Of a stretch of 38,917 nucleotides of DNA, positions 1-38,917 are shown piece after piece. The position numbers and the translations under genes are program-made. This stretch comes from Chloroflexota bacterium (GTDB taxonomy: Bacteria; Chloroflexota; Dehalococcoidia; UBA2979), in the NCBI GenBank assembly GCA_009840965.1, contig VXMT01000126.1, positions 1 through 38,917 of the forward strand, in the 5' to 3' direction. The notes below the pieces were generated by a model. That model was not told the origin of the DNA and searched no databases. It saw nothing but the letters and a program-made list of their open reading frames with translations. Position 1 is the stretch's first letter. Each line of letters begins with the position of its first letter.

Positions 1-2581
1 CCGCCGCGCCGGCGTCGACCACGCCGAAGCCGTATTTGTGGTTGAACGAGTAGACGTCCGTGTCCGAGCCATACTGCAGCGCGCCGTCCTCCCAGTCTCC
101 GTCGGACGCATCGTTCTTGCGTGCCGAGGCGGCCAGGATCAGCTTCACGTCGCGCCACGTGAGCAGGGGGTTGGCGGACTTGATCAGCGCCACGACGCCG
201 GACACGATCGGTGCAGCCGCGGAGGTGCCGCCGAAGTCGCCCCAGTACAGCCCCGGCGTGAAGTCCGAGCCGTCGCCGACGGGGTACAGCAGCGCGGCGG
301 ACTTCGTGGTCGTGATGAAGGCGCCATCCCCGTGGGACGGGGCGCAGACCCAGAGGTTGGCGCCAGGCTCGGAGTAGCGGCTCTTCTCGCCGGTATGGTC
401 GACCGCGCAGACGGCCGTGACGCCGTAGAAGTTCGCGTAGCCGTCGAGGTTGGCGTTGTCCAGGGCGTATCCGTCCGGGTCTCCGCCGTTGCCGGCGGCC
501 CAGACGTAGGAGATGCCCCGGCCGCCGTCCCCCTCCCTCAGCCCCGTTTCGATCGCCGCCATCCAGGCAGCCTCGGCCGGGTGAGGCGCGCCATTGTCCG
601 GGAATCCCCAGCTGTTGGACGACACCTGCGTGCCCACCCTGTGGCGCGTCATCGCATCCACCAGGTCGCGAAGCTCCGCCTCGCCTGCGGACAGCCAGTC
701 GACGAAGTTGTAGCTGTAGATCGTCGCTCCGGGCGCCACGCCCCGGACACCGACCTCGTTATGCTCGGCCGCGATCAGCCCCGCAACGGACGTTCCATGG
801 TTCACCCAGAACAGATTTGAGACGCCCGCCGGCACTCCGGTCCAGTAGTCGTGGTTGCGGCTGGTGTTGACGTTGTCTTTCAGGTCTTCGTGCTCGAGGT
901 ACAGGCCGTCGTCCACGATCGCGATGTTCACGCCCGCCCCGGTGTTCCCGTCCTCCCACACCTCCACGACGTTGATGTCCTCGCCCGTTCCGCCGCCGGA
1001 CTGGCCCGTGTTGTCGAGGTGCCACTGGCAGCCGTAGAAGGCGTCGACGGTGTCGTCCGTGGTCAGGTCCATGCACCTCTGCGCGAACGCCGCGTACCGC
1101 TCCTCGGGCAGGGCAAAGAGGAAGTAGCCGCCGGTCTCGCTCCCCTCCCCGTCCACGCGGATGCCGTACGTCTTCCCCGCCTCGACGGGCACGAGCACGT
1201 AGTCCGCCATGTGGTCCCGCGCGAACGAGAACCAGTCGGAGTGAGGGACCCTGGAGACGTCGAGGGTGGAACCTCCCTCGTCGTAGACCGTGATCCGTGC
1301 CGCCATGGGGTCGTCGATCAGCGTCGCGGCCGCGAGCGAGACGTAGCCGTCCTCCTCGACCGCGAGGCTGAAGTAGTCGGCGTCCGACGAGGAGGAGATG
1401 CGTCCGGGCACGCCCCCGCCGAGCCGGATCGGCGTGGCGGTGCTGAGGGACGTCCCGGGGTTGGGCGCCTCGCCCACCTGCATCCAGTACGGCCCCGTGA
1501 AGAACGACCGATTGCCGATGATCCTGATGTAGTACGTGCCGGCGGCGACCGTGTGCCGCAACATGAAGCCCTGGGCATTGGCGAAACTGCCGAACGGATA
1601 ATGCTGGAACAGCTCACCAGCGAGGAAGAACCGGTAGCTTGTCTGCAGGTCGTCGCCGTTGCTGTTGAGGAGCTGGCCGGTGATGACCGTGTCGCTGAAG
1701 GCCACGACGAAAAAGTCGGTCGCCGTGTCGAAGTCGAGCCGGTAGTAGTCCGCATCGTGGCTGTCGGTATCGCCGGGCCGCCCGATCCTTCCCGCTGTCA
1801 CCATGCCGAGGTGCGCGGAGGCGGCCGAGGGCAGACTGTTCCCCACGTCGTCGGGCGCGAGCATCCCGTGGAGCTCGTACGCGCCCGTGGCGCCGCCGTC
1901 GCCCGTGACCTCGATGTAGTAGGTCCCGGCGTCCAGGCGGGCGCGGACCAGGAAGTTCCACGGACTCTCCGGGAACCGGCCGTCGTCGTTCGACGTCACG
2001 GACGTCCCGTCGCTCTCCTGCAGCTCGCCGTGCGTATCGAGGAGCCCGGTGGTGTAGAGCACCAGTTCCTTCGTCTCGGTCAGCACGAAGCTGAAGAAGT
2101 CCGCGTCGCCGTCCGAGTCGATTCGTCCCGCCACGCTGGCCGTCGAGTCGCTCAGCGCGAAGTTGGCGGCCGTCGAGCGGGTGTCGCCGTAGTCGTCCGT
2201 GGCCTGGGTGGTCGAGGCCGACCAGGCGCCGTCACCCTCGCTGTTGACCGCGCGTAGCTGCACGTCGTAGCTCGTGCTGTCTCGCAAGCTAGCAATGGAG
2301 TAGGAGAGCGTGCCGGTGGTCCATGCGTCCTCGACGAGGGTCCAGTTGGCGTCGGCCGTTTCGTCGTCGTCCGTCTCGATATAGCGGAGGTCGTATGCGG
2401 TGACGGCCGCGCCGCCGTCGTCGTCGGGGGCGGCCCACGTGACGGTGAGGGAGTCCGCTGTCGAGGTGGCCGCGATGCTGGTGGGGACGCCCGGGACGGT
2501 CACGGTCTGCGCGAGGGCTCGCCCCCCGGGGAGCAGGAGCCCGAGCGCGGCGCAGGCCGCGATCAGTGCGCCCCATCTCAT
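1..2581 (-). CDS. Secreted S8 (kexin/furin-like) serine protease with N-terminal Fn3 and three PPC-like domains; runs off the window start
   Basis: Not in the ORF track (no stop in window); translated by hand from ATG 2581, which overlaps the upstream stop (ATGA). Signal peptide MRWGALIAACAALGLLLPGGRALA; Fn3 (SLTVTWAAP...YDVQLRAVN); three GRI..D.D[FY][FY] repeats; catalytic motifs IVDDG, NHGTSVAG, WAAGN, FGGTSAAAP; kexin-like LTWRDV and YGFGVVDA. Confidence 0.92.
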   Translation of the reverse strand, partial: MRWGALIAACAALGLLLPGGRALAQTVTVPGVPTSIAATSTADSLTVTWAAPDDDGGAAVTAYDLRYIETDDDETADANWTLVEDAWTTGTLSYSIASLRDSTSYDVQLRAVNSEGDGAWSASTTQATDDYGDTRSTAANFALSDSTASVAGRIDSDGDADFFSFVLTETKELVLYTTGLLDTHGELQESDGTSVTSNDDGRFPESPWNFLVRARLDAGTYYIEVTGDGGATGAYELHGMLAPDDVGNSLPSAASAHLGMVTAGRIGRPGDTDSHDADYYRLDFDTATDFFVVAFSDTVITGQLLNSNGDDLQTSYRFFLAGELFQHYPFGSFANAQGFMLRHTVAAGTYYIRIIGNRSFFTGPYWMQVGEAPNPGTSLSTATPIRLGGGVPGRISSSSDADYFSLAVEEDGYVSLAAATLIDDPMAARITVYDEGGSTLDVSRVPHSDWFSFARDHMADYVLVPVEAGKTYGIRVDGEGSETGGYFLFALPEERYAAFAQRCMDLTTDDTVDAFYGCQWHLDNTGQSGGGTGEDINVVEVWEDGNTGAGVNIAIVDDGLYLEHEDLKDNVNTSRNHDYWTGVPAGVSNLFWVNHGTSVAGLIAAEHNEVGVRGVAPGATIYSYNFVDWLSAGEAELRDLVDAMTRHRVGTQVSSNSWGFPDNGAPHPAEAAWMAAIETGLREGDGGRGISYVWAAGNGGDPDGYALDNANLDGYANFYGVTAVCAVDHTGEKSRYSEPGANLWVCAPSHGDGAFITTTKSAALLYPVGDGSDFTPGLYWGDFGGTSAAAPIVSGVVALIKSANPLLTWRDVKLILAASARKNDASDGDWEDGALQYGSDTDVYSFNHKYGFGVVDAGAA

Positions 2582-3426
2582 CTCACGACGACCTGGGAGC
2601 GCCAGTTGGGGCTGGAGATCAGCACCCCCTCCTCGTCGGCCAGCTCGTTCGCGAGCAGGAGCGAGGGCAGGCCGGGATCGGTCGAGATGAAGTAGGCGTT
2701 GGTGGCGAAGTCCTCCTCCTCGACACGGCTGAGCGCGATGCCGTTGGCGGCGAAGAAGCCCTCGACCCGGCGCTGATCCCACTCCGCATCGAGCACCAGC
2801 AGCACTCCGCCGGGCAGCGTCATGCGCCGCCCGGAGTCGTCATAGAAGACGGGAGAGCCGTCGGAGTCCGCTTGCGAGTCAGAGCGCCCGGAGGCGCCCA
2901 CTTCGCCCGATGCACCCGCGTCCTCGGCGGGCCCCAGCCACACGCGCCGCGTGTGTTCGCCGTCCTGCCACGTGTATTCGGTGGCCCCCTCGGGAGGTGC
3001 CTGTCGCGTGTCGCTGCCCCCCGCCGAGCCGGGACCGCGTGCGCCGGCCGGCGCCCTCCCCGCCGGCTGGGCGGCGCTCCCCCCGGTCGGCGTCGGAGTC
3101 GCCCTGCCGGGCGTTGCGCTCGCTGTCGGAGCGCCGGCCGCGGCGGTCGCTGTGGCAGTCGGGGCGCCACCCTGGCGATCCGGTCCCGGCATGCCCGGCG
3201 CCGGTGTTGCCGTCGGCGCCGGCGTCGCTGCCGGCGTAGCGTCACTCCGCCTATCAGGTACCGGGGTGGTCGGCGCTGGTGTGGCCGTCGCCACCGGCGG
3301 CGCCCCTGCCGGCGCGGTTGCCGCCGGTTCGCTGAGCGTGGACTGGCAGGCGACCAGCAACATCGCGGCGCCGAGCCAGGGAGCGACCATCGCGGGGGCA
3401 ACGGAAAAGGGAACGGACGGTCTCAT
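2578..3426 (-). CDS. Lipoprotein with Ala/Thr/Pro-rich linker and C-terminal S8 prodomain/chaperone-like domain
   Basis: ORF 2578..3447; start taken at ATG 3426 (GTG 3447 possible). Lipobox LLVAC; C-terminal LPGGVLLVL...SLLLANELADEEGVLISSPNW resembles S8 propeptide folds; stop overlaps the protease start. Confidence 0.75.
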   Translation of the reverse strand: MRPSVPFSVAPAMVAPWLGAAMLLVACQSTLSEPAATAPAGAPPVATATPAPTTPVPDRRSDATPAATPAPTATPAPGMPGPDRQGGAPTATATAAAGAPTASATPGRATPTPTGGSAAQPAGRAPAGARGPGSAGGSDTRQAPPEGATEYTWQDGEHTRRVWLGPAEDAGASGEVGASGRSDSQADSDGSPVFYDDSGRRMTLPGGVLLVLDAEWDQRRVEGFFAANGIALSRVEEEDFATNAYFISTDPGLPSLLLANELADEEGVLISSPNWRSQVVVR

Positions 3427-3596
3427 CGAACGCACTTCTTGGGCCACCTGAGCGGCAGTACGCCGGCCAGTTCACGCACGCTCGCGGCCGGTGTCGCCGC
3501 CATGAGCGAACTGGGCCGAGGCGTTCTGTCGTCGATCGCGGTCCATTAACGCGCGCTGAAGACGATAGCCGACCAGACCCGCAGCGATGTGAGGGA

Positions 3597-3625
3597 GCTA
3601 TAAGGTCTTGCCCGAATGGCGTAAA
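3597..3625 (-). promoter_or_regulatory. Possible sigma70 promoter for the lipoprotein-protease operon
   Basis: TTTACG-17nt-TATAGC on the minus strand in a locally AT-rich patch. Confidence 0.3.
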
Positions 3626-3652
3626 ATATCTGTTAGTGTTGGGGCGAGGTGC

Positions 3653-3772
3653 TCAGCAGAGGCCGATCAGCGGGTAATCCTGGTCCAGGAAGACACGCCG
3701 CCAGCGCTCGAAATCCAGGCTCGTTACGGCGCTATCGCGAAGATGAATGAAGGCGGCGGCATGGATCTGCAT
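3653..3772 (-). CDS. Possible 39-aa small ORF or gene remnant
   Basis: MQIHAAAFIHLRDSAVTSLDFERWRRVFLDQDYPLIGLC*; below the ORF-track cutoff; abuts repeat copy 1. Confidence 0.25.
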   Translation of the reverse strand: MQIHAAAFIHLRDSAVTSLDFERWRRVFLDQDYPLIGLC

Positions 3773-3811
3773 CTCACCGAACCCCTGGTCTCCCGTTTTG
3801 CCGAGAGGTGA

Positions 3812-3865
3812 GTCAGGACCAAGCGACGAACATGGGCATCACTGTGGTGACGGTAGCTCTCGCGA
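3812..3865 (+). repeat. Dispersed intergenic element, copy 1 (internally deleted)
   Basis: 3812-3845 is identical (34/34) to 14231-14264; 3846-3865 matches 38205-38224 at 18/20; lacks 34 nt present in copy 3. Confidence 0.9.
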
Positions 3866-3981
3866 ACCACCGCGCTCCTGAGCAACCTGGAAACGGTGAC
3901 CCCACCGACGGCCTCCGACTCGCCCGGGGCCTGTCGAGGGCGTTCGGCGTGAGGACTCGTTGGGAGGATCGGAGCGACCGC

Positions 3982-4794
3982 TCAGCGCAGCTTCCACTCG
4001 GGCGGGCGCCCCTCGGCGAAGGCCCTCGGGCCCTCGATCGAGTCTTCCATCGCCTCGACCTTGTCGAACAGGGCGAGCCCGAAGCGCTGCGCCCAGTGAT
4101 CGTCCTGGAAGAGGTAGCGGTAGATGAGCTCCTTGTGCGTCCAGACCGAGACCGGGCCCATCTCGCAGACCTCCTCGGCCCACTGGATGGCTTCGTCGAG
4201 CAGCTGTTCCCTTGGCACGACCTTGTTGACCCAGCCGACCTCGTACATCCGCTGCGCGGTATATTGCCGCGCACCCCACAGGGTCATCTCCATCACCATG
4301 GCGGGCGGAATCATGCGTGCCGCCTGCGCCATGAACGACGCCGGGAGGTTCCAGCGCACTTCCGGAACCCCGAACATCGCGTGCTCCGCGGCGATGCGCA
4401 CATCGCAGATCTGAGACAGGAACCAACCCCCCGCCACGGCGAAGCCGTTGACGGCGCCGATGATCGGCTTCCAGAACTCGTGGTCCACCGGGGCGAGCTT
4501 GGCCCAGCCACCCTGATCGTCGACGTACTGGACGAAGCCGCCCTCGTACTCCTCGTCCAGCTCGGCGCGGTCCTTGAGGTCCTCACCGGCGCAGAAGAAG
4601 CGGTCACCCACCGCGGTCAGGATCACCGCCCAGATTTCGTCGTCGGCCTTGAGCCGCGGCCACTCCTGCGCAAGCCGGCGCGCGAGATCGAAGTTGATCG
4701 AGTTGCCGCGCTCCTCGCGGTTCACGGTCAGCACCGCGTAGTGTTTCTCCGGCACCCGCTCGACGAGCAGCACGTCATCTCCGCGTATCGCCAT
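3982..4794 (-). CDS. Enoyl-CoA hydratase/isomerase (crotonase) family protein
   Basis: FCAGEDL, KPIIGAVNGFAVAGG, FGVPE motifs; C-terminal EGPRAFAEGRPPEW; GGGAGG RBS. Confidence 0.93.
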   Translation of the reverse strand: MAIRGDDVLLVERVPEKHYAVLTVNREERGNSINFDLARRLAQEWPRLKADDEIWAVILTAVGDRFFCAGEDLKDRAELDEEYEGGFVQYVDDQGGWAKLAPVDHEFWKPIIGAVNGFAVAGGWFLSQICDVRIAAEHAMFGVPEVRWNLPASFMAQAARMIPPAMVMEMTLWGARQYTAQRMYEVGWVNKVVPREQLLDEAIQWAEEVCEMGPVSVWTHKELIYRYLFQDDHWAQRFGLALFDKVEAMEDSIEGPRAFAEGRPPEWKLR

Positions 4795-4818
4795 GTCGTC
4801 CCTCCCCAGGTTCCGCAG

Positions 4819-5268
4819 TCACTCTCGCGAGGGGAGCAGCACGGTGCCTTGCGCCGGCGTCGCAACCCCCTCGCGGTCGTTCGTGATCGAGAGCTCGATC
4901 TCGACGGCGTTGCCGTCGTCGGTCTGTTCCTTGGCGACGACCTTGCCGCTCACGGTGATGACATCGTCTGGCATGTTCATGCGCCGCATCTCGAAGTGCA
5001 GCCTGCGCACCCAGCCCTCCGGTCCGGCGAAGTCGGCGAGGAGGCGGTAGAGCTGCGCGCGAGTCCAGCCCGTGTTGTAGAAGATGGTGCGGTGCCCGCC
5101 GGACTGCGCGAACGGCGGGTCGTGGTGCACGGCGTAGAAGTCCTGCGAGCCGCTCACCTGCTTGACCATCTCGGTCCAGTCGAGCGTGTAGGAGAAGCCG
5201 GGCAGTTCGTCGCCCACGCTCACGTCCTCGAAGTAGATCTGCGGTAGTGGGTCCAGCTTGACGGCCAT
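4819..5268 (-). CDS. MaoC-like (hotdog) hydratase/dehydratase, catalytic-type subunit
   Basis: YFEDVSVGDELP start; SQDFYAVHHDPPFA carries the D-x4-H hydratase-2 motif. Confidence 0.88.
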   Translation of the reverse strand: MAVKLDPLPQIYFEDVSVGDELPGFSYTLDWTEMVKQVSGSQDFYAVHHDPPFAQSGGHRTIFYNTGWTRAQLYRLLADFAGPEGWVRRLHFEMRRMNMPDDVITVSGKVVAKEQTDDGNAVEIELSITNDREGVATPAQGTVLLPSRE

Positions 5269-5293
5269 CGCCGTGCTCCCTCGTGCTGAGCGC

Positions 5294-5869
5294 CTACGCC
5301 GTCTGCAGCCCGAGCGGGTCGGGGTCGGCCTCGACCTCCTCGGGCGCGCGGTGGCGCAGGCTCGTGTTGCGGCTGATCGCGACGAGCTCGTCGTCCTGGT
5401 TGTAGAAGCGCGTCTCGTCGATGATCCAGATCGCGTTCGGGTCGAGGCGGATCGGCTTGACGTAGACGTCCGCGATCGAGGGCTGCAACCAGAGCCGGTC
5501 GCCGATCCTCATGGGCTTCAGGAACTCCCACGTCGTGCTGAGGTTGATGGCCCGATCGCCGATCACGGGAACGTCGAGGTCCTCGTTCTCGGGCGCCGGG
5601 ATGTCGGGGCCGCCGTTCCAGTTCGGCCACGTCCCGTCGCCTGCGAAGTAGTCGGCCATCACCCCGGGGGCGATGTTGTCGCCGTACCGGCTGTTCCTCC
5701 CGTACTGGGGGTCGATGAAGAGCGGGTTCCTCCCGTAGCACATGTGCTCATGGCGGCGGATCGGATCGTGCTCCACCGGGTAGAGGCCATCCTTCCGCTC
5801 GCCCGTTCGTCCGACGTACTGCTCCCGAATCCTGTCGATGTCGTAGTCGGCCGCTGCTACCTTTGGCAT
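5294..5869 (-). CDS. MaoC/FAS1-like dehydratase N-terminal-domain protein (hotdog partner subunit)
   Basis: Start trimmed to MPKVAAADY (ATG 5869, GGGGGAG RBS); NPLFIDPQY, WEFLKPMRIGDRL, ETRFYNQDDELVA. Confidence 0.82.
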   Translation of the reverse strand: MPKVAAADYDIDRIREQYVGRTGERKDGLYPVEHDPIRRHEHMCYGRNPLFIDPQYGRNSRYGDNIAPGVMADYFAGDGTWPNWNGGPDIPAPENEDLDVPVIGDRAINLSTTWEFLKPMRIGDRLWLQPSIADVYVKPIRLDPNAIWIIDETRFYNQDDELVAISRNTSLRHRAPEEVEADPDPLGLQTA

Positions 5870-5954
5870 TGACTCCCCCTCACCGAGGGCCACGACTCCA
5901 GTGGCCGGCTCGCCGGGCCCCTCGGGTACGGGCCCGACGGCCGCCCCGCGCCTG

Positions 5955-6425
5955 TCAGATGTACGACCAGTGCACCAGCGAGTACGGGGGGTCGTGATCG
6001 AGGTGGTGTTCGAACACCGCCTCGACCTCGGCGCCGATGACGACGTCTTCCTCGGGCTCGCCGAGCAGGTTCCCGACCATGCGGATGTTTCCGGCATGCG
6101 GGAGCTCCACGAGGACGACGACGTACGGCACCGCCTCGACGAGCGCCGGGTGCACCGGATGCCACGCGCGCTCCCAGGAGTAGATTCGCCCGCGCGGCTC
6201 CACCTCCCGCCAATCGAGGTCGTACGAGTGACAGGTGTGGCAGAGCCACTCCGGACCCCACTGCCAGACATCGCAGGAGGGGCAGAACTGAACCAGCAGC
6301 TCGTTGCGGGCTGCACCCTCCCAGTAGGGGCGGTCCAGCTCGTTCATCAGCGGCACCGGGAACGCCGGAGCCTCGGCGAAGTATGCGCCGCCGGCCTCGA
6401 TCTCGGACTTCGTCGCGTTGGCCAT
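5955..6425 (-). CDS. DUF35 Zn-ribbon/OB-fold protein
   Basis: Start trimmed to ATG 6425; CPSC...CHTC, GRIYSW, VPYVVVLVEL, RMVGNL. Confidence 0.9.
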   Translation of the reverse strand: MANATKSEIEAGGAYFAEAPAFPVPLMNELDRPYWEGAARNELLVQFCPSCDVWQWGPEWLCHTCHSYDLDWREVEPRGRIYSWERAWHPVHPALVEAVPYVVVLVELPHAGNIRMVGNLLGEPEEDVVIGAEVEAVFEHHLDHDPPYSLVHWSYI

Positions 6426-6435
6426 CGTTCGTTCC

Positions 6436-7608
6436 CTACACTTCCGCGCCCAGGATGAGGTTGCTCGTCGGCTCGACCATCGGCCCCGAGGCGACGAGCG
6501 AGATCTCCGCACCCTCGACCTGAGAAGTCGAGGTGCCGCGGATCTGGCGCGTTGCCTCGGTGATCAGTTCGAAGCCGTGCATATAGCACTCGGCCAGATT
6601 GCCGCCGCTCGTGTTCAGCGGGAGGTCACCCGTGTCGAAGCGGAAGTTCTCGAGGGTGAACTCCTCGTTGACCCGCTCAGCCGGGACCAGCCCGTGCTCG
6701 ACGATGCTCATCATCACGCCGCCGGTGAAGTTCTCGTACATTTGCACGACGTCGACCTCGTCCGGCATGACCTCGGCCATCTCGTAGAGCCGCTTCGCGG
6801 TCACCTTGAAGTTGGACGTCGCGTAGTCCGGCGCGTTGTGCGCCGAGGCCGATTGCCGGTAGCCAGAGCCCTGCGCGGCTCCCAGAATGTACGCCGGCTT
6901 CTGCTTCAGGTCGCGGGCGCGCTCGGCGGTCGTGATGATCGCCGCGGCCGAGCCGTCGTTCTCCTGGCAGCAGTCGTAGAGGTGGAACGGCTCGACGATC
7001 CAGCGCGAGTTGTCGTACGTCTCCTCGTCGAGCGGCCGGCCGTACATGACCGCGCGGGGATTACGCTGGGCGTGGTAGTAGCAGGCGAGCGAGATCGCCC
7101 GCAGCGCCGACTGTTCCACGCCGTGCTCGTACATGTAGCGGTGGGTCTTCATCGCGAACATCTGCGCCGGCGACATCACCCCGTACGGCATCGCGAGGGC
7201 GTCCGGCCCCTCCACGCCGCCCGCGGCGACGGGCCCGCCGAAACGTCCGAACTCGCCCTGCGAGAGCGCGCGGTAGGCGACGGCGTAGTCGCAGAGCCCG
7301 GTGGCCACTGCCGCGGCCGCGTTCATGATCGCGGCCGATCCGCCGCCACCACCGCCGCCCCAGACCATCGAGCTGACCTTCAGATCCTCGATGCCCAGCG
7401 CGGTGGCGAAGCGGATCCCCTCGTTGCGGTCCATCGAGTAGGAGAAGAAGCCGTCGATCTCCCGAATATCGATGCCGGCATCGTCGGCCGCCTTCTGCAT
7501 GGCCATGAGGCCGAGCTTGAACTCGGCGTCCTCCGCCCCGCCCCGCTTGTAGTAGGCGGTCTCCCCGATGCCGACGATCGCGGCCTTCCCTCGAATCGTC
7601 TCCGTCAT
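6436..7608 (-). CDS. Thiolase-superfamily SCP2/Ltp2-like protein, probable aldolase
   Basis: AAIVGIGET, LYDCCQENDG, QMYENFT, LNTSGGNLAECYMHG; nucleophile loop is GGGGGGG with no Cys; GGAGGGG RBS before ATG 7608. Confidence 0.88.
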   Translation of the reverse strand: MTETIRGKAAIVGIGETAYYKRGGAEDAEFKLGLMAMQKAADDAGIDIREIDGFFSYSMDRNEGIRFATALGIEDLKVSSMVWGGGGGGGSAAIMNAAAAVATGLCDYAVAYRALSQGEFGRFGGPVAAGGVEGPDALAMPYGVMSPAQMFAMKTHRYMYEHGVEQSALRAISLACYYHAQRNPRAVMYGRPLDEETYDNSRWIVEPFHLYDCCQENDGSAAAIITTAERARDLKQKPAYILGAAQGSGYRQSASAHNAPDYATSNFKVTAKRLYEMAEVMPDEVDVVQMYENFTGGVMMSIVEHGLVPAERVNEEFTLENFRFDTGDLPLNTSGGNLAECYMHGFELITEATRQIRGTSTSQVEGAEISLVASGPMVEPTSNLILGAEV

Positions 7609-7651
7609 CTGCCCCTCCAATCGCTGCTCGTGCAGTCTCGTTGTTCTCCGC

Positions 7652-9043
7652 TCACGCTGTGGCGTCGCTCCCGTACGTGTCGCCGAACCGCTCCATCATG
7701 CGCTCCGTGTAGCGGGGATCGAACTCGACGATCCTGAGCTGAGCCGCAGGCGGCAGGTGCAGCCGCTCCTCGAGGTCGGCGGGGGGCGGCTTCATCTCGG
7801 CCGCATCCGGCGTGACGCCCATCGCGCCCGACGCGACGTACTCCTCGTACTCCTCCTCGCTGCATTCCAGCAACCCGGTCGCGATCAGGTGATTGTGCTC
7901 GCCGAGCATCGGGGCGCGCGTGCGCAGCTCGGCGGGAGTGCGGGAGAGCAAGGCCGAGGCGCCGGGCCAGGCCCGGCGGCCGGCCCCCTGCTCCGGCGCA
8001 TGGTCGACGAGCCAGAAGAACCCGCGGGCCTCGAGATGCGGATCGAGCAGCAGGTCGCGCGCGTTGGCCGCGACGGCGGCCGGCACGCCCCGAGCCTGCA
8101 ACTCGGAGACCGCTTCGTCGCCGTCGCGAGGGCGCGCCCACGCCTCCAGCGCCTCGCGGATCCGTTCCTGCTCGGCGGCGGAGAGTGGCTGCGCCCAGGG
8201 ATCGCGATCGACGTCGAGCGCCTCGAACTCGACCAGCTCGCGCAGCCCGTCCCACGAGGCACGATCGCAGACGTCGACCGCGAGCCAGCGCGAGCCGTCG
8301 TCGCACGGAACGCAGCCGGCGATCGGGTGACCGTCGTCGCCGTTCCCGCGCGGACCGGGAACGTTCGCGCCGAAGGCGCGGGCGACGTGCGCGTCGCCGA
8401 TCAGGTTGACGCCCACCTCGTACTGCGAGACGTCGACCCACGCGCCCTTGCCGGTGCGGTCGCGCCGCTCGAGCGCGGCGACCATGAGGAAGGCGATGTG
8501 ATAGGTCGCGGGGTGGTCGGTGAGGGGAATCGTGCCACGCTGGGGTGCCTCGCCTGCGTAGCCGTTGAGCGAGCTGATCCCGCTCATCACCTCGCTCATC
8601 ATGCCGTACGAGCGGATCTCGCTGTACGGACCGCCGTACCCGTAGCCGGAGGTCGAGACGTACACAAGGTCCTCGCGCGCGGCGCGCAGCTCCTCGTAGC
8701 TCAGCCCGAGATCCTCCATGAGCCCCGGCGGGTGGCTGTCGAGGACGATGTCGCAGCTCGCGACCAGGCGCAGGAAGAGCTCGCGGCCCCGGGGATTCCC
8801 GGCGTCCAGCCCGACGCAGTATGCCTTGTTCCGATGCTGTTCCAGGTAGATGCCGCTCTGTTCCCAGTACGGGTCGCCGGCGACGCCGTCGGGGAAGCAG
8901 AAGTTCCGCCCCAGGTCCGGCCGCCGGTAGTGCTCGACACGGATGATCTCGGCGCCGTAGTCGGCGAGCAGGCGCGCCGGGAACGTGCCCGCCTGCACGA
9001 TCCCGTTATCCAGCACGCGTACGCCGTCGAGTGCGCCGGGCAT
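7652..9043 (-). CDS. Class III (CaiB/BaiF) CoA-transferase, catalytic Asp present
   Basis: ALDGVRVLD, LADYGAEII, HRNK, GYGYGGPY, PLTDHPA, APMLGEHN. Confidence 0.92.
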   Translation of the reverse strand: MPGALDGVRVLDNGIVQAGTFPARLLADYGAEIIRVEHYRRPDLGRNFCFPDGVAGDPYWEQSGIYLEQHRNKAYCVGLDAGNPRGRELFLRLVASCDIVLDSHPPGLMEDLGLSYEELRAAREDLVYVSTSGYGYGGPYSEIRSYGMMSEVMSGISSLNGYAGEAPQRGTIPLTDHPATYHIAFLMVAALERRDRTGKGAWVDVSQYEVGVNLIGDAHVARAFGANVPGPRGNGDDGHPIAGCVPCDDGSRWLAVDVCDRASWDGLRELVEFEALDVDRDPWAQPLSAAEQERIREALEAWARPRDGDEAVSELQARGVPAAVAANARDLLLDPHLEARGFFWLVDHAPEQGAGRRAWPGASALLSRTPAELRTRAPMLGEHNHLIATGLLECSEEEYEEYVASGAMGVTPDAAEMKPPPADLEERLHLPPAAQLRIVEFDPRYTERMMERFGDTYGSDATA

Positions 9044-10221
9044 CAGATCGCCCCCGCTGCTGCGGCGGCCTGCAGCTCGCCTTCCGAGTGGCCAAGCAGT
9101 TCGCCGAACACAACAGCATTGTGCTCACCGAGCCGTGGGACGACTCGCATGCGCTCCGTGGCGCCCTCGGAGAGCGCGTACGGCGGCCCGGGGGCGCGTC
9201 CCTCTGCGCCGCCCGGCAGCCGGAGCGAGCCGAAGTGCGCGCGCGCCTCCAGGTGTTCGCAGGCCGCAACCTCGTCGAGCGTTTGCACCATGCCCGCCGG
9301 GACGCGGTGCTCCTTCGCCCGGGCGAACCACTCGCGGCGCGTGCGGGTGCGCATCGAGCGGGAGATGACGTCAGCCACGCGTCCGGCGTTCGCGGTCATC
9401 GAGAGTGGCGGTTGCAACTCCGGATCGAGGATCAACTCCTCCGCCTCGAGCGCGATGGCGAAAACATCCCACGGAACGGCGGTGTGCCAGTTCACGATGA
9501 TCGGGCCGTCCGAGGCCGGTTTCAGGTCGAGCCAGCCGCGAGCCTGCAGCGCTCCCTGGTACTGGTAGTCGGCGAAGTGCATGAAGTACGAGGCGACCAG
9601 CGACTCCTGGATGGAGACGTCGACATGCTGGCCCTCGCCGGTCAGCCGGGCGTGCCGCCGGGCGATCAAGGCGGCGTGCGCCGCATTGGACCCGGCCCAG
9701 TACTCGGAGATGTGGCGCGGGTAGCGCAGCGGCTCGCGGTCCTCGTCGCCGTTGCCGTCCATGAGGGCGGCGGCTGCCTGCAGGGTCAGCGAGCTGCCTC
9801 GGAGGTCACGCGACGGCCCGCTGCCGCCGAAGTTCGTGATGCTCACCCACACCACCGAGGGGTTCACACCGAGCACCTCTTCCAGGCCGAAGGCGTGGCG
9901 CTCCAGCGTACCGGGAGCGAAGTTCTCGACGACGATGTCGGCCCAGCGCACAAGCTCGCGCAGCCATTCGGCGCCGGTCGGCGTCGTGAAGTCGAGCGTG
10001 ACCGATCGCTTGTCCGCGTTGAGGAAGGCGTAGACGGCGCTGACCGTCTCGGCCGAGCCGTCGTCGAGCAGCGGCGGGAGCGCGCGGGCGGGGTCGCCGG
10101 CGCCGGGGCGCTCGACGTGAATGACATCGGCGCCCGCATCCACGAAGAGCTTCGCGCAGTACGGCCCGGCCGTGTAGCGGCCGAGATCGAGGATCCTCAG
10201 TCCCTCCAGCAGATCGTTCAT
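9043..10221 (-). CDS. Class III CoA-transferase subunit, Glu at the catalytic Asp position
   Basis: LEGLRILDL, AGPYCAKL, LNADKRSVTLD, RHISEYWAG, PRLGEHN; TGATG overlap with the downstream gene. Confidence 0.92.
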   Translation of the reverse strand: MNDLLEGLRILDLGRYTAGPYCAKLFVDAGADVIHVERPGAGDPARALPPLLDDGSAETVSAVYAFLNADKRSVTLDFTTPTGAEWLRELVRWADIVVENFAPGTLERHAFGLEEVLGVNPSVVWVSITNFGGSGPSRDLRGSSLTLQAAAALMDGNGDEDREPLRYPRHISEYWAGSNAAHAALIARRHARLTGEGQHVDVSIQESLVASYFMHFADYQYQGALQARGWLDLKPASDGPIIVNWHTAVPWDVFAIALEAEELILDPELQPPLSMTANAGRVADVISRSMRTRTRREWFARAKEHRVPAGMVQTLDEVAACEHLEARAHFGSLRLPGGAEGRAPGPPYALSEGATERMRVVPRLGEHNAVVFGELLGHSEGELQAAAAAGAI

Positions 10222-11129
10222 GCCACTGACCCCCGGAGCCGCGGGTCGAGGGTGTCTCGCAGACCGTCGCCGAGCACGTTGATCGCGAAGACCGTGACGG
10301 CCAGGGCAACGCCCGGGAAGAACGCCATCCAGGGGGCGCGCGTGACGTATGGCCGGGCCTCCACGCCCATCATCTGCCCCCAGGTCGGGTCCGGCGGCTG
10401 CACGCCGTAGCCGAGGAAGCTGAGCACGGACTCCGCGAGGATCGCCGAGCCGAGATTCAGCGAGGCGATGATGATGACGGGCGCGATCACGTTGGGGAGC
10501 ACGTGCCGCGCCATGACGCGTACGGGCGTGGCGCCGATGGTGGTGGCCGCCTCGACGTAGACCTCCTCGCGCACGCTCATCACGGCGCCGCGCACGATCC
10601 GGGAGCTTGTGACGCCCTGGTAGAGCCCGATGATCAGCGCGATGCTCAGGAAGCTGGCGCCCGCCATGGTGACGATGAGCAGCAGGAAGAGGATGAACGG
10701 GATGCCGATCGCGGCGTCCACGATACGCTGCAGCACCATGTCGGCGATGCCCCCGGCGTAGCCCGAGATCACGCCGACCAGCACGGCGATGAGGAGACCG
10801 AAGGCGACGGCCGCCAACCCCAGCAGGAGCGAGAAGCGCGTCGCGACCAGCACGCGGCTGAGGATGTCACGGCCGAGATTGTCGGTCCCAAGCAGGTACC
10901 CCTCCCCCGGTGAGCGCAGCCCGTTCAGCACGTCCGTATCGTACGGATCCTTCGGGGTGATGGAGGGCCCGATCACGGCGATGACCAGTCCGAACAGCAA
11001 CACGAGCGCCCCGAACGTCGCCAGCGGCTGTCGCCGGGCGAACACCCTGATCGCACGCCACCACCCCAGGGCCACGCTCGCGCGGCCCGCGCCGAGTGCG
11101 CGTTGCCTGCCTACACCGGTCGTAGCCAT
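10218..11129 (-). CDS. ABC transporter permease, DppC/OppC family
   Basis: LGTDNLGRDILSR, EAA loop YVEAATTIGA, LGDGLRDTLDPR. Confidence 0.95.
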   Translation of the reverse strand: MATTGVGRQRALGAGRASVALGWWRAIRVFARRQPLATFGALVLLFGLVIAVIGPSITPKDPYDTDVLNGLRSPGEGYLLGTDNLGRDILSRVLVATRFSLLLGLAAVAFGLLIAVLVGVISGYAGGIADMVLQRIVDAAIGIPFILFLLLIVTMAGASFLSIALIIGLYQGVTSSRIVRGAVMSVREEVYVEAATTIGATPVRVMARHVLPNVIAPVIIIASLNLGSAILAESVLSFLGYGVQPPDPTWGQMMGVEARPYVTRAPWMAFFPGVALAVTVFAINVLGDGLRDTLDPRLRGSVA

Positions 11130-11139
11130 CGCACTCCCA

Positions 11140-12093
11140 TCAGGCGCGGCTGTGCCGGATGCGCGGATCGATGAAACCGTACGAGATGTCGACGACCAGG
11201 TTCGTCATGATGATGATGACCGCCATGAACAACGTGACCGCCTGCACGACCTGGTAGTCGCGCCTCGAGAGTGCGTCGAGCGACAGCTGACCCAGCCCGG
11301 GGAGCGCGTAGATGCTCTCCAGCACGACCGATCCGCTTAGCAGGAAGATGAAACGGATGCCGATCAGGGTGACGACGGGGATGAGCGCGTTGCGCAGCGC
11401 GTGGCGGCGGATCTGCGTTGCCCGCGAGAGCCCTTTCGCGGCGGCCGTGCGCATGTAGTCCAGGCGCAGCACCTCGAGCATCGTCGCGCGCAGCATCCGC
11501 ATGATCGAGCCCGCGAGGAACACCGTGCCGACCAGCGCCGGAGCGAGCATGTGCTGGATGCTCGCGAGCGGGTCCTCCTGCAGCGGCACGTGTCCGATCG
11601 GAGGCGTCCAGCGCCAGTAGTACGCCGGGAGCGAGATCGTGAGGACGGCGATCCAGAAGAACGGGATCGAGATGCCACCGATCGCGATCGTGCGCAACAG
11701 GTAGTCGAACGGCGACCCGCGCATCACGGCGGAGAGCACGCCGAGCGGCAACCCGATCGCGAGGCTGAAGATGAGCGTCATCATCGCCAGCTGGAATGTC
11801 ACCGGCGTGCGGTCTCGGATCACAACGGAGAGCTCCCGGCCCGAGGCCAGCGACTCGCCGAGGTCTCCGCGCGCGAGTTCGCCGAGGTAGCGCCAGAACT
11901 GGACCGCAATCGGATCGCTGAGCCCGAGCTTCTCCCGCAGTTCCTCCGCCTGGCCCGGCCGGGCGCCGGTGTCCTGAAAGAACTGGTCGACGATGTCGCC
12001 CGGCATGAGCCGCACCGCGACGAACACGATCACGACCACGAGCACCAGCGAGATGCTCGAGACCACCAGGCGGCCGAGGAGGTATCGCGCCAC
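11140..12093 (-). CDS. ABC transporter permease, DppB/OppB family
   Basis: GDLGES, DYMRTAAAKGL, HALRNALIP, DPRIR. Confidence 0.95.
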   Translation of the reverse strand: MARYLLGRLVVSSISLVLVVVIVFVAVRLMPGDIVDQFFQDTGARPGQAEELREKLGLSDPIAVQFWRYLGELARGDLGESLASGRELSVVIRDRTPVTFQLAMMTLIFSLAIGLPLGVLSAVMRGSPFDYLLRTIAIGGISIPFFWIAVLTISLPAYYWRWTPPIGHVPLQEDPLASIQHMLAPALVGTVFLAGSIMRMLRATMLEVLRLDYMRTAAAKGLSRATQIRRHALRNALIPVVTLIGIRFIFLLSGSVVLESIYALPGLGQLSLDALSRRDYQVVQAVTLFMAVIIIMTNLVVDISYGFIDPRIRHSRA

Positions 12094-12142
12094 GAGCCAG
12101 TTGCTACTCAGTCGCCCCCGTTGCTCCGGCTGTCAACGCTCC

Positions 12143-13980
12143 TTACTTCTGCACGTAGACCTGATCCACGCGCCCGCTGTCCCAGAGCATCGGGATGCCC
12201 TGGATGCGCGAGAGCGCCGCGTAGGAGAAGGGCCCCGATCCCGTCCAGGCGTTGGCGATCTCCTCGGGCGAATTGACGAAGCGCTGCATGTCCTGCATCA
12301 GCGAGATCCGCTCCTCGATGTCGAAGGTGCTCTCCTCGACGGCGAGCATGCGGTCGAGGTCCGGGTTCGCGTACCCCGAGAAGTTCCGGCCTCCCTCGCT
12401 GTGGTACATCTTCTGCATCGCGTCGTGGGCGTCGACGCCCATCGAGTAGGCCGACGAGATCATCTGGAACTCGTGCAACGCCTCCGCCTGCTTCCAGGCG
12501 CCCCACTCGAGCGCCTGCTCCGACGGTTGCAGGACGTTGCCGGAGACATCCTTGTACATGTCGACCGCGATCTGCAGCTGGTCGATACCGACAAGGGTCT
12601 GGGGCACGGACCACCCCATGATTTGCCACTCCATGGGGTTGTCGGCGTCGAAACCCGCCCGGCAAGCATCTGGAGTCCCTCGGCGATGTCTTGCTCGCGC
12701 CGCCCCAAGCCGAAGCCCGGCATCTCCTCGAACTCCGCGTCCGGGAGATGGAACGCGAGATGCCCCATCCCGAGCGCGATCGACGGCTTCGCTCCGATCG
12801 GCCAGCCGTACGTACGGTTCGGCAGGCGGTCCATGATCAGGTTGATCGCCCAGCGCACGCGGATGTCGGCGAAGGCGGGATCCTGCGTGTTCATGAAGTG
12901 CCCGTGCGCGGAGGCGGCCATCACCTCCGAATACACGTACCCGTCGATGCCCTCCGACTCGAGGAACCCGGCAAACGAGTCGTGGCCGGGGAGCAACTCG
13001 GCAGGCACCAGCACGATGTCGATGTTCCCGGCGCGGAACTGCGACCAGTGGTCCTCGACGTCGAGCTGTTCGAGTTCGTCGAGGTACGGCAGACCCTCGC
13101 GCCAGTAGTCGGGGTTCCGCACGAGCGTGGCGCCGAAGTCGGGCGCGAAGCTCTCGACGATGAACGGCCCCGTGCCGATCGTCGCCTCCGGACTCTTGAT
13201 GTCCCCGAACTGGTCGATCACCTCGGGCGCGACGGGAATCCACTGGTAGCCCGCGAGCATGGTGAGGATGATCGCCGTCGGGTACTTCGTGGTGAGCCGC
13301 ACGGTGGAGTCGTCCGGCGCCTCGATCGTATCGACCACCGCCAGGTCGCCGCTGTGGATGAACGAGGGGTCGTCCGAGCGCGCCCGCTCGAGGCCGAACA
13401 CCACGTCGCTCGCCTTGAAGTCGCGGCCGTTGACCGGCGGCTTGTTCTGCCACTTCACGCCCTCGTGAAGCGTGAAGACCACGTCGGTGCCGGCCTGCTC
13501 CCAGGACTGCGCGAGATCCGGCTCAGGGAGCTGGGCGTCACCGCGATAGCGGACCAGCCGGTTGTAGGTGGCGCCGATGATCTGCTGCGCCCCGGAGATG
13601 CTGTCCTGGTGGATGTCGAGGTGGGCCGTGGTGTTCTGGGCCCATGACATCTTCCCGCCTCGCTTCGCCTCGTCCTCCGCGGTGGTGGCAGCCTGGGTCG
13701 GCGTGGCTGTCGCCCGAGGTGCGACGGTGGCCGTCGCCCGCGGAGCAGGGGTAGCGGTCGCCGGCGCGGCAGTGGCCGTCGCCTGGGCGGGGGCGGCAGC
13801 GGGCGTGGCTGCCGCCGGAGGAGCCTCGTCGTCGTCGTCGTCGCAGCCGATCAGCGCGGCAGTGGCGAGTCCGGCGGCTCCGAGGACGCTCCCTCGCAGG
13901 AGCGCCCGGCGGCCGATGATCGTCCTTCCCAGCCTCCGGTACGTGGCAGCAACCTCACTCTGGTCATCTCGCGCGGCCAT
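12143..13980 (-). pseudogene. Family-5 ABC substrate-binding Tat-lipoprotein broken by a 1-nt frameshift near 12658-12662 (real or sequencing error)
   Basis: N-part in ORF 12460..13980 (GRRALLRG...LIGC, PDLAQSWE, IGTGPF) reads to GLQMLA; C-part continues in the frame of ORF 12143..13453 (AGFDADNP...NFSGYANPDLD...VYVQK*). Confidence 0.85.
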
Positions 13981-14032
13981 GCTGTCTCTCCCCCCACCGC
14001 GGAGCAGCTACACGCTCCGCCGGCCCAGCCTC

Positions 14033-14076
14033 AATCGTGGTATCGCGATTGTTCTTAACCCGTCCCGGCGTGTCAA
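14033..14076 (-). promoter_or_regulatory. Probable sigma70 promoter of the 13980->3982 operon, with an overlapping imperfect palindrome
   Basis: TTGACA (14071-14076)-17nt-AACAAT (14048-14053) on minus; AATCGTG-GTAT-CGCGATT at 14033-14050. Confidence 0.5.
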
Positions 14077-14230
14077 CCGCAGCAGTCCTCGGGTGGGGCT
14101 GATGCGGACGCGACCGCCTCCCCGGATTCGAGCGCCAACCCCGAGCCGGAACAGCAGCGCTTCTCGCCGCCGCACGGATCCTCGACGAAGTGCGCCTCAC
14201 GGTTGTCGGTCGCTCTGCGGAGGCGCGGGG

Positions 14231-14329
14231 GTCAGGACCAAGCGACGAACATGGGCATCACTGTTCGGAAACGACAAGATCGAGCACGTTCCGGTGGTGG
14301 TGCGGGTGCAGTTGGCGCGGCCGCAGTAG
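14231..14329 (+). repeat. Dispersed intergenic element, copy 2
   Basis: 64/72 nt identical to 38137-38208; first 34 nt identical to 3812-3845; followed by a degenerate partial re-start (GTTCCGGGTGGTGGT, about 14348-14362). Confidence 0.9.
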
Positions 14330-14389
14330 ATGCGAACGGACGGACAGGTTCCGGGTGGTGGTACCGAAGCTGGCGGTTCGCTCCCGGCG

Positions 14390-15313
14390 CTACGTGAAGG
14401 CGGGGAACACCTCGCGGGCGACCCGCTCGAAGAGCCCTCGATCGTAGGGAGTGTTCACTACCATCACGAGGTGCGTGAAGCCGGCGTCGGCGTAGGCCTG
14501 CACGGCGTTACGCAGGTCCTCCGGCGAACCGCCGATGGTCATGCGCCGCACGTCGGCCGGCGCCAGACCCTGCCACTCCGCGGTGCGCTCGACGAAGCGC
14601 TCGTAGATCGCGTCCGGGATGAGCGCGGCGCCGGCGGTGAGCTCGATGTCCTCGAAGCGCCGGCCGACAACGTCGCAGTGCCGACGGAGGCGCTCGATGC
14701 GATCCGCCAGCAGCTCCAGCGTGCCATTGCCGTTCCATGCGTCCGCGTACTTCGCCACCAGCCGCAGCGTGCGGTTGGGGCCCGTACCGCCGACCCAGAT
14801 CGGCGGATGGGGCTGCTGCACGGGCGCCGGGACGAACGGCGCGTCCTCCAGCCGGTAGTGGTCGCCGCGGAAGCTCACGCCCTGCTCCCCCGACCAGAGC
14901 AGCCTGATGACCTGCAACGCCTCCTCGAGGCGGTCGAACCGCTCACCGGCCGTGCCAAAGTCGAAGCCGTAGGCGGCGTGCTCGCGCTCGAACCAGCCTG
15001 CGCCGATGCCGAAGTTCAGCCGACCATCCGAAATCACGTCGACGGTGGTGGCGATCTTCGCGAGGTGGGCGGGGTTGCGGAACGTGTTGCAGGTGACCAT
15101 GGTCCCGAGTCGCAGCCGCGGCACGCGCGCGGCGAGGGCCGCGAGGGTGGTCCAGGCCTCGAGGCAGGGTCCGTCGGCGTCGCCCGCGCCAGCCGGCAGG
15201 AGGTGATCGGTGGTCCAGGCCGCGTCGTAGCCCAGGCCCTCGAGCAGCTGCCACGTGTCGAGCAGCTCGTCCCAGCTGATGTTCTCCTGGCCGGTCTGAA
15301 CCGAGAACCGCAC
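14390..15313 (-). CDS. LLM-class oxidoreductase, probably F420-dependent
   Basis: WTTDHL, LEAWTTLAALA, RNPAHLAKIATTVDVISDGRL, GIGAGWFEREH, HPPIWVGGTG. Confidence 0.9.
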   Translation of the reverse strand: MRFSVQTGQENISWDELLDTWQLLEGLGYDAAWTTDHLLPAGAGDADGPCLEAWTTLAALAARVPRLRLGTMVTCNTFRNPAHLAKIATTVDVISDGRLNFGIGAGWFEREHAAYGFDFGTAGERFDRLEEALQVIRLLWSGEQGVSFRGDHYRLEDAPFVPAPVQQPHPPIWVGGTGPNRTLRLVAKYADAWNGNGTLELLADRIERLRRHCDVVGRRFEDIELTAGAALIPDAIYERFVERTAEWQGLAPADVRRMTIGGSPEDLRNAVQAYADAGFTHLVMVVNTPYDRGLFERVAREVFPAFT

Positions 15314-15350
15314 ACGATCCCCTTTCGCGCCGCGCCGGGCGGTTGCCCGA

Positions 15351-15764
15351 TCAGCTCCGCGACATCGGGCGGAACTTCGGCAGGCTGATCTCGTCCGTAG
15401 CGTCTTCGAAGTGCACCTCGACCGGTTGACCGACGTAGATCCTGTCGGGCGAGACGCCGACGACGTTGGTGAGCATCTTCGGGCCTTCTTCGAGCTCGAC
15501 GATCGCCTCGATGTAGGGCACGTCCTCGGAGAACGCCGGCGACTGCGGGCGATAGATCGTGCTCCAGCTCCAGACCGTTCCCCGGCCCGAGACTTGCTCC
15601 CAGTCGTAGTCCTCGGAGTAGCACTCGCGGCAGAGGATCTGCGGGGTGAAGCGATAGGCCCGGCACTCGCGGCAGCGTTGCAGCACCAGCTTGTGCGCTC
15701 GCGCGCCGTCCCAGAACGGGCGCCAGAGATCGGTCGGCGACGGCAAGGGCTTGGAGAACGGCAT
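15351..15764 (-). CDS. DUF35 Zn-ribbon/OB-fold protein
   Basis: PFWDGA, CREC...CREC, SGRGTVWSW, VELEEGPKMLTN. Confidence 0.92.
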   Translation of the reverse strand: MPFSKPLPSPTDLWRPFWDGARAHKLVLQRCRECRAYRFTPQILCRECYSEDYDWEQVSGRGTVWSWSTIYRPQSPAFSEDVPYIEAIVELEEGPKMLTNVVGVSPDRIYVGQPVEVHFEDATDEISLPKFRPMSRS

Positions 15765-15792
15765 GTGAAGTCCCTCCGCTCGCGCTCACCCG

Positions 15793-16986
15793 CTATTTCG
15801 CGAGGATGGCGTACGCGAACCCGCCGGTCGGCGGCGTCCCGATAGCCGCGACTTGTGGATCGCGGAGCTTCCTGCAGACCGCGCGGTCGTACGTGTGCTC
15901 GCCGCTCTCCCAGTCCGGGCAGAGGTCGGGCACGAATCCGCGGAACTGGCGCACGGCCTCGACGATCTTGAAGTTGTGGGGAGCGCCGGGGTGGCTGAAC
16001 GAGAGGTTCCCGCCGTCGGTCACCATCGGGAACTTCTGGTCGAAGTCCATGTGCTCGACGATGAACGGGCCACCCTCGCCGGGCTCGCAGAACCCCATCA
16101 GCTCGGTGTCGATGATCAGCCCGCTCGAGAAGTGGTCGTAGAGCTGCAGCTGATCGACGTCGTCATGGCCGACGCCTGCGCGCCCGAACCCGGCGACGAG
16201 GCGGTCACGCCAGCGGTAGATGTCGAGCGTGGGGACCTCGAAGTAGCTTCGGAAGTGGCGCGCGCTCGCGCCGCCGATCACCCACACCGGGTCGTGCTTC
16301 GACTCGGCCGCACGCTCCGCGCTCGCGACGACCAGCGCGGAGGCGCCGTCGCTCACGATCGAGGACATGAGCAGCGTGAACGGGTCCGCGAACTTCCGCG
16401 ATTCGAGCACATCGTCGGCGGTGTACGGCCCCCGCCCAAACATCACCGCGTCCGGGTGGATGTGGCCGTGGTTGCGCACGGTGGCCGCGCCGTAGGCCAT
16501 CTGCTCCAGCGTCGTGCCGTACTCGTGCATGTGTCGCCGCGCCTGCAGCGCGATCTGTCCGGCGGTGATCGATCCGGTCCACTCGGTGAACTCGTCGGTC
16601 GGGCGTGTCCAGCTCGCGACACGTCCGTCGGCCGGACCGCGCGCCTGCCCGTAGACGATCACCGCGACGTTCACCTCACCCCACGCGATCGCCGGCACAG
16701 CCTCGAGCAGCGCGTCCGCACCCTGCGAGGTGCCCCCGGCGGAGAGCGCAATGTCGAGCTGGTAGCCGACATTCCCGAGCGCGAACCCGGTCCCGCCGCT
16801 CATGCCGAGGTCGTTGCCGAAGGGGAAGGGGCCGTACCAGCCGTCGACGTCCTCGATCGAGAACCCCGCATCGTCGAGCGCTCCGAACACCGCCTCGCGG
16901 ATCAGCGAGCGGGTCGTGCGCTCCGACTGACGCTCCTGTTTCGTCGCGTACACGCCGACGACGGCCGCCTCGTGTCGCCTGGTCAC
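15793..16986 (-). CDS. Thiolase-superfamily (SCP2-type) protein without the canonical nucleophilic Cys
   Basis: AAVVGV, RRHMHEYGTT, SDGASALVV, LYDHFS, DGGNLSFSHPG; GTG 16986 follows GGAGGT. Confidence 0.87.
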   Translation of the reverse strand: MTRRHEAAVVGVYATKQERQSERTTRSLIREAVFGALDDAGFSIEDVDGWYGPFPFGNDLGMSGGTGFALGNVGYQLDIALSAGGTSQGADALLEAVPAIAWGEVNVAVIVYGQARGPADGRVASWTRPTDEFTEWTGSITAGQIALQARRHMHEYGTTLEQMAYGAATVRNHGHIHPDAVMFGRGPYTADDVLESRKFADPFTLLMSSIVSDGASALVVASAERAAESKHDPVWVIGGASARHFRSYFEVPTLDIYRWRDRLVAGFGRAGVGHDDVDQLQLYDHFSSGLIIDTELMGFCEPGEGGPFIVEHMDFDQKFPMVTDGGNLSFSHPGAPHNFKIVEAVRQFRGFVPDLCPDWESGEHTYDRAVCRKLRDPQVAAIGTPPTGGFAYAILAK

Positions 16987-17011
16987 ATACACCTCCGAAC
17001 GGGGCCCGCGC

Positions 17012-17851
17012 TCAGCTGCGCGCTATCAACTCGGCGGCGAGCGCTCGCAGCCAGCGGCGCTGCTCCGCAACGTCCCCCGTCTCGATCTCGAGAGCGACCT
17101 CTTCGACGCCAAGCTCCGCATAGGCCTCGACCGTGTCGTGCGGAACAGCGTCTTCGACCACCAGACGGACCGAGAGCGAGAGGTCGCTGCGCGTCCGCCC
17201 CACCGCCTCCAGCTCCTGGTCGAGGCGTTCGAGGCGCGGCGCCATCCGGTCGGGAAGCAACATCGACGCGTGCCACGCGTCGCCGTAGCGCGCGACGCGG
17301 CGCAGCGAGGGGTCGCTGCTCCCGCCGACGAGCAGCGGCGGGTGCGGCGCCTGCAGTGGCGCGGGGGAGGCAAGCGCGCCGGAGAAGGAGAAGTGCCTGC
17401 CGGCATAGGAGACTGCCTCGCCGGTCCAGAGGGCCTTCATCACCTCGATGGACTCGTCCGTGTAGGTCCCCCGGTTGGCGAGATCGAAGCCGATGGCCTC
17501 GATCTCGGCCCGCATGCCGCCGACGCCGACGCCGACATCGAGGCGCCCGCCCGACATGATGTCGATCGTGGCGAGCTGCTTCGAGAGGGCCATCGGCTCC
17601 AGCAGCGGCAGGACGAGCACGCTCGTGCCCAGCCGGATCCGCTCGGTGCCGGAGGCGACCCAGGTCAACACGGTGAGCGGGTCGTAGTACGGCTTCGTTC
17701 CCAGACGATCGGCGATGTAGTCGAGGTTCAGCAGGTGGTGCGAGACCCACACCGAGTCGAAGCCCAGATCCTCGGCCTCGGAGGCGAGCCCGACGAGGTC
17801 TGCGGGGTCCTCGACACCGTAGTGATTGGGCAGCGTGTATCCGAAACGCAT
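17012..17851 (-). CDS. LLM-class oxidoreductase, probably F420-dependent
   Basis: GFDSVWVSHH, DPLTVL, RLGTSVLVLP, SGGRLDVGVGVG, HPPLLVGG. Confidence 0.9.
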   Translation of the reverse strand: MRFGYTLPNHYGVEDPADLVGLASEAEDLGFDSVWVSHHLLNLDYIADRLGTKPYYDPLTVLTWVASGTERIRLGTSVLVLPLLEPMALSKQLATIDIMSGGRLDVGVGVGGMRAEIEAIGFDLANRGTYTDESIEVMKALWTGEAVSYAGRHFSFSGALASPAPLQAPHPPLLVGGSSDPSLRRVARYGDAWHASMLLPDRMAPRLERLDQELEAVGRTRSDLSLSVRLVVEDAVPHDTVEAYAELGVEEVALEIETGDVAEQRRWLRALAAELIARS

Positions 17852-17913
17852 CCGGCACCCTGTCGCTGCGGCGCGCCCGCCACTCGCGCAACGCGAGGAG
17901 CGCGCCGAGGAGC

Positions 17914-17926
17914 CTTACGATGTAAG
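17914..17926. promoter_or_regulatory. Palindromic operator, site 1
   Basis: CTTACGATGTAAG between the divergent LLM and SDR genes. Confidence 0.8.
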
Positions 17927-17993
17927 CTCGGCCACGCTACGGGAGGGCCAATGGGCCGTCAAGCGGCGGCCGCCGGTGATTGAGGACTGGACC

Positions 17994-18806
17994 ATGCAAG
18001 AGCTGGCTGGACGGGTGGCCGCAATCACCGGCGCTGCGAGCGGCCTTGGCGAGGGCATCGCCCGCGCCTGTCAGCAGGCGGGGATGCGACTCGTGCTCGG
18101 CGACATCGACGGCGAGAGGCTCGAGCACGTCGCGTCCGCGCTCCGGGCGGCGGGCGCCGAGGTGGTCGCAGCCCCGACCGACGTGTCCGATGCGGCGTCG
18201 TTCGAGGAGCTGGCCGCTCGCGCGTACGAGGCGTTTGGCGAGGTGAACGTGCTTTTCAACAATGCCGGGGTGATGCGTGTCGGCACCATCGAGGAGTCAA
18301 CGGACAGCGATTGGCGCTGGCTCCTCGACGTGAACCTGCTGGGGCCGGTGCACGGGATCCAGGCCTTCCTCCCGCGGATGCGCGAGCAGGAGGGCGACGC
18401 CCACATCGTGAACACGGCCTCGATGGCCGGCGTCGTGGCCCTGCCCACGAGCCCGAGCAACGTGTCCTACTGCGCCTCGAAGTTCGCCGTCGTTGGACTG
18501 TCGGAGGTGCTGCGCGAGGAGGTCGCGCCGCACGGGATCGGCGTCTCGGTCATCTGCCCGGGCCCGGTCCAGACGAGGATCTTCCAGTCCGAGCGCAACC
18601 GGCCGGAGCGGTACGGTGGCCCGGAGCAGTCGGGCGTGGCGGCGCTGCACGACGACGAGCGGATGGACCCGCGGGAGTGCGGGCAACGCATCCTGCGCGG
18701 CCTGCAATCGGGACACTTCTACATCTTCACGCACCAGCAGCGGCATCGTGAGCGGATCGAGCAGCGGTCCCGGGAGATGCTCGCGGACTTCGAGGGCCTG
18801 GGCTGA
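17994..18806 (+). CDS. Short-chain dehydrogenase/reductase
   Basis: Start trimmed to ATG 17994 (GAGGA RBS); TGAASGLG, NNAG, YCASK. Confidence 0.94.
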   Translation: MQELAGRVAAITGAASGLGEGIARACQQAGMRLVLGDIDGERLEHVASALRAAGAEVVAAPTDVSDAASFEELAARAYEAFGEVNVLFNNAGVMRVGTIEESTDSDWRWLLDVNLLGPVHGIQAFLPRMREQEGDAHIVNTASMAGVVALPTSPSNVSYCASKFAVVGLSEVLREEVAPHGIGVSVICPGPVQTRIFQSERNRPERYGGPEQSGVAALHDDERMDPRECGQRILRGLQSGHFYIFTHQQRHRERIEQRSREMLADFEGLG

Positions 18807-18825
18807 GCGAGCCCGGCGCTCAGCC
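18801..18825. terminator. Hairpin at a convergent gene junction
   Basis: GGCTGAGCG-7nt-CGCTCAGCC; the arms contain both stop codons; no U-tract. Confidence 0.4.
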
Positions 18826-19743
18826 GGAACTCGATGCTCCGCTCTGGCCGGGCCTGAGCTCGACGCCCGCGCGTTCCTCCTGAAGCTTGAAGAAGATGTT
18901 CGAGTCGAGATCGCCCCAGCCGCGCACGACCGCCTCCGTCATGTCCTGCGCTGCGAGCGCCGCATGCGCCATCGGCACGTCGTACTCGTGCGCCAGCTCG
19001 GTGGCGAGCGTGTGGTCCTTCCGGGACAGGACGAGCGCGAAGCTCGGCGGGTCGTAGCTGTCCTGGAAGACGGTCTCCGTGATCCCGCGCCTGAGGAAGT
19101 TCCCCTGCCCGAGCGAGCCTTCCACCAGCGCCGTGTGCAGCGCCGTCACATCCACGCCGGCCTTCACGCCGAGCGTGAGCCCCTCCGCCATCGACATGCG
19201 CATGCAGAGCAGGATCATGTTGTGGACGAGCTTCGCCACGCTCCCGGCTCCGATGTCACCCACGCGCGAGACCTTGTCGCCAAGCTGCGCGAGCACGGGC
19301 CGCACCCGCTCGAACACCTGGATGTCGCCCCCGACCATCACCGCGAGCGTGCCCGCCTCGGCGCCGGCCACGCCGCCGCTCACCGGCGCGTCGAGCACGT
19401 GGACGTCGTGCTCGGCGTAGACGGCGTGCACCTCGCGGATCAGCGTCGGTGAGCTGGTCGACAGGTCGACGTACACGTCGCCCTGCGAGATGCCCTCGAG
19501 GACGCCGCCGCTGCCCAGCGCCACCTCGCGCACCTCGGGCGGGCCGGGGAGCGAGGTGAGGACCACCTCGCTGGCCTCGGCAACGGCGCGCGGGCCGTCG
19601 CCCCACGAGGCGCCGAGCTCCAGGTGGCGCGCCGCGGCGTCCTCGCGCGCGTCGTACACGGTGACCTCGTGGCCGCCCGCGATGACGTTGGCCGCCATCC
19701 CGCCGCCCATGTTGCCAAGACCGATAAACCCCACACGCATCAT
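18820..19743 (-). CDS. NAD(P)-dependent beta-hydroxyacid dehydrogenase (3-hydroxyisobutyrate dehydrogenase family)
   Basis: VGFIGLGNMG, DAPVSGG, GTLAVMVGG, catalytic AKLVHN. Confidence 0.93.
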   Translation of the reverse strand: MMRVGFIGLGNMGGGMAANVIAGGHEVTVYDAREDAAARHLELGASWGDGPRAVAEASEVVLTSLPGPPEVREVALGSGGVLEGISQGDVYVDLSTSSPTLIREVHAVYAEHDVHVLDAPVSGGVAGAEAGTLAVMVGGDIQVFERVRPVLAQLGDKVSRVGDIGAGSVAKLVHNMILLCMRMSMAEGLTLGVKAGVDVTALHTALVEGSLGQGNFLRRGITETVFQDSYDPPSFALVLSRKDHTLATELAHEYDVPMAHAALAAQDMTEAVVRGWGDLDSNIFFKLQEERAGVELRPGQSGASSSG

Positions 19744-19885
19744 GTGCCTCCGTCGCCTGCTTCGCGCCGAGGATGCTAAGGGCTAGCGACCACCAACGGC
19801 GTTGACCGGGAGTCACCGGCTTCGACGGCGCCGGCCCGCGGGCCCTGGCGCCCCTGCCGCGGGAGGATGGCGTCACACCGTCCGA

Positions 19886-21085
19886 TCACACCTGGTGGGC
19901 AACCACGCCTTCCGAGACCATCGTCGAGAACTCGGGCGCGACCTCCTCGGCGAAGCGCTGCAGTTGCTCCAGGATGACGGCCCTGGGCAACCCGATCGGA
20001 TGCCCGATCCCGATTCGGTCGATTCCGGGATAGCGTTCCTCGAAGGCCTTCAGCCCCTCGGTCACCTGCTCGGCAGTGCCACAGAGCGTGCTCCCGCTCT
20101 CGATCGACGCCTCGACGGTCGGCAGGCCCGCTGCAGGGGCGAGCGCCGGGTCCGCCATCTGCTCGAGCTGCTCGTCGGAGAGCGTGCGGATCAATCGCAG
20201 TGGGCCGAACATCTTCACGTTCTCCTCGAAATACGGTCGGAGCTCGTCAATCGCCTGCTCGGCGGTGTCGGCGATGTGGACGTGGAAGTTGACGGCGAGG
20301 TTCTCGCCGAGCTCGGTCTCGATGCCGGCGCGCTCGTGGGCGGCCTGCCAGGCGCGCACGACGGGCTCCATCGTTCCGCTCGCCGCAACGCCTCCCCCCG
20401 TCATCGCCTTGATGCCGTGCTTCACCATGAAGTCAAGACCCCGCTCCGTGACACCCTGCACGGGCTGCCAGCACTCGACGGGCAGCGCGCGCGGCCGTGG
20501 CACAAGCGTGAGCGTTTCGAGCTGGTAGCCGCGGTACGGCACCCGGGGCGGGAGGTCGTAGTACTTGCCATGGTGCGAGAACGAGCGCTCGTTGAAAGCC
20601 TTGAGCAGGACTTCCACTTGCTCTTCGAAGAGGTCGCGGTTCGAGGCCTGATCGAGCAGCGGCGAGCCGAACGTCTCGACCTCGCGCGTGTGGTAGCCGC
20701 GGCCGACTCCCATCACGACGCGCCCACCAGTGAGGTGATCGACCATTGCGTAGTCCTCGGCGAGACGGAGCGGGTGCCACATCGGCGTGATGTTGAACGC
20801 GCAGCCGAGGCGAATCCGCTCCGTCACATGCGCGAGGTGAAGGTTCATGATGAGGAGGTTGGGGACGCACTCGTAGCCTTCGGGCTGGAAGTGGTGCTCG
20901 GCGCCCCAGAACGTGTCGAAACCGAGACGATCGAGGAGTCTGGCGATGTCCTCCGCCTTCTCGAGGGCCGCCGCCAGATCCTCGTCGCTGTACGACCGTT
21001 CGTTCACCGGGGTACCGGCGTAGCCGACCGTCTCGCGGTCCATATCGACGTGGCCGGTGAACAAACTGTCGAAGAAGCGAATCAT
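19886..21085 (-). CDS. LLM-class flavin-dependent monooxygenase (LuxA-like)
   Basis: Start trimmed to MIRFFDSLF (ATG 21085, GGAGG RBS); WGAEHHFQPEG, WHPLRLAEDYA, GVGRGY. Confidence 0.92.
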   Translation of the reverse strand: MIRFFDSLFTGHVDMDRETVGYAGTPVNERSYSDEDLAAALEKAEDIARLLDRLGFDTFWGAEHHFQPEGYECVPNLLIMNLHLAHVTERIRLGCAFNITPMWHPLRLAEDYAMVDHLTGGRVVMGVGRGYHTREVETFGSPLLDQASNRDLFEEQVEVLLKAFNERSFSHHGKYYDLPPRVPYRGYQLETLTLVPRPRALPVECWQPVQGVTERGLDFMVKHGIKAMTGGGVAASGTMEPVVRAWQAAHERAGIETELGENLAVNFHVHIADTAEQAIDELRPYFEENVKMFGPLRLIRTLSDEQLEQMADPALAPAAGLPTVEASIESGSTLCGTAEQVTEGLKAFEERYPGIDRIGIGHPIGLPRAVILEQLQRFAEEVAPEFSTMVSEGVVAHQV

Positions 21086-21160
21086 GGCGAAGGAACCTCC
21101 CGGCTTCCTGCCCACCCGCGCCGTGCGCGTCGAGGGACAGGTCGATGTGCGCTCCTGTCT

Positions 21161-21175
21161 GCTTACAGTGTAAGC
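21161..21175. promoter_or_regulatory. Palindromic operator, site 2
   Basis: GCTTACAGTGTAAGC, with an extra half-site GTAAGC at 21185-21190, in a divergent intergenic region. Confidence 0.85.
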
Positions 21176-21274
21176 TCGCCACTTGTAAGCTCCCGGCTGC
21201 ACGCTTGTCAAGGGCGGCTGCGCTTGCGGCGGGCTCGCGGGCGGGATCGTGCCGCCCAGGTTGCAAGGCACTGT

Positions 21275-21289
21275 GCTTACGCCGTAAGC
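21275..21289. promoter_or_regulatory. Palindromic operator, site 3
   Basis: GCTTACGCCGTAAGC about 47 nt upstream of ATG 21336. Confidence 0.85.
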
Positions 21290-21335
21290 TCGCGGCGCGG
21301 TGCAACGCGCTCCGACGGCATGTGAGGTGTGAACC

Positions 21336-22463
21336 ATGAGAGCCGGCGTCGTGCTCTACACGCAGAACCCCGGCGACTTTGAGCGCTTCGCGGAGCGCGG
21401 CCCCGGACCGCCCCCTGTCGCCGACTCGCAGGCGTACGACGAGGAGCTGGCGCTCGGCGAGCTCGTGGAGCCGCTGGGGTTCGACTCGCTGTGGTGCGTC
21501 GAGCACCACTTCACGCCGATCAATCTCACGCCGAACGCGCTCCAGTTCCTGACGTTCTTCGCGGGGCGCACGCGCCGCATCGACTTCGGGACGATGGTGG
21601 TCGTGCTGCCCTGGCACAACCCGATTCGCGTCGCGGAGGAGGTCTCGATACTCGACAACCTCCTCGAGGGCCGGAAGCTGACGATCGGTGTCGGCCGGGG
21701 TGCGGCCCGCCGGGAGTTCGACGGTCTCCAGATCGCGATGGGGGAGTCGCGGGACCGATTCAAGGAGGGTCTGGCGTTCCTCCGCGGTGCGCTGACCAAC
21801 GCGCAGTTCACGCCTGAGGGGCAGTTCTACAGCGGGCCGCAGGTCGAGGTGCGCCCGCGGCCGCGCTCAAGCGACCTCACGGACCGGATGTACCTCGCCG
21901 GCGTCAGCCCGGAGACGCTGCAGATCGCGGCGGACGAGGATCTGGGGCTGCTGCTGCTCGGTCAGAAGCCGTGGCGCGACTACCCCGAGGACATCGCGCG
22001 CTACCAGGCGATTCGCGCCGAGCACGGCTGGGGCCCGCGCTGGCCGACGATCGTGCTGCCGGTCGTCTGCTCCGAGTCGGAGACCGACGCGGAGGAGCGC
22101 GCGCAACGGCACTTCGGCGAACAGCAGGACAGCACCACGGTCCACTACGAGTTCGGAGACGCCGAGCACTTCCGCGCCGCCGGCAACTACCAGCACTACG
22201 TGCGCATCGCCGAGGCGTTCGAACGCAAGGGCGAGGACGACGTCAGGCGGGACGCGTTCAAGTCGCAGATCTGGGGTACTCCCGAGCAGTGCATCGAGAA
22301 GATCGAGAACGTCCGGAAGATGACCGCCGCCGGCGAACTGGTGATGGCCTTCAAGTTCGGCAAGATGACCGGCGAGGAGGCGCTCGCGAACATGCGGCTG
22401 TTCGCCAGCGAGGTGCTGCCGTACGTCAAGGCGATGCCGGACGAGCCCACCTGGGAGGGCTAG
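21336..22463 (+). CDS. LLM-class flavin-dependent monooxygenase (LuxA-like)
   Basis: GFDSLWCVEHHF, LPWHNPIRVAEE, GVGRG, WGTPEQC, LFASEVLP; GAGGTG RBS. Confidence 0.93.
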   Translation: MRAGVVLYTQNPGDFERFAERGPGPPPVADSQAYDEELALGELVEPLGFDSLWCVEHHFTPINLTPNALQFLTFFAGRTRRIDFGTMVVVLPWHNPIRVAEEVSILDNLLEGRKLTIGVGRGAARREFDGLQIAMGESRDRFKEGLAFLRGALTNAQFTPEGQFYSGPQVEVRPRPRSSDLTDRMYLAGVSPETLQIAADEDLGLLLLGQKPWRDYPEDIARYQAIRAEHGWGPRWPTIVLPVVCSESETDAEERAQRHFGEQQDSTTVHYEFGDAEHFRAAGNYQHYVRIAEAFERKGEDDVRRDAFKSQIWGTPEQCIEKIENVRKMTAAGELVMAFKFGKMTGEEALANMRLFASEVLPYVKAMPDEPTWEG

Positions 22464-22590
22464 GCCAGGCCCACCGATCGACGGGCCGCGAGGTCGAGCC
22501 CGTTTACGCGCTATCGGCCGACGTATGCTCGGCTGAGCCGGACCTGCGGCGCGCTCGCGGCGAGTGCGCCGGCACGGAGGTGGTAGCGCC

Positions 22591-23589
22591 ATGCTGACCG
22601 GAGAGAAGGTGCTGATCACGGGGGCGTCCGGACAGATCGCCCTGCCGATGGCCAGGAAGCTCGCGCGGGACAACGAGGTCTGGGGCGTCGCCCGGTTCAG
22701 GGCGCCGCAGCCGAGCGTCACGCGAGGCCCCGCGCGCATCGCCGACCTGCGGTCCGAGCTGGAGTCGGCCGGCGTGACGACCCTCGCGCTCGACCTCGCC
22801 GGGGGCGACCTTTCAACGTTGCCCGACGACTTCAGCACGGTGATCCACATGGCCGTCTCGATCGAGCCGACGCCCGACTACGACCATGCCCTGCGCATGA
22901 ACGCCGAGGTGACGGGGGAGCTGATGGCGCACTGCCGGAGTGCGCGCGCGTTCCTCCACATGTCGTCGTGCTCGGTCTACCGGCCGGCCGCCGATCCCGC
23001 GTACCCGTTTCGCGAGACCGACCCGCTGGGTGAAGCCGGCACGCCCTTCGCACCGACCTACTCGGTCTCGAAGATCGGGGGCGAGGCGGTCGCCCGCTTC
23101 TGTGCCCGCCAGTTCGGCCTGCCCACGACCATCGCGAGGATGAACGTCTCGTACGGCGCGAACGGCGGGATGCCTGCCTACATGGTCGAATCGATGCTCG
23201 CCGGCAGGCCCGTGCGCCTGCGCCCGCCCGGCCCCAACTACTACACGCCGATCCACGAGGACGACATCATCGACCAGGTCGGCAAGCTGCTGGACGTCGC
23301 CGCGGTCCCTGCCGAGATCGTGAACTGGGGCGGCGACGACATCGTCTCGGCCGAGGAGTGGATCGCCTACCTCGCCGAGCTCACCGGCCTGGAGGCGCGC
23401 ATCGACTACCGGGACGACTGGATCACGAGCGGGCCAACCGAGAACTCGAAGCGGATCGGTCTCATCGGCGCCTGCCGGGTGGGCTGGCGGGAGGGGATGC
23501 GCAGGATGGTCGAGGAGCGCCACCCCGAGCTGCAGCTCCGCGACGGCCCGGCCGACGCTGCCCAATCGGCCCGCACGGCCGGGAATTGA
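22591..23589 (+). CDS. NAD-dependent epimerase/dehydratase (extended SDR)
   Basis: KVLITGASGQIA, SSCSVY, YSVSK; GGAGGT RBS before ATG 22591. Confidence 0.9.
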   Translation: MLTGEKVLITGASGQIALPMARKLARDNEVWGVARFRAPQPSVTRGPARIADLRSELESAGVTTLALDLAGGDLSTLPDDFSTVIHMAVSIEPTPDYDHALRMNAEVTGELMAHCRSARAFLHMSSCSVYRPAADPAYPFRETDPLGEAGTPFAPTYSVSKIGGEAVARFCARQFGLPTTIARMNVSYGANGGMPAYMVESMLAGRPVRLRPPGPNYYTPIHEDDIIDQVGKLLDVAAVPAEIVNWGGDDIVSAEEWIAYLAELTGLEARIDYRDDWITSGPTENSKRIGLIGACRVGWREGMRRMVEERHPELQLRDGPADAAQSARTAGN

Positions 23590-23629
23590 CAGGCCGTGAC
23601 GGACGCCCCTACCATGCTTACGCCGTAAA
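23586..23629 (+). promoter_or_regulatory. Sigma70 promoter followed by operator site 4
   Basis: TTGACA (23586)-18nt-TACCAT (23610); CTTACGCCGTAAA at 23617-23629. Confidence 0.8.
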
Positions 23630-23661
23630 CAAGCTTGATAGCGAGGTCCTGGGGGAGTGCC

Positions 23662-24852
23662 GTGAAGTTCGGGCTCTTCTACGAGATCTCCGTGCCGCGG
23701 CCCTGGGACCGCGAGAGCGAACGCACCGCGTACGAGAACAACATCGAGCAGATCAAGCTGGCGGACGAGCTCGGGTTCCAGACGGTCTGGGTCGTCGAGC
23801 ATCACTTCTTCGAGGAGTTCAGCCACAGCTCCGCGCCCGACCTGTTCCTCACGGCCGTCGCTCGGGAGACGAGCCAGATCAGGCTGGGACACGGGATCGC
23901 CGTCTGCGTCCCGGAGGTCAACAGCGCGGTGCGGCTGGCCGAGCGAGCCGCGACGCTCGACCTCCTCTCCGGGGGGCGGCTCGAGTTCGGTACCGGACGC
24001 GCGACTTCCTGGCTGGAGCTGGCCGGGTTTGGCGCCAACCCGGACGAGACGAAGCGTTCCTGGGACGAGTTCGTCCGAACCATCCCGAAGATGTGGACGA
24101 ACGAGCGGTTCGGCTACGACGGGCAGTACGTGAAGCTGCCGCGGCGGGCGGTGCTGCCGAAGCCCTATCAGCGGCCTCACCCGCCTCTCTGGGTCGCGGC
24201 CGGCAGCGCCGGCACCGAGATCGACGCCGCCGAGCGCGGGCTCGGCGCGCTCTTCCTCTCGTTCATGGGCTACGAACGGCTGGCCGGGCGGATCGCTGCC
24301 TACCGCGAGCGCATCGCGGCCTGCGATACGCCTGCCGGCGCGTTCATCAACAACAAGACGACGATGGTGAACTTCCTCTACTGCCACGAGGACGCGGACC
24401 ACGGCGTGCGGTTGGGGAAGCAAGTCGCCGCACGCTACGGCGAAGGGTCCGGCCAGGCGTTCGGGGTCAGCGAGATCTACCCGACACCCGCCTATTCATC
24501 GGCCGGCGATATTCGGGCCGGCCTCGTGAACGCGGCCGGCAATGATCGGGCCGCGCCCTCGAGGGACGACCACTGGACGCTCCGGCGCGCGCTTGAGTCC
24601 GAGGACGCGCAGCCGCCTCCCGGCCTCTGCGCGGGCGACCCGGAGCAGATCATCGAGGCGCTCAGGGGCTGGGAGGAAACCGGCGTCGACGAGGTCAGCT
24701 TCCTCCTGAACGCGAGCGAGATGATTCCTCACGAGGACGTCATGGAGAGCCTCCGCCTGTTCGGGCGCGAAGTGATGCCCTGCTTCGAGACACCGGAGAC
24801 ACCGCGCGGCTCGGCAGCGGCGGTTGAGGCGCCGGTCGCCGGTGCGCGATGA
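23662..24852 (+). CDS. LLM-class flavin-dependent monooxygenase (LuxA-like)
   Basis: GTG 23662 after GGGGGAG; MKFGLFYEI, WVVEHHFFEEFSHSSAP, LDLLSGGRLEFGTGR, PKPYQRPHPPLW. Confidence 0.93.
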   Translation: MKFGLFYEISVPRPWDRESERTAYENNIEQIKLADELGFQTVWVVEHHFFEEFSHSSAPDLFLTAVARETSQIRLGHGIAVCVPEVNSAVRLAERAATLDLLSGGRLEFGTGRATSWLELAGFGANPDETKRSWDEFVRTIPKMWTNERFGYDGQYVKLPRRAVLPKPYQRPHPPLWVAAGSAGTEIDAAERGLGALFLSFMGYERLAGRIAAYRERIAACDTPAGAFINNKTTMVNFLYCHEDADHGVRLGKQVAARYGEGSGQAFGVSEIYPTPAYSSAGDIRAGLVNAAGNDRAAPSRDDHWTLRRALESEDAQPPPGLCAGDPEQIIEALRGWEETGVDEVSFLLNASEMIPHEDVMESLRLFGREVMPCFETPETPRGSAAAVEAPVAGAR

Positions 24853-25628
24853 GCGACCCTCGCGGCCGCCATCGCGGCGCCACGGGGGCCGGGCCGCCGG
24901 TCGTTGACCCGAGTGCGCACGCCGAGGCGATCACGTCCTCGCACGTGGAGGTGCTGAACGTCGCGATCGAGGTCGACGATCGGCTGGTCGCCCCGCTGCT
25001 CCCCGCGCCCCTGCGCCTGACCCTGCCGCCGATGGTCACGTTCGTGATCTGGCGCTTCCACGAGAGCAGCCTGGGCGCGTTCACGCTCGCGCAAACCAGG
25101 GTCACGACCAGGCTCAAGGTGCGCTCGCGAGGTTTGGTTCTCGGCTCCTACTTCCACGGCGCGCCCGCAGCCGCCGAGGAACTCCGCACGCACTGGGGTT
25201 TCGCATGCCTCCCGGGCGACATCCGGCTGGTGCGCCATCACGATGAGATTCGCGGGGCCGTCGAGGCCGGGGGGAAGGTGGCGCTGGAGGTCGTGGGGCG
25301 CGCACCCCACGCGATCGGCCCCGACGACCTCAGGGAGATGTCGTCCCTGAATCCGGTCCGCGCCGTCACATCCGAGGGGGAGCAGGCACGACTCCTCCAA
25401 GTGGATACGGAGTTCCGCGTGGAGGCCGCAAGCCGCAGCATCCAGCTCGAAGTCCAGGCGTTCAACGGAAGCGCGTGGAACGCACCCGACATCCGGCAGG
25501 AGTACGGCGTCCGCGCCCTCCACTACCACTGCGAGATGCGGCTCCCGCCACCGCGGTACCTGTTCGATCCGATGCTGACCTCGGAGCAGGAGAGCGAGCA
25601 GATCGAGCGGCGACTCCCCGTCGCCTAG
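24849..25628 (+). CDS. Acetoacetate decarboxylase-like superfamily protein
   Basis: LLPAPL, SSLGAFTLAQ, LRTHWGF pattern; ATGA-coupled to the LLM gene; family recognised by eye. Confidence 0.65.
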   Translation: MSDPRGRHRGATGAGPPVVDPSAHAEAITSSHVEVLNVAIEVDDRLVAPLLPAPLRLTLPPMVTFVIWRFHESSLGAFTLAQTRVTTRLKVRSRGLVLGSYFHGAPAAAEELRTHWGFACLPGDIRLVRHHDEIRGAVEAGGKVALEVVGRAPHAIGPDDLREMSSLNPVRAVTSEGEQARLLQVDTEFRVEAASRSIQLEVQAFNGSAWNAPDIRQEYGVRALHYHCEMRLPPPRYLFDPMLTSEQESEQIERRLPVA

Positions 25629-25668
25629 CGTCGCCACGGGCGCGCTCGCTCGCGCCGGCGGCCCGAAC

Positions 25669-25697
25669 TTGACAGGCATACGCTGTAAACATACAAG
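25669..25697 (+). promoter_or_regulatory. Promoter with operator site 5 in the spacer
   Basis: TTGACA 25669-25674; CATACGCTGTAAA 25677-25689; weak -10 TACAAG at 17-nt spacing. Confidence 0.7.
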
Positions 25698-25743
25698 TGA
25701 CCGGCGCGAGAACCCGCGCGAGCACAACGTACAGGGAGGCCCC

Positions 25744-26511
25744 ATGTCTGAGATCCGTATTGAGGTCAGCGACTTCATCGCCGTGGTGACCCTCGACAAT
25801 CCGCCGGTGAACGCCATGGACCCCGACTGGGACCTGATGGGCATCATGGACTCCCTGTCCGAACGTGACGACGTCCGGGTCGCCGTCCTGACGGGCGCCG
25901 GGGACCGCGCATTCTGCGCGGGGGTCGACGTGAAGAAGGCTGCCGAGGCGGCCTCGGACGAGCCGGGCGCCCAGACGGCGGGCAACCGCCGCGGCCGGGA
26001 GACGTTCTACTCCGTCATGGAGTGCGCGGTCCCGGTGATCGGTGCGATCAACGGGCATGCCCTCGGTGCGGGACTCGCCATCGCCTCCTCGTGCGACTAC
26101 ATCATCGCCTCCGAGCGCGCCACGTTCGGGCTGCCCGAGATCGACGTCGGACTGCTCGGCGGTGCGCGCCACTTCCAGCGCATGTTCCCGCAGGGAGTCA
26201 CTCGCTGGGCGAACTTCACCGCGCAGCGCATTGACGCCGCCGAGGCGCATCGCCTGGGCTCCGTGCAGCGCGTGGTCCCCCACGAGCAACTGATGGATGA
26301 GGCGATGTCCGACGCACAGATCATCGCCGCCAAGATGCCGATCGGCCTGAAGATGGCGAAGGCGAATCTCAACCTCATCGAGGACATGGACCTCCGCAAC
26401 GGGTACCGCTACGAGCAGACCCAGACCAGCATCCTCGTCAAGACCGAGGACGCACTGGAAGCGAAGGTGGCGTTCGCCGAGAAGCGCGAGCCGGTCTTCA
26501 GGGGACGCTGA
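25744..26511 (+). CDS. Enoyl-CoA hydratase/isomerase family protein
   Basis: LDNPPVNA, FCAGVD, PVIGAINGHALGAG, FGLPEIDVG, AFAEKREPVF; GGGAGG RBS. Confidence 0.94.
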   Translation: MSEIRIEVSDFIAVVTLDNPPVNAMDPDWDLMGIMDSLSERDDVRVAVLTGAGDRAFCAGVDVKKAAEAASDEPGAQTAGNRRGRETFYSVMECAVPVIGAINGHALGAGLAIASSCDYIIASERATFGLPEIDVGLLGGARHFQRMFPQGVTRWANFTAQRIDAAEAHRLGSVQRVVPHEQLMDEAMSDAQIIAAKMPIGLKMAKANLNLIEDMDLRNGYRYEQTQTSILVKTEDALEAKVAFAEKREPVFRGR

Positions 26512-26512
26512 G

Positions 26513-26543
26513 CGGCGGGCCCGAGCACCCCTCGGGCCCGTTG
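26513..26543. terminator. Hairpin between convergent genes (probable bidirectional terminator)
   Basis: CGGGCCCGAG-CACCC-CTCGGGCCCG, a perfect 10-bp stem. Confidence 0.6.
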
Positions 26544-26550
26544 ACGGTGC

Positions 26551-27666
26551 CTAGAGGACGGCGTCCGCGATGCGCCGGTTGCTCGCGTTGCCGTCGCCGA
26601 GGAGCAGCTCGTTCGTTTTGACCCGCTTCATGAAGAAGTGCAGGTCGTGCTCCCACGTGTAGCCGATCGCGCCATGCACGTGGATCGCCTGCGTCGCGAC
26701 GAACGTGCCGGGGACGGCGGTCGCGCCCTTCGCCATTCGCACGGCGACGCTTCGCGCCTCGGCGTCGCCGTCGACCGTGAGCGCGGCGTAGTAGACGGCG
26801 GCGGTCATGCGCTCGAACGCGCTCGCCATCTGCGCCACCCGCACCTTCACCGCCTGATAGGAGCCGATCGGCCTCCCAAACTGCTCCCGGTCCTTCGCGT
26901 AGTCCGCCGTCATCTGCACCATCCGGCCGCAGGCGCCGACGCTCTCGGCTGCCAGCGCGAACCGCAGCTCGTCGGTGGCCTGCTCGACCGCCGCGTCCGC
27001 GGCGCCGTCGCCGTAGAGGGCTGCGCTAGCGGGCAGCTCGGCCCCGTCGAGGTTGGCGCGATAGCGCCGTACCGTCTGGTCCATCGAACCGAGGTCTTCC
27101 CACGTCAGGCCCGCCGCGTCCGTGGGGACGACGAACAGCCCGCGCCCTCCGGCGGGCAGTCGCGCCTCCATCAGGCACAAGTCCGCTCGCGGCCCGAACG
27201 CGACGAAGTCGTGGCGGCCGTTCAGCACCCAGCCGTCGGCGAATCGCGTCGCGACGGTCGCGGGCTGCTCGCGGTTCCACTCGTCCGGCGATCCCGAGAG
27301 CGCGAGCGTGGCGGTCCGGGCGCCCGACGCGAGCGAGGCCAGGAGCTCCTCGCGAGCGGGGGCGGGGCTCGCGGCAACCGCGCGCGCGGCCAGCAACGTG
27401 GTCACCAGCGGCAAGAACAGCGGGCAGGCGCCCGCCTCCATCGCCACCACCATCAGCTCCTCGGGGCCGAGGCCCGCGCCGCCGTGCTCCTCCGGGACGG
27501 TCAGGCCCGGCCAGCCGGCGGCGGCCAGCTCCTCCCAGAGCCCGGGGTCCGACGCGTCGCCGTCGTACGCGGTCGCTCGGACATGGTCGAGGTCGCACGA
27601 GCCGCGCAGCAGCGCGCGCAAGCCGTCGCGGAGCATGACCTGGTCCTCGCTGAGTTCGAAGTCCAT
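26551..27666 (-). CDS. Acyl-CoA dehydrogenase, short (ChsE1/FadE28-like) subunit
   Basis: MDFELSEDQ, PEEHGGAG, REQFGRPIGSYQAVK, HGAIGYTWEHDLH; alternative GTG start at 27678. Confidence 0.92.
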   Translation of the reverse strand: MDFELSEDQVMLRDGLRALLRGSCDLDHVRATAYDGDASDPGLWEELAAAGWPGLTVPEEHGGAGLGPEELMVVAMEAGACPLFLPLVTTLLAARAVAASPAPAREELLASLASGARTATLALSGSPDEWNREQPATVATRFADGWVLNGRHDFVAFGPRADLCLMEARLPAGGRGLFVVPTDAAGLTWEDLGSMDQTVRRYRANLDGAELPASAALYGDGAADAAVEQATDELRFALAAESVGACGRMVQMTADYAKDREQFGRPIGSYQAVKVRVAQMASAFERMTAAVYYAALTVDGDAEARSVAVRMAKGATAVPGTFVATQAIHVHGAIGYTWEHDLHFFMKRVKTNELLLGDGNASNRRIADAVL

Positions 27667-27674
27667 GGCTCGCC

Positions 27675-28868
27675 TCACGTGCCCCGGGGCAGGCCGAATG
27701 CGCGTTCAGCGATGATGTTGCGCTGGATGTCGACAGTGCCGCCCGGCACGGTGATGACTCGCGACGCCAGCCAGTCCGACGTCCACTCCCCGTCGTCGAG
27801 CCACGCGGGGGACTCCGTCATCGCCGCGAGCTCCGGGCCGGCGATGTCGGCGGCGAGGTCCGCGATGTTCTGGGCGGTTTCGGACCAGTAGAACTTCATG
27901 TACGAGGTCTCCTCGGCGGGGAGGTTGCCTCGCAGGTACCACGTCAGGTAGCGGAGGTTGGCCAGGCGCATGAGCTGGACGTCGGCGTAGGTGCTGGCCA
28001 GGCGTTCCCGGATGTGCGGCACGTCGATCAGGAGCTTCCCCGCGCGGCGCGTGACCTGCGCGTAGCCGCGGATCTGCCGCCACTGCCGTTCCAGCCGCAC
28101 GACGACCGAAAGCGTGAACAGCCCCCGCTCCCAGGCGAGGGTCCGCATCGCGACCTGCCAGCCCTCGTTGACGTTCCCGAGCACGTTGTCGCGAGGCACG
28201 CGCACATCGTCGAAAAAGACCTCGTTGAACTCGGCCTCCCCGTTGATCTGCTTGATCTCGCGCACGGTGATGCCGGGGGAGCGCATGTCGACGATTAGGT
28301 AGGAGATCCCGCGATGCTTCGGCGCCTCCTGATCGGTGCGTACAAGCACGGCGCCCCAGTCCGCGTACTGGGCGCTGTTGCCCCAGATTTTCTGGCCGTT
28401 CAGCACCCACTCGTCGCCGTCAAGCGTTGCCCGCGTTTGCAGTCCGGCGAGGTCGGAGCCGGCGTTCGGCTCGGAGAAGCCCTGGTACCACACCTCCTCA
28501 CCCTGAATGATCGGGGCGAGGTAGCGCGACTGTTGCTCCGCGGTGCCGACCTCAAGGATCGTCGGGCCGATGTACTGCTGCCCGGCGCTGTTCGGCAGGG
28601 AGGGCGCGTCCGCTTTCGCGAGCACCTCGTAGTAGATCGCCAGCTCCATCAGCGTCGCGCCGCGGCCGCCGTACTCGACGGGCCAGGAGACGCCGAGCCA
28701 GCCACCCGATCCCAGCAGCCGTTCCCACTCGCGCCGGGCGGCCCAGCTCTCGTCCGCCGGGAGCAGCCGGGTGCGGCGGGCCGTCCACTCGTCCCGCAGG
28801 TTCGCTCGCACCCATTCGGAGAACTCGCGCTCGAAGCGCGCCTCGGAGTCGGACAGGCTCAGATCCAC
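27675..28868 (-). CDS. Acyl-CoA dehydrogenase (ChsE2/FadE29-like) subunit
   Basis: Start trimmed to GTG 28868; WPVEYGG, QGFSEPNAGSDLA, NGQKIW, FNEVFFDDV, LAWER, GGTVDIQRNIIAER. Confidence 0.93.
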   Translation of the reverse strand: MDLSLSDSEARFEREFSEWVRANLRDEWTARRTRLLPADESWAARREWERLLGSGGWLGVSWPVEYGGRGATLMELAIYYEVLAKADAPSLPNSAGQQYIGPTILEVGTAEQQSRYLAPIIQGEEVWYQGFSEPNAGSDLAGLQTRATLDGDEWVLNGQKIWGNSAQYADWGAVLVRTDQEAPKHRGISYLIVDMRSPGITVREIKQINGEAEFNEVFFDDVRVPRDNVLGNVNEGWQVAMRTLAWERGLFTLSVVVRLERQWRQIRGYAQVTRRAGKLLIDVPHIRERLASTYADVQLMRLANLRYLTWYLRGNLPAEETSYMKFYWSETAQNIADLAADIAGPELAAMTESPAWLDDGEWTSDWLASRVITVPGGTVDIQRNIIAERAFGLPRGT

Positions 28869-28931
28869 GGACGACCACCTTGCTGCGGAGCAGCTCCCGC
28901 GCCTGGCGCGGCGACCGCCCCACGGCACGTA

Positions 28932-28944
28932 CTTACAGTGTACG
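28932..28944. promoter_or_regulatory. Palindromic operator, site 6
   Basis: CTTACAGTGTACG, 64 nt upstream of the acyl-CoA dehydrogenase pair. Confidence 0.75.
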
Positions 28945-28998
28945 CGCCGCACCTTGTACCAGAGCGCGGCGAGCGCCTCAAGTCGGGAACGGCGGAGT

Positions 28999-30315
28999 CT
29001 AGGTGGCGACCTCGACTGCTCCGCTTCCGATCAGCGACTCGATCTCCTCCGCCGAGTAGCCGGCCTCGCGCAGCACCTCGGACGTGTGCCTCCCGAGGAC
29101 GGGCGAGGGGGCGCGAACCGCGGCCGGGGCGTCGGAGAGCTTCACGAGCGGGGCCACGATGCGCTGCGGCCCCGTGAGCTCGTGCGTCACCTCGCACATC
29201 ATCCCGTCGTCGAGGACCTGGGGATCGTCCGCGACTTCCTCGGGCAGGTTCACCGGCGCCACGGGCACGCCGACGCTCTGCAGCGCATCGATCCAGTACG
29301 CGACCGTCCCCCCGAGGAACTTCTCGCGAATGATGCGCTTCCACTCCGCGGCGCTCGCGATGTTCTCCGGATCCAGCGAGTCGTAGTCCGGGTCGTCGGA
29401 GTTCTCGTCCTCGATCCCGAGCACGCTGCGGATGGCGTCCCGGTTCGGCTTCGTCAGGGCGCCGAGGATGATCGCTCCGTCCTCGACGCGGTACCCGCTG
29501 TAGTAGAGGGCGAACGTGGTGCCGAGGGCGTGCCGCTCTTCGCGCGCCGCGATGATCTCCTCGTAGGTTGCGCCGACGGCGCGCAGCTCGCTGATCCGCT
29601 CCATCGTTGGGTCGCGCATCGTGCGGTCGGTGATCGGCTCGCGCATGACGGTCGGGCCCTGCATGAAGAGCGCGGACCGCAACAGCGACCCGGAGACCTT
29701 CTGACCGCGGCCGGTGCGCTCGCGATGGTAGAGCGCGGCGCAGACGCCCATCGAGGTGCCCACCGCCGTGATGTAGTCGGCGAGCGCGACCCCGCCGATC
29801 TCCCGAGGCGCTCCGGCGTCGTCCACCTTGCCGTTGCCGGCCATCAGGCCGGAGTAGCCCTGGACCGCGACGTCCGACGCTCCCTGGAATGCCTGCGGGC
29901 CCTGGTCCCCCCACCCCGTGCTCTCCACGTAGATCAGGTCGTGCTTGAGTGAGCTCAGCGTCTCGTAGTCGATCCCGAGTCGCTCCACGACGCCAAGGCG
30001 GTAGTTGACGACGACTACGTCGATGCTCGGCATCAGGCGGTGCACGACGGCCCGCCCCTCGGCCGTCTGAAGGTCGACGACCAGACTGCGCTTACCTCGG
30101 TTGAGCGTCTGGAAGAGTTTGCTCTCGCCCGGAACGACGCTGCCGTTCCTCCGCTGCGACTCGCCGCCGGGGGGTTCGACCTTGATGACGTCGGCGTCCA
30201 GGTCGGCGAGGTTGGCGCCGCACACCGGGCCGGCGATGACCTGCGAGAAGTCCAGCACACGGACGCCGTACAACGGCCCCCTGCTCGTCGGTGGCTCGAT
30301 CCGTGCATCCGCCAT
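28999..30315 (-). CDS. Class III CoA-transferase
   Basis: ATG 30315 after GGGGGAGG; GPLYGVRVLDFSQVIAGP, LNRGKRS, ALADYITA, SPVLGRHT. Confidence 0.93.
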   Translation of the reverse strand: MADARIEPPTSRGPLYGVRVLDFSQVIAGPVCGANLADLDADVIKVEPPGGESQRRNGSVVPGESKLFQTLNRGKRSLVVDLQTAEGRAVVHRLMPSIDVVVVNYRLGVVERLGIDYETLSSLKHDLIYVESTGWGDQGPQAFQGASDVAVQGYSGLMAGNGKVDDAGAPREIGGVALADYITAVGTSMGVCAALYHRERTGRGQKVSGSLLRSALFMQGPTVMREPITDRTMRDPTMERISELRAVGATYEEIIAAREERHALGTTFALYYSGYRVEDGAIILGALTKPNRDAIRSVLGIEDENSDDPDYDSLDPENIASAAEWKRIIREKFLGGTVAYWIDALQSVGVPVAPVNLPEEVADDPQVLDDGMMCEVTHELTGPQRIVAPLVKLSDAPAAVRAPSPVLGRHTSEVLREAGYSAEEIESLIGSGAVEVAT

Positions 30316-30357
30316 GGCCGTGGACCTCCCCCGTGCTCGGAGCGCGCGCAGGCGCAG

Positions 30358-30370
30358 CGTACACCGTATG
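30358..30370. promoter_or_regulatory. Palindromic operator, site 7
   Basis: CGTACACCGTATG, 43 nt upstream of ATG 30315. Confidence 0.7.
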
Positions 30371-30491
30371 CTCGCCAATGCTGCGGGGTGAGGCCGCTAC
30401 CCGGTCGCGTTCAGCAGGTGCTGTGCTTCGCCTGGACGGCGCCCCTGCGTACGGCCGTCCCCGACCGCGCTCGGCCCCCTCGAGGCCGGCG

Positions 30492-31184
30492 TCAGGGCTG
30501 CGCGGCCACGCCGGCTTCGCGGGCCGCGAGTGGTTCGGACGCGCCGTGAAGGTAGTCCTCCAGCCCGCGCAGGATCACCCGCATCCCGAACTCGAACTCG
30601 AGGTCGCGATCGACGCGCCGGAAGTACTGGCGGTGCTCGGAAGCGACCGGCATCTCGGTCTCGCTCATCTCCGCGAAGCCCCGGGCAATGTCCCGGCCGT
30701 GCTTGCCGATGAAGTAGTCGCCGAGGATGCACCCGGTCTCGAAGTTCCCGATCAGGTGGAACGCGTGCTCGACCATCTCCCCGCGGAATCCGGCCTGCGT
30801 GAGCACGGACATCTGCCACTCGATATTCGCCATGCCGGCTTCGGTCAGCATTCCGTGTGAGACGCTGATCGGGATTACCTCGCGGTGCCGGAGCATCGCG
30901 TCGCGACGCCTGATCGCGGACTCAAGGATCGCATCGGCCCAGTGCTCGACCGGCGGTTGCTCCGCCTCGCCCTGGACGAGGTTGACGACGCCCCGGAGCA
31001 CGTCGTCCTTGTTCTCCACGTGGCGGTAGAGCGACATCGCCTCGACGTTCAGCGTGGCGGCGAGCTTACGCATGCTGAGCGCGGCGGCGCCGTGCTCGTC
31101 GACGAATTCGAGGGCCGCGCGGAGTATCCGTTCGCGCGAGAGCGGGCGTTGGCGTGGAGCGATGCTCGGACCCCCGTTCGGCAT
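30492..31184 (-). CDS. TetR/AcrR family regulator with a TetR_C-type domain
   Basis: HTH LSRERILRAAL...LSMRKLAATLNVEAMSLYRHVENKDD; C-terminal EFEFGMRVILRGL; start taken at ATG 31184 (uncertain). Confidence 0.93.
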   Translation of the reverse strand: MPNGGPSIAPRQRPLSRERILRAALEFVDEHGAAALSMRKLAATLNVEAMSLYRHVENKDDVLRGVVNLVQGEAEQPPVEHWADAILESAIRRRDAMLRHREVIPISVSHGMLTEAGMANIEWQMSVLTQAGFRGEMVEHAFHLIGNFETGCILGDYFIGKHGRDIARGFAEMSETEMPVASEHRQYFRRVDRDLEFEFGMRVILRGLEDYLHGASEPLAAREAGVAAQP

Positions 31185-31330
31185 GTCCCCGGCGCCGGCC
31201 AGCGGACGGTCATGCTCAAGTGCAGACGGTGTCTCTCGAATCGTGCCACCCCCATGGCCACGGGACAAGCCAGCGACCCCGACGGTTGCACGATGCCAGG
31301 TTCGTCCTCCCTCGGTTCAATCCTCCCGGG

Positions 31331-32611
31331 CTACGCGACCACGCGGTCCGAGCGCAGCTGACCGATCTCCTCGTCGGAGAGCCCGGCTTCGCGAAGCACC
31401 GTGTCCGTGTCCGCGCCGAGGGCCGGGGATGCTCGCCGCACCCCGGTAGGCGTCTTCGAGAGCGTGACCAGCGGGCCGACGACCCGCTGCAGGCCCGTGA
31501 CGGCGTGCTCCACCTCGGCCATCAGCCCCATCGCCTCGATCTGAGGATGGTCGGAGAGCTCTTCCGGCAGGTTGACGGGCCCGACGGGAACGCCGGCCTC
31601 GGTGAAGCGCTCGATGATCTCGGCGGAGGTTTGCGAGGCGAACGCCTCGCGGATGTGCGCGACGCGCGTCTCCGCGTACGCGATGCTGTCGGGGTCGAGG
31701 GCGTCGAAGTCCGGGTCGTCGCTCGGATCATCGGTGATGCCCAGCAACTCCCGGACCCCCGCGCGCGTCCGCGGGGTGACCGCGCCGAGCTGCACGACGC
31801 CGTCCTTCGTCGCGTAGGCCATGTGGAAGCCGCGCCAGGCCGCGGAGTCCGAGCCAACCGCCGAGCGCGCCGCAATCACCTCCTCGTAGCCTCCCCCACG
31901 CTCGCGCACCCGCCGAACGTCCTCGAGCATCGGGTCGCGAACGACGGCGTCGCTCACCGGCTCGCGCATCACCTCGTAGGGCTGGAGCGCGATCGAGGAT
32001 CGCAGCAGCGACGTCTCGACCTTCTGGCCCTCGCCGGTCATCGCGCGGTGGTAGAGGGCGGAGAGCACGCCGGCGGCCCCGGCCAGGGCGCACGACAGGT
32101 CGCCCAGCGGTGCGCAATCCACGGTCGCCGGCTGCCCCCACGCGTCGAGCTTCCCCTCACCGGCGATCAGCCCCGCGAACGCGGTCGCCACGGGGTCGAC
32201 CGACCCGTTGCTCGCGAGGGGCCCGTCGGGGCCCCAACCGGTGAGCTCGCAGTAGATGATGTCGGGACGCAGCTCCCGGAGCTGCTCGTAGTCGACGCCA
32301 AGCCGCCGCGCCAGCCCATAGCGATAGTTCATGGTGACGATGTCGAAGGCGGGTACCAGGCGATGCACGAGGGCGCGCCCGGCCTCCTGCTGGAGATCGA
32401 CCACGATGCCTCGCTTGTTGCGGTTGAGCGACTGAAACCGCTTGGCCTCGCCGGGCACCACGGAACCCCAGAGGCGATGCGGATCTCCCTCCGGACGTTC
32501 CACCTTCACGACGTCGGCGCCAAGGTCGGCGAGGATGCAGCCGAGGAACGGCGCCGCGACGATCTGCGAGAACTCCAGGACCCGTACGCCGTGCAGCGGG
32601 CCGTTCGCCAT
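31331..32611 (-). CDS. Class III CoA-transferase (paralogue of 28999..30315)
   Basis: ATG 32611 after GAGGAGG; GPLHGVRVLEFSQIVAAP, LNRNKRG, PLGDLSC, SPALGADT. Confidence 0.93.
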   Translation of the reverse strand: MANGPLHGVRVLEFSQIVAAPFLGCILADLGADVVKVERPEGDPHRLWGSVVPGEAKRFQSLNRNKRGIVVDLQQEAGRALVHRLVPAFDIVTMNYRYGLARRLGVDYEQLRELRPDIIYCELTGWGPDGPLASNGSVDPVATAFAGLIAGEGKLDAWGQPATVDCAPLGDLSCALAGAAGVLSALYHRAMTGEGQKVETSLLRSSIALQPYEVMREPVSDAVVRDPMLEDVRRVRERGGGYEEVIAARSAVGSDSAAWRGFHMAYATKDGVVQLGAVTPRTRAGVRELLGITDDPSDDPDFDALDPDSIAYAETRVAHIREAFASQTSAEIIERFTEAGVPVGPVNLPEELSDHPQIEAMGLMAEVEHAVTGLQRVVGPLVTLSKTPTGVRRASPALGADTDTVLREAGLSDEEIGQLRSDRVVA

Positions 32612-32758
32612 GGCAATCCTCCTCGAGTTGCCGGACACCTCAGGCGGTGGAGCGACGTTACGCCGTCCCCGGGCCCCCGTCACGGGCACGGGCCGACATC
32701 GGGGAGCCGTCCGGGGTGCGCATGCGCCCATGATCCGCCAGACCTTGGCGATGGGTAC

Positions 32759-32805
32759 TTGACAACCCGGCGGCCAAGCTTACATTGTACGCCTTACACT
32801 GTACA
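32759..32805 (+). promoter_or_regulatory. Sigma70 promoter with tandem operator sites 8 and 9
   Basis: TTGACA 32759-32764; CTTACATTGTACG 32779-32791 (contains the -10-like TACATT); CTTACACTGTACA 32793-32805. Confidence 0.82.
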
Positions 32806-32853
32806 TCTATATACGTGGTGCGGGCGCAGTCGCTCGCGGAAGGAGTGCATCAA

Positions 32854-34725
32854 GTGGTGGATTTCCCCGGTCGAACCGACAACCTGCTCAGCCGGCGGGC
32901 ACTGCTGAGGGGAGGAGCGCTCGGTGTCGCAGGCCTCTCGGTCGCCGCGCTCGTTGGCTGCGGCGACGACGATGACGACGACGCCGTAGCAACCGCCACG
33001 CAAGGCCCGGCAGCCGCGACCGCCACGCCGGCCGCGACCGCGGCCGCGACGGAGGCTCCGGCAGCCACACCGGCGGCGACGGCCACTCCGGCGGCGGCAG
33101 CCACCGAGGCCCCCAGGGAGGAGTTCCTGAACGCGGAGCTCCTGAAGCTCAACGACCCGGACGCGCCGCTTCCCTACGTGGCTCCCGAGCCGAACCTGAC
33201 TCCCAAGGCGGGCGGCGTCATTCGCATCACCTTCCCGAACCCGATCGGCGCCAACGACCCGACGAAGGCCAGCAACGGCGGGACCATCGGCGTGCTCGGT
33301 GCCGTCATGGACCGGCTGCTCGAGTTCGAGGGCAACGCCCAGCTGCACCCGTTCAAGGTCCCGGACCGGCTTCCCGGTCTGGCCCAGACCTGGGAGATCT
33401 CGCCCGACGGTCTGACGCTGACCTTCAACGTGGCCGAGAACGCGAAGTTCCACAACGTGCCGCCGGTGAACGGGCGGGACTTCACGGCCGAGGATGTCCG
33501 CTGGGCCTACAACCGCTACGCGACCGAAGGCCTCCACAGGTCGAAGTTCGACAACACGGCATCGATGGACACGCCCGACACCCACACGTTCCGGATGCAG
33601 CTGAACGCCCCCCAGCCCGACCTCTCGGTCAACATGGGTGCGCGCGAGATGCCGATCTATCCCCGGGAGCTCGTGGACGGGGCGCAGAACCTGCTCGAGG
33701 AACACGTCCTGATCGGGACCGGCCCGATGATCTCGGACTCCTTCACGGAGGACCTCACGCTCTTCACGTACGTGAAGAACGCCGAGTACTGGAAGCAGGA
33801 CGTGCTGCTCGACGGCATGGAGCTTCACGTCGTCCGGGACGGGGCCGCGCGCCTCGCCGGCTATCGCGCCGGGCAGTACGACGCCGGCGGGTTCGCCACC
33901 ATCCTGCCCCAGGCGCAGGCCCTGCTCGCGTCCAACCCGGACACTCAGCTCCACTACACGCCCCCGGCGAACAGCCTCTGGGCGATGGCGCCGAACATCT
34001 CGAACCCCAAGTGGGACGACGCCCGGCTCCGCCAGGCGATGATGCTCGCGATCGATCACCAGAAGATCGTCGACACCGTGCACCATGGCCTCTCGTCGGT
34101 TCTGCCCGTCATGCCGTGGATTCACGTCTTCGACGATCCGCCGGGCGAAGCCGAGCTGGGTCCCTGGTTCAAGTACGACCCCGAGCAGGCGAGCCAGCTG
34201 CTCAGCGCGGCCGGGTTCGCGGACGGGTTCGAGTTCGCGCTGAGTCACGCGTACGACTTCATCGACCCGACGCTGGCGATCGTGTACGACGGCTTCCGCG
34301 ACGTCGGGATCACCGTGAACATCGAGAAGCACGACTACGCGGCCTTCCAGGCGGTCTACATCGGGCGGGAGTTCGAGGAGTCCGCAGCCGGCTACTGGGT
34401 CGGCGGCTACGACGCCGACAACTTCTTCAAGGTCCACCTCGCCACCGGATCGTCGGGGAACCTCGGCCGGGTCTCGGATCCGCAGCTCGACGAGTGGGCT
34501 GTGCAGCAGTCGCACGAGCTCGACCCGGACGCGAGGCGCGAGATCCTGCGCAGGATCTGGGACCGCTACCTGGACCAGGCGTACAGGATCCCGCTGACGT
34601 CGGAGGGCACGATCAGCACCTACGCGCCGCACGTCCGGAACTACAGGGTTGGTGCGCCGCTCGTCTCGATCACGGTCAGCGGAAACGAGGGCACTCACAT
34701 CGCTCCCGTGTGGCTCGACACGTAG
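32854..34725 (+). CDS. Family-5 ABC substrate-binding Tat-lipoprotein
   Basis: GTG 32854 after AAGGAG; LSRRALLRG...LVGC, poly-Asp, Ala/Thr/Pro linker, PGLAQTWEIS, PPVNGRDFTAEDV, IGTGPM. Confidence 0.93.
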   Translation: MVDFPGRTDNLLSRRALLRGGALGVAGLSVAALVGCGDDDDDDAVATATQGPAAATATPAATAAATEAPAATPAATATPAAAATEAPREEFLNAELLKLNDPDAPLPYVAPEPNLTPKAGGVIRITFPNPIGANDPTKASNGGTIGVLGAVMDRLLEFEGNAQLHPFKVPDRLPGLAQTWEISPDGLTLTFNVAENAKFHNVPPVNGRDFTAEDVRWAYNRYATEGLHRSKFDNTASMDTPDTHTFRMQLNAPQPDLSVNMGAREMPIYPRELVDGAQNLLEEHVLIGTGPMISDSFTEDLTLFTYVKNAEYWKQDVLLDGMELHVVRDGAARLAGYRAGQYDAGGFATILPQAQALLASNPDTQLHYTPPANSLWAMAPNISNPKWDDARLRQAMMLAIDHQKIVDTVHHGLSSVLPVMPWIHVFDDPPGEAELGPWFKYDPEQASQLLSAAGFADGFEFALSHAYDFIDPTLAIVYDGFRDVGITVNIEKHDYAAFQAVYIGREFEESAAGYWVGGYDADNFFKVHLATGSSGNLGRVSDPQLDEWAVQQSHELDPDARREILRRIWDRYLDQAYRIPLTSEGTISTYAPHVRNYRVGAPLVSITVSGNEGTHIAPVWLDT

Positions 34726-34746
34726 CCCGAGCACGGCCGCCACAAG

Positions 34747-34791
34747 GCGAGCCGCGCTTCCCAAACATGCCCCGAGGGAAGCGCGGCTCGC
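34747..34791 (+). terminator. Strong intercistronic hairpin after the binding-protein gene
   Basis: GCGAGCCGCGCTTCCC-13nt-GGGAAGCGCGGCTCGC, a perfect 16-bp stem with no U-tract. Confidence 0.7.
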
Positions 34792-34851
34792 TGCAATACG
34801 AAGCGTCGCCGCGCCATCGCGTAGCATGAAGTCGCGAACTGTCGGTGCACG

Positions 34852-35805
34852 ATGACCACGGCGTACGTCGCGAGGCGCCTGCTCTCCGCCCTACCGTCCG
34901 TTGTCATCGTCTCGATGATCATCTTCTCGCTCGTGCGCCTGCTCCCGGGCGACGTGGTCATGGCCCGCGTGGCCGACGGGGGCTTCTACACCCAGGAAGA
35001 CCTCGATCTGATCCGGGCCGATCTCGGGCTCGACCGGAACTTCTTCGCGCAGTACGTGACCTGGGCCGGTGGTCTGCTGCGGGGCGACATGGGCACCTCG
35101 CTCTGGTCGACCAACGAAGTCACTTCGATGATCAGGCACAGCATGCTGCTCTCGATCAAGCTCACGCTGCTGTCGATGCTGGTGGCGCTCGCCATCGCGA
35201 TTCCCCTGGGCGTGCTGTCCGCGGTCAAGCAGGACTCATTCGTTGACTACCTGGCGCGCCTCTTCTCCATCCTCGGGCTTTCCATTCCCGATTTCTGGCT
35301 GGCGACGATGGTGCTGCTGGGCTTCTCCAAGTACGTGGGCTGGCTCCCGCAGTTCGGCTGGTTCGCCCCGTGGGACGACCCGTGGAGGAACGTGCAGGCC
35401 CTGATCTTCCCGGCGCTGATCATCGGCTACCGCTTCTCCGCGGTGACCGCGCGGATGACGAGGTCGGCGCTGCTCGAGGTGCTCCGGGAGGACTACGTGC
35501 GGACGGCGCGCGCCAAGGGATTGCGTGAGGGCGCGGTCATCTGGCGGCACGCGCTGCGGAACGCCCTGATCCCGGTGATCACGATCGTCGGGACCCAGGT
35601 CGGCTTCCTGTTCGGCGGCCTCGTCGTCATCGAGTTCGTGTTCGGGCTTCCGGGGATGGGGCAGCTCACGTACGACGCGGTCGTCCGCCGCGACTATCCG
35701 GTGGTCCAGGGCACGGTGATGGTCATGGCGCTCGTCTTCATCCTGGCGAACCTCGCCGTCGACCTCTCGTACTCGCTGCTGGACCCGCGGATCCGCTATG
35801 CCTAG
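34852..35805 (+). CDS. ABC transporter permease, DppB/OppB family
   Basis: GDMGTS, EDYVRTARAKGL, HALRNALIP, DPRIRY. Confidence 0.95.
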   Translation: MTTAYVARRLLSALPSVVIVSMIIFSLVRLLPGDVVMARVADGGFYTQEDLDLIRADLGLDRNFFAQYVTWAGGLLRGDMGTSLWSTNEVTSMIRHSMLLSIKLTLLSMLVALAIAIPLGVLSAVKQDSFVDYLARLFSILGLSIPDFWLATMVLLGFSKYVGWLPQFGWFAPWDDPWRNVQALIFPALIIGYRFSAVTARMTRSALLEVLREDYVRTARAKGLREGAVIWRHALRNALIPVITIVGTQVGFLFGGLVVIEFVFGLPGMGQLTYDAVVRRDYPVVQGTVMVMALVFILANLAVDLSYSLLDPRIRYA

Positions 35806-36751
35806 CTCCGGCCCGGGCGACGATCGGCGGCAGGCCGGGGCGGCAGCGGCCGAGCAAGCCTTCGCGGGCGGTGGGGCGCTGGCGCTCGAGCTCGGGGCGC
35901 GGAGATCGCTGCATCCCGCCGTCGCCGCCTCCATCCGGGTGGCGAAGGTGCCCGTGGCCTTCGTCTCGCTCGTCGTGATTCTCGGGCTGATCGTGATCGC
36001 GGTCGGCGCTCCGTGGTTTGCTCCCTACGACCAGTTCGAGACGACCCGCAACACGTTCCAGGCGCCCAGCCTCGACCACCTCGCCGGGACGGACGAGGTC
36101 GGCCGCGATCAGCTCGCGCGACTGATCTACGGCGCGCGGGTATCGCTGTACGTGGGGATCATCGCGGTGGCGGTCGGCGTTGGGGCGGGGTCCATCGTGG
36201 GGCTCGTCAGCGGCTTCGTCGGCGGCGTCTTCGACCTCGTGGTGCAGCGGGTCGTCGACGCCCTGCTCGCCTTCCCCGGCATCGTGCTTGCCATGGCCCT
36301 TGTCTCGGTGTTCGGCACAAACACCACGAACGCCCTGCTGGCGATCGCGATCGTGATCGCACCCGCCACCTCGCGCGTGATCCGCAGCTCGACCCTCTCC
36401 GAGAAGGAGCGCGTCTACGTCGAGGCGGCCGCGGCCGTCGGAGCCAGTCCGCTGCGCGTGATGCTGCGGCACGTGGTTCCAAATATCTTCGCGCCGGTCC
36501 TGATCCTCGCGACCACCTTCCTGGGAGCGGCCATCCTGATCGAGGCGGGGCTGAGCTTCCTCGGGCTGGCGACGCAGCCGCCGAGTCCGTCGTGGGGCCT
36601 CATGCTCGCGACGTCCGGACGCCAGTACATGGAGTTCGCGCCGTGGCTGGCCGTCGTCCCCGGCGCGGCGATCAGCGTCACCGTGCTCTGCTTCAACCTG
36701 CTGGGCGACGTCGTACGGGACGTGCTCGATCCGAGGTTGCGCTCCTCGTGA
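35798..36751 (+). CDS. ABC transporter permease, DppC/OppC family
   Basis: GTDEVGRD, YVEAAAAVGA, EAGLSFLG, LGDVVRDVLDPR. Confidence 0.95.
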   Translation: MPSSGPGDDRRQAGAAAAEQAFAGGGALALELGARRSLHPAVAASIRVAKVPVAFVSLVVILGLIVIAVGAPWFAPYDQFETTRNTFQAPSLDHLAGTDEVGRDQLARLIYGARVSLYVGIIAVAVGVGAGSIVGLVSGFVGGVFDLVVQRVVDALLAFPGIVLAMALVSVFGTNTTNALLAIAIVIAPATSRVIRSSTLSEKERVYVEAAAAVGASPLRVMLRHVVPNIFAPVLILATTFLGAAILIEAGLSFLGLATQPPSPSWGLMLATSGRQYMEFAPWLAVVPGAAISVTVLCFNLLGDVVRDVLDPRLRSS

Positions 36752-36848
36752 GCGAGCGGCCCGGACGGCGCGGCGCAGGTCGAACGACGCGCGCGAGTGG
36801 TGCGCTGCCCCCGGCCGGGGCCGCGGGCAGCGCAGAAAGGGAACCCCG

Positions 36849-38030
36849 ATGACGATCGATTCGCCGCTCCGCGGTATCCGCGTGATCGAACTCAGCAGCA
36901 TGATCGCCGGTCCAATCGTGGGGCGCCTGTTCGGCGAGCTCGGAGCCGACGTCGTCCACGTCGAGCCGCCGTACGGCGACGATGGCCGCAATTCAACTAC
37001 CGAGTTCCTCGGCAGCGAAGGCGTGTTCCACTCGATGCACAACCGCAGCAAGCGCGGGCTCGTCGTCGACATCAAGCAGCCGGACGGCCGCGACGTGATC
37101 CGCCGTCTGGCCCGCGAGGCCGACGTCCTGATCGAGAACATGACGGTGGGGACCCTCGATGACCTCGGACTTGGCTACGAGGCGCTTCGCGCCGAGAACC
37201 CGCGGCTCGTCTACGTCTCGATCAGCGCCTGGGGCAGGGAGGGCCCGCTTGCACTGCTCCCCGGGTACGACATCCTGATCCAGGGCTTCACCGGAGCCGT
37301 GCAGTCGCCGGCTCCGGACCTGCCGCCGGTGCTCAGCCCGTCGCTCGTCGGCGACCCCGTCGCCCCCCTGATCGCGGCGTTCGCCACCCTCGTGGCCCTC
37401 CGCGACCGGGATGCGACGGGGGAGGGGACGCACGTCACCACCTCGCTGCTGCAGGCCGCCCTCCACATGCGGGCCACGGACGGCATGATCGCCGAAGGGG
37501 ATCCCGGGGTGGGCGACTGGGGGAGCAGCGGAGTCGGGGGTCTCGCCGTGCTCGAGACCGCGGACGGCCTGTTCGTGGTCCTCTGCGCGTGGACGGACGA
37601 GCACTACCGGCGACTCTGCGAGCTCGCGGACTTCGAGCACGGCCTTGCGGAGCAGTTCGAAACGCGCCTCGGCCGGATGGAGCACGCCGAGGCGTTGAAC
37701 GAGGTCTTCGCCCACTGGGTCGGCACCATGGATCGAGGCGACCTTGTGGCCCTGCTGCGACGAGAGGGCATCCCGATCGCCCCGGTCAACACGGACCCCC
37801 GAGAGCTGCTGCGGGACGCCGGCCTCCGCGACGCCGGAATGGTGGTACCGATCGATCATCCGACCAGGGGCCGGTTCTGGCAGTTCGGGGTGCCGTTCGA
37901 GCTGGACGGTCGGCGCGGCGACGTCTGGCCCGCGCCGCTCCTCGGCGAGCACAGCGACGACGTGCTCCGGGAATACGGCTTCGGCGACCAGGAGATCGCG
38001 GACCTGCGACAGTCCGGGTCGGTCGCATAG
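36849..38030 (+). CDS. Class III CoA-transferase
   Basis: PLRGIRVIELSSMIAGP, HNRSKRG, PGYDIL, LVGDPVA, APLLGEHS. Confidence 0.93.
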   Translation: MTIDSPLRGIRVIELSSMIAGPIVGRLFGELGADVVHVEPPYGDDGRNSTTEFLGSEGVFHSMHNRSKRGLVVDIKQPDGRDVIRRLAREADVLIENMTVGTLDDLGLGYEALRAENPRLVYVSISAWGREGPLALLPGYDILIQGFTGAVQSPAPDLPPVLSPSLVGDPVAPLIAAFATLVALRDRDATGEGTHVTTSLLQAALHMRATDGMIAEGDPGVGDWGSSGVGGLAVLETADGLFVVLCAWTDEHYRRLCELADFEHGLAEQFETRLGRMEHAEALNEVFAHWVGTMDRGDLVALLRREGIPIAPVNTDPRELLRDAGLRDAGMVVPIDHPTRGRFWQFGVPFELDGRRGDVWPAPLLGEHSDDVLREYGFGDQEIADLRQSGSVA

Positions 38031-38136
38031 GAGTCGCCACCCGGAGCGCTACCCGCGCAACCGTCCCGCGACCTGCGAAACGCCACCTCGGTCCGCCGGA
38101 GGACGTTCCCCGAGACGACAACGCCGGGAGGTGGAA

Positions 38137-38244
38137 GTCAGGACCAGGCCACGAACATCGGCGTCACTGTTCGGGAACGACAACATCGAGCGCGTGCCGG
38201 TGGTGGTGACGGTGGCGCTCGCGAGGCGCAGCAAGCGCGACTGA
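38137..38244 (+). repeat. Dispersed intergenic element, copy 3
   Basis: 64/72 nt identical to copy 2; 3' part matches copy 1; lies between the convergent CoA-transferase and amidase genes. Confidence 0.9.
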
Positions 38245-38303
38245 GCAAGTGGCCGGAGATTCGATGCCGCATGGTGGGCCTGGACGTACTGTACTGCGGC
38301 CGC

Positions 38304-38917
38304 TTACGCCTCCTCGCCGCCCGGTGCGTCGTCCGGCGGCGCCTGCAGGTGCCAGTCCGTCACCTGCTGCCAGGCGCGGCCCATGCGCACGAGCAGCGCT
38401 TCGGCGAGTGGCGCACCGACGATCTGCGCGGACAGCGGCAGTCCGAGCTCGGAGGAGAACCCCGATGGCAGTGCGAGCGCGGGATACCCGAGCAGGTTGA
38501 ACGGCCCCGCGTAGCTCGGCATCGTCAGCCGCCGGTTCAGGTCGGGCGGCTTGTGTGCGGGCGCCGGCTCGTGGGTCATCGGCACGACGAGCACGTCGAC
38601 GTCCGCCATGGCGCGCGCGGCCTGCTTCGCGTACCAGCTGCGAAAGCGCTGGGCCTGGATGTAGTCGGCGGCCGAGTAGAGCGCGGCGCGGCCGATCATG
38701 TTCCGAGCGCCCTTGCCGTACTCGGTCCAGCGGTCGCTCCCCATGTCCATGCGGTGGTAGGCGAAGGCCTCGCTGACCATCGTGAGGGTGTTCGCCTCCT
38801 TCGCGATGTCCGAGTGCGGCAGCTTCACCTCGACGACCTCCGCGCCGAGGCCGGCGAGCGTCTCGATCACCGCCTCGGTCGCCGACCGCACCTCCGCGTC
38901 AAGCTCCTCGTGGTCGA
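38304..38917 (-). CDS. Amidase signature family protein (GatA/AtzE-like), C-terminal part
   Basis: LGAEVVEVKLP, ADYIQAQRFR, PFNLLGYPALALPSGF, GLPLSAQIVG, TDWH; frame stays open to the window end. Confidence 0.9.
   Translation of the reverse strand, partial: DHEELDAEVRSATEAVIETLAGLGAEVVEVKLPHSDIAKEANTLTMVSEAFAYHRMDMGSDRWTEYGKGARNMIGRAALYSAADYIQAQRFRSWYAKQAARAMADVDVLVVPMTHEPAPAHKPPDLNRRLTMPSYAGPFNLLGYPALALPSGFSSELGLPLSAQIVGAPLAEALLVRMGRAWQQVTDWHLQAPPDDAPGGEEA

Follow-up and report, generated by a model that had tools for sequence, protein, structure and literature searches.

Repeats between catabolic gene blocks of a Chloroflexota genome as putative scars of serine recombinase integration at the 3' end of dnaN

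The window analyzed here, a 38,917-nt stretch of a Chloroflexota bacterium, holds three copies of a repeat that are very probably the distal attachment (att) junctions, or scars, of integrative elements for which the 3' end of dnaN is the target and a large serine recombinase (LSR) the integrating enzyme. At the level of sequence, this reading draws on the composition of the copies, the overlap of the dnaN and LSR gene ends, where the copies lie and which way they point with respect to dnaN, and the joining of one arm to several left halves, the change between them falling at the core; the recombination chemistry and the exact crossover dinucleotide are inferred.

The first-pass annotation had placed the three copies on the plus strand, each 60–120 nt beyond the 3' end of a minus-strand gene. 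Direct-repeat comparison (families D3 and D10) returned the same coordinates and strand, and the measured distances are 60–117 nt past the stops of the ECH (3982), luciferase-like monooxygenase (14390) and amidase (38304) genes. D3 pairs 14231–14321 with 38137–38227 (84% over 91 nt), and D10 pairs 3812–3845 with 14231–14264 (34/34 nt identical, as had been noted for the 5' end of copy 1), with 88% identity to 38137–38170. Alignment also bore out a 34-nt loss in copy 1, whose right part is shorter than that of copy 3 by this amount, the loss beginning 6 nt past the core. Because the ortholog of copy 1 in the relative G004 (L063) is a full-length element, the deletion is derived, and copy 1, having lost 34 nt of its right arm, is probably dead as a recombination site. 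A BLASTN search of the whole MAG with copy 2 gave 21 matches at E ≤ 10, only three of them, all on this contig, at E < 1e-10 and the remaining 18 at E ≥ 0.07; this gap sets the copies far beyond chance and their number in this MAG at exactly three.

Table 1. Repeat copies, their parts and the intervening gene blocks, in window coordinates
Feature	Position	Strand	Basis
Copy 1, putative distal att junction (scar)	3812..3865	+	repeat comparison, alignment
Copy 1, putative displaced dnaN terminus: TVMPMFVAWS + TGA	3813..3845	-	alignment
Copy 1, 14-nt common core ACGAACATGGGCAT, presumed crossover region	3826..3839		
Block M1, cargo: enoyl-CoA hydratase, MaoC-like dehydratase, thiolase-like protein, two family III CoA-transferases, two ABC permeases, solute-binding protein	3866..14230		Pfam
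Copy 2, putative distal att junction, M1/M2 boundary	14231..14329	+	CM E=1.1e-23
Copy 2, putative displaced dnaN terminus: TVMPMFVAWS + TGA	14232..14264	-	alignment
Copy 2, 14-nt core; dyad centre between 14256 and 14257	14245..14258		
Copy 2, putative element-side arm: recombinase plus frame continued, LFGNDKIEH.., to TAG 14327-14329	14259..14329	+	
Block M2, cargo: five luciferase-like monooxygenases, acyl-CoA dehydrogenases, CoA-transferases, TetR, second ABC importer	14330..38136		Pfam
Copy 3, putative distal att junction, left edge of amidase block	38137..38244	+	CM E=1.3e-28
Copy 3, putative displaced dnaN terminus: TVTPMFVAWS + TGA	38138..38170	-	alignment
Copy 3, 14-nt core ACGAACATCGGCGT	38151..38164		alignment
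Copy 3, putative element-side arm: plus frame to TGA 38242-38244	38165..38244	+	alignment, relatives
Start of next block: amidase gene, truncated by contig end	38245..38917	-	

Every copy consists of two halves joined at the 14-nt core. On the minus strand, the left half reads T-V-(M/T)-P-M-F-V-A-W-S-stop in 3/3 copies; the real DnaN C-terminus of the relative G014 is ..VVMPMFVAWS-stop, and the real dnaN genes of G003, G008 and this genome end in ..VVMPMFVQW-stop. Copies and real dnaN ends are the same DNA up to ..GGCAT, after which the real genes run on into the dnaN body and the copies into an arm. By this comparison, the left half is a spare copy of the last DnaN codons and stop on the minus strand, and the right half is the arm of an integrated element, its plus strand continuing the frame of an LSR. 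The LSR gene end (..TIEQTSA) is antisense to the dnaN end, and members such as L026 and L028 have an LSR ORF that crosses the core and enters the arm without a change of frame. The core, AC(G/A)AACAT(C/G)GGCAT, covers the V-M-P-M-F codons and lies at the centre of an imperfect dyad (GAAC at -10..-7 and GTTC at +7..+10 around the step between ..GGC and AT..), where the central dinucleotide would presumably fall. The inverted repeat CGAACA-N10-TGTTCG reported earlier was found in copies 2 and 3, and its five inner pairs are kept in 29–34 of 38 family members. Across the family, the dnaN-end types that form the left halves are found in mixed combinations with three right sides, namely the dnaN body, the S-type arm and the W-type arm, and the switch is within the 14-nt core.

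The copies had been described as diverging in a codon-like manner in two plus-strand frames across a shared frameshift. This pattern is real between copies 2 and 3, but its first-part plus frame (QDQATN..) fails family-wide, with a stop in 8/18 distinct class-B copies and a pN/pS of 0.63 (51/500 column shuffles as low). The minus-strand frame ..PMFVAWS-stop, by comparison, has a pN/pS of 0.37 (3/500 shuffles as low) and stops in none of the 18 class-B copies, and on this evidence the first-part signal belongs to that wobble-sharing frame. The arm has its lowest pN/pS of the six frames in the plus frame that continues the LSR: 0.52 overall, a value reached in 1/1000 column shuffles, while class B alone gives 0.43 and class R 0.56. 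On these substitution patterns, the "shared frameshift" is the meeting point of two coding constraints on opposite strands, the DnaN end and the recombinase tail, and the protein-like conservation of the arm may reflect a state, excised or tandem, in which the arm is translated as the tail of the recombinase.

Coding-like divergence in two frames, a conserved inverted repeat and a unit located between gene ends could equally be expected of an autonomous element, namely a small recoded or frameshifted gene, a structured RNA or a terminator spread as a mobile repeat. We regard this as extremely improbable. Neither a start codon nor a ribosome site is common to the copies, the arm frame of copy 1 is closed by a stop immediately ahead of the unit, and the first-part plus frame is interrupted in 8/18 class-B members. 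Searches for RNA features gave no Rfam match at the gathering threshold and no tRNA or tmRNA, RNAalifold found no consensus pairs on 38 copies, and hairpin covariation across the 38 members did not exceed that of shuffles (score 0.057 versus 0.053; 73.9% of cells paired, with 129/500 shuffles as high). Copy number is also low and regional. Of the options first raised, the recoded mini-gene and the structured RNA are thus set aside, the shift being explained by the junction of a minus-strand dnaN-terminus copy and a plus-strand recombinase tail, while the recombination site survives in spirit as a core junction of the dnaN end and the LSR arm.

The dnaN gene of this genome (G000) is on a 4.1-kb contig, C3, that is not linked in the assembly to the contig of the window, C18. 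There, an intact 524-aa LSR ORF (1858–3429; Resolvase PF00239, 1.3e-31; Recombinase PF07508, 1.1e-23; Zn_ribbon_recom PF13408, 1.7e-15) converges on and overlaps dnaN (DNA_pol3_beta_2/_3). An XRE-type HTH gene is found upstream of the LSR on the same contig. LSR matches at E ≤ 1e-40 are present in 28/151 sampled genomes of the class, G000 counted, and in the 18 best-matching genomes besides G000 that we checked for dnaN, the LSR converges on the dnaN end in eight (G020, G132, G013, G093, G074, G157, G149 and G092), representing seven families; the same arrangement is seen in G015, of the same genus (L082). Nine of 23 database relatives, full-length LSRs of 513–516 aa, stop directly after ..T(S/W)A, which fits a TGA created antisense to the dnaN V-M codons. 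The tail type of the window occurs in four database ORFs (P0001, P0002, P0003 and P0023), all without a Resolvase domain, and no intact LSR bearing it was seen among the 23 database relatives examined.

The copies could in principle be decayed 3' pseudogene fragments of a recombinase left by deletions, in which case no attachment site would be involved and the dnaN-like reading would be a by-product. Recombinase remnants do precede several family members (L026, L028, L070 and L023_2924), and the recombinase ORF and the arm share a frame. However, left of the core the three copies of the window, like 16 further members of class B, lack recombinase homology and instead carry a dnaN-type stop (TGA or TAG) in a constant position; these very left halves form the ends of real dnaN genes; and decay leaves the co-orientation with dnaN and the location downstream of it unexplained, making this origin highly improbable. 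The first-pass annotation had also considered that the copies might be ordinary 3' ends of one known gene family; they are 3' ends, but of two genes at once, dnaN and the LSR, in the form of putative att junctions.

In four relatives, a sequence-model search recovered 27 copies at E ≤ 1e-10, 25 of them on the contig that carries dnaN. By strand, the dnaN-like end of all 25 runs in the same direction as dnaN itself, and 24 are 21–245 kb downstream of the dnaN stop; the outlier is a strong copy in G014, 1.29 Mb from dnaN. Strong copies number 2–9 per genome (three in G000, about 5–9 in relatives of its genus) and are regional. We also considered a MITE- or REP-like dispersed repeat and rejected it, given the three copies in G000, the single strand and regional placement of the copies in relatives, and, as the first reading had it, the lack of terminal inverted repeats or target duplications in repeat and locus comparison. 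The original proposal of a mobile or protein-derived repeat family therefore holds in that the unit is protein-derived and marks mobile DNA, but not in the sense of a high-copy dispersed repeat.

The catabolic gene blocks between the copies measure 10.4 and 23.8 kb and have different neighbours in relatives. Block M1 (3917–14146) is also present in G008, G009, G012 and G014 (4/7 relatives' regions), next to other neighbours, and M2 (14409–38038) in G001 only (1/7). Homology to M1 starts 52–105 nt right of copy 1 and ends 36–91 nt left of copy 2, and the copies flanking M1 differ among genomes; in G001, one copy lies 182 nt past the right end of M2 and the nearest on its left is 1.25 kb off. 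The amidase block, preceded by different blocks across relatives, is the only one to start exactly at the core. Its shared right arm is joined to four left halves (one in G001, G014 and the window, and one each in G004, G009 and G008), the arm of copy 3 accompanies the block in all four relatives that hold it, and homology of copy 3 to G008 and G009 begins at the core (38150/38151). The four internal synteny breakpoints of the window are all 72–98 nt from a copy, and of the 78 breakpoints counted over eight regions, 22 are no more than 300 nt from a copy, where 2.2 would be expected.

These block structures bear on a further alternative, in which the dnaN-end region was duplicated segmentally and its blocks were shuffled by RecA-dependent homologous exchange, with no site-specific enzyme. 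The 34 identical nucleotides in copies 1 and 2, the 56/78 array breakpoints away from any recognisable copy, and the edges of M1 and M2, which do not coincide exactly with the core, are all compatible with it. We nevertheless judge it very unlikely, as the switch between left half and arm falls in the 14-nt core at the dyad centre, an intact LSR gene overlaps the dnaN end here and likewise in 8/18 others checked, and 74–95% likeness makes the copies a poor substrate for homologous exchange.

Under the preferred reading, integration at the dnaN end, the attachment site of the element would span the end of its LSR gene, one strand encoding the last conserved residues of the recombinase (..TIEQTSA) and the opposite strand the spare last DnaN codons and stop (..MPMFVQW-stop or ..MPMFVAWS-stop). 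Recombination with the chromosomal dnaN end would occur inside the 14-nt identical core, leaving an intact dnaN end provided by the element and displacing the old one to the far side of the element, where its fusion to the other arm would yield the three copies in the window. The LSR is the predicted catalyst of both reactions, integration and excision. Further rounds of insertion into the restored dnaN end would stack elements, so that scars pile up downstream of dnaN in one orientation, and older elements would lose the recombinase and persist as cargo blocks such as M1 and M2, which presumably arrived by this route; Pfam found no recombinase in either block or anywhere in the window. Simple stacking predicts recombinase-type left halves at internal junctions, and the three class-B junctions of the window would require donors that lacked the recombinase, or copies that later exchanged sequence; the second option is suggested by the 34/34 match between copies 1 and 2. 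In the probable source run, the unitigs that bear on the contig order break off within the 34-nt segment common to these copies, and no clean empty-site or circle joint was found in the contigs of four public runs.

More speculatively, and less likely than not, the LSR gene may be laid out so as to span the attachment site, with each integration giving the enzyme a different tail: beside dnaN it would stop at ..TSA, and in an excised circle or with another element behind it, it would gain a conserved arm-encoded tail of ~26–30 residues, a possible built-in switch of activity, stability or directionality. The tail has a pN/pS of about 0.5, and S-type and W-type arms are homologous. Recombinase-less catabolic blocks with intact scars would then be cis-mobilizable cassettes, and the 200-kb region behind dnaN in these sponge-associated Chloroflexota an LSR-driven platform for metabolic-gene exchange.

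Several known systems share parts of this organization. Integron arrays likewise have co-oriented recombination sites that part gene blocks in one region. Integrons use the tyrosine recombinase IntI, attC sites that fold as single strands, and cassettes usually of one promoterless gene in the same direction, none of which applies to the blocks here, which are 1.3–27 kb long with genes on both strands. The serine integrase of phiRv1 reportedly uses the REP13E12 repeat family as attB, again tying a serine integrase to a multi-copy chromosomal sequence; REP13E12 existed beforehand as a dispersed repeat and serves as the target, whereas the repeats here would be products of integration at one gene. 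In mycobacteriophage BPs, the re-tailed gene is the repressor and the integrase a tyrosine recombinase, whereas here the recombinase's own gene would be re-tailed. Integration-dependent immunity in BPs and its relatives (PMC4557955) nevertheless resembles the dnaN system. The att site there reportedly lies in a coding region of the element, so that integration alters the encoded C-terminus.

The closest analog is the group of ssrA-specific genomic islands of Dehalococcoides, with their serine recombinase DsiB, followed by the staphylococcal cassette chromosome (SCC). As summarized in PMC3146451, SCC/SCCmec and composite SCC arrays share an LSR mover (Ccr), a target at the 3' end of a conserved gene that is single-copy and close to the origin, flanking direct repeats, stacked elements and the persistence of recombinase-less elements. 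SCC differs in target gene, phylum and cargo. The SCC target is rlmH/orfX, and its ccr genes lie inside the element without overlapping the target gene end. In the ssrA islands, as described by McMurdie et al. 2011 (PMC3146451), a CcrB-like serine recombinase of ~540 aa, DsiB, adjoins the target, with the direct repeat inside the recombinase gene; tandem islands bounded by co-oriented direct repeats lie within ~100 kb downstream in Dehalococcoides, those without an integration module are read as cis-mobilizable or fixed, and the cargo is catabolic. Apart from that distance, the dnaN system has the same organization, and it also shares Chloroflexi hosts and a target that is the 3' end of an essential, single-copy gene (PMC3146451). 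The differences are the target, a tmRNA gene there and the protein gene dnaN here; the repeat, 20 bp there and a conserved unit of ~100 nt with a protein-like arm here; and the arrays, which here extend at least 245 kb. Because dnaN is protein-coding, its repeat carries codons and a stop and is dual-coded, with the DnaN end and the recombinase end on opposite strands. The repeats would represent a known kind of genome scar, at a target, dnaN, for which we found no report in the literature searched.

The 38,917-nt window is a complete contig (C18) of a 2.69-Mb MAG (G000; 296 contigs, 69% G+C), and we confirmed on it the three units located by the first-pass annotation. Each comprises a left half, a 14-nt core and a right arm, and across the family the left half is either of a dnaN type (class B) or of a recombinase type (class R). 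A genome-wide BLASTN search with copy 2 gave E<1e-10 for these three copies only, the rest (18 of the 21 matches listed) having E≥0.07, and an nhmmer profile run on the MAG found the same three; its next match, a weak one (E=0.044) on contig C3, is a real dnaN end. Copy 1 lacks 34 nt of its right part, which is full length in its ortholog in the relative G004 (locus L063), and it is probably dead as a site because most of its arm-side half-site is lost. The ~60 nt directly preceding copy 1 are found again ahead of the G004 ortholog and ahead of the copy that adjoins the amidase block in the relative G001.

Of 61 related genomes, 31 (G000 counted) matched copy 3 in BLASTN at E≤0.01; at genus level the count was 15 of 18, and ten genomes besides G000 had matches at E<1e-10. 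We extracted and aligned 44 copies, built a sequence-only model from 38 of them (alignment A1) and scanned five genomes, calling copies with E≤1e-10 strong. There were nine strong copies in G001, seven in G014, six in G009, five in G003 and two in G000, where copy 1 scored weakly (E=0.006). Within each of the five genomes the strong copies share one strand and cluster in 100–200 kb; being so few, co-oriented and clustered, they argue against the dispersed mobile repeat that had been proposed. Two relatives, G014 and G012, have after M1 (the block between copies 1 and 2) a degenerate left half and a partial arm separated by an ORF-containing insert, which looks like a scar broken by later insertion.

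The best-conserved stretch of the unit is the right part, in which Leu and Arg are preserved between two main variants by synonymous changes of more than one nucleotide. We calculated Nei-Gojobori pN/pS over 60 nt of this part in six frames, with column shuffles as control. The lowest value belonged to the frame previously read there (LFGND..VPVVV..), at 0.52 for all copies (1 of 1000 column shuffles as low), 0.43 for class B (2 of 1000) and 0.56 for class R (4 of 1000); the remaining five frames gave 0.69–1.91 in the full set. In the left part, the minus frame reads ..PMFVAW(S/G/A) and then stops, by TGA or TAG, at a constant position, with a pN/pS of 0.37 (3 of 500 shuffles as low) and internal stops in 0 of 18 class-B copies. 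It has wobble positions in common with the plus frame earlier assigned to that part, which we rejected on a pN/pS of 0.63 (51 of 500 shuffles as low) and stops in 8 of the 18 distinct class-B copies. The two-frame, coding-like divergence noted at first therefore holds for the second frame and fails for the first, and with the failure of that frame across class-B copies the idea of a recoded gene falls. Two minus-strand readings were also set aside: an ORF spanning the entire unit, which no stop interrupts in any of the three copies but whose pN/pS over the arm is 0.84, and a lanthipeptide-like peptide, the Cys residues of which copies 2 and 3 do not share.

The minus-strand peptide of the left half corresponds to the C-terminal end of DnaN, the beta clamp of DNA polymerase III. 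On the other side, several relatives have an upstream ORF, the C-terminal portion of a large serine recombinase (LSR), that enters the right part in frame. Resolvase, Recombinase and zinc-ribbon domains are present in the database relatives (23 proteins returned); nine of the 23, of 513–516 aa, terminate precisely with ..T(S/W)A, and three, of 545–546 aa, extend into a different but alignable W-type tail. The window's tail type occurs in four, all without a Resolvase domain; no intact enzyme with this tail type was found. The plus-frame peptides of the other arm types (the W-type and a third) align with that of the window's arm, with F, K, E, P and T in common, which suggests that the arm types derive from one ancestral tail.

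The two genes meet in relatives and in the MAG itself. At locus L082 of G015, a 384-aa dnaN ORF (..VVMPMFVQW) and an intact 517-aa recombinase are convergent and overlap, and on the 4.1-kb contig C3 of G000 a 524-aa ORF with three recombinase domains overlaps the dnaN end. The real dnaN end in G014 is ..MPMFVAWS-stop, the window's left-half type, and those in G003, G008 and G000 are ..MPMFVQW-stop. In these four genomes the dnaN ends are identical to the copies up to ..GGCAT, beyond which there is dnaN body in the one and arm in the other. The common core of 14 nt, AC(G/A)AACAT(C/G)GGCAT, supplies the V-M-P-M-F codons and lies at the centre of a GAAC/GTTC dyad, the inverted repeat seen in the first reading. 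Overlapping coding constraints on opposite strands, meeting at a recombination crossover, explain the "frameshifted" look of the unit. The C3 recombinase ORF crosses the core in another frame than the main subfamily and ends within dnaN antisense. Downstream of the full-length recombinase in both G002 and G001 (L079/L080) stands a small conserved gene, whose product presumably resembles HEPN/PaREP1-type proteins.

An RNA reading found no support. Rfam at the gathering threshold gave 0 matches over the whole window, and a tRNA/tmRNA scan also gave 0; the copies are thus not att sites of the tRNA type. RNAalifold on 38 copies yielded no consensus pair, and the CGAACA/TGTTCG hairpin, tried as an RNA structure, did no better than shuffles. 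Of the interpretations first offered, a recombination site (left halves, real dnaN ends and arms part at the core) and a protein-derived unit (DnaN C-terminal codons joined to an LSR frame) survive; the recoded gene, the structured RNA and the dispersed mobile repeat do not.

Coordinates of the units, blocks and neighboring features (window positions unless a genome or contig is named)
Feature	Location	Strand	Observation
Copy 1	3812-3865	+	
Copy 2	14231-14329	+	
Copy 3	38137-38244	+	
Repeat, copies 2/3	14231-14321; 38137-38227		84% over 91 nt (repeat finding)
Repeat, copies 1/2	3812-3845; 14231-14264		identical, 34/34 nt (repeat finding)
M1, syntenic extent	3917-14146		also in G008, G009, G012, G014
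M2 (copy 2 to copy 3), syntenic extent	14409-38038		elsewhere in G001 only
Amidase block	from 38123-38151 on		also in G001, G008, G009, G014
ABC importer, M1	10218-13980		family 5 solute-binding protein, two permeases; no adjoining ATPase gene
ABC importer, M2	32785-36751		paralog, same make-up, opposite orientation; no adjoining ATPase gene
CoA-transferase gene pair flanking a TetR gene	29002-32731		the two family III genes are paralogous; direct repeats D1 (74%) and D20 (71%) fall in them
Stretch of ~1 kb	2840-3810		no Pfam match, either strand (ORFs 2566-3549 +, 2578-3447 -)
Pfam queries	2566-3546; 2581-3447; 3656-3772	+; -; -	no match
39-codon ORF	3653-3772	-	
Tandem copies (L032)	G017:C4:814868-815079		146 nt apart
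Split left half/arm	G014 region (rc) 175256-176299; G012:C4 (rc) 32468-33511		~950 nt apart
Other arm types	G008 region (rc) 10909-11010; G009:C5 region 73167-73290; L080/L079		W-type, a third
Truncated recombinase (L028)	G003:C1:3293863-3296958		window's tail type; cut short upstream by an insertion; the inserted ORF carries transposase-type HTH domains (HTH_32, HTH_29)
Locus on C3 (L135)	C3:1-4123		contig ends inside dnaN
Recombinase, C3	1858-3429	+	intact
XRE-type HTH gene, C3	308-673	-	upstream of recombinase
Copy outside the array	G014:C4:1146606-1146708		E=4e-16; 1.29 Mb from dnaN

Position ties the family to dnaN. We found dnaN in five relatives. Outside G000 there are 27 strong copies, 25 of them on the dnaN contig. 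The dnaN-like end is co-directional with dnaN in all 25, and 24 lie downstream of its stop, at distances of 21–202 kb in G014, 25–156 kb in G003, 68–114 kb in G009 and 145–245 kb in G001; the exception is a G014 copy outside the array (table). More widely, 28 of 151 sampled genomes of the class, G000 among them, have an LSR match at E≤1e-40. We checked dnaN in the best 18 of the LSR-positive genomes other than G000: the LSR converges on the dnaN end in eight (seven families), the two genes are on separate contigs in eight, and dnaN at E≤1e-30 was not found in two. At junctions in ten genomes DnaN ends in ..MPMFVQW(S)-stop, and in nine of the ten the recombinase-type motif T(I/T)xxTxA stands on the opposite strand where the LSR-like ORF ends or runs on. 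The LSR ORF of G013 crosses the junction in another frame, and in a few genomes the recombinase ORF continues where dnaN codon choice removes TGA. A scan of genome contigs with one LSR returned only 1 locus. Metagenome contigs scanned with the LSR alignment gave 80 loci, with an LSR converging on dnaN only in L148; these loci are mostly distant or truncated, so the scan does not inform the frequency of the arm-encoded tail on intact LSRs.

The blocks between the window's copies stand beside other neighbors in relatives. In G001, a copy lies 182 nt past the right end of M2, and the nearest left copy is 1.25 kb off. The amidase block, which begins at copy 3 and is cut by the contig end, is directly preceded by a copy in each of the four relatives that have it. 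Its left neighbor in G001 resembles the window's copy-1 flank, so that the window has 34 kb more between them than G001. Four different left halves are joined to the same arm and amidase block, and homology to G008 and G009 starts at the core; varied left halves with a switch at the core are what exchange there would predict. All four of the window's internal synteny breakpoints lie 72–98 nt from a copy, and across eight regions 22 of 78 breakpoints fall within 300 nt of a copy, versus 2.2 expected, with 56 of 78 lying elsewhere. The edges of M1 and M2 are untidy, and one array holds several class-B junctions.

By Pfam, the genes of the window are catabolic, with five luciferase-like monooxygenases and five family III CoA-transferases, together with enoyl-CoA hydratases, thiolase-like proteins, acyl-CoA dehydrogenases, a TetR regulator and two ABC importers, both without ATPase genes. 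The importers are paralogs, and this accounts for the long inverted repeats I1–I3. No recombinase gene lies within the window. The runs containing its DNA are sponge metagenomes.

In the best-supported reading of these sequence comparisons, the window's copies are far junctions of integrated elements. Elements carrying a terminal recombinase gene would integrate into the last dnaN codons, swapping in their own synonymous copy, and the displaced dnaN end would be left joined to the element's arm, at the far junction. Repeated rounds would stack elements and scars behind dnaN, and older elements would lose the recombinase. The protein-like conservation of the arm most likely reflects translation as a recombinase tail, which would occur either after circularization restores the site or after a further element inserts behind it. 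A model of integron type, in which cassettes enter at the site next to the recombinase, was dropped once dnaN had been located.

We aligned contigs of four public runs to window positions 1–20000 and obtained no clear evidence of excision from them. Contigs of the probable source run span the flank junctions on both sides of copies 1 and 2, all four of them, with 0–1 differences. The order of the contig is without independent confirmation because Logan unitigs of this run end inside the 34-nt segment identical in copies 1 and 2, and the pairing there could be a different one, with the flank joined to M2 and M1 as a circle. In one contig from another study, 3812 and 14233 are linked with only two additional letters between them; it could represent a form without M1, or merely an undeleted copy 1.

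If the copies are far junctions of elements integrated at dnaN, this essential replication gene beside the origin would join the short list of protein-gene targets of LSRs, and the region behind it in a Chloroflexota class would be a hot spot, reaching lengths of at least 245 kb, that gathers blocks of lipid and CoA-ester catabolic genes. The recombinase and its short, well-defined sites would make a candidate new integrase/att pair. Opposite-strand coding constraints meeting at a crossover may be a useful diagnostic for other att scars in raw sequence. For annotation, units of ~100 nt such as these are a warning, being neither genes nor RNAs, and since contigs break at them, MAG contig order nearby needs care.

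In a search of titles and abstract openings, outside subscription journals and supplements, no description of dnaN as the natural target of a serine recombinase came up; the matches there that pair dnaN with a serine-recombinase term are engineering or unrelated work (ORBIT, a CRISPRi study and a review). The closest described system is that of the Dehalococcoides ssrA islands, which, according to PMC3146451, likewise have a CcrB-like serine recombinase of 540 residues adjoining the target, a repeat lying within the recombinase gene, islands in tandem (up to 100 kb downstream in Dehalococcoides) and some islands without integration modules; that paper itself likens them to SCC. Unlike in those islands, the target here is a protein gene, dnaN, coding is dual and antisense, and the arm is long and under protein-like constraint.

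Follow-up and report, generated by a model that had tools for sequence, protein, structure and literature searches.

The window analysed in the present study is the whole stretch of 38,917 bp, one contig of a draft genome (G000, 2,690,422 bp) of an uncultured Dehalococcoidia bacterium, and it carries a breakdown-pathway (catabolic) island. The original prediction placed approximately 20 genes from 14.4 to 38 kb under common control; the count obtained herein is 21 (14390-38030), arranged as follows.

14390-17851, minus strand: leftward unit of operator 1, with luciferase-like (LLM) 17012-17851, thiolase-like 15793-16986, DUF35 protein 15351-15764 and LLM 14390-15313
17994-18806, plus strand: short-chain dehydrogenase (SDR), rightward gene of operator 1
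18820-21085, minus strand: leftward unit of operator 2, with LLM 19886-21085 and 3-hydroxyisobutyrate-dehydrogenase-like 18820-19743
21336-26511, plus strand: rightward units of operators 3, 4 and 5, with the genes of the next five lines
21336-22463, plus strand: LLM, downstream of operator 3
22591-23589, plus strand: NAD-dependent epimerase/thioester-reductase-like
23662-24852, plus strand: LLM, downstream of operator 4
24849-25628, plus strand: acetoacetate-decarboxylase-family protein
25744-26511, plus strand: enoyl-CoA hydratase, downstream of operator 5
26551-30315, minus strand: leftward units of operators 6 and 7, with CoA-transferase III 28999-30315 and acyl-CoA dehydrogenases 27675-28868 and 26551-27666
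30492-31184, minus strand: TetR-family regulator, 230 aa, ATG at 31184, second gene of the operon starting at 32611
31331-32611, minus strand: CoA-transferase III, first gene of the leftward unit of operators 8 and 9, followed by a 146-bp gap and then the TetR gene
32854-38030, plus strand: rightward unit of operators 8 and 9, with family-5 solute-binding protein 32854-34725, ABC permeases 34852-35805 and 35798-36751, and CoA-transferase III 36849-38030

The island contains five to six luciferase-like (F420/FMN) oxidoreductases and three to four CoA-transferases of family III. It also encodes an enoyl-CoA hydratase, two acyl-CoA dehydrogenases forming a heteromeric-type pair, a thiolase-like protein and its partner of the DUF35 type, three genes of dehydrogenase/reductase type, one member of the acetoacetate decarboxylase family, and an ABC system for uptake, in addition to the putative repressor. 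In the leftward unit of operator 1, both luciferase-like proteins are F420-type (TIGR03619, 220 bits, and TIGR03560, 277 bits, both above the NCBIfam cut-off), the DUF35 protein has a ChsH2-type OB-fold according to Pfam, and the gaps between genes measure 25-37 bp; we infer that these genes make up one operon. The acyl-CoA dehydrogenase pair resembles the PimC/PimD large and small subunits at scores below the cut-off. The window showed no gene for an ABC ATPase and the island no efflux pump, the neighbours of the TetR gene being CoA-transferases and the ABC uptake system. Only one regulator domain was found among the 38 open reading frames scanned with Pfam, in agreement with the original prediction that TetR is the only regulator in the window.

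Nine palindromes, which had been predicted to form the operators of a local regulon, are present at the following positions, with coordinates and sequences as originally quoted, and the original observation is confirmed.

17914-17926: operator 1, CTTACGATGTAAG, in the divergent spacer between LLM (start 17851, minus) and SDR (start 17994, plus)
21162-21174: operator 2, CTTACAGTGTAAG, 77 nt upstream of the LLM gene starting at 21085 (minus)
21276-21288: operator 3, CTTACGCCGTAAG, 48 nt upstream of the LLM gene starting at 21336 (plus)
23617-23629: operator 4, CTTACGCCGTAAA, 33 nt upstream of the LLM gene starting at 23662 (plus)
25677-25689: operator 5, CATACGCTGTAAA, 55 nt upstream of the enoyl-CoA hydratase gene starting at 25744 (plus)
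28932-28944: operator 6, CTTACAGTGTACG, 64 nt upstream of the acyl-CoA dehydrogenase gene starting at 28868 (minus)
30358-30370: operator 7, CGTACACCGTATG, 43 nt upstream of the CoA-transferase start at 30315 (minus); it follows the stop codon of the TetR gene
32779-32805: operators 8 and 9, CTTACATTGTACG, one base, CTTACACTGTACA (starts 32779 and 32793), in tandem with a 14-bp period, in the spacer that separates two divergent operons, CoA-transferase/TetR (32611, minus) and ABC uptake (32854, plus)

The sites, spread across 15 kb, all have an invariant TAC-N3-GTA core (9 of 9), and all nine are intergenic according to the gene calls of the present study, occupying seven intergenic regions at 33-77 nt from the nearest facing start codon, as the original description of upstream intergenic sites had implied; the non-coding share of the window is 13.3%, or approximately 10.9% once the luciferase-like gene 14390-15313 is counted. 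The core occurs nine times in the window compared with a mean of 0.74 in 100 dinucleotide-preserving shuffles, none of which reached nine (largest count, three). Across the draft genome 52 core matches were observed, including the nine on this contig. A symmetrised weight matrix was built from the nine window sites and scanned over G000. The sites score 19.1-29.4 bits, a circular result since the matrix was fitted to these same sites; the informative part is the absence of any further position above 12 bits in the 2.69-Mb draft. A relaxed search of the window, allowing one mismatch in the core and no more than one in the flanks, revealed no extra sites. The draft is 87.7% complete (approximately 12% missing) with 5.4% contamination, and the unassembled DNA could hold additional sites or another regulator.

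Conservation within the sites is two-fold symmetric with free central bases, giving CTTAC-RNY-GTAAG as consensus and, in many cases, the longer form GCTTAC-N3-GTAAGC. Although the genome has 69-72% GC, the motif is rich in AT, and TAAGCT follows the core at four sites. These features, together with a predicted -10 at 21285-21290, would also fit a 13-mer that binds no protein and belongs to a small repeat or promoter cassette duplicated across the island, its GTAAGCT providing the TAnnnT of a -10 box, but we regard this reading as the least credible of those considered. The 80-nt flanks of the sites resemble one another no more than random 80-mers do (median identity 0.31 vs 0.31; maximum 0.41 vs a 95th percentile of 0.40), and a repeat element was rejected as the source of the sites on this ground. 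Moreover, the symmetry and the free centre argue against a cassette, as do the several promoters at which the site lies past the -10 or in the spacer rather than at the -10, and the occurrence of the same palindrome upstream of TetR relatives in unrelated genomes.

Six of the seven regions contain promoter-like -35/-10 pairs, defined as consensus matches to the hexamers only; there are seven such pairs, of which three are on the minus and four on the plus strand. The three TTGACA boxes of the original prediction are real (23586, 25669 and 32759), and four more pairs adjoin sites. In each of the seven, the site lies within the spacer, over the -10, or starts 1-8 nt past the -10. On the minus strand, TTGACG-17-TAGCGT and TTGACA(21211)-18-TACAAG(21187-21182) each end 7 nt before operators 1 and 2, respectively, and TTGAGG(28981)-17-TACAAG(28958-28953) ends 8 nt before operator 6. 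On the plus strand, operator 3 contains the -10 of TTGCAA(21261)-18-TAAGCT(21285-21290), operator 4 begins 2 nt past the -10 of TTGACA(23586)-18-TACCAT(23610-23615), operator 5 fills the spacer of TTGACA(25669)-17-TACAAG(25692-25697), and operator 8 contains the -10 of TTGACA(32759)-16-TACATT(32781-32786). By the rule used, operator 7 has no promoter-like pair beside it and no plus-strand promoter could be recognised for the SDR gene at operator 1. These two cases and the variable placement relative to the -10 would suit a TetR that binds the sites and yet is not a simple repressor everywhere, activating some promoters and acting as a roadblock or having no effect at others, e.g. at operator 7. 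This possibility appears unlikely, although less so than the other alternatives, since six of the seven regions have a site overlapping elements of the core promoter or the point at which transcription is expected to begin; moreover, TetR and ActR, characterised relatives of the protein, are repressors, and SimR is described as one in the abstract of its report.

Comparison with the related genome G001 revealed the same arrangement. The TetR of G001 is 90% identical, the island DNA is about 85-92% identical, and nine sites lie in the same seven spacers, which are themselves 42-91% identical with long indels. Within the sites, none of the 54 TAC/GTA positions differs and all 18 half-cores are kept; of the 11 differences, six affect the central triplet and five outer positions 12-13, and the central-triplet changes preserve a purine at the first and a pyrimidine at the third position. 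Operator 1 is kept as CTTACAATGTAAG, the counterpart of operator 2 is CTTACGCTGTAAG, the copy of operator 3 is identical, and operator 7 is kept adjoining a large insertion. Of 19 genus genomes, 2 were found to encode TetR; among 25 relatives, only G001 yielded the syntenic island; and within the genus, island, TetR and motif cluster were found together only in G000 and G001. In G001, 7 of 10 matches to CTTACNNNGTAAG (at most one mismatch) fall in the island; in four genus genomes without TetR such matches are merely scattered.

The regulator itself has the features of the TetR family, namely a TetR-type HTH (PF00440, residues 48-92 of a 258-aa reading, 31.8 bits vs a cut-off of 24), an all-helical C-terminal ligand/dimerisation domain (PF02909 TetR_C_1, 47.2 bits vs 21), and a length within approximately 200-250 aa. 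Assignment as a tetracycline repressor proper (NF010319, 86.5 bits vs an equivalog cut-off of 265) or as the mycofactocin regulator MftR2 (NF038211, 48.1 bits vs 285) was rejected. Within G000 the protein matches only itself, and no further TetR of its type was detected. It belongs to a large clade, defined in this analysis, with a near-invariant MSLY-HVENKDD recognition helix, in which M50, S51, L52, Y53, H55-D61 and V62 are invariant in an alignment of nine sequences. Compared with clade relatives, the DNA-binding domain is 52-70% identical and the sensor domain just 20-28%.

The clade shares with the present locus the recognition helix, the operator consensus and tandem operators. Relatives from other phyla (30-51% identity) carry one to four palindrome copies within approximately 200 bp upstream of their own genes. 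On genome contigs, 6 of 10 loci (Thermoleophilia, Gaiellaceae, an Actinomycetes MAG, Aureimonas and two others) have two to four sites within approximately 110 bp upstream of the TetR gene, with one further core match in approximately 190 kb of flanks. On metagenome contigs, 68 of the 73 loci having at least 150 bp upstream carry at least one site within 200 bp, and 55 carry at least two; over all 80 metagenome loci, 155 sites were counted in 16,744 bp of upstream zones (9.26/kb) vs 14 in 352,976 bp elsewhere (0.040/kb). These loci are partly non-independent, including near-duplicates (e.g. L023/L038, L071/L072, L085/L095), and derive mostly from soil-type metagenomes. At four Microthrixaceae loci the recognition helix is identical yet no site lies within 10 kb, and 5 of the 73 metagenome loci (L051, L052, L055, L067, L092) have no core match upstream, showing that the helix is not always accompanied by a nearby site. 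The commonest tandem arrangement in the family is 13 bp start-to-start (29 of 94 neighbouring pairs). The clade TetR is usually paired with a divergent zinc-type dehydrogenase/quinone-oxidoreductase gene (34 divergent neighbours scanned with Pfam: 22 ADH_zinc_N-type, three DUF4386, two DUF4389, three other, four without a match), unlike the window, in which no ADH_zinc_N gene was found. The present locus also differs in that its TetR is the second gene of an operon and its operators are distributed over 15 kb, whereas the clade norm is operators directly upstream of the TetR gene; the 146-bp spacer in that position here (31185-31330) has none.

The closest solved relatives are ActR, TetR(B/D), 5ojx and SimR, the best full-length matches being ActR of Streptomyces coelicolor (PDB 2opt, 1.3e-19, residues 13-217) and TetR(B) (6.6e-17, residues 15-212). 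TetR(B), TetR(D) and ActR share with the present protein the TetR_C_1 sensor domain and an LY-HV-NK recognition helix. The names ActR, TetR and SimR refer to the actinorhodin, tetracycline and simocyclinone systems, and their ligands are polycyclic polyketides, not acyl-CoAs. TetR and ActR each regulate an adjoining efflux or export gene, and the tetO sequence differs from the operators described herein. A parallel in scope is MbdR of Azoarcus sp. CIB, one TetR-family repressor over several promoters of a CoA-thioester-based degradation cluster, as proposed here; KstR/KstR2 and PaaR are further TetR-family regulators of whole catabolic clusters. The effector of regulators of the MbdR/KstR/PaaR type is a CoA thioester, and their operator sequences differ from those of the island.

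A close operator parallel is provided by SimR, the simocyclinone efflux repressor of Streptomyces antibioticus (operators OX and OR; PDB 3zql), whose OX operator is TTCGTACGGTGTATGAA, crystallised as TTCGTACGGCGTACGAA, with Arg51 reading G11 and Met62 contacting T12, A13 and C3 (PMC3241653). The 17-bp SimR operator TTCGTAC-GGC-GTACGAA has the same TAC-N3-GTA core with a purine-N-pyrimidine centre, and two operators lie in one divergent spacer. All nine window sites have this SimR-type core with an odd central base. In an ungapped alignment, Arg51 and Met62 correspond to R39 and M50 here, and SimR S49, M50, S63, Y65 and K71 are conserved as S37, M38, S51, Y53 and K59. The match covers residues 8-103 only (E 4e-12), and there are differences: the outer half-site is TTCG-TAC in SimR and (A/G)CT-TAC here, SimR Tyr66, which stacks on outer T1/T2, and Tyr67 are Arg54 and His55 here, SimR has a longer N-terminal arm, and it controls one efflux-pump gene rather than a catabolic island.

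Another DNA-binding protein, either a Bdellovibrio-type LexA or a regulator encoded outside the window, might instead read the palindrome. The LexA box of Bdellovibrio bacteriovorus is reported as TTAC-N3-GTAA (PMC3323433), the same written consensus as here, G000 encodes LexA_DNA_bind proteins, and 12% of the genome is missing. We nevertheless consider this very improbable. The five contigs with LexA_DNA_bind matches (C31, C35, C213, C254, C117) have zero TAC-N3-GTA cores, the strong sites all lie in one island whose gene set is catabolic, with none at DNA repair genes, the motif tracks the TetR clade across phyla, and its core is that of the SimR operator.

Herein, we propose that the TetR-family repressor encoded in the island (30492-31184) has the nine palindromes as its operators and would keep the 21 genes silent until an inducer binds, and we hold this to be likely. 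Three independent lines, namely the palindromes upstream of relatives, the co-occurrence within the genus, and the SimR core with its contact residues, argue that the resident TetR would bind the sites, as originally predicted; the sites are very probably its docking sites, and this reading is strongly supported in silico. One TetR dimer would occupy each site, which would place two dimers next to each other on the 32779/32793 tandem. The sites are predicted to cover the -10 box, spacer or transcription start of eight or nine promoters in the seven intergenic regions, and therefore bound repressor would block RNA polymerase and keep the 21 genes silent, the sign of regulation and the operon boundaries being predicted. 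A small molecule, probably a transported substrate or early intermediate, may act as inducer by binding the diverged C-terminal sensor domain, and this would free the repressor from all sites at once. Such a TetR switch would in itself be ordinary; its scale, with one local TetR, nine operators and 21 genes, would be unusual.

All nine copies of the TAC-N3-GTA palindrome listed in the original prediction were present exactly where it had placed them, at 17914, 21162, 21276, 23617, 25677, 28932, 30358, 32779 and 32793 (operators 1-9), compared with dinucleotide-preserving shuffles of the window (38.9 kb, 67-71% GC), which averaged 0.74 copies and never exceeded 3. Within the draft genome (2.69 Mb in 296 contigs, 87.7% complete, 12% missing), 52 core matches were observed, nine of them on this contig. 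Spread of the motif through the genome was checked using a symmetrised matrix built from the nine 21-mers, and no other genomic position exceeded 12 bits; the nine sites scored 19-29, but as the matrix was fitted to its own sites, only the absence elsewhere is informative. A search allowing a single mismatch in the core and no more than one in the flanks found no weaker site in the remainder of the window. Beyond the core first noticed, the nine sites have in common C at -6 and G at +6, most carry T at -5 and A at +5, and the central triplet begins with a purine and ends with a pyrimidine in every case. On contig C212 of the same genome (2327-2363), two CGTAC-N3-GTAC-type cores, CGTACCATGTACG and CGTACTTCGTACA, lie 24 bp apart, and both score under the matrix threshold. 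A repeat or promoter cassette copied from place to place was considered as the origin of the nine sites and excluded, the flanks of the sites being no more alike than random DNA. The LexA box of the Bdellovibrio type is written with an identical consensus in PMC3323433; this candidate was rejected, as the contigs with LexA-type genes carry no core match and the regulated genes are catabolic.

The gene map was based on codon-position GC, inspection of start codons and Shine-Dalgarno sequences, and Pfam/NCBIfam matches. With the starts corrected, the intergenic placement of the palindrome was upheld for all nine sites, which occupy seven spacers; non-coding DNA makes up at most 13.3% of the window. 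The start codons that the sites face are 33-77 nt away. A promoter scan, together with a looser scan of our own, revealed seven -35/-10-like pairs, and six of the seven spacers contain at least one; the promoters are predicted from consensus matches of the hexamers only.

Operators and predicted promoters (promoter scan).
25677: site inside the -35/-10 spacer
21276 and 32779: sites overlapping the -10
17914, 21162, 23617, 28932 and 32793: sites starting 1-8 nt past the -10, at the expected transcription start

The hexamer TACAAG recurs as the predicted -10 at 25692-25697, 21182-21187 (minus) and 28953-28958 (minus), and is kept in a related genome of the genus (G001). This geometry is of a known kind, namely that of a TetR-family repressor with palindromic operators over promoters. 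At single sites, above all at operator 7 (30358), where neither scan found a recognisable promoter, the role may instead be mixed or non-repressive.

The island in which these spacers lie comprises 21 genes between 14390 and 38030, with the following products.

Genes of the island.
Six luciferase-like oxidoreductases, two of the six above F420-class cut-offs
14390-15313, minus strand: the sixth of these (Pfam 190.8 bits; TIGR03560 277 bits, above cut-off)
Four family-III CoA-transferases
Two acyl-CoA dehydrogenases, resembling the PimC/PimD large and small subunits, below cut-off
One enoyl-CoA hydratase
A thiolase-like protein and its DUF35/ChsH2-type partner
One short-chain dehydrogenase (SDR)
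A 3-hydroxyisobutyrate-dehydrogenase-like protein
An NAD-epimerase/thioester-reductase-like protein
An acetoacetate-decarboxylase-family protein
32854-34725: family-5 solute-binding protein, with two permeases
30492-31184, minus strand: TetR-family regulator, 230 aa

The gene at 14390-15313, whose stop-to-stop frame continues into the next gene, takes the leftward unit of operator 1 to 14.4 kb. As had been proposed, the TetR is the sole regulator among the 38 ORFs of the window scanned with Pfam, no other having a regulator domain. A second, paralogous module was also observed at 3982-13980, with neither a copy of the palindrome nor a regulator gene of its own in the window.

Genes of the second module (3982-13980, minus strand).
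Enoyl-CoA hydratase
MaoC-like dehydratase
DUF35 protein
Thiolase-like protein
Two CoA-transferases
Two permeases
Family-5 binding protein

No ATPase gene adjoins either ABC system of the window, and the approximately 1.2 kb at 2783-3981, from an S8 peptidase gene to the hydratase, has no convincing coding frame, the ORFs tried there being without Pfam match.

Several lines of comparison bear on the binder of the nine sites. First, among 18 other genomes of the genus, only G001 has a TetR orthologue (90% identity), and a search of 25 relatives with 17.7 kb of the island found a syntenic island in this genome alone, the others showing scattered single-gene paralogues at 66-75% DNA identity. In G001, nine sites occur in the same seven spacers. 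These spacers are 42-91% identical to those of the window, with long indels, whereas none of the 54 TAC/GTA positions differs; of 11 differences within sites, six fall in the central triplet, always purine to purine or pyrimidine to pyrimidine at both constrained positions, and five at outer positions 12-13. The conserved islands of the spacer alignment are the promoter hexamers and the operators. Matches to CTTACNNNGTAAG in G001 (at most one mismatch) number ten genome-wide, seven of them inside the island; in four genomes of the genus that lack the TetR, the matches are scattered and mostly disrupt the core. In G001, an insert of about 1.7 kb also separates the third gene of the leftward unit from the fourth (window 15335/15346), and there are insertions of 50-130 bp in the operator-bearing spacers 21086-21335, 25629-25743, 28869-28998 and 30316-30491, one of which is a tandem run of GGGCCGTC-like units adjoining operator 7.

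Second, relatives of the TetR elsewhere are mostly accompanied by the same palindrome. A scan of one genome per species yielded ten further loci with TetR relatives at 30-51% identity, and in six of these (a Thermoleophilia MAG, a Gaiellaceae MAG, an Actinomycetes MAG, Aureimonas endophytica and two other MAGs) two to four copies lie upstream of the TetR gene, all within roughly 110 bp of it; about 190 kb of flanking DNA holds just one more core match. A metagenome scan using the alignment of these relatives gave at least 597 matching stretches; among the matches listed, 564 encode a relative. In the 80 listed loci, at 32-40% identity, the site density was 9.26 per kb in upstream zones vs 0.040 per kb elsewhere, and of the 73 loci whose match is preceded by 150 bp or more, 68 have one or more sites within 200 bp upstream and 55 have two or more; some loci are near-duplicates, which lowers the effective sample, but the effect is far too large to hinge on them. 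The 185 pooled sites give the family consensus t-a-a-R-C-T-TAC-R-N-Y-GTA-A-G-Y-t-t-a, with 13 bp as the commonest spacing between neighbours. The recognition helix is invariant across the aligned relatives, and the DNA-binding domain is 52-70% identical to that of the window TetR, compared with 20-28% for the sensor domain. Of 44 upstream ORFs identified, ten were dropped for a contig end or a length under 150 aa (L029, L033, L036, L037, L039, L040, L049, L067, L075 and L099), and the divergent neighbour is a zinc-type dehydrogenase/quinone-oxidoreductase-like gene in 22 of the 34 scanned. It is thus the DNA-binding domain, and not the set of regulated genes, that the palindrome tracks. On this comparative evidence, which we regard as decisive, the window TetR is well supported as the predicted binder of the nine sites.

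Several observations do not fit this pattern. Five of the 73 metagenome loci have no site upstream, and four Microthrixaceae loci (L015, L016, L019 and L020) encode an identical helix without CTTAC-N3-GTAAG within 10 kb, a relaxed search returning in all four the same single unrelated match about 6.8 kb away. In addition, the 146-bp spacer directly upstream of the window TetR gene contains no operator, unlike those of the relatives. The Microthrixaceae relatives sit in an operon between methyltransferase and acetyl-CoA-synthetase-like genes, with a CACTAG(T/G)G element just ahead of the TetR start codons. Another locus (L014), from a record titled Methanoregulaceae archaeon MAG, has 70% GC and a bacterial-type TetR gene that has two operators and is followed by a CarD-family gene; the contig is probably bacterial and was placed in the archaeal bin by mistake.

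Third, the solved relative SimR aligns with the window TetR over residues 8-103 (E 4e-12); the tetracycline repressor proper and MftR2 were both ruled out by score. The SimR operator OX, TTCGTACGGTGTATGAA, crystallised as TTCGTACGGCGTACGAA according to the structural account in PMC3241653, likewise has a TAC-N3-GTA core and a purine-N-pyrimidine centre. In that account of the complex (PMC3241653), Arg51 reads G11, Met62 contacts T12, A13 and C3, and Tyr66 stacks on outer T1/T2. In an ungapped alignment, R39 and M50 of the window TetR correspond to Arg51 and Met62, and Arg54 to Tyr66. The core-reading residues are thus kept, while the outer-base reader and the outer bases both differ. By its core and contacting residues, the window operator can be classed as SimR-type. 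Among the 47 of 92 loci in which the helix could be parsed, G at -7 stands at 69% in the Arg54 group and 35% in the Asn group, but the groups are too few and non-independent to tie residue 54 to this base (three Arg loci, two of them from the present genome and G001).

Taken as a mechanism, a TetR dimer would occupy each operator, with two dimers on the tandem pair, and bound TetR would occlude eight or nine promoters, silencing genes for uptake, oxidoreductases, CoA activation and beta-oxidation-like steps. Its own operon, the CoA-transferase gene (32611-31331) followed by the TetR gene, would be silenced as well, until a putative effector frees TetR from the operators. Judged by family names, the substrate may be a carboxylate that is bulky or alicyclic/branched and is handled as its CoA thioester, as suggested by the two heteromeric-type acyl-CoA dehydrogenases, the thiolase-like protein with its DUF35 partner, the hydratase and the abundance of CoA-transferases and luciferase-like oxidoreductases. 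The same 17.7-kb query gave 538-949 first-look candidates per genus genome, which, with the many single-gene paralogues at 66-75%, indicates that the luciferase-like, CoA-transferase, hydratase and SDR families are very large in the genus.

Such a finding is mechanistically unsurprising; what is new is the specific, predicted repressor-operator pair in an uncultured member of the Dehalococcoidia, its scale (21 genes under nine operators vs about 1-4 operators in relatives) and the family-wide operator rule. A limited literature search found no description of a TetR with a CTTAC-RNY-GTAAG-type operator. Herein, we tentatively propose, giving the whole somewhat less than an even chance, that the clade is very large and apparently uncharacterised, with the fixed operator code CTTAC-RNY-GTAAG, and is normally a minimal two-gene switch of TetR and a divergent quinone-oxidoreductase-type dehydrogenase. 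In this Dehalococcoidia lineage, a strongly diverged sensor would have been joined to the conserved DNA-binding domain and the operator spread to seven promoter regions, so that 21 genes, including six luciferase-like and four CoA-transferase paralogues, form one inducible module on an accessory island present in just two of the genomes of the genus that were covered. The regulon would then have arisen recently, through proliferation of its operator.

Dehalococcoidia/SAR202-type genomes have been described as holding large families of luciferase-like monooxygenases, CaiB/BaiF CoA-transferases, short-chain dehydrogenases and hydratases with substrates not known (PMC5395668), and the term 'transcriptional regulator' is absent from that text. 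The operator-repressor pair is fully given by sequence and is thus testable in vitro without culture, the rule allows regulons to be predicted in many uncultured Actinomycetota and Chloroflexota, and the pair could become an orthogonal repressor/operator part or a biosensor scaffold. A common operator singles out the paralogues acting together and names one protein whose ligand would reveal the substrate. If true, the proposed regulon birth would for the first time define, in cis-regulatory terms, a functional unit inside the swarms of paralogues that these Chloroflexota presumably deploy against recalcitrant organic matter.
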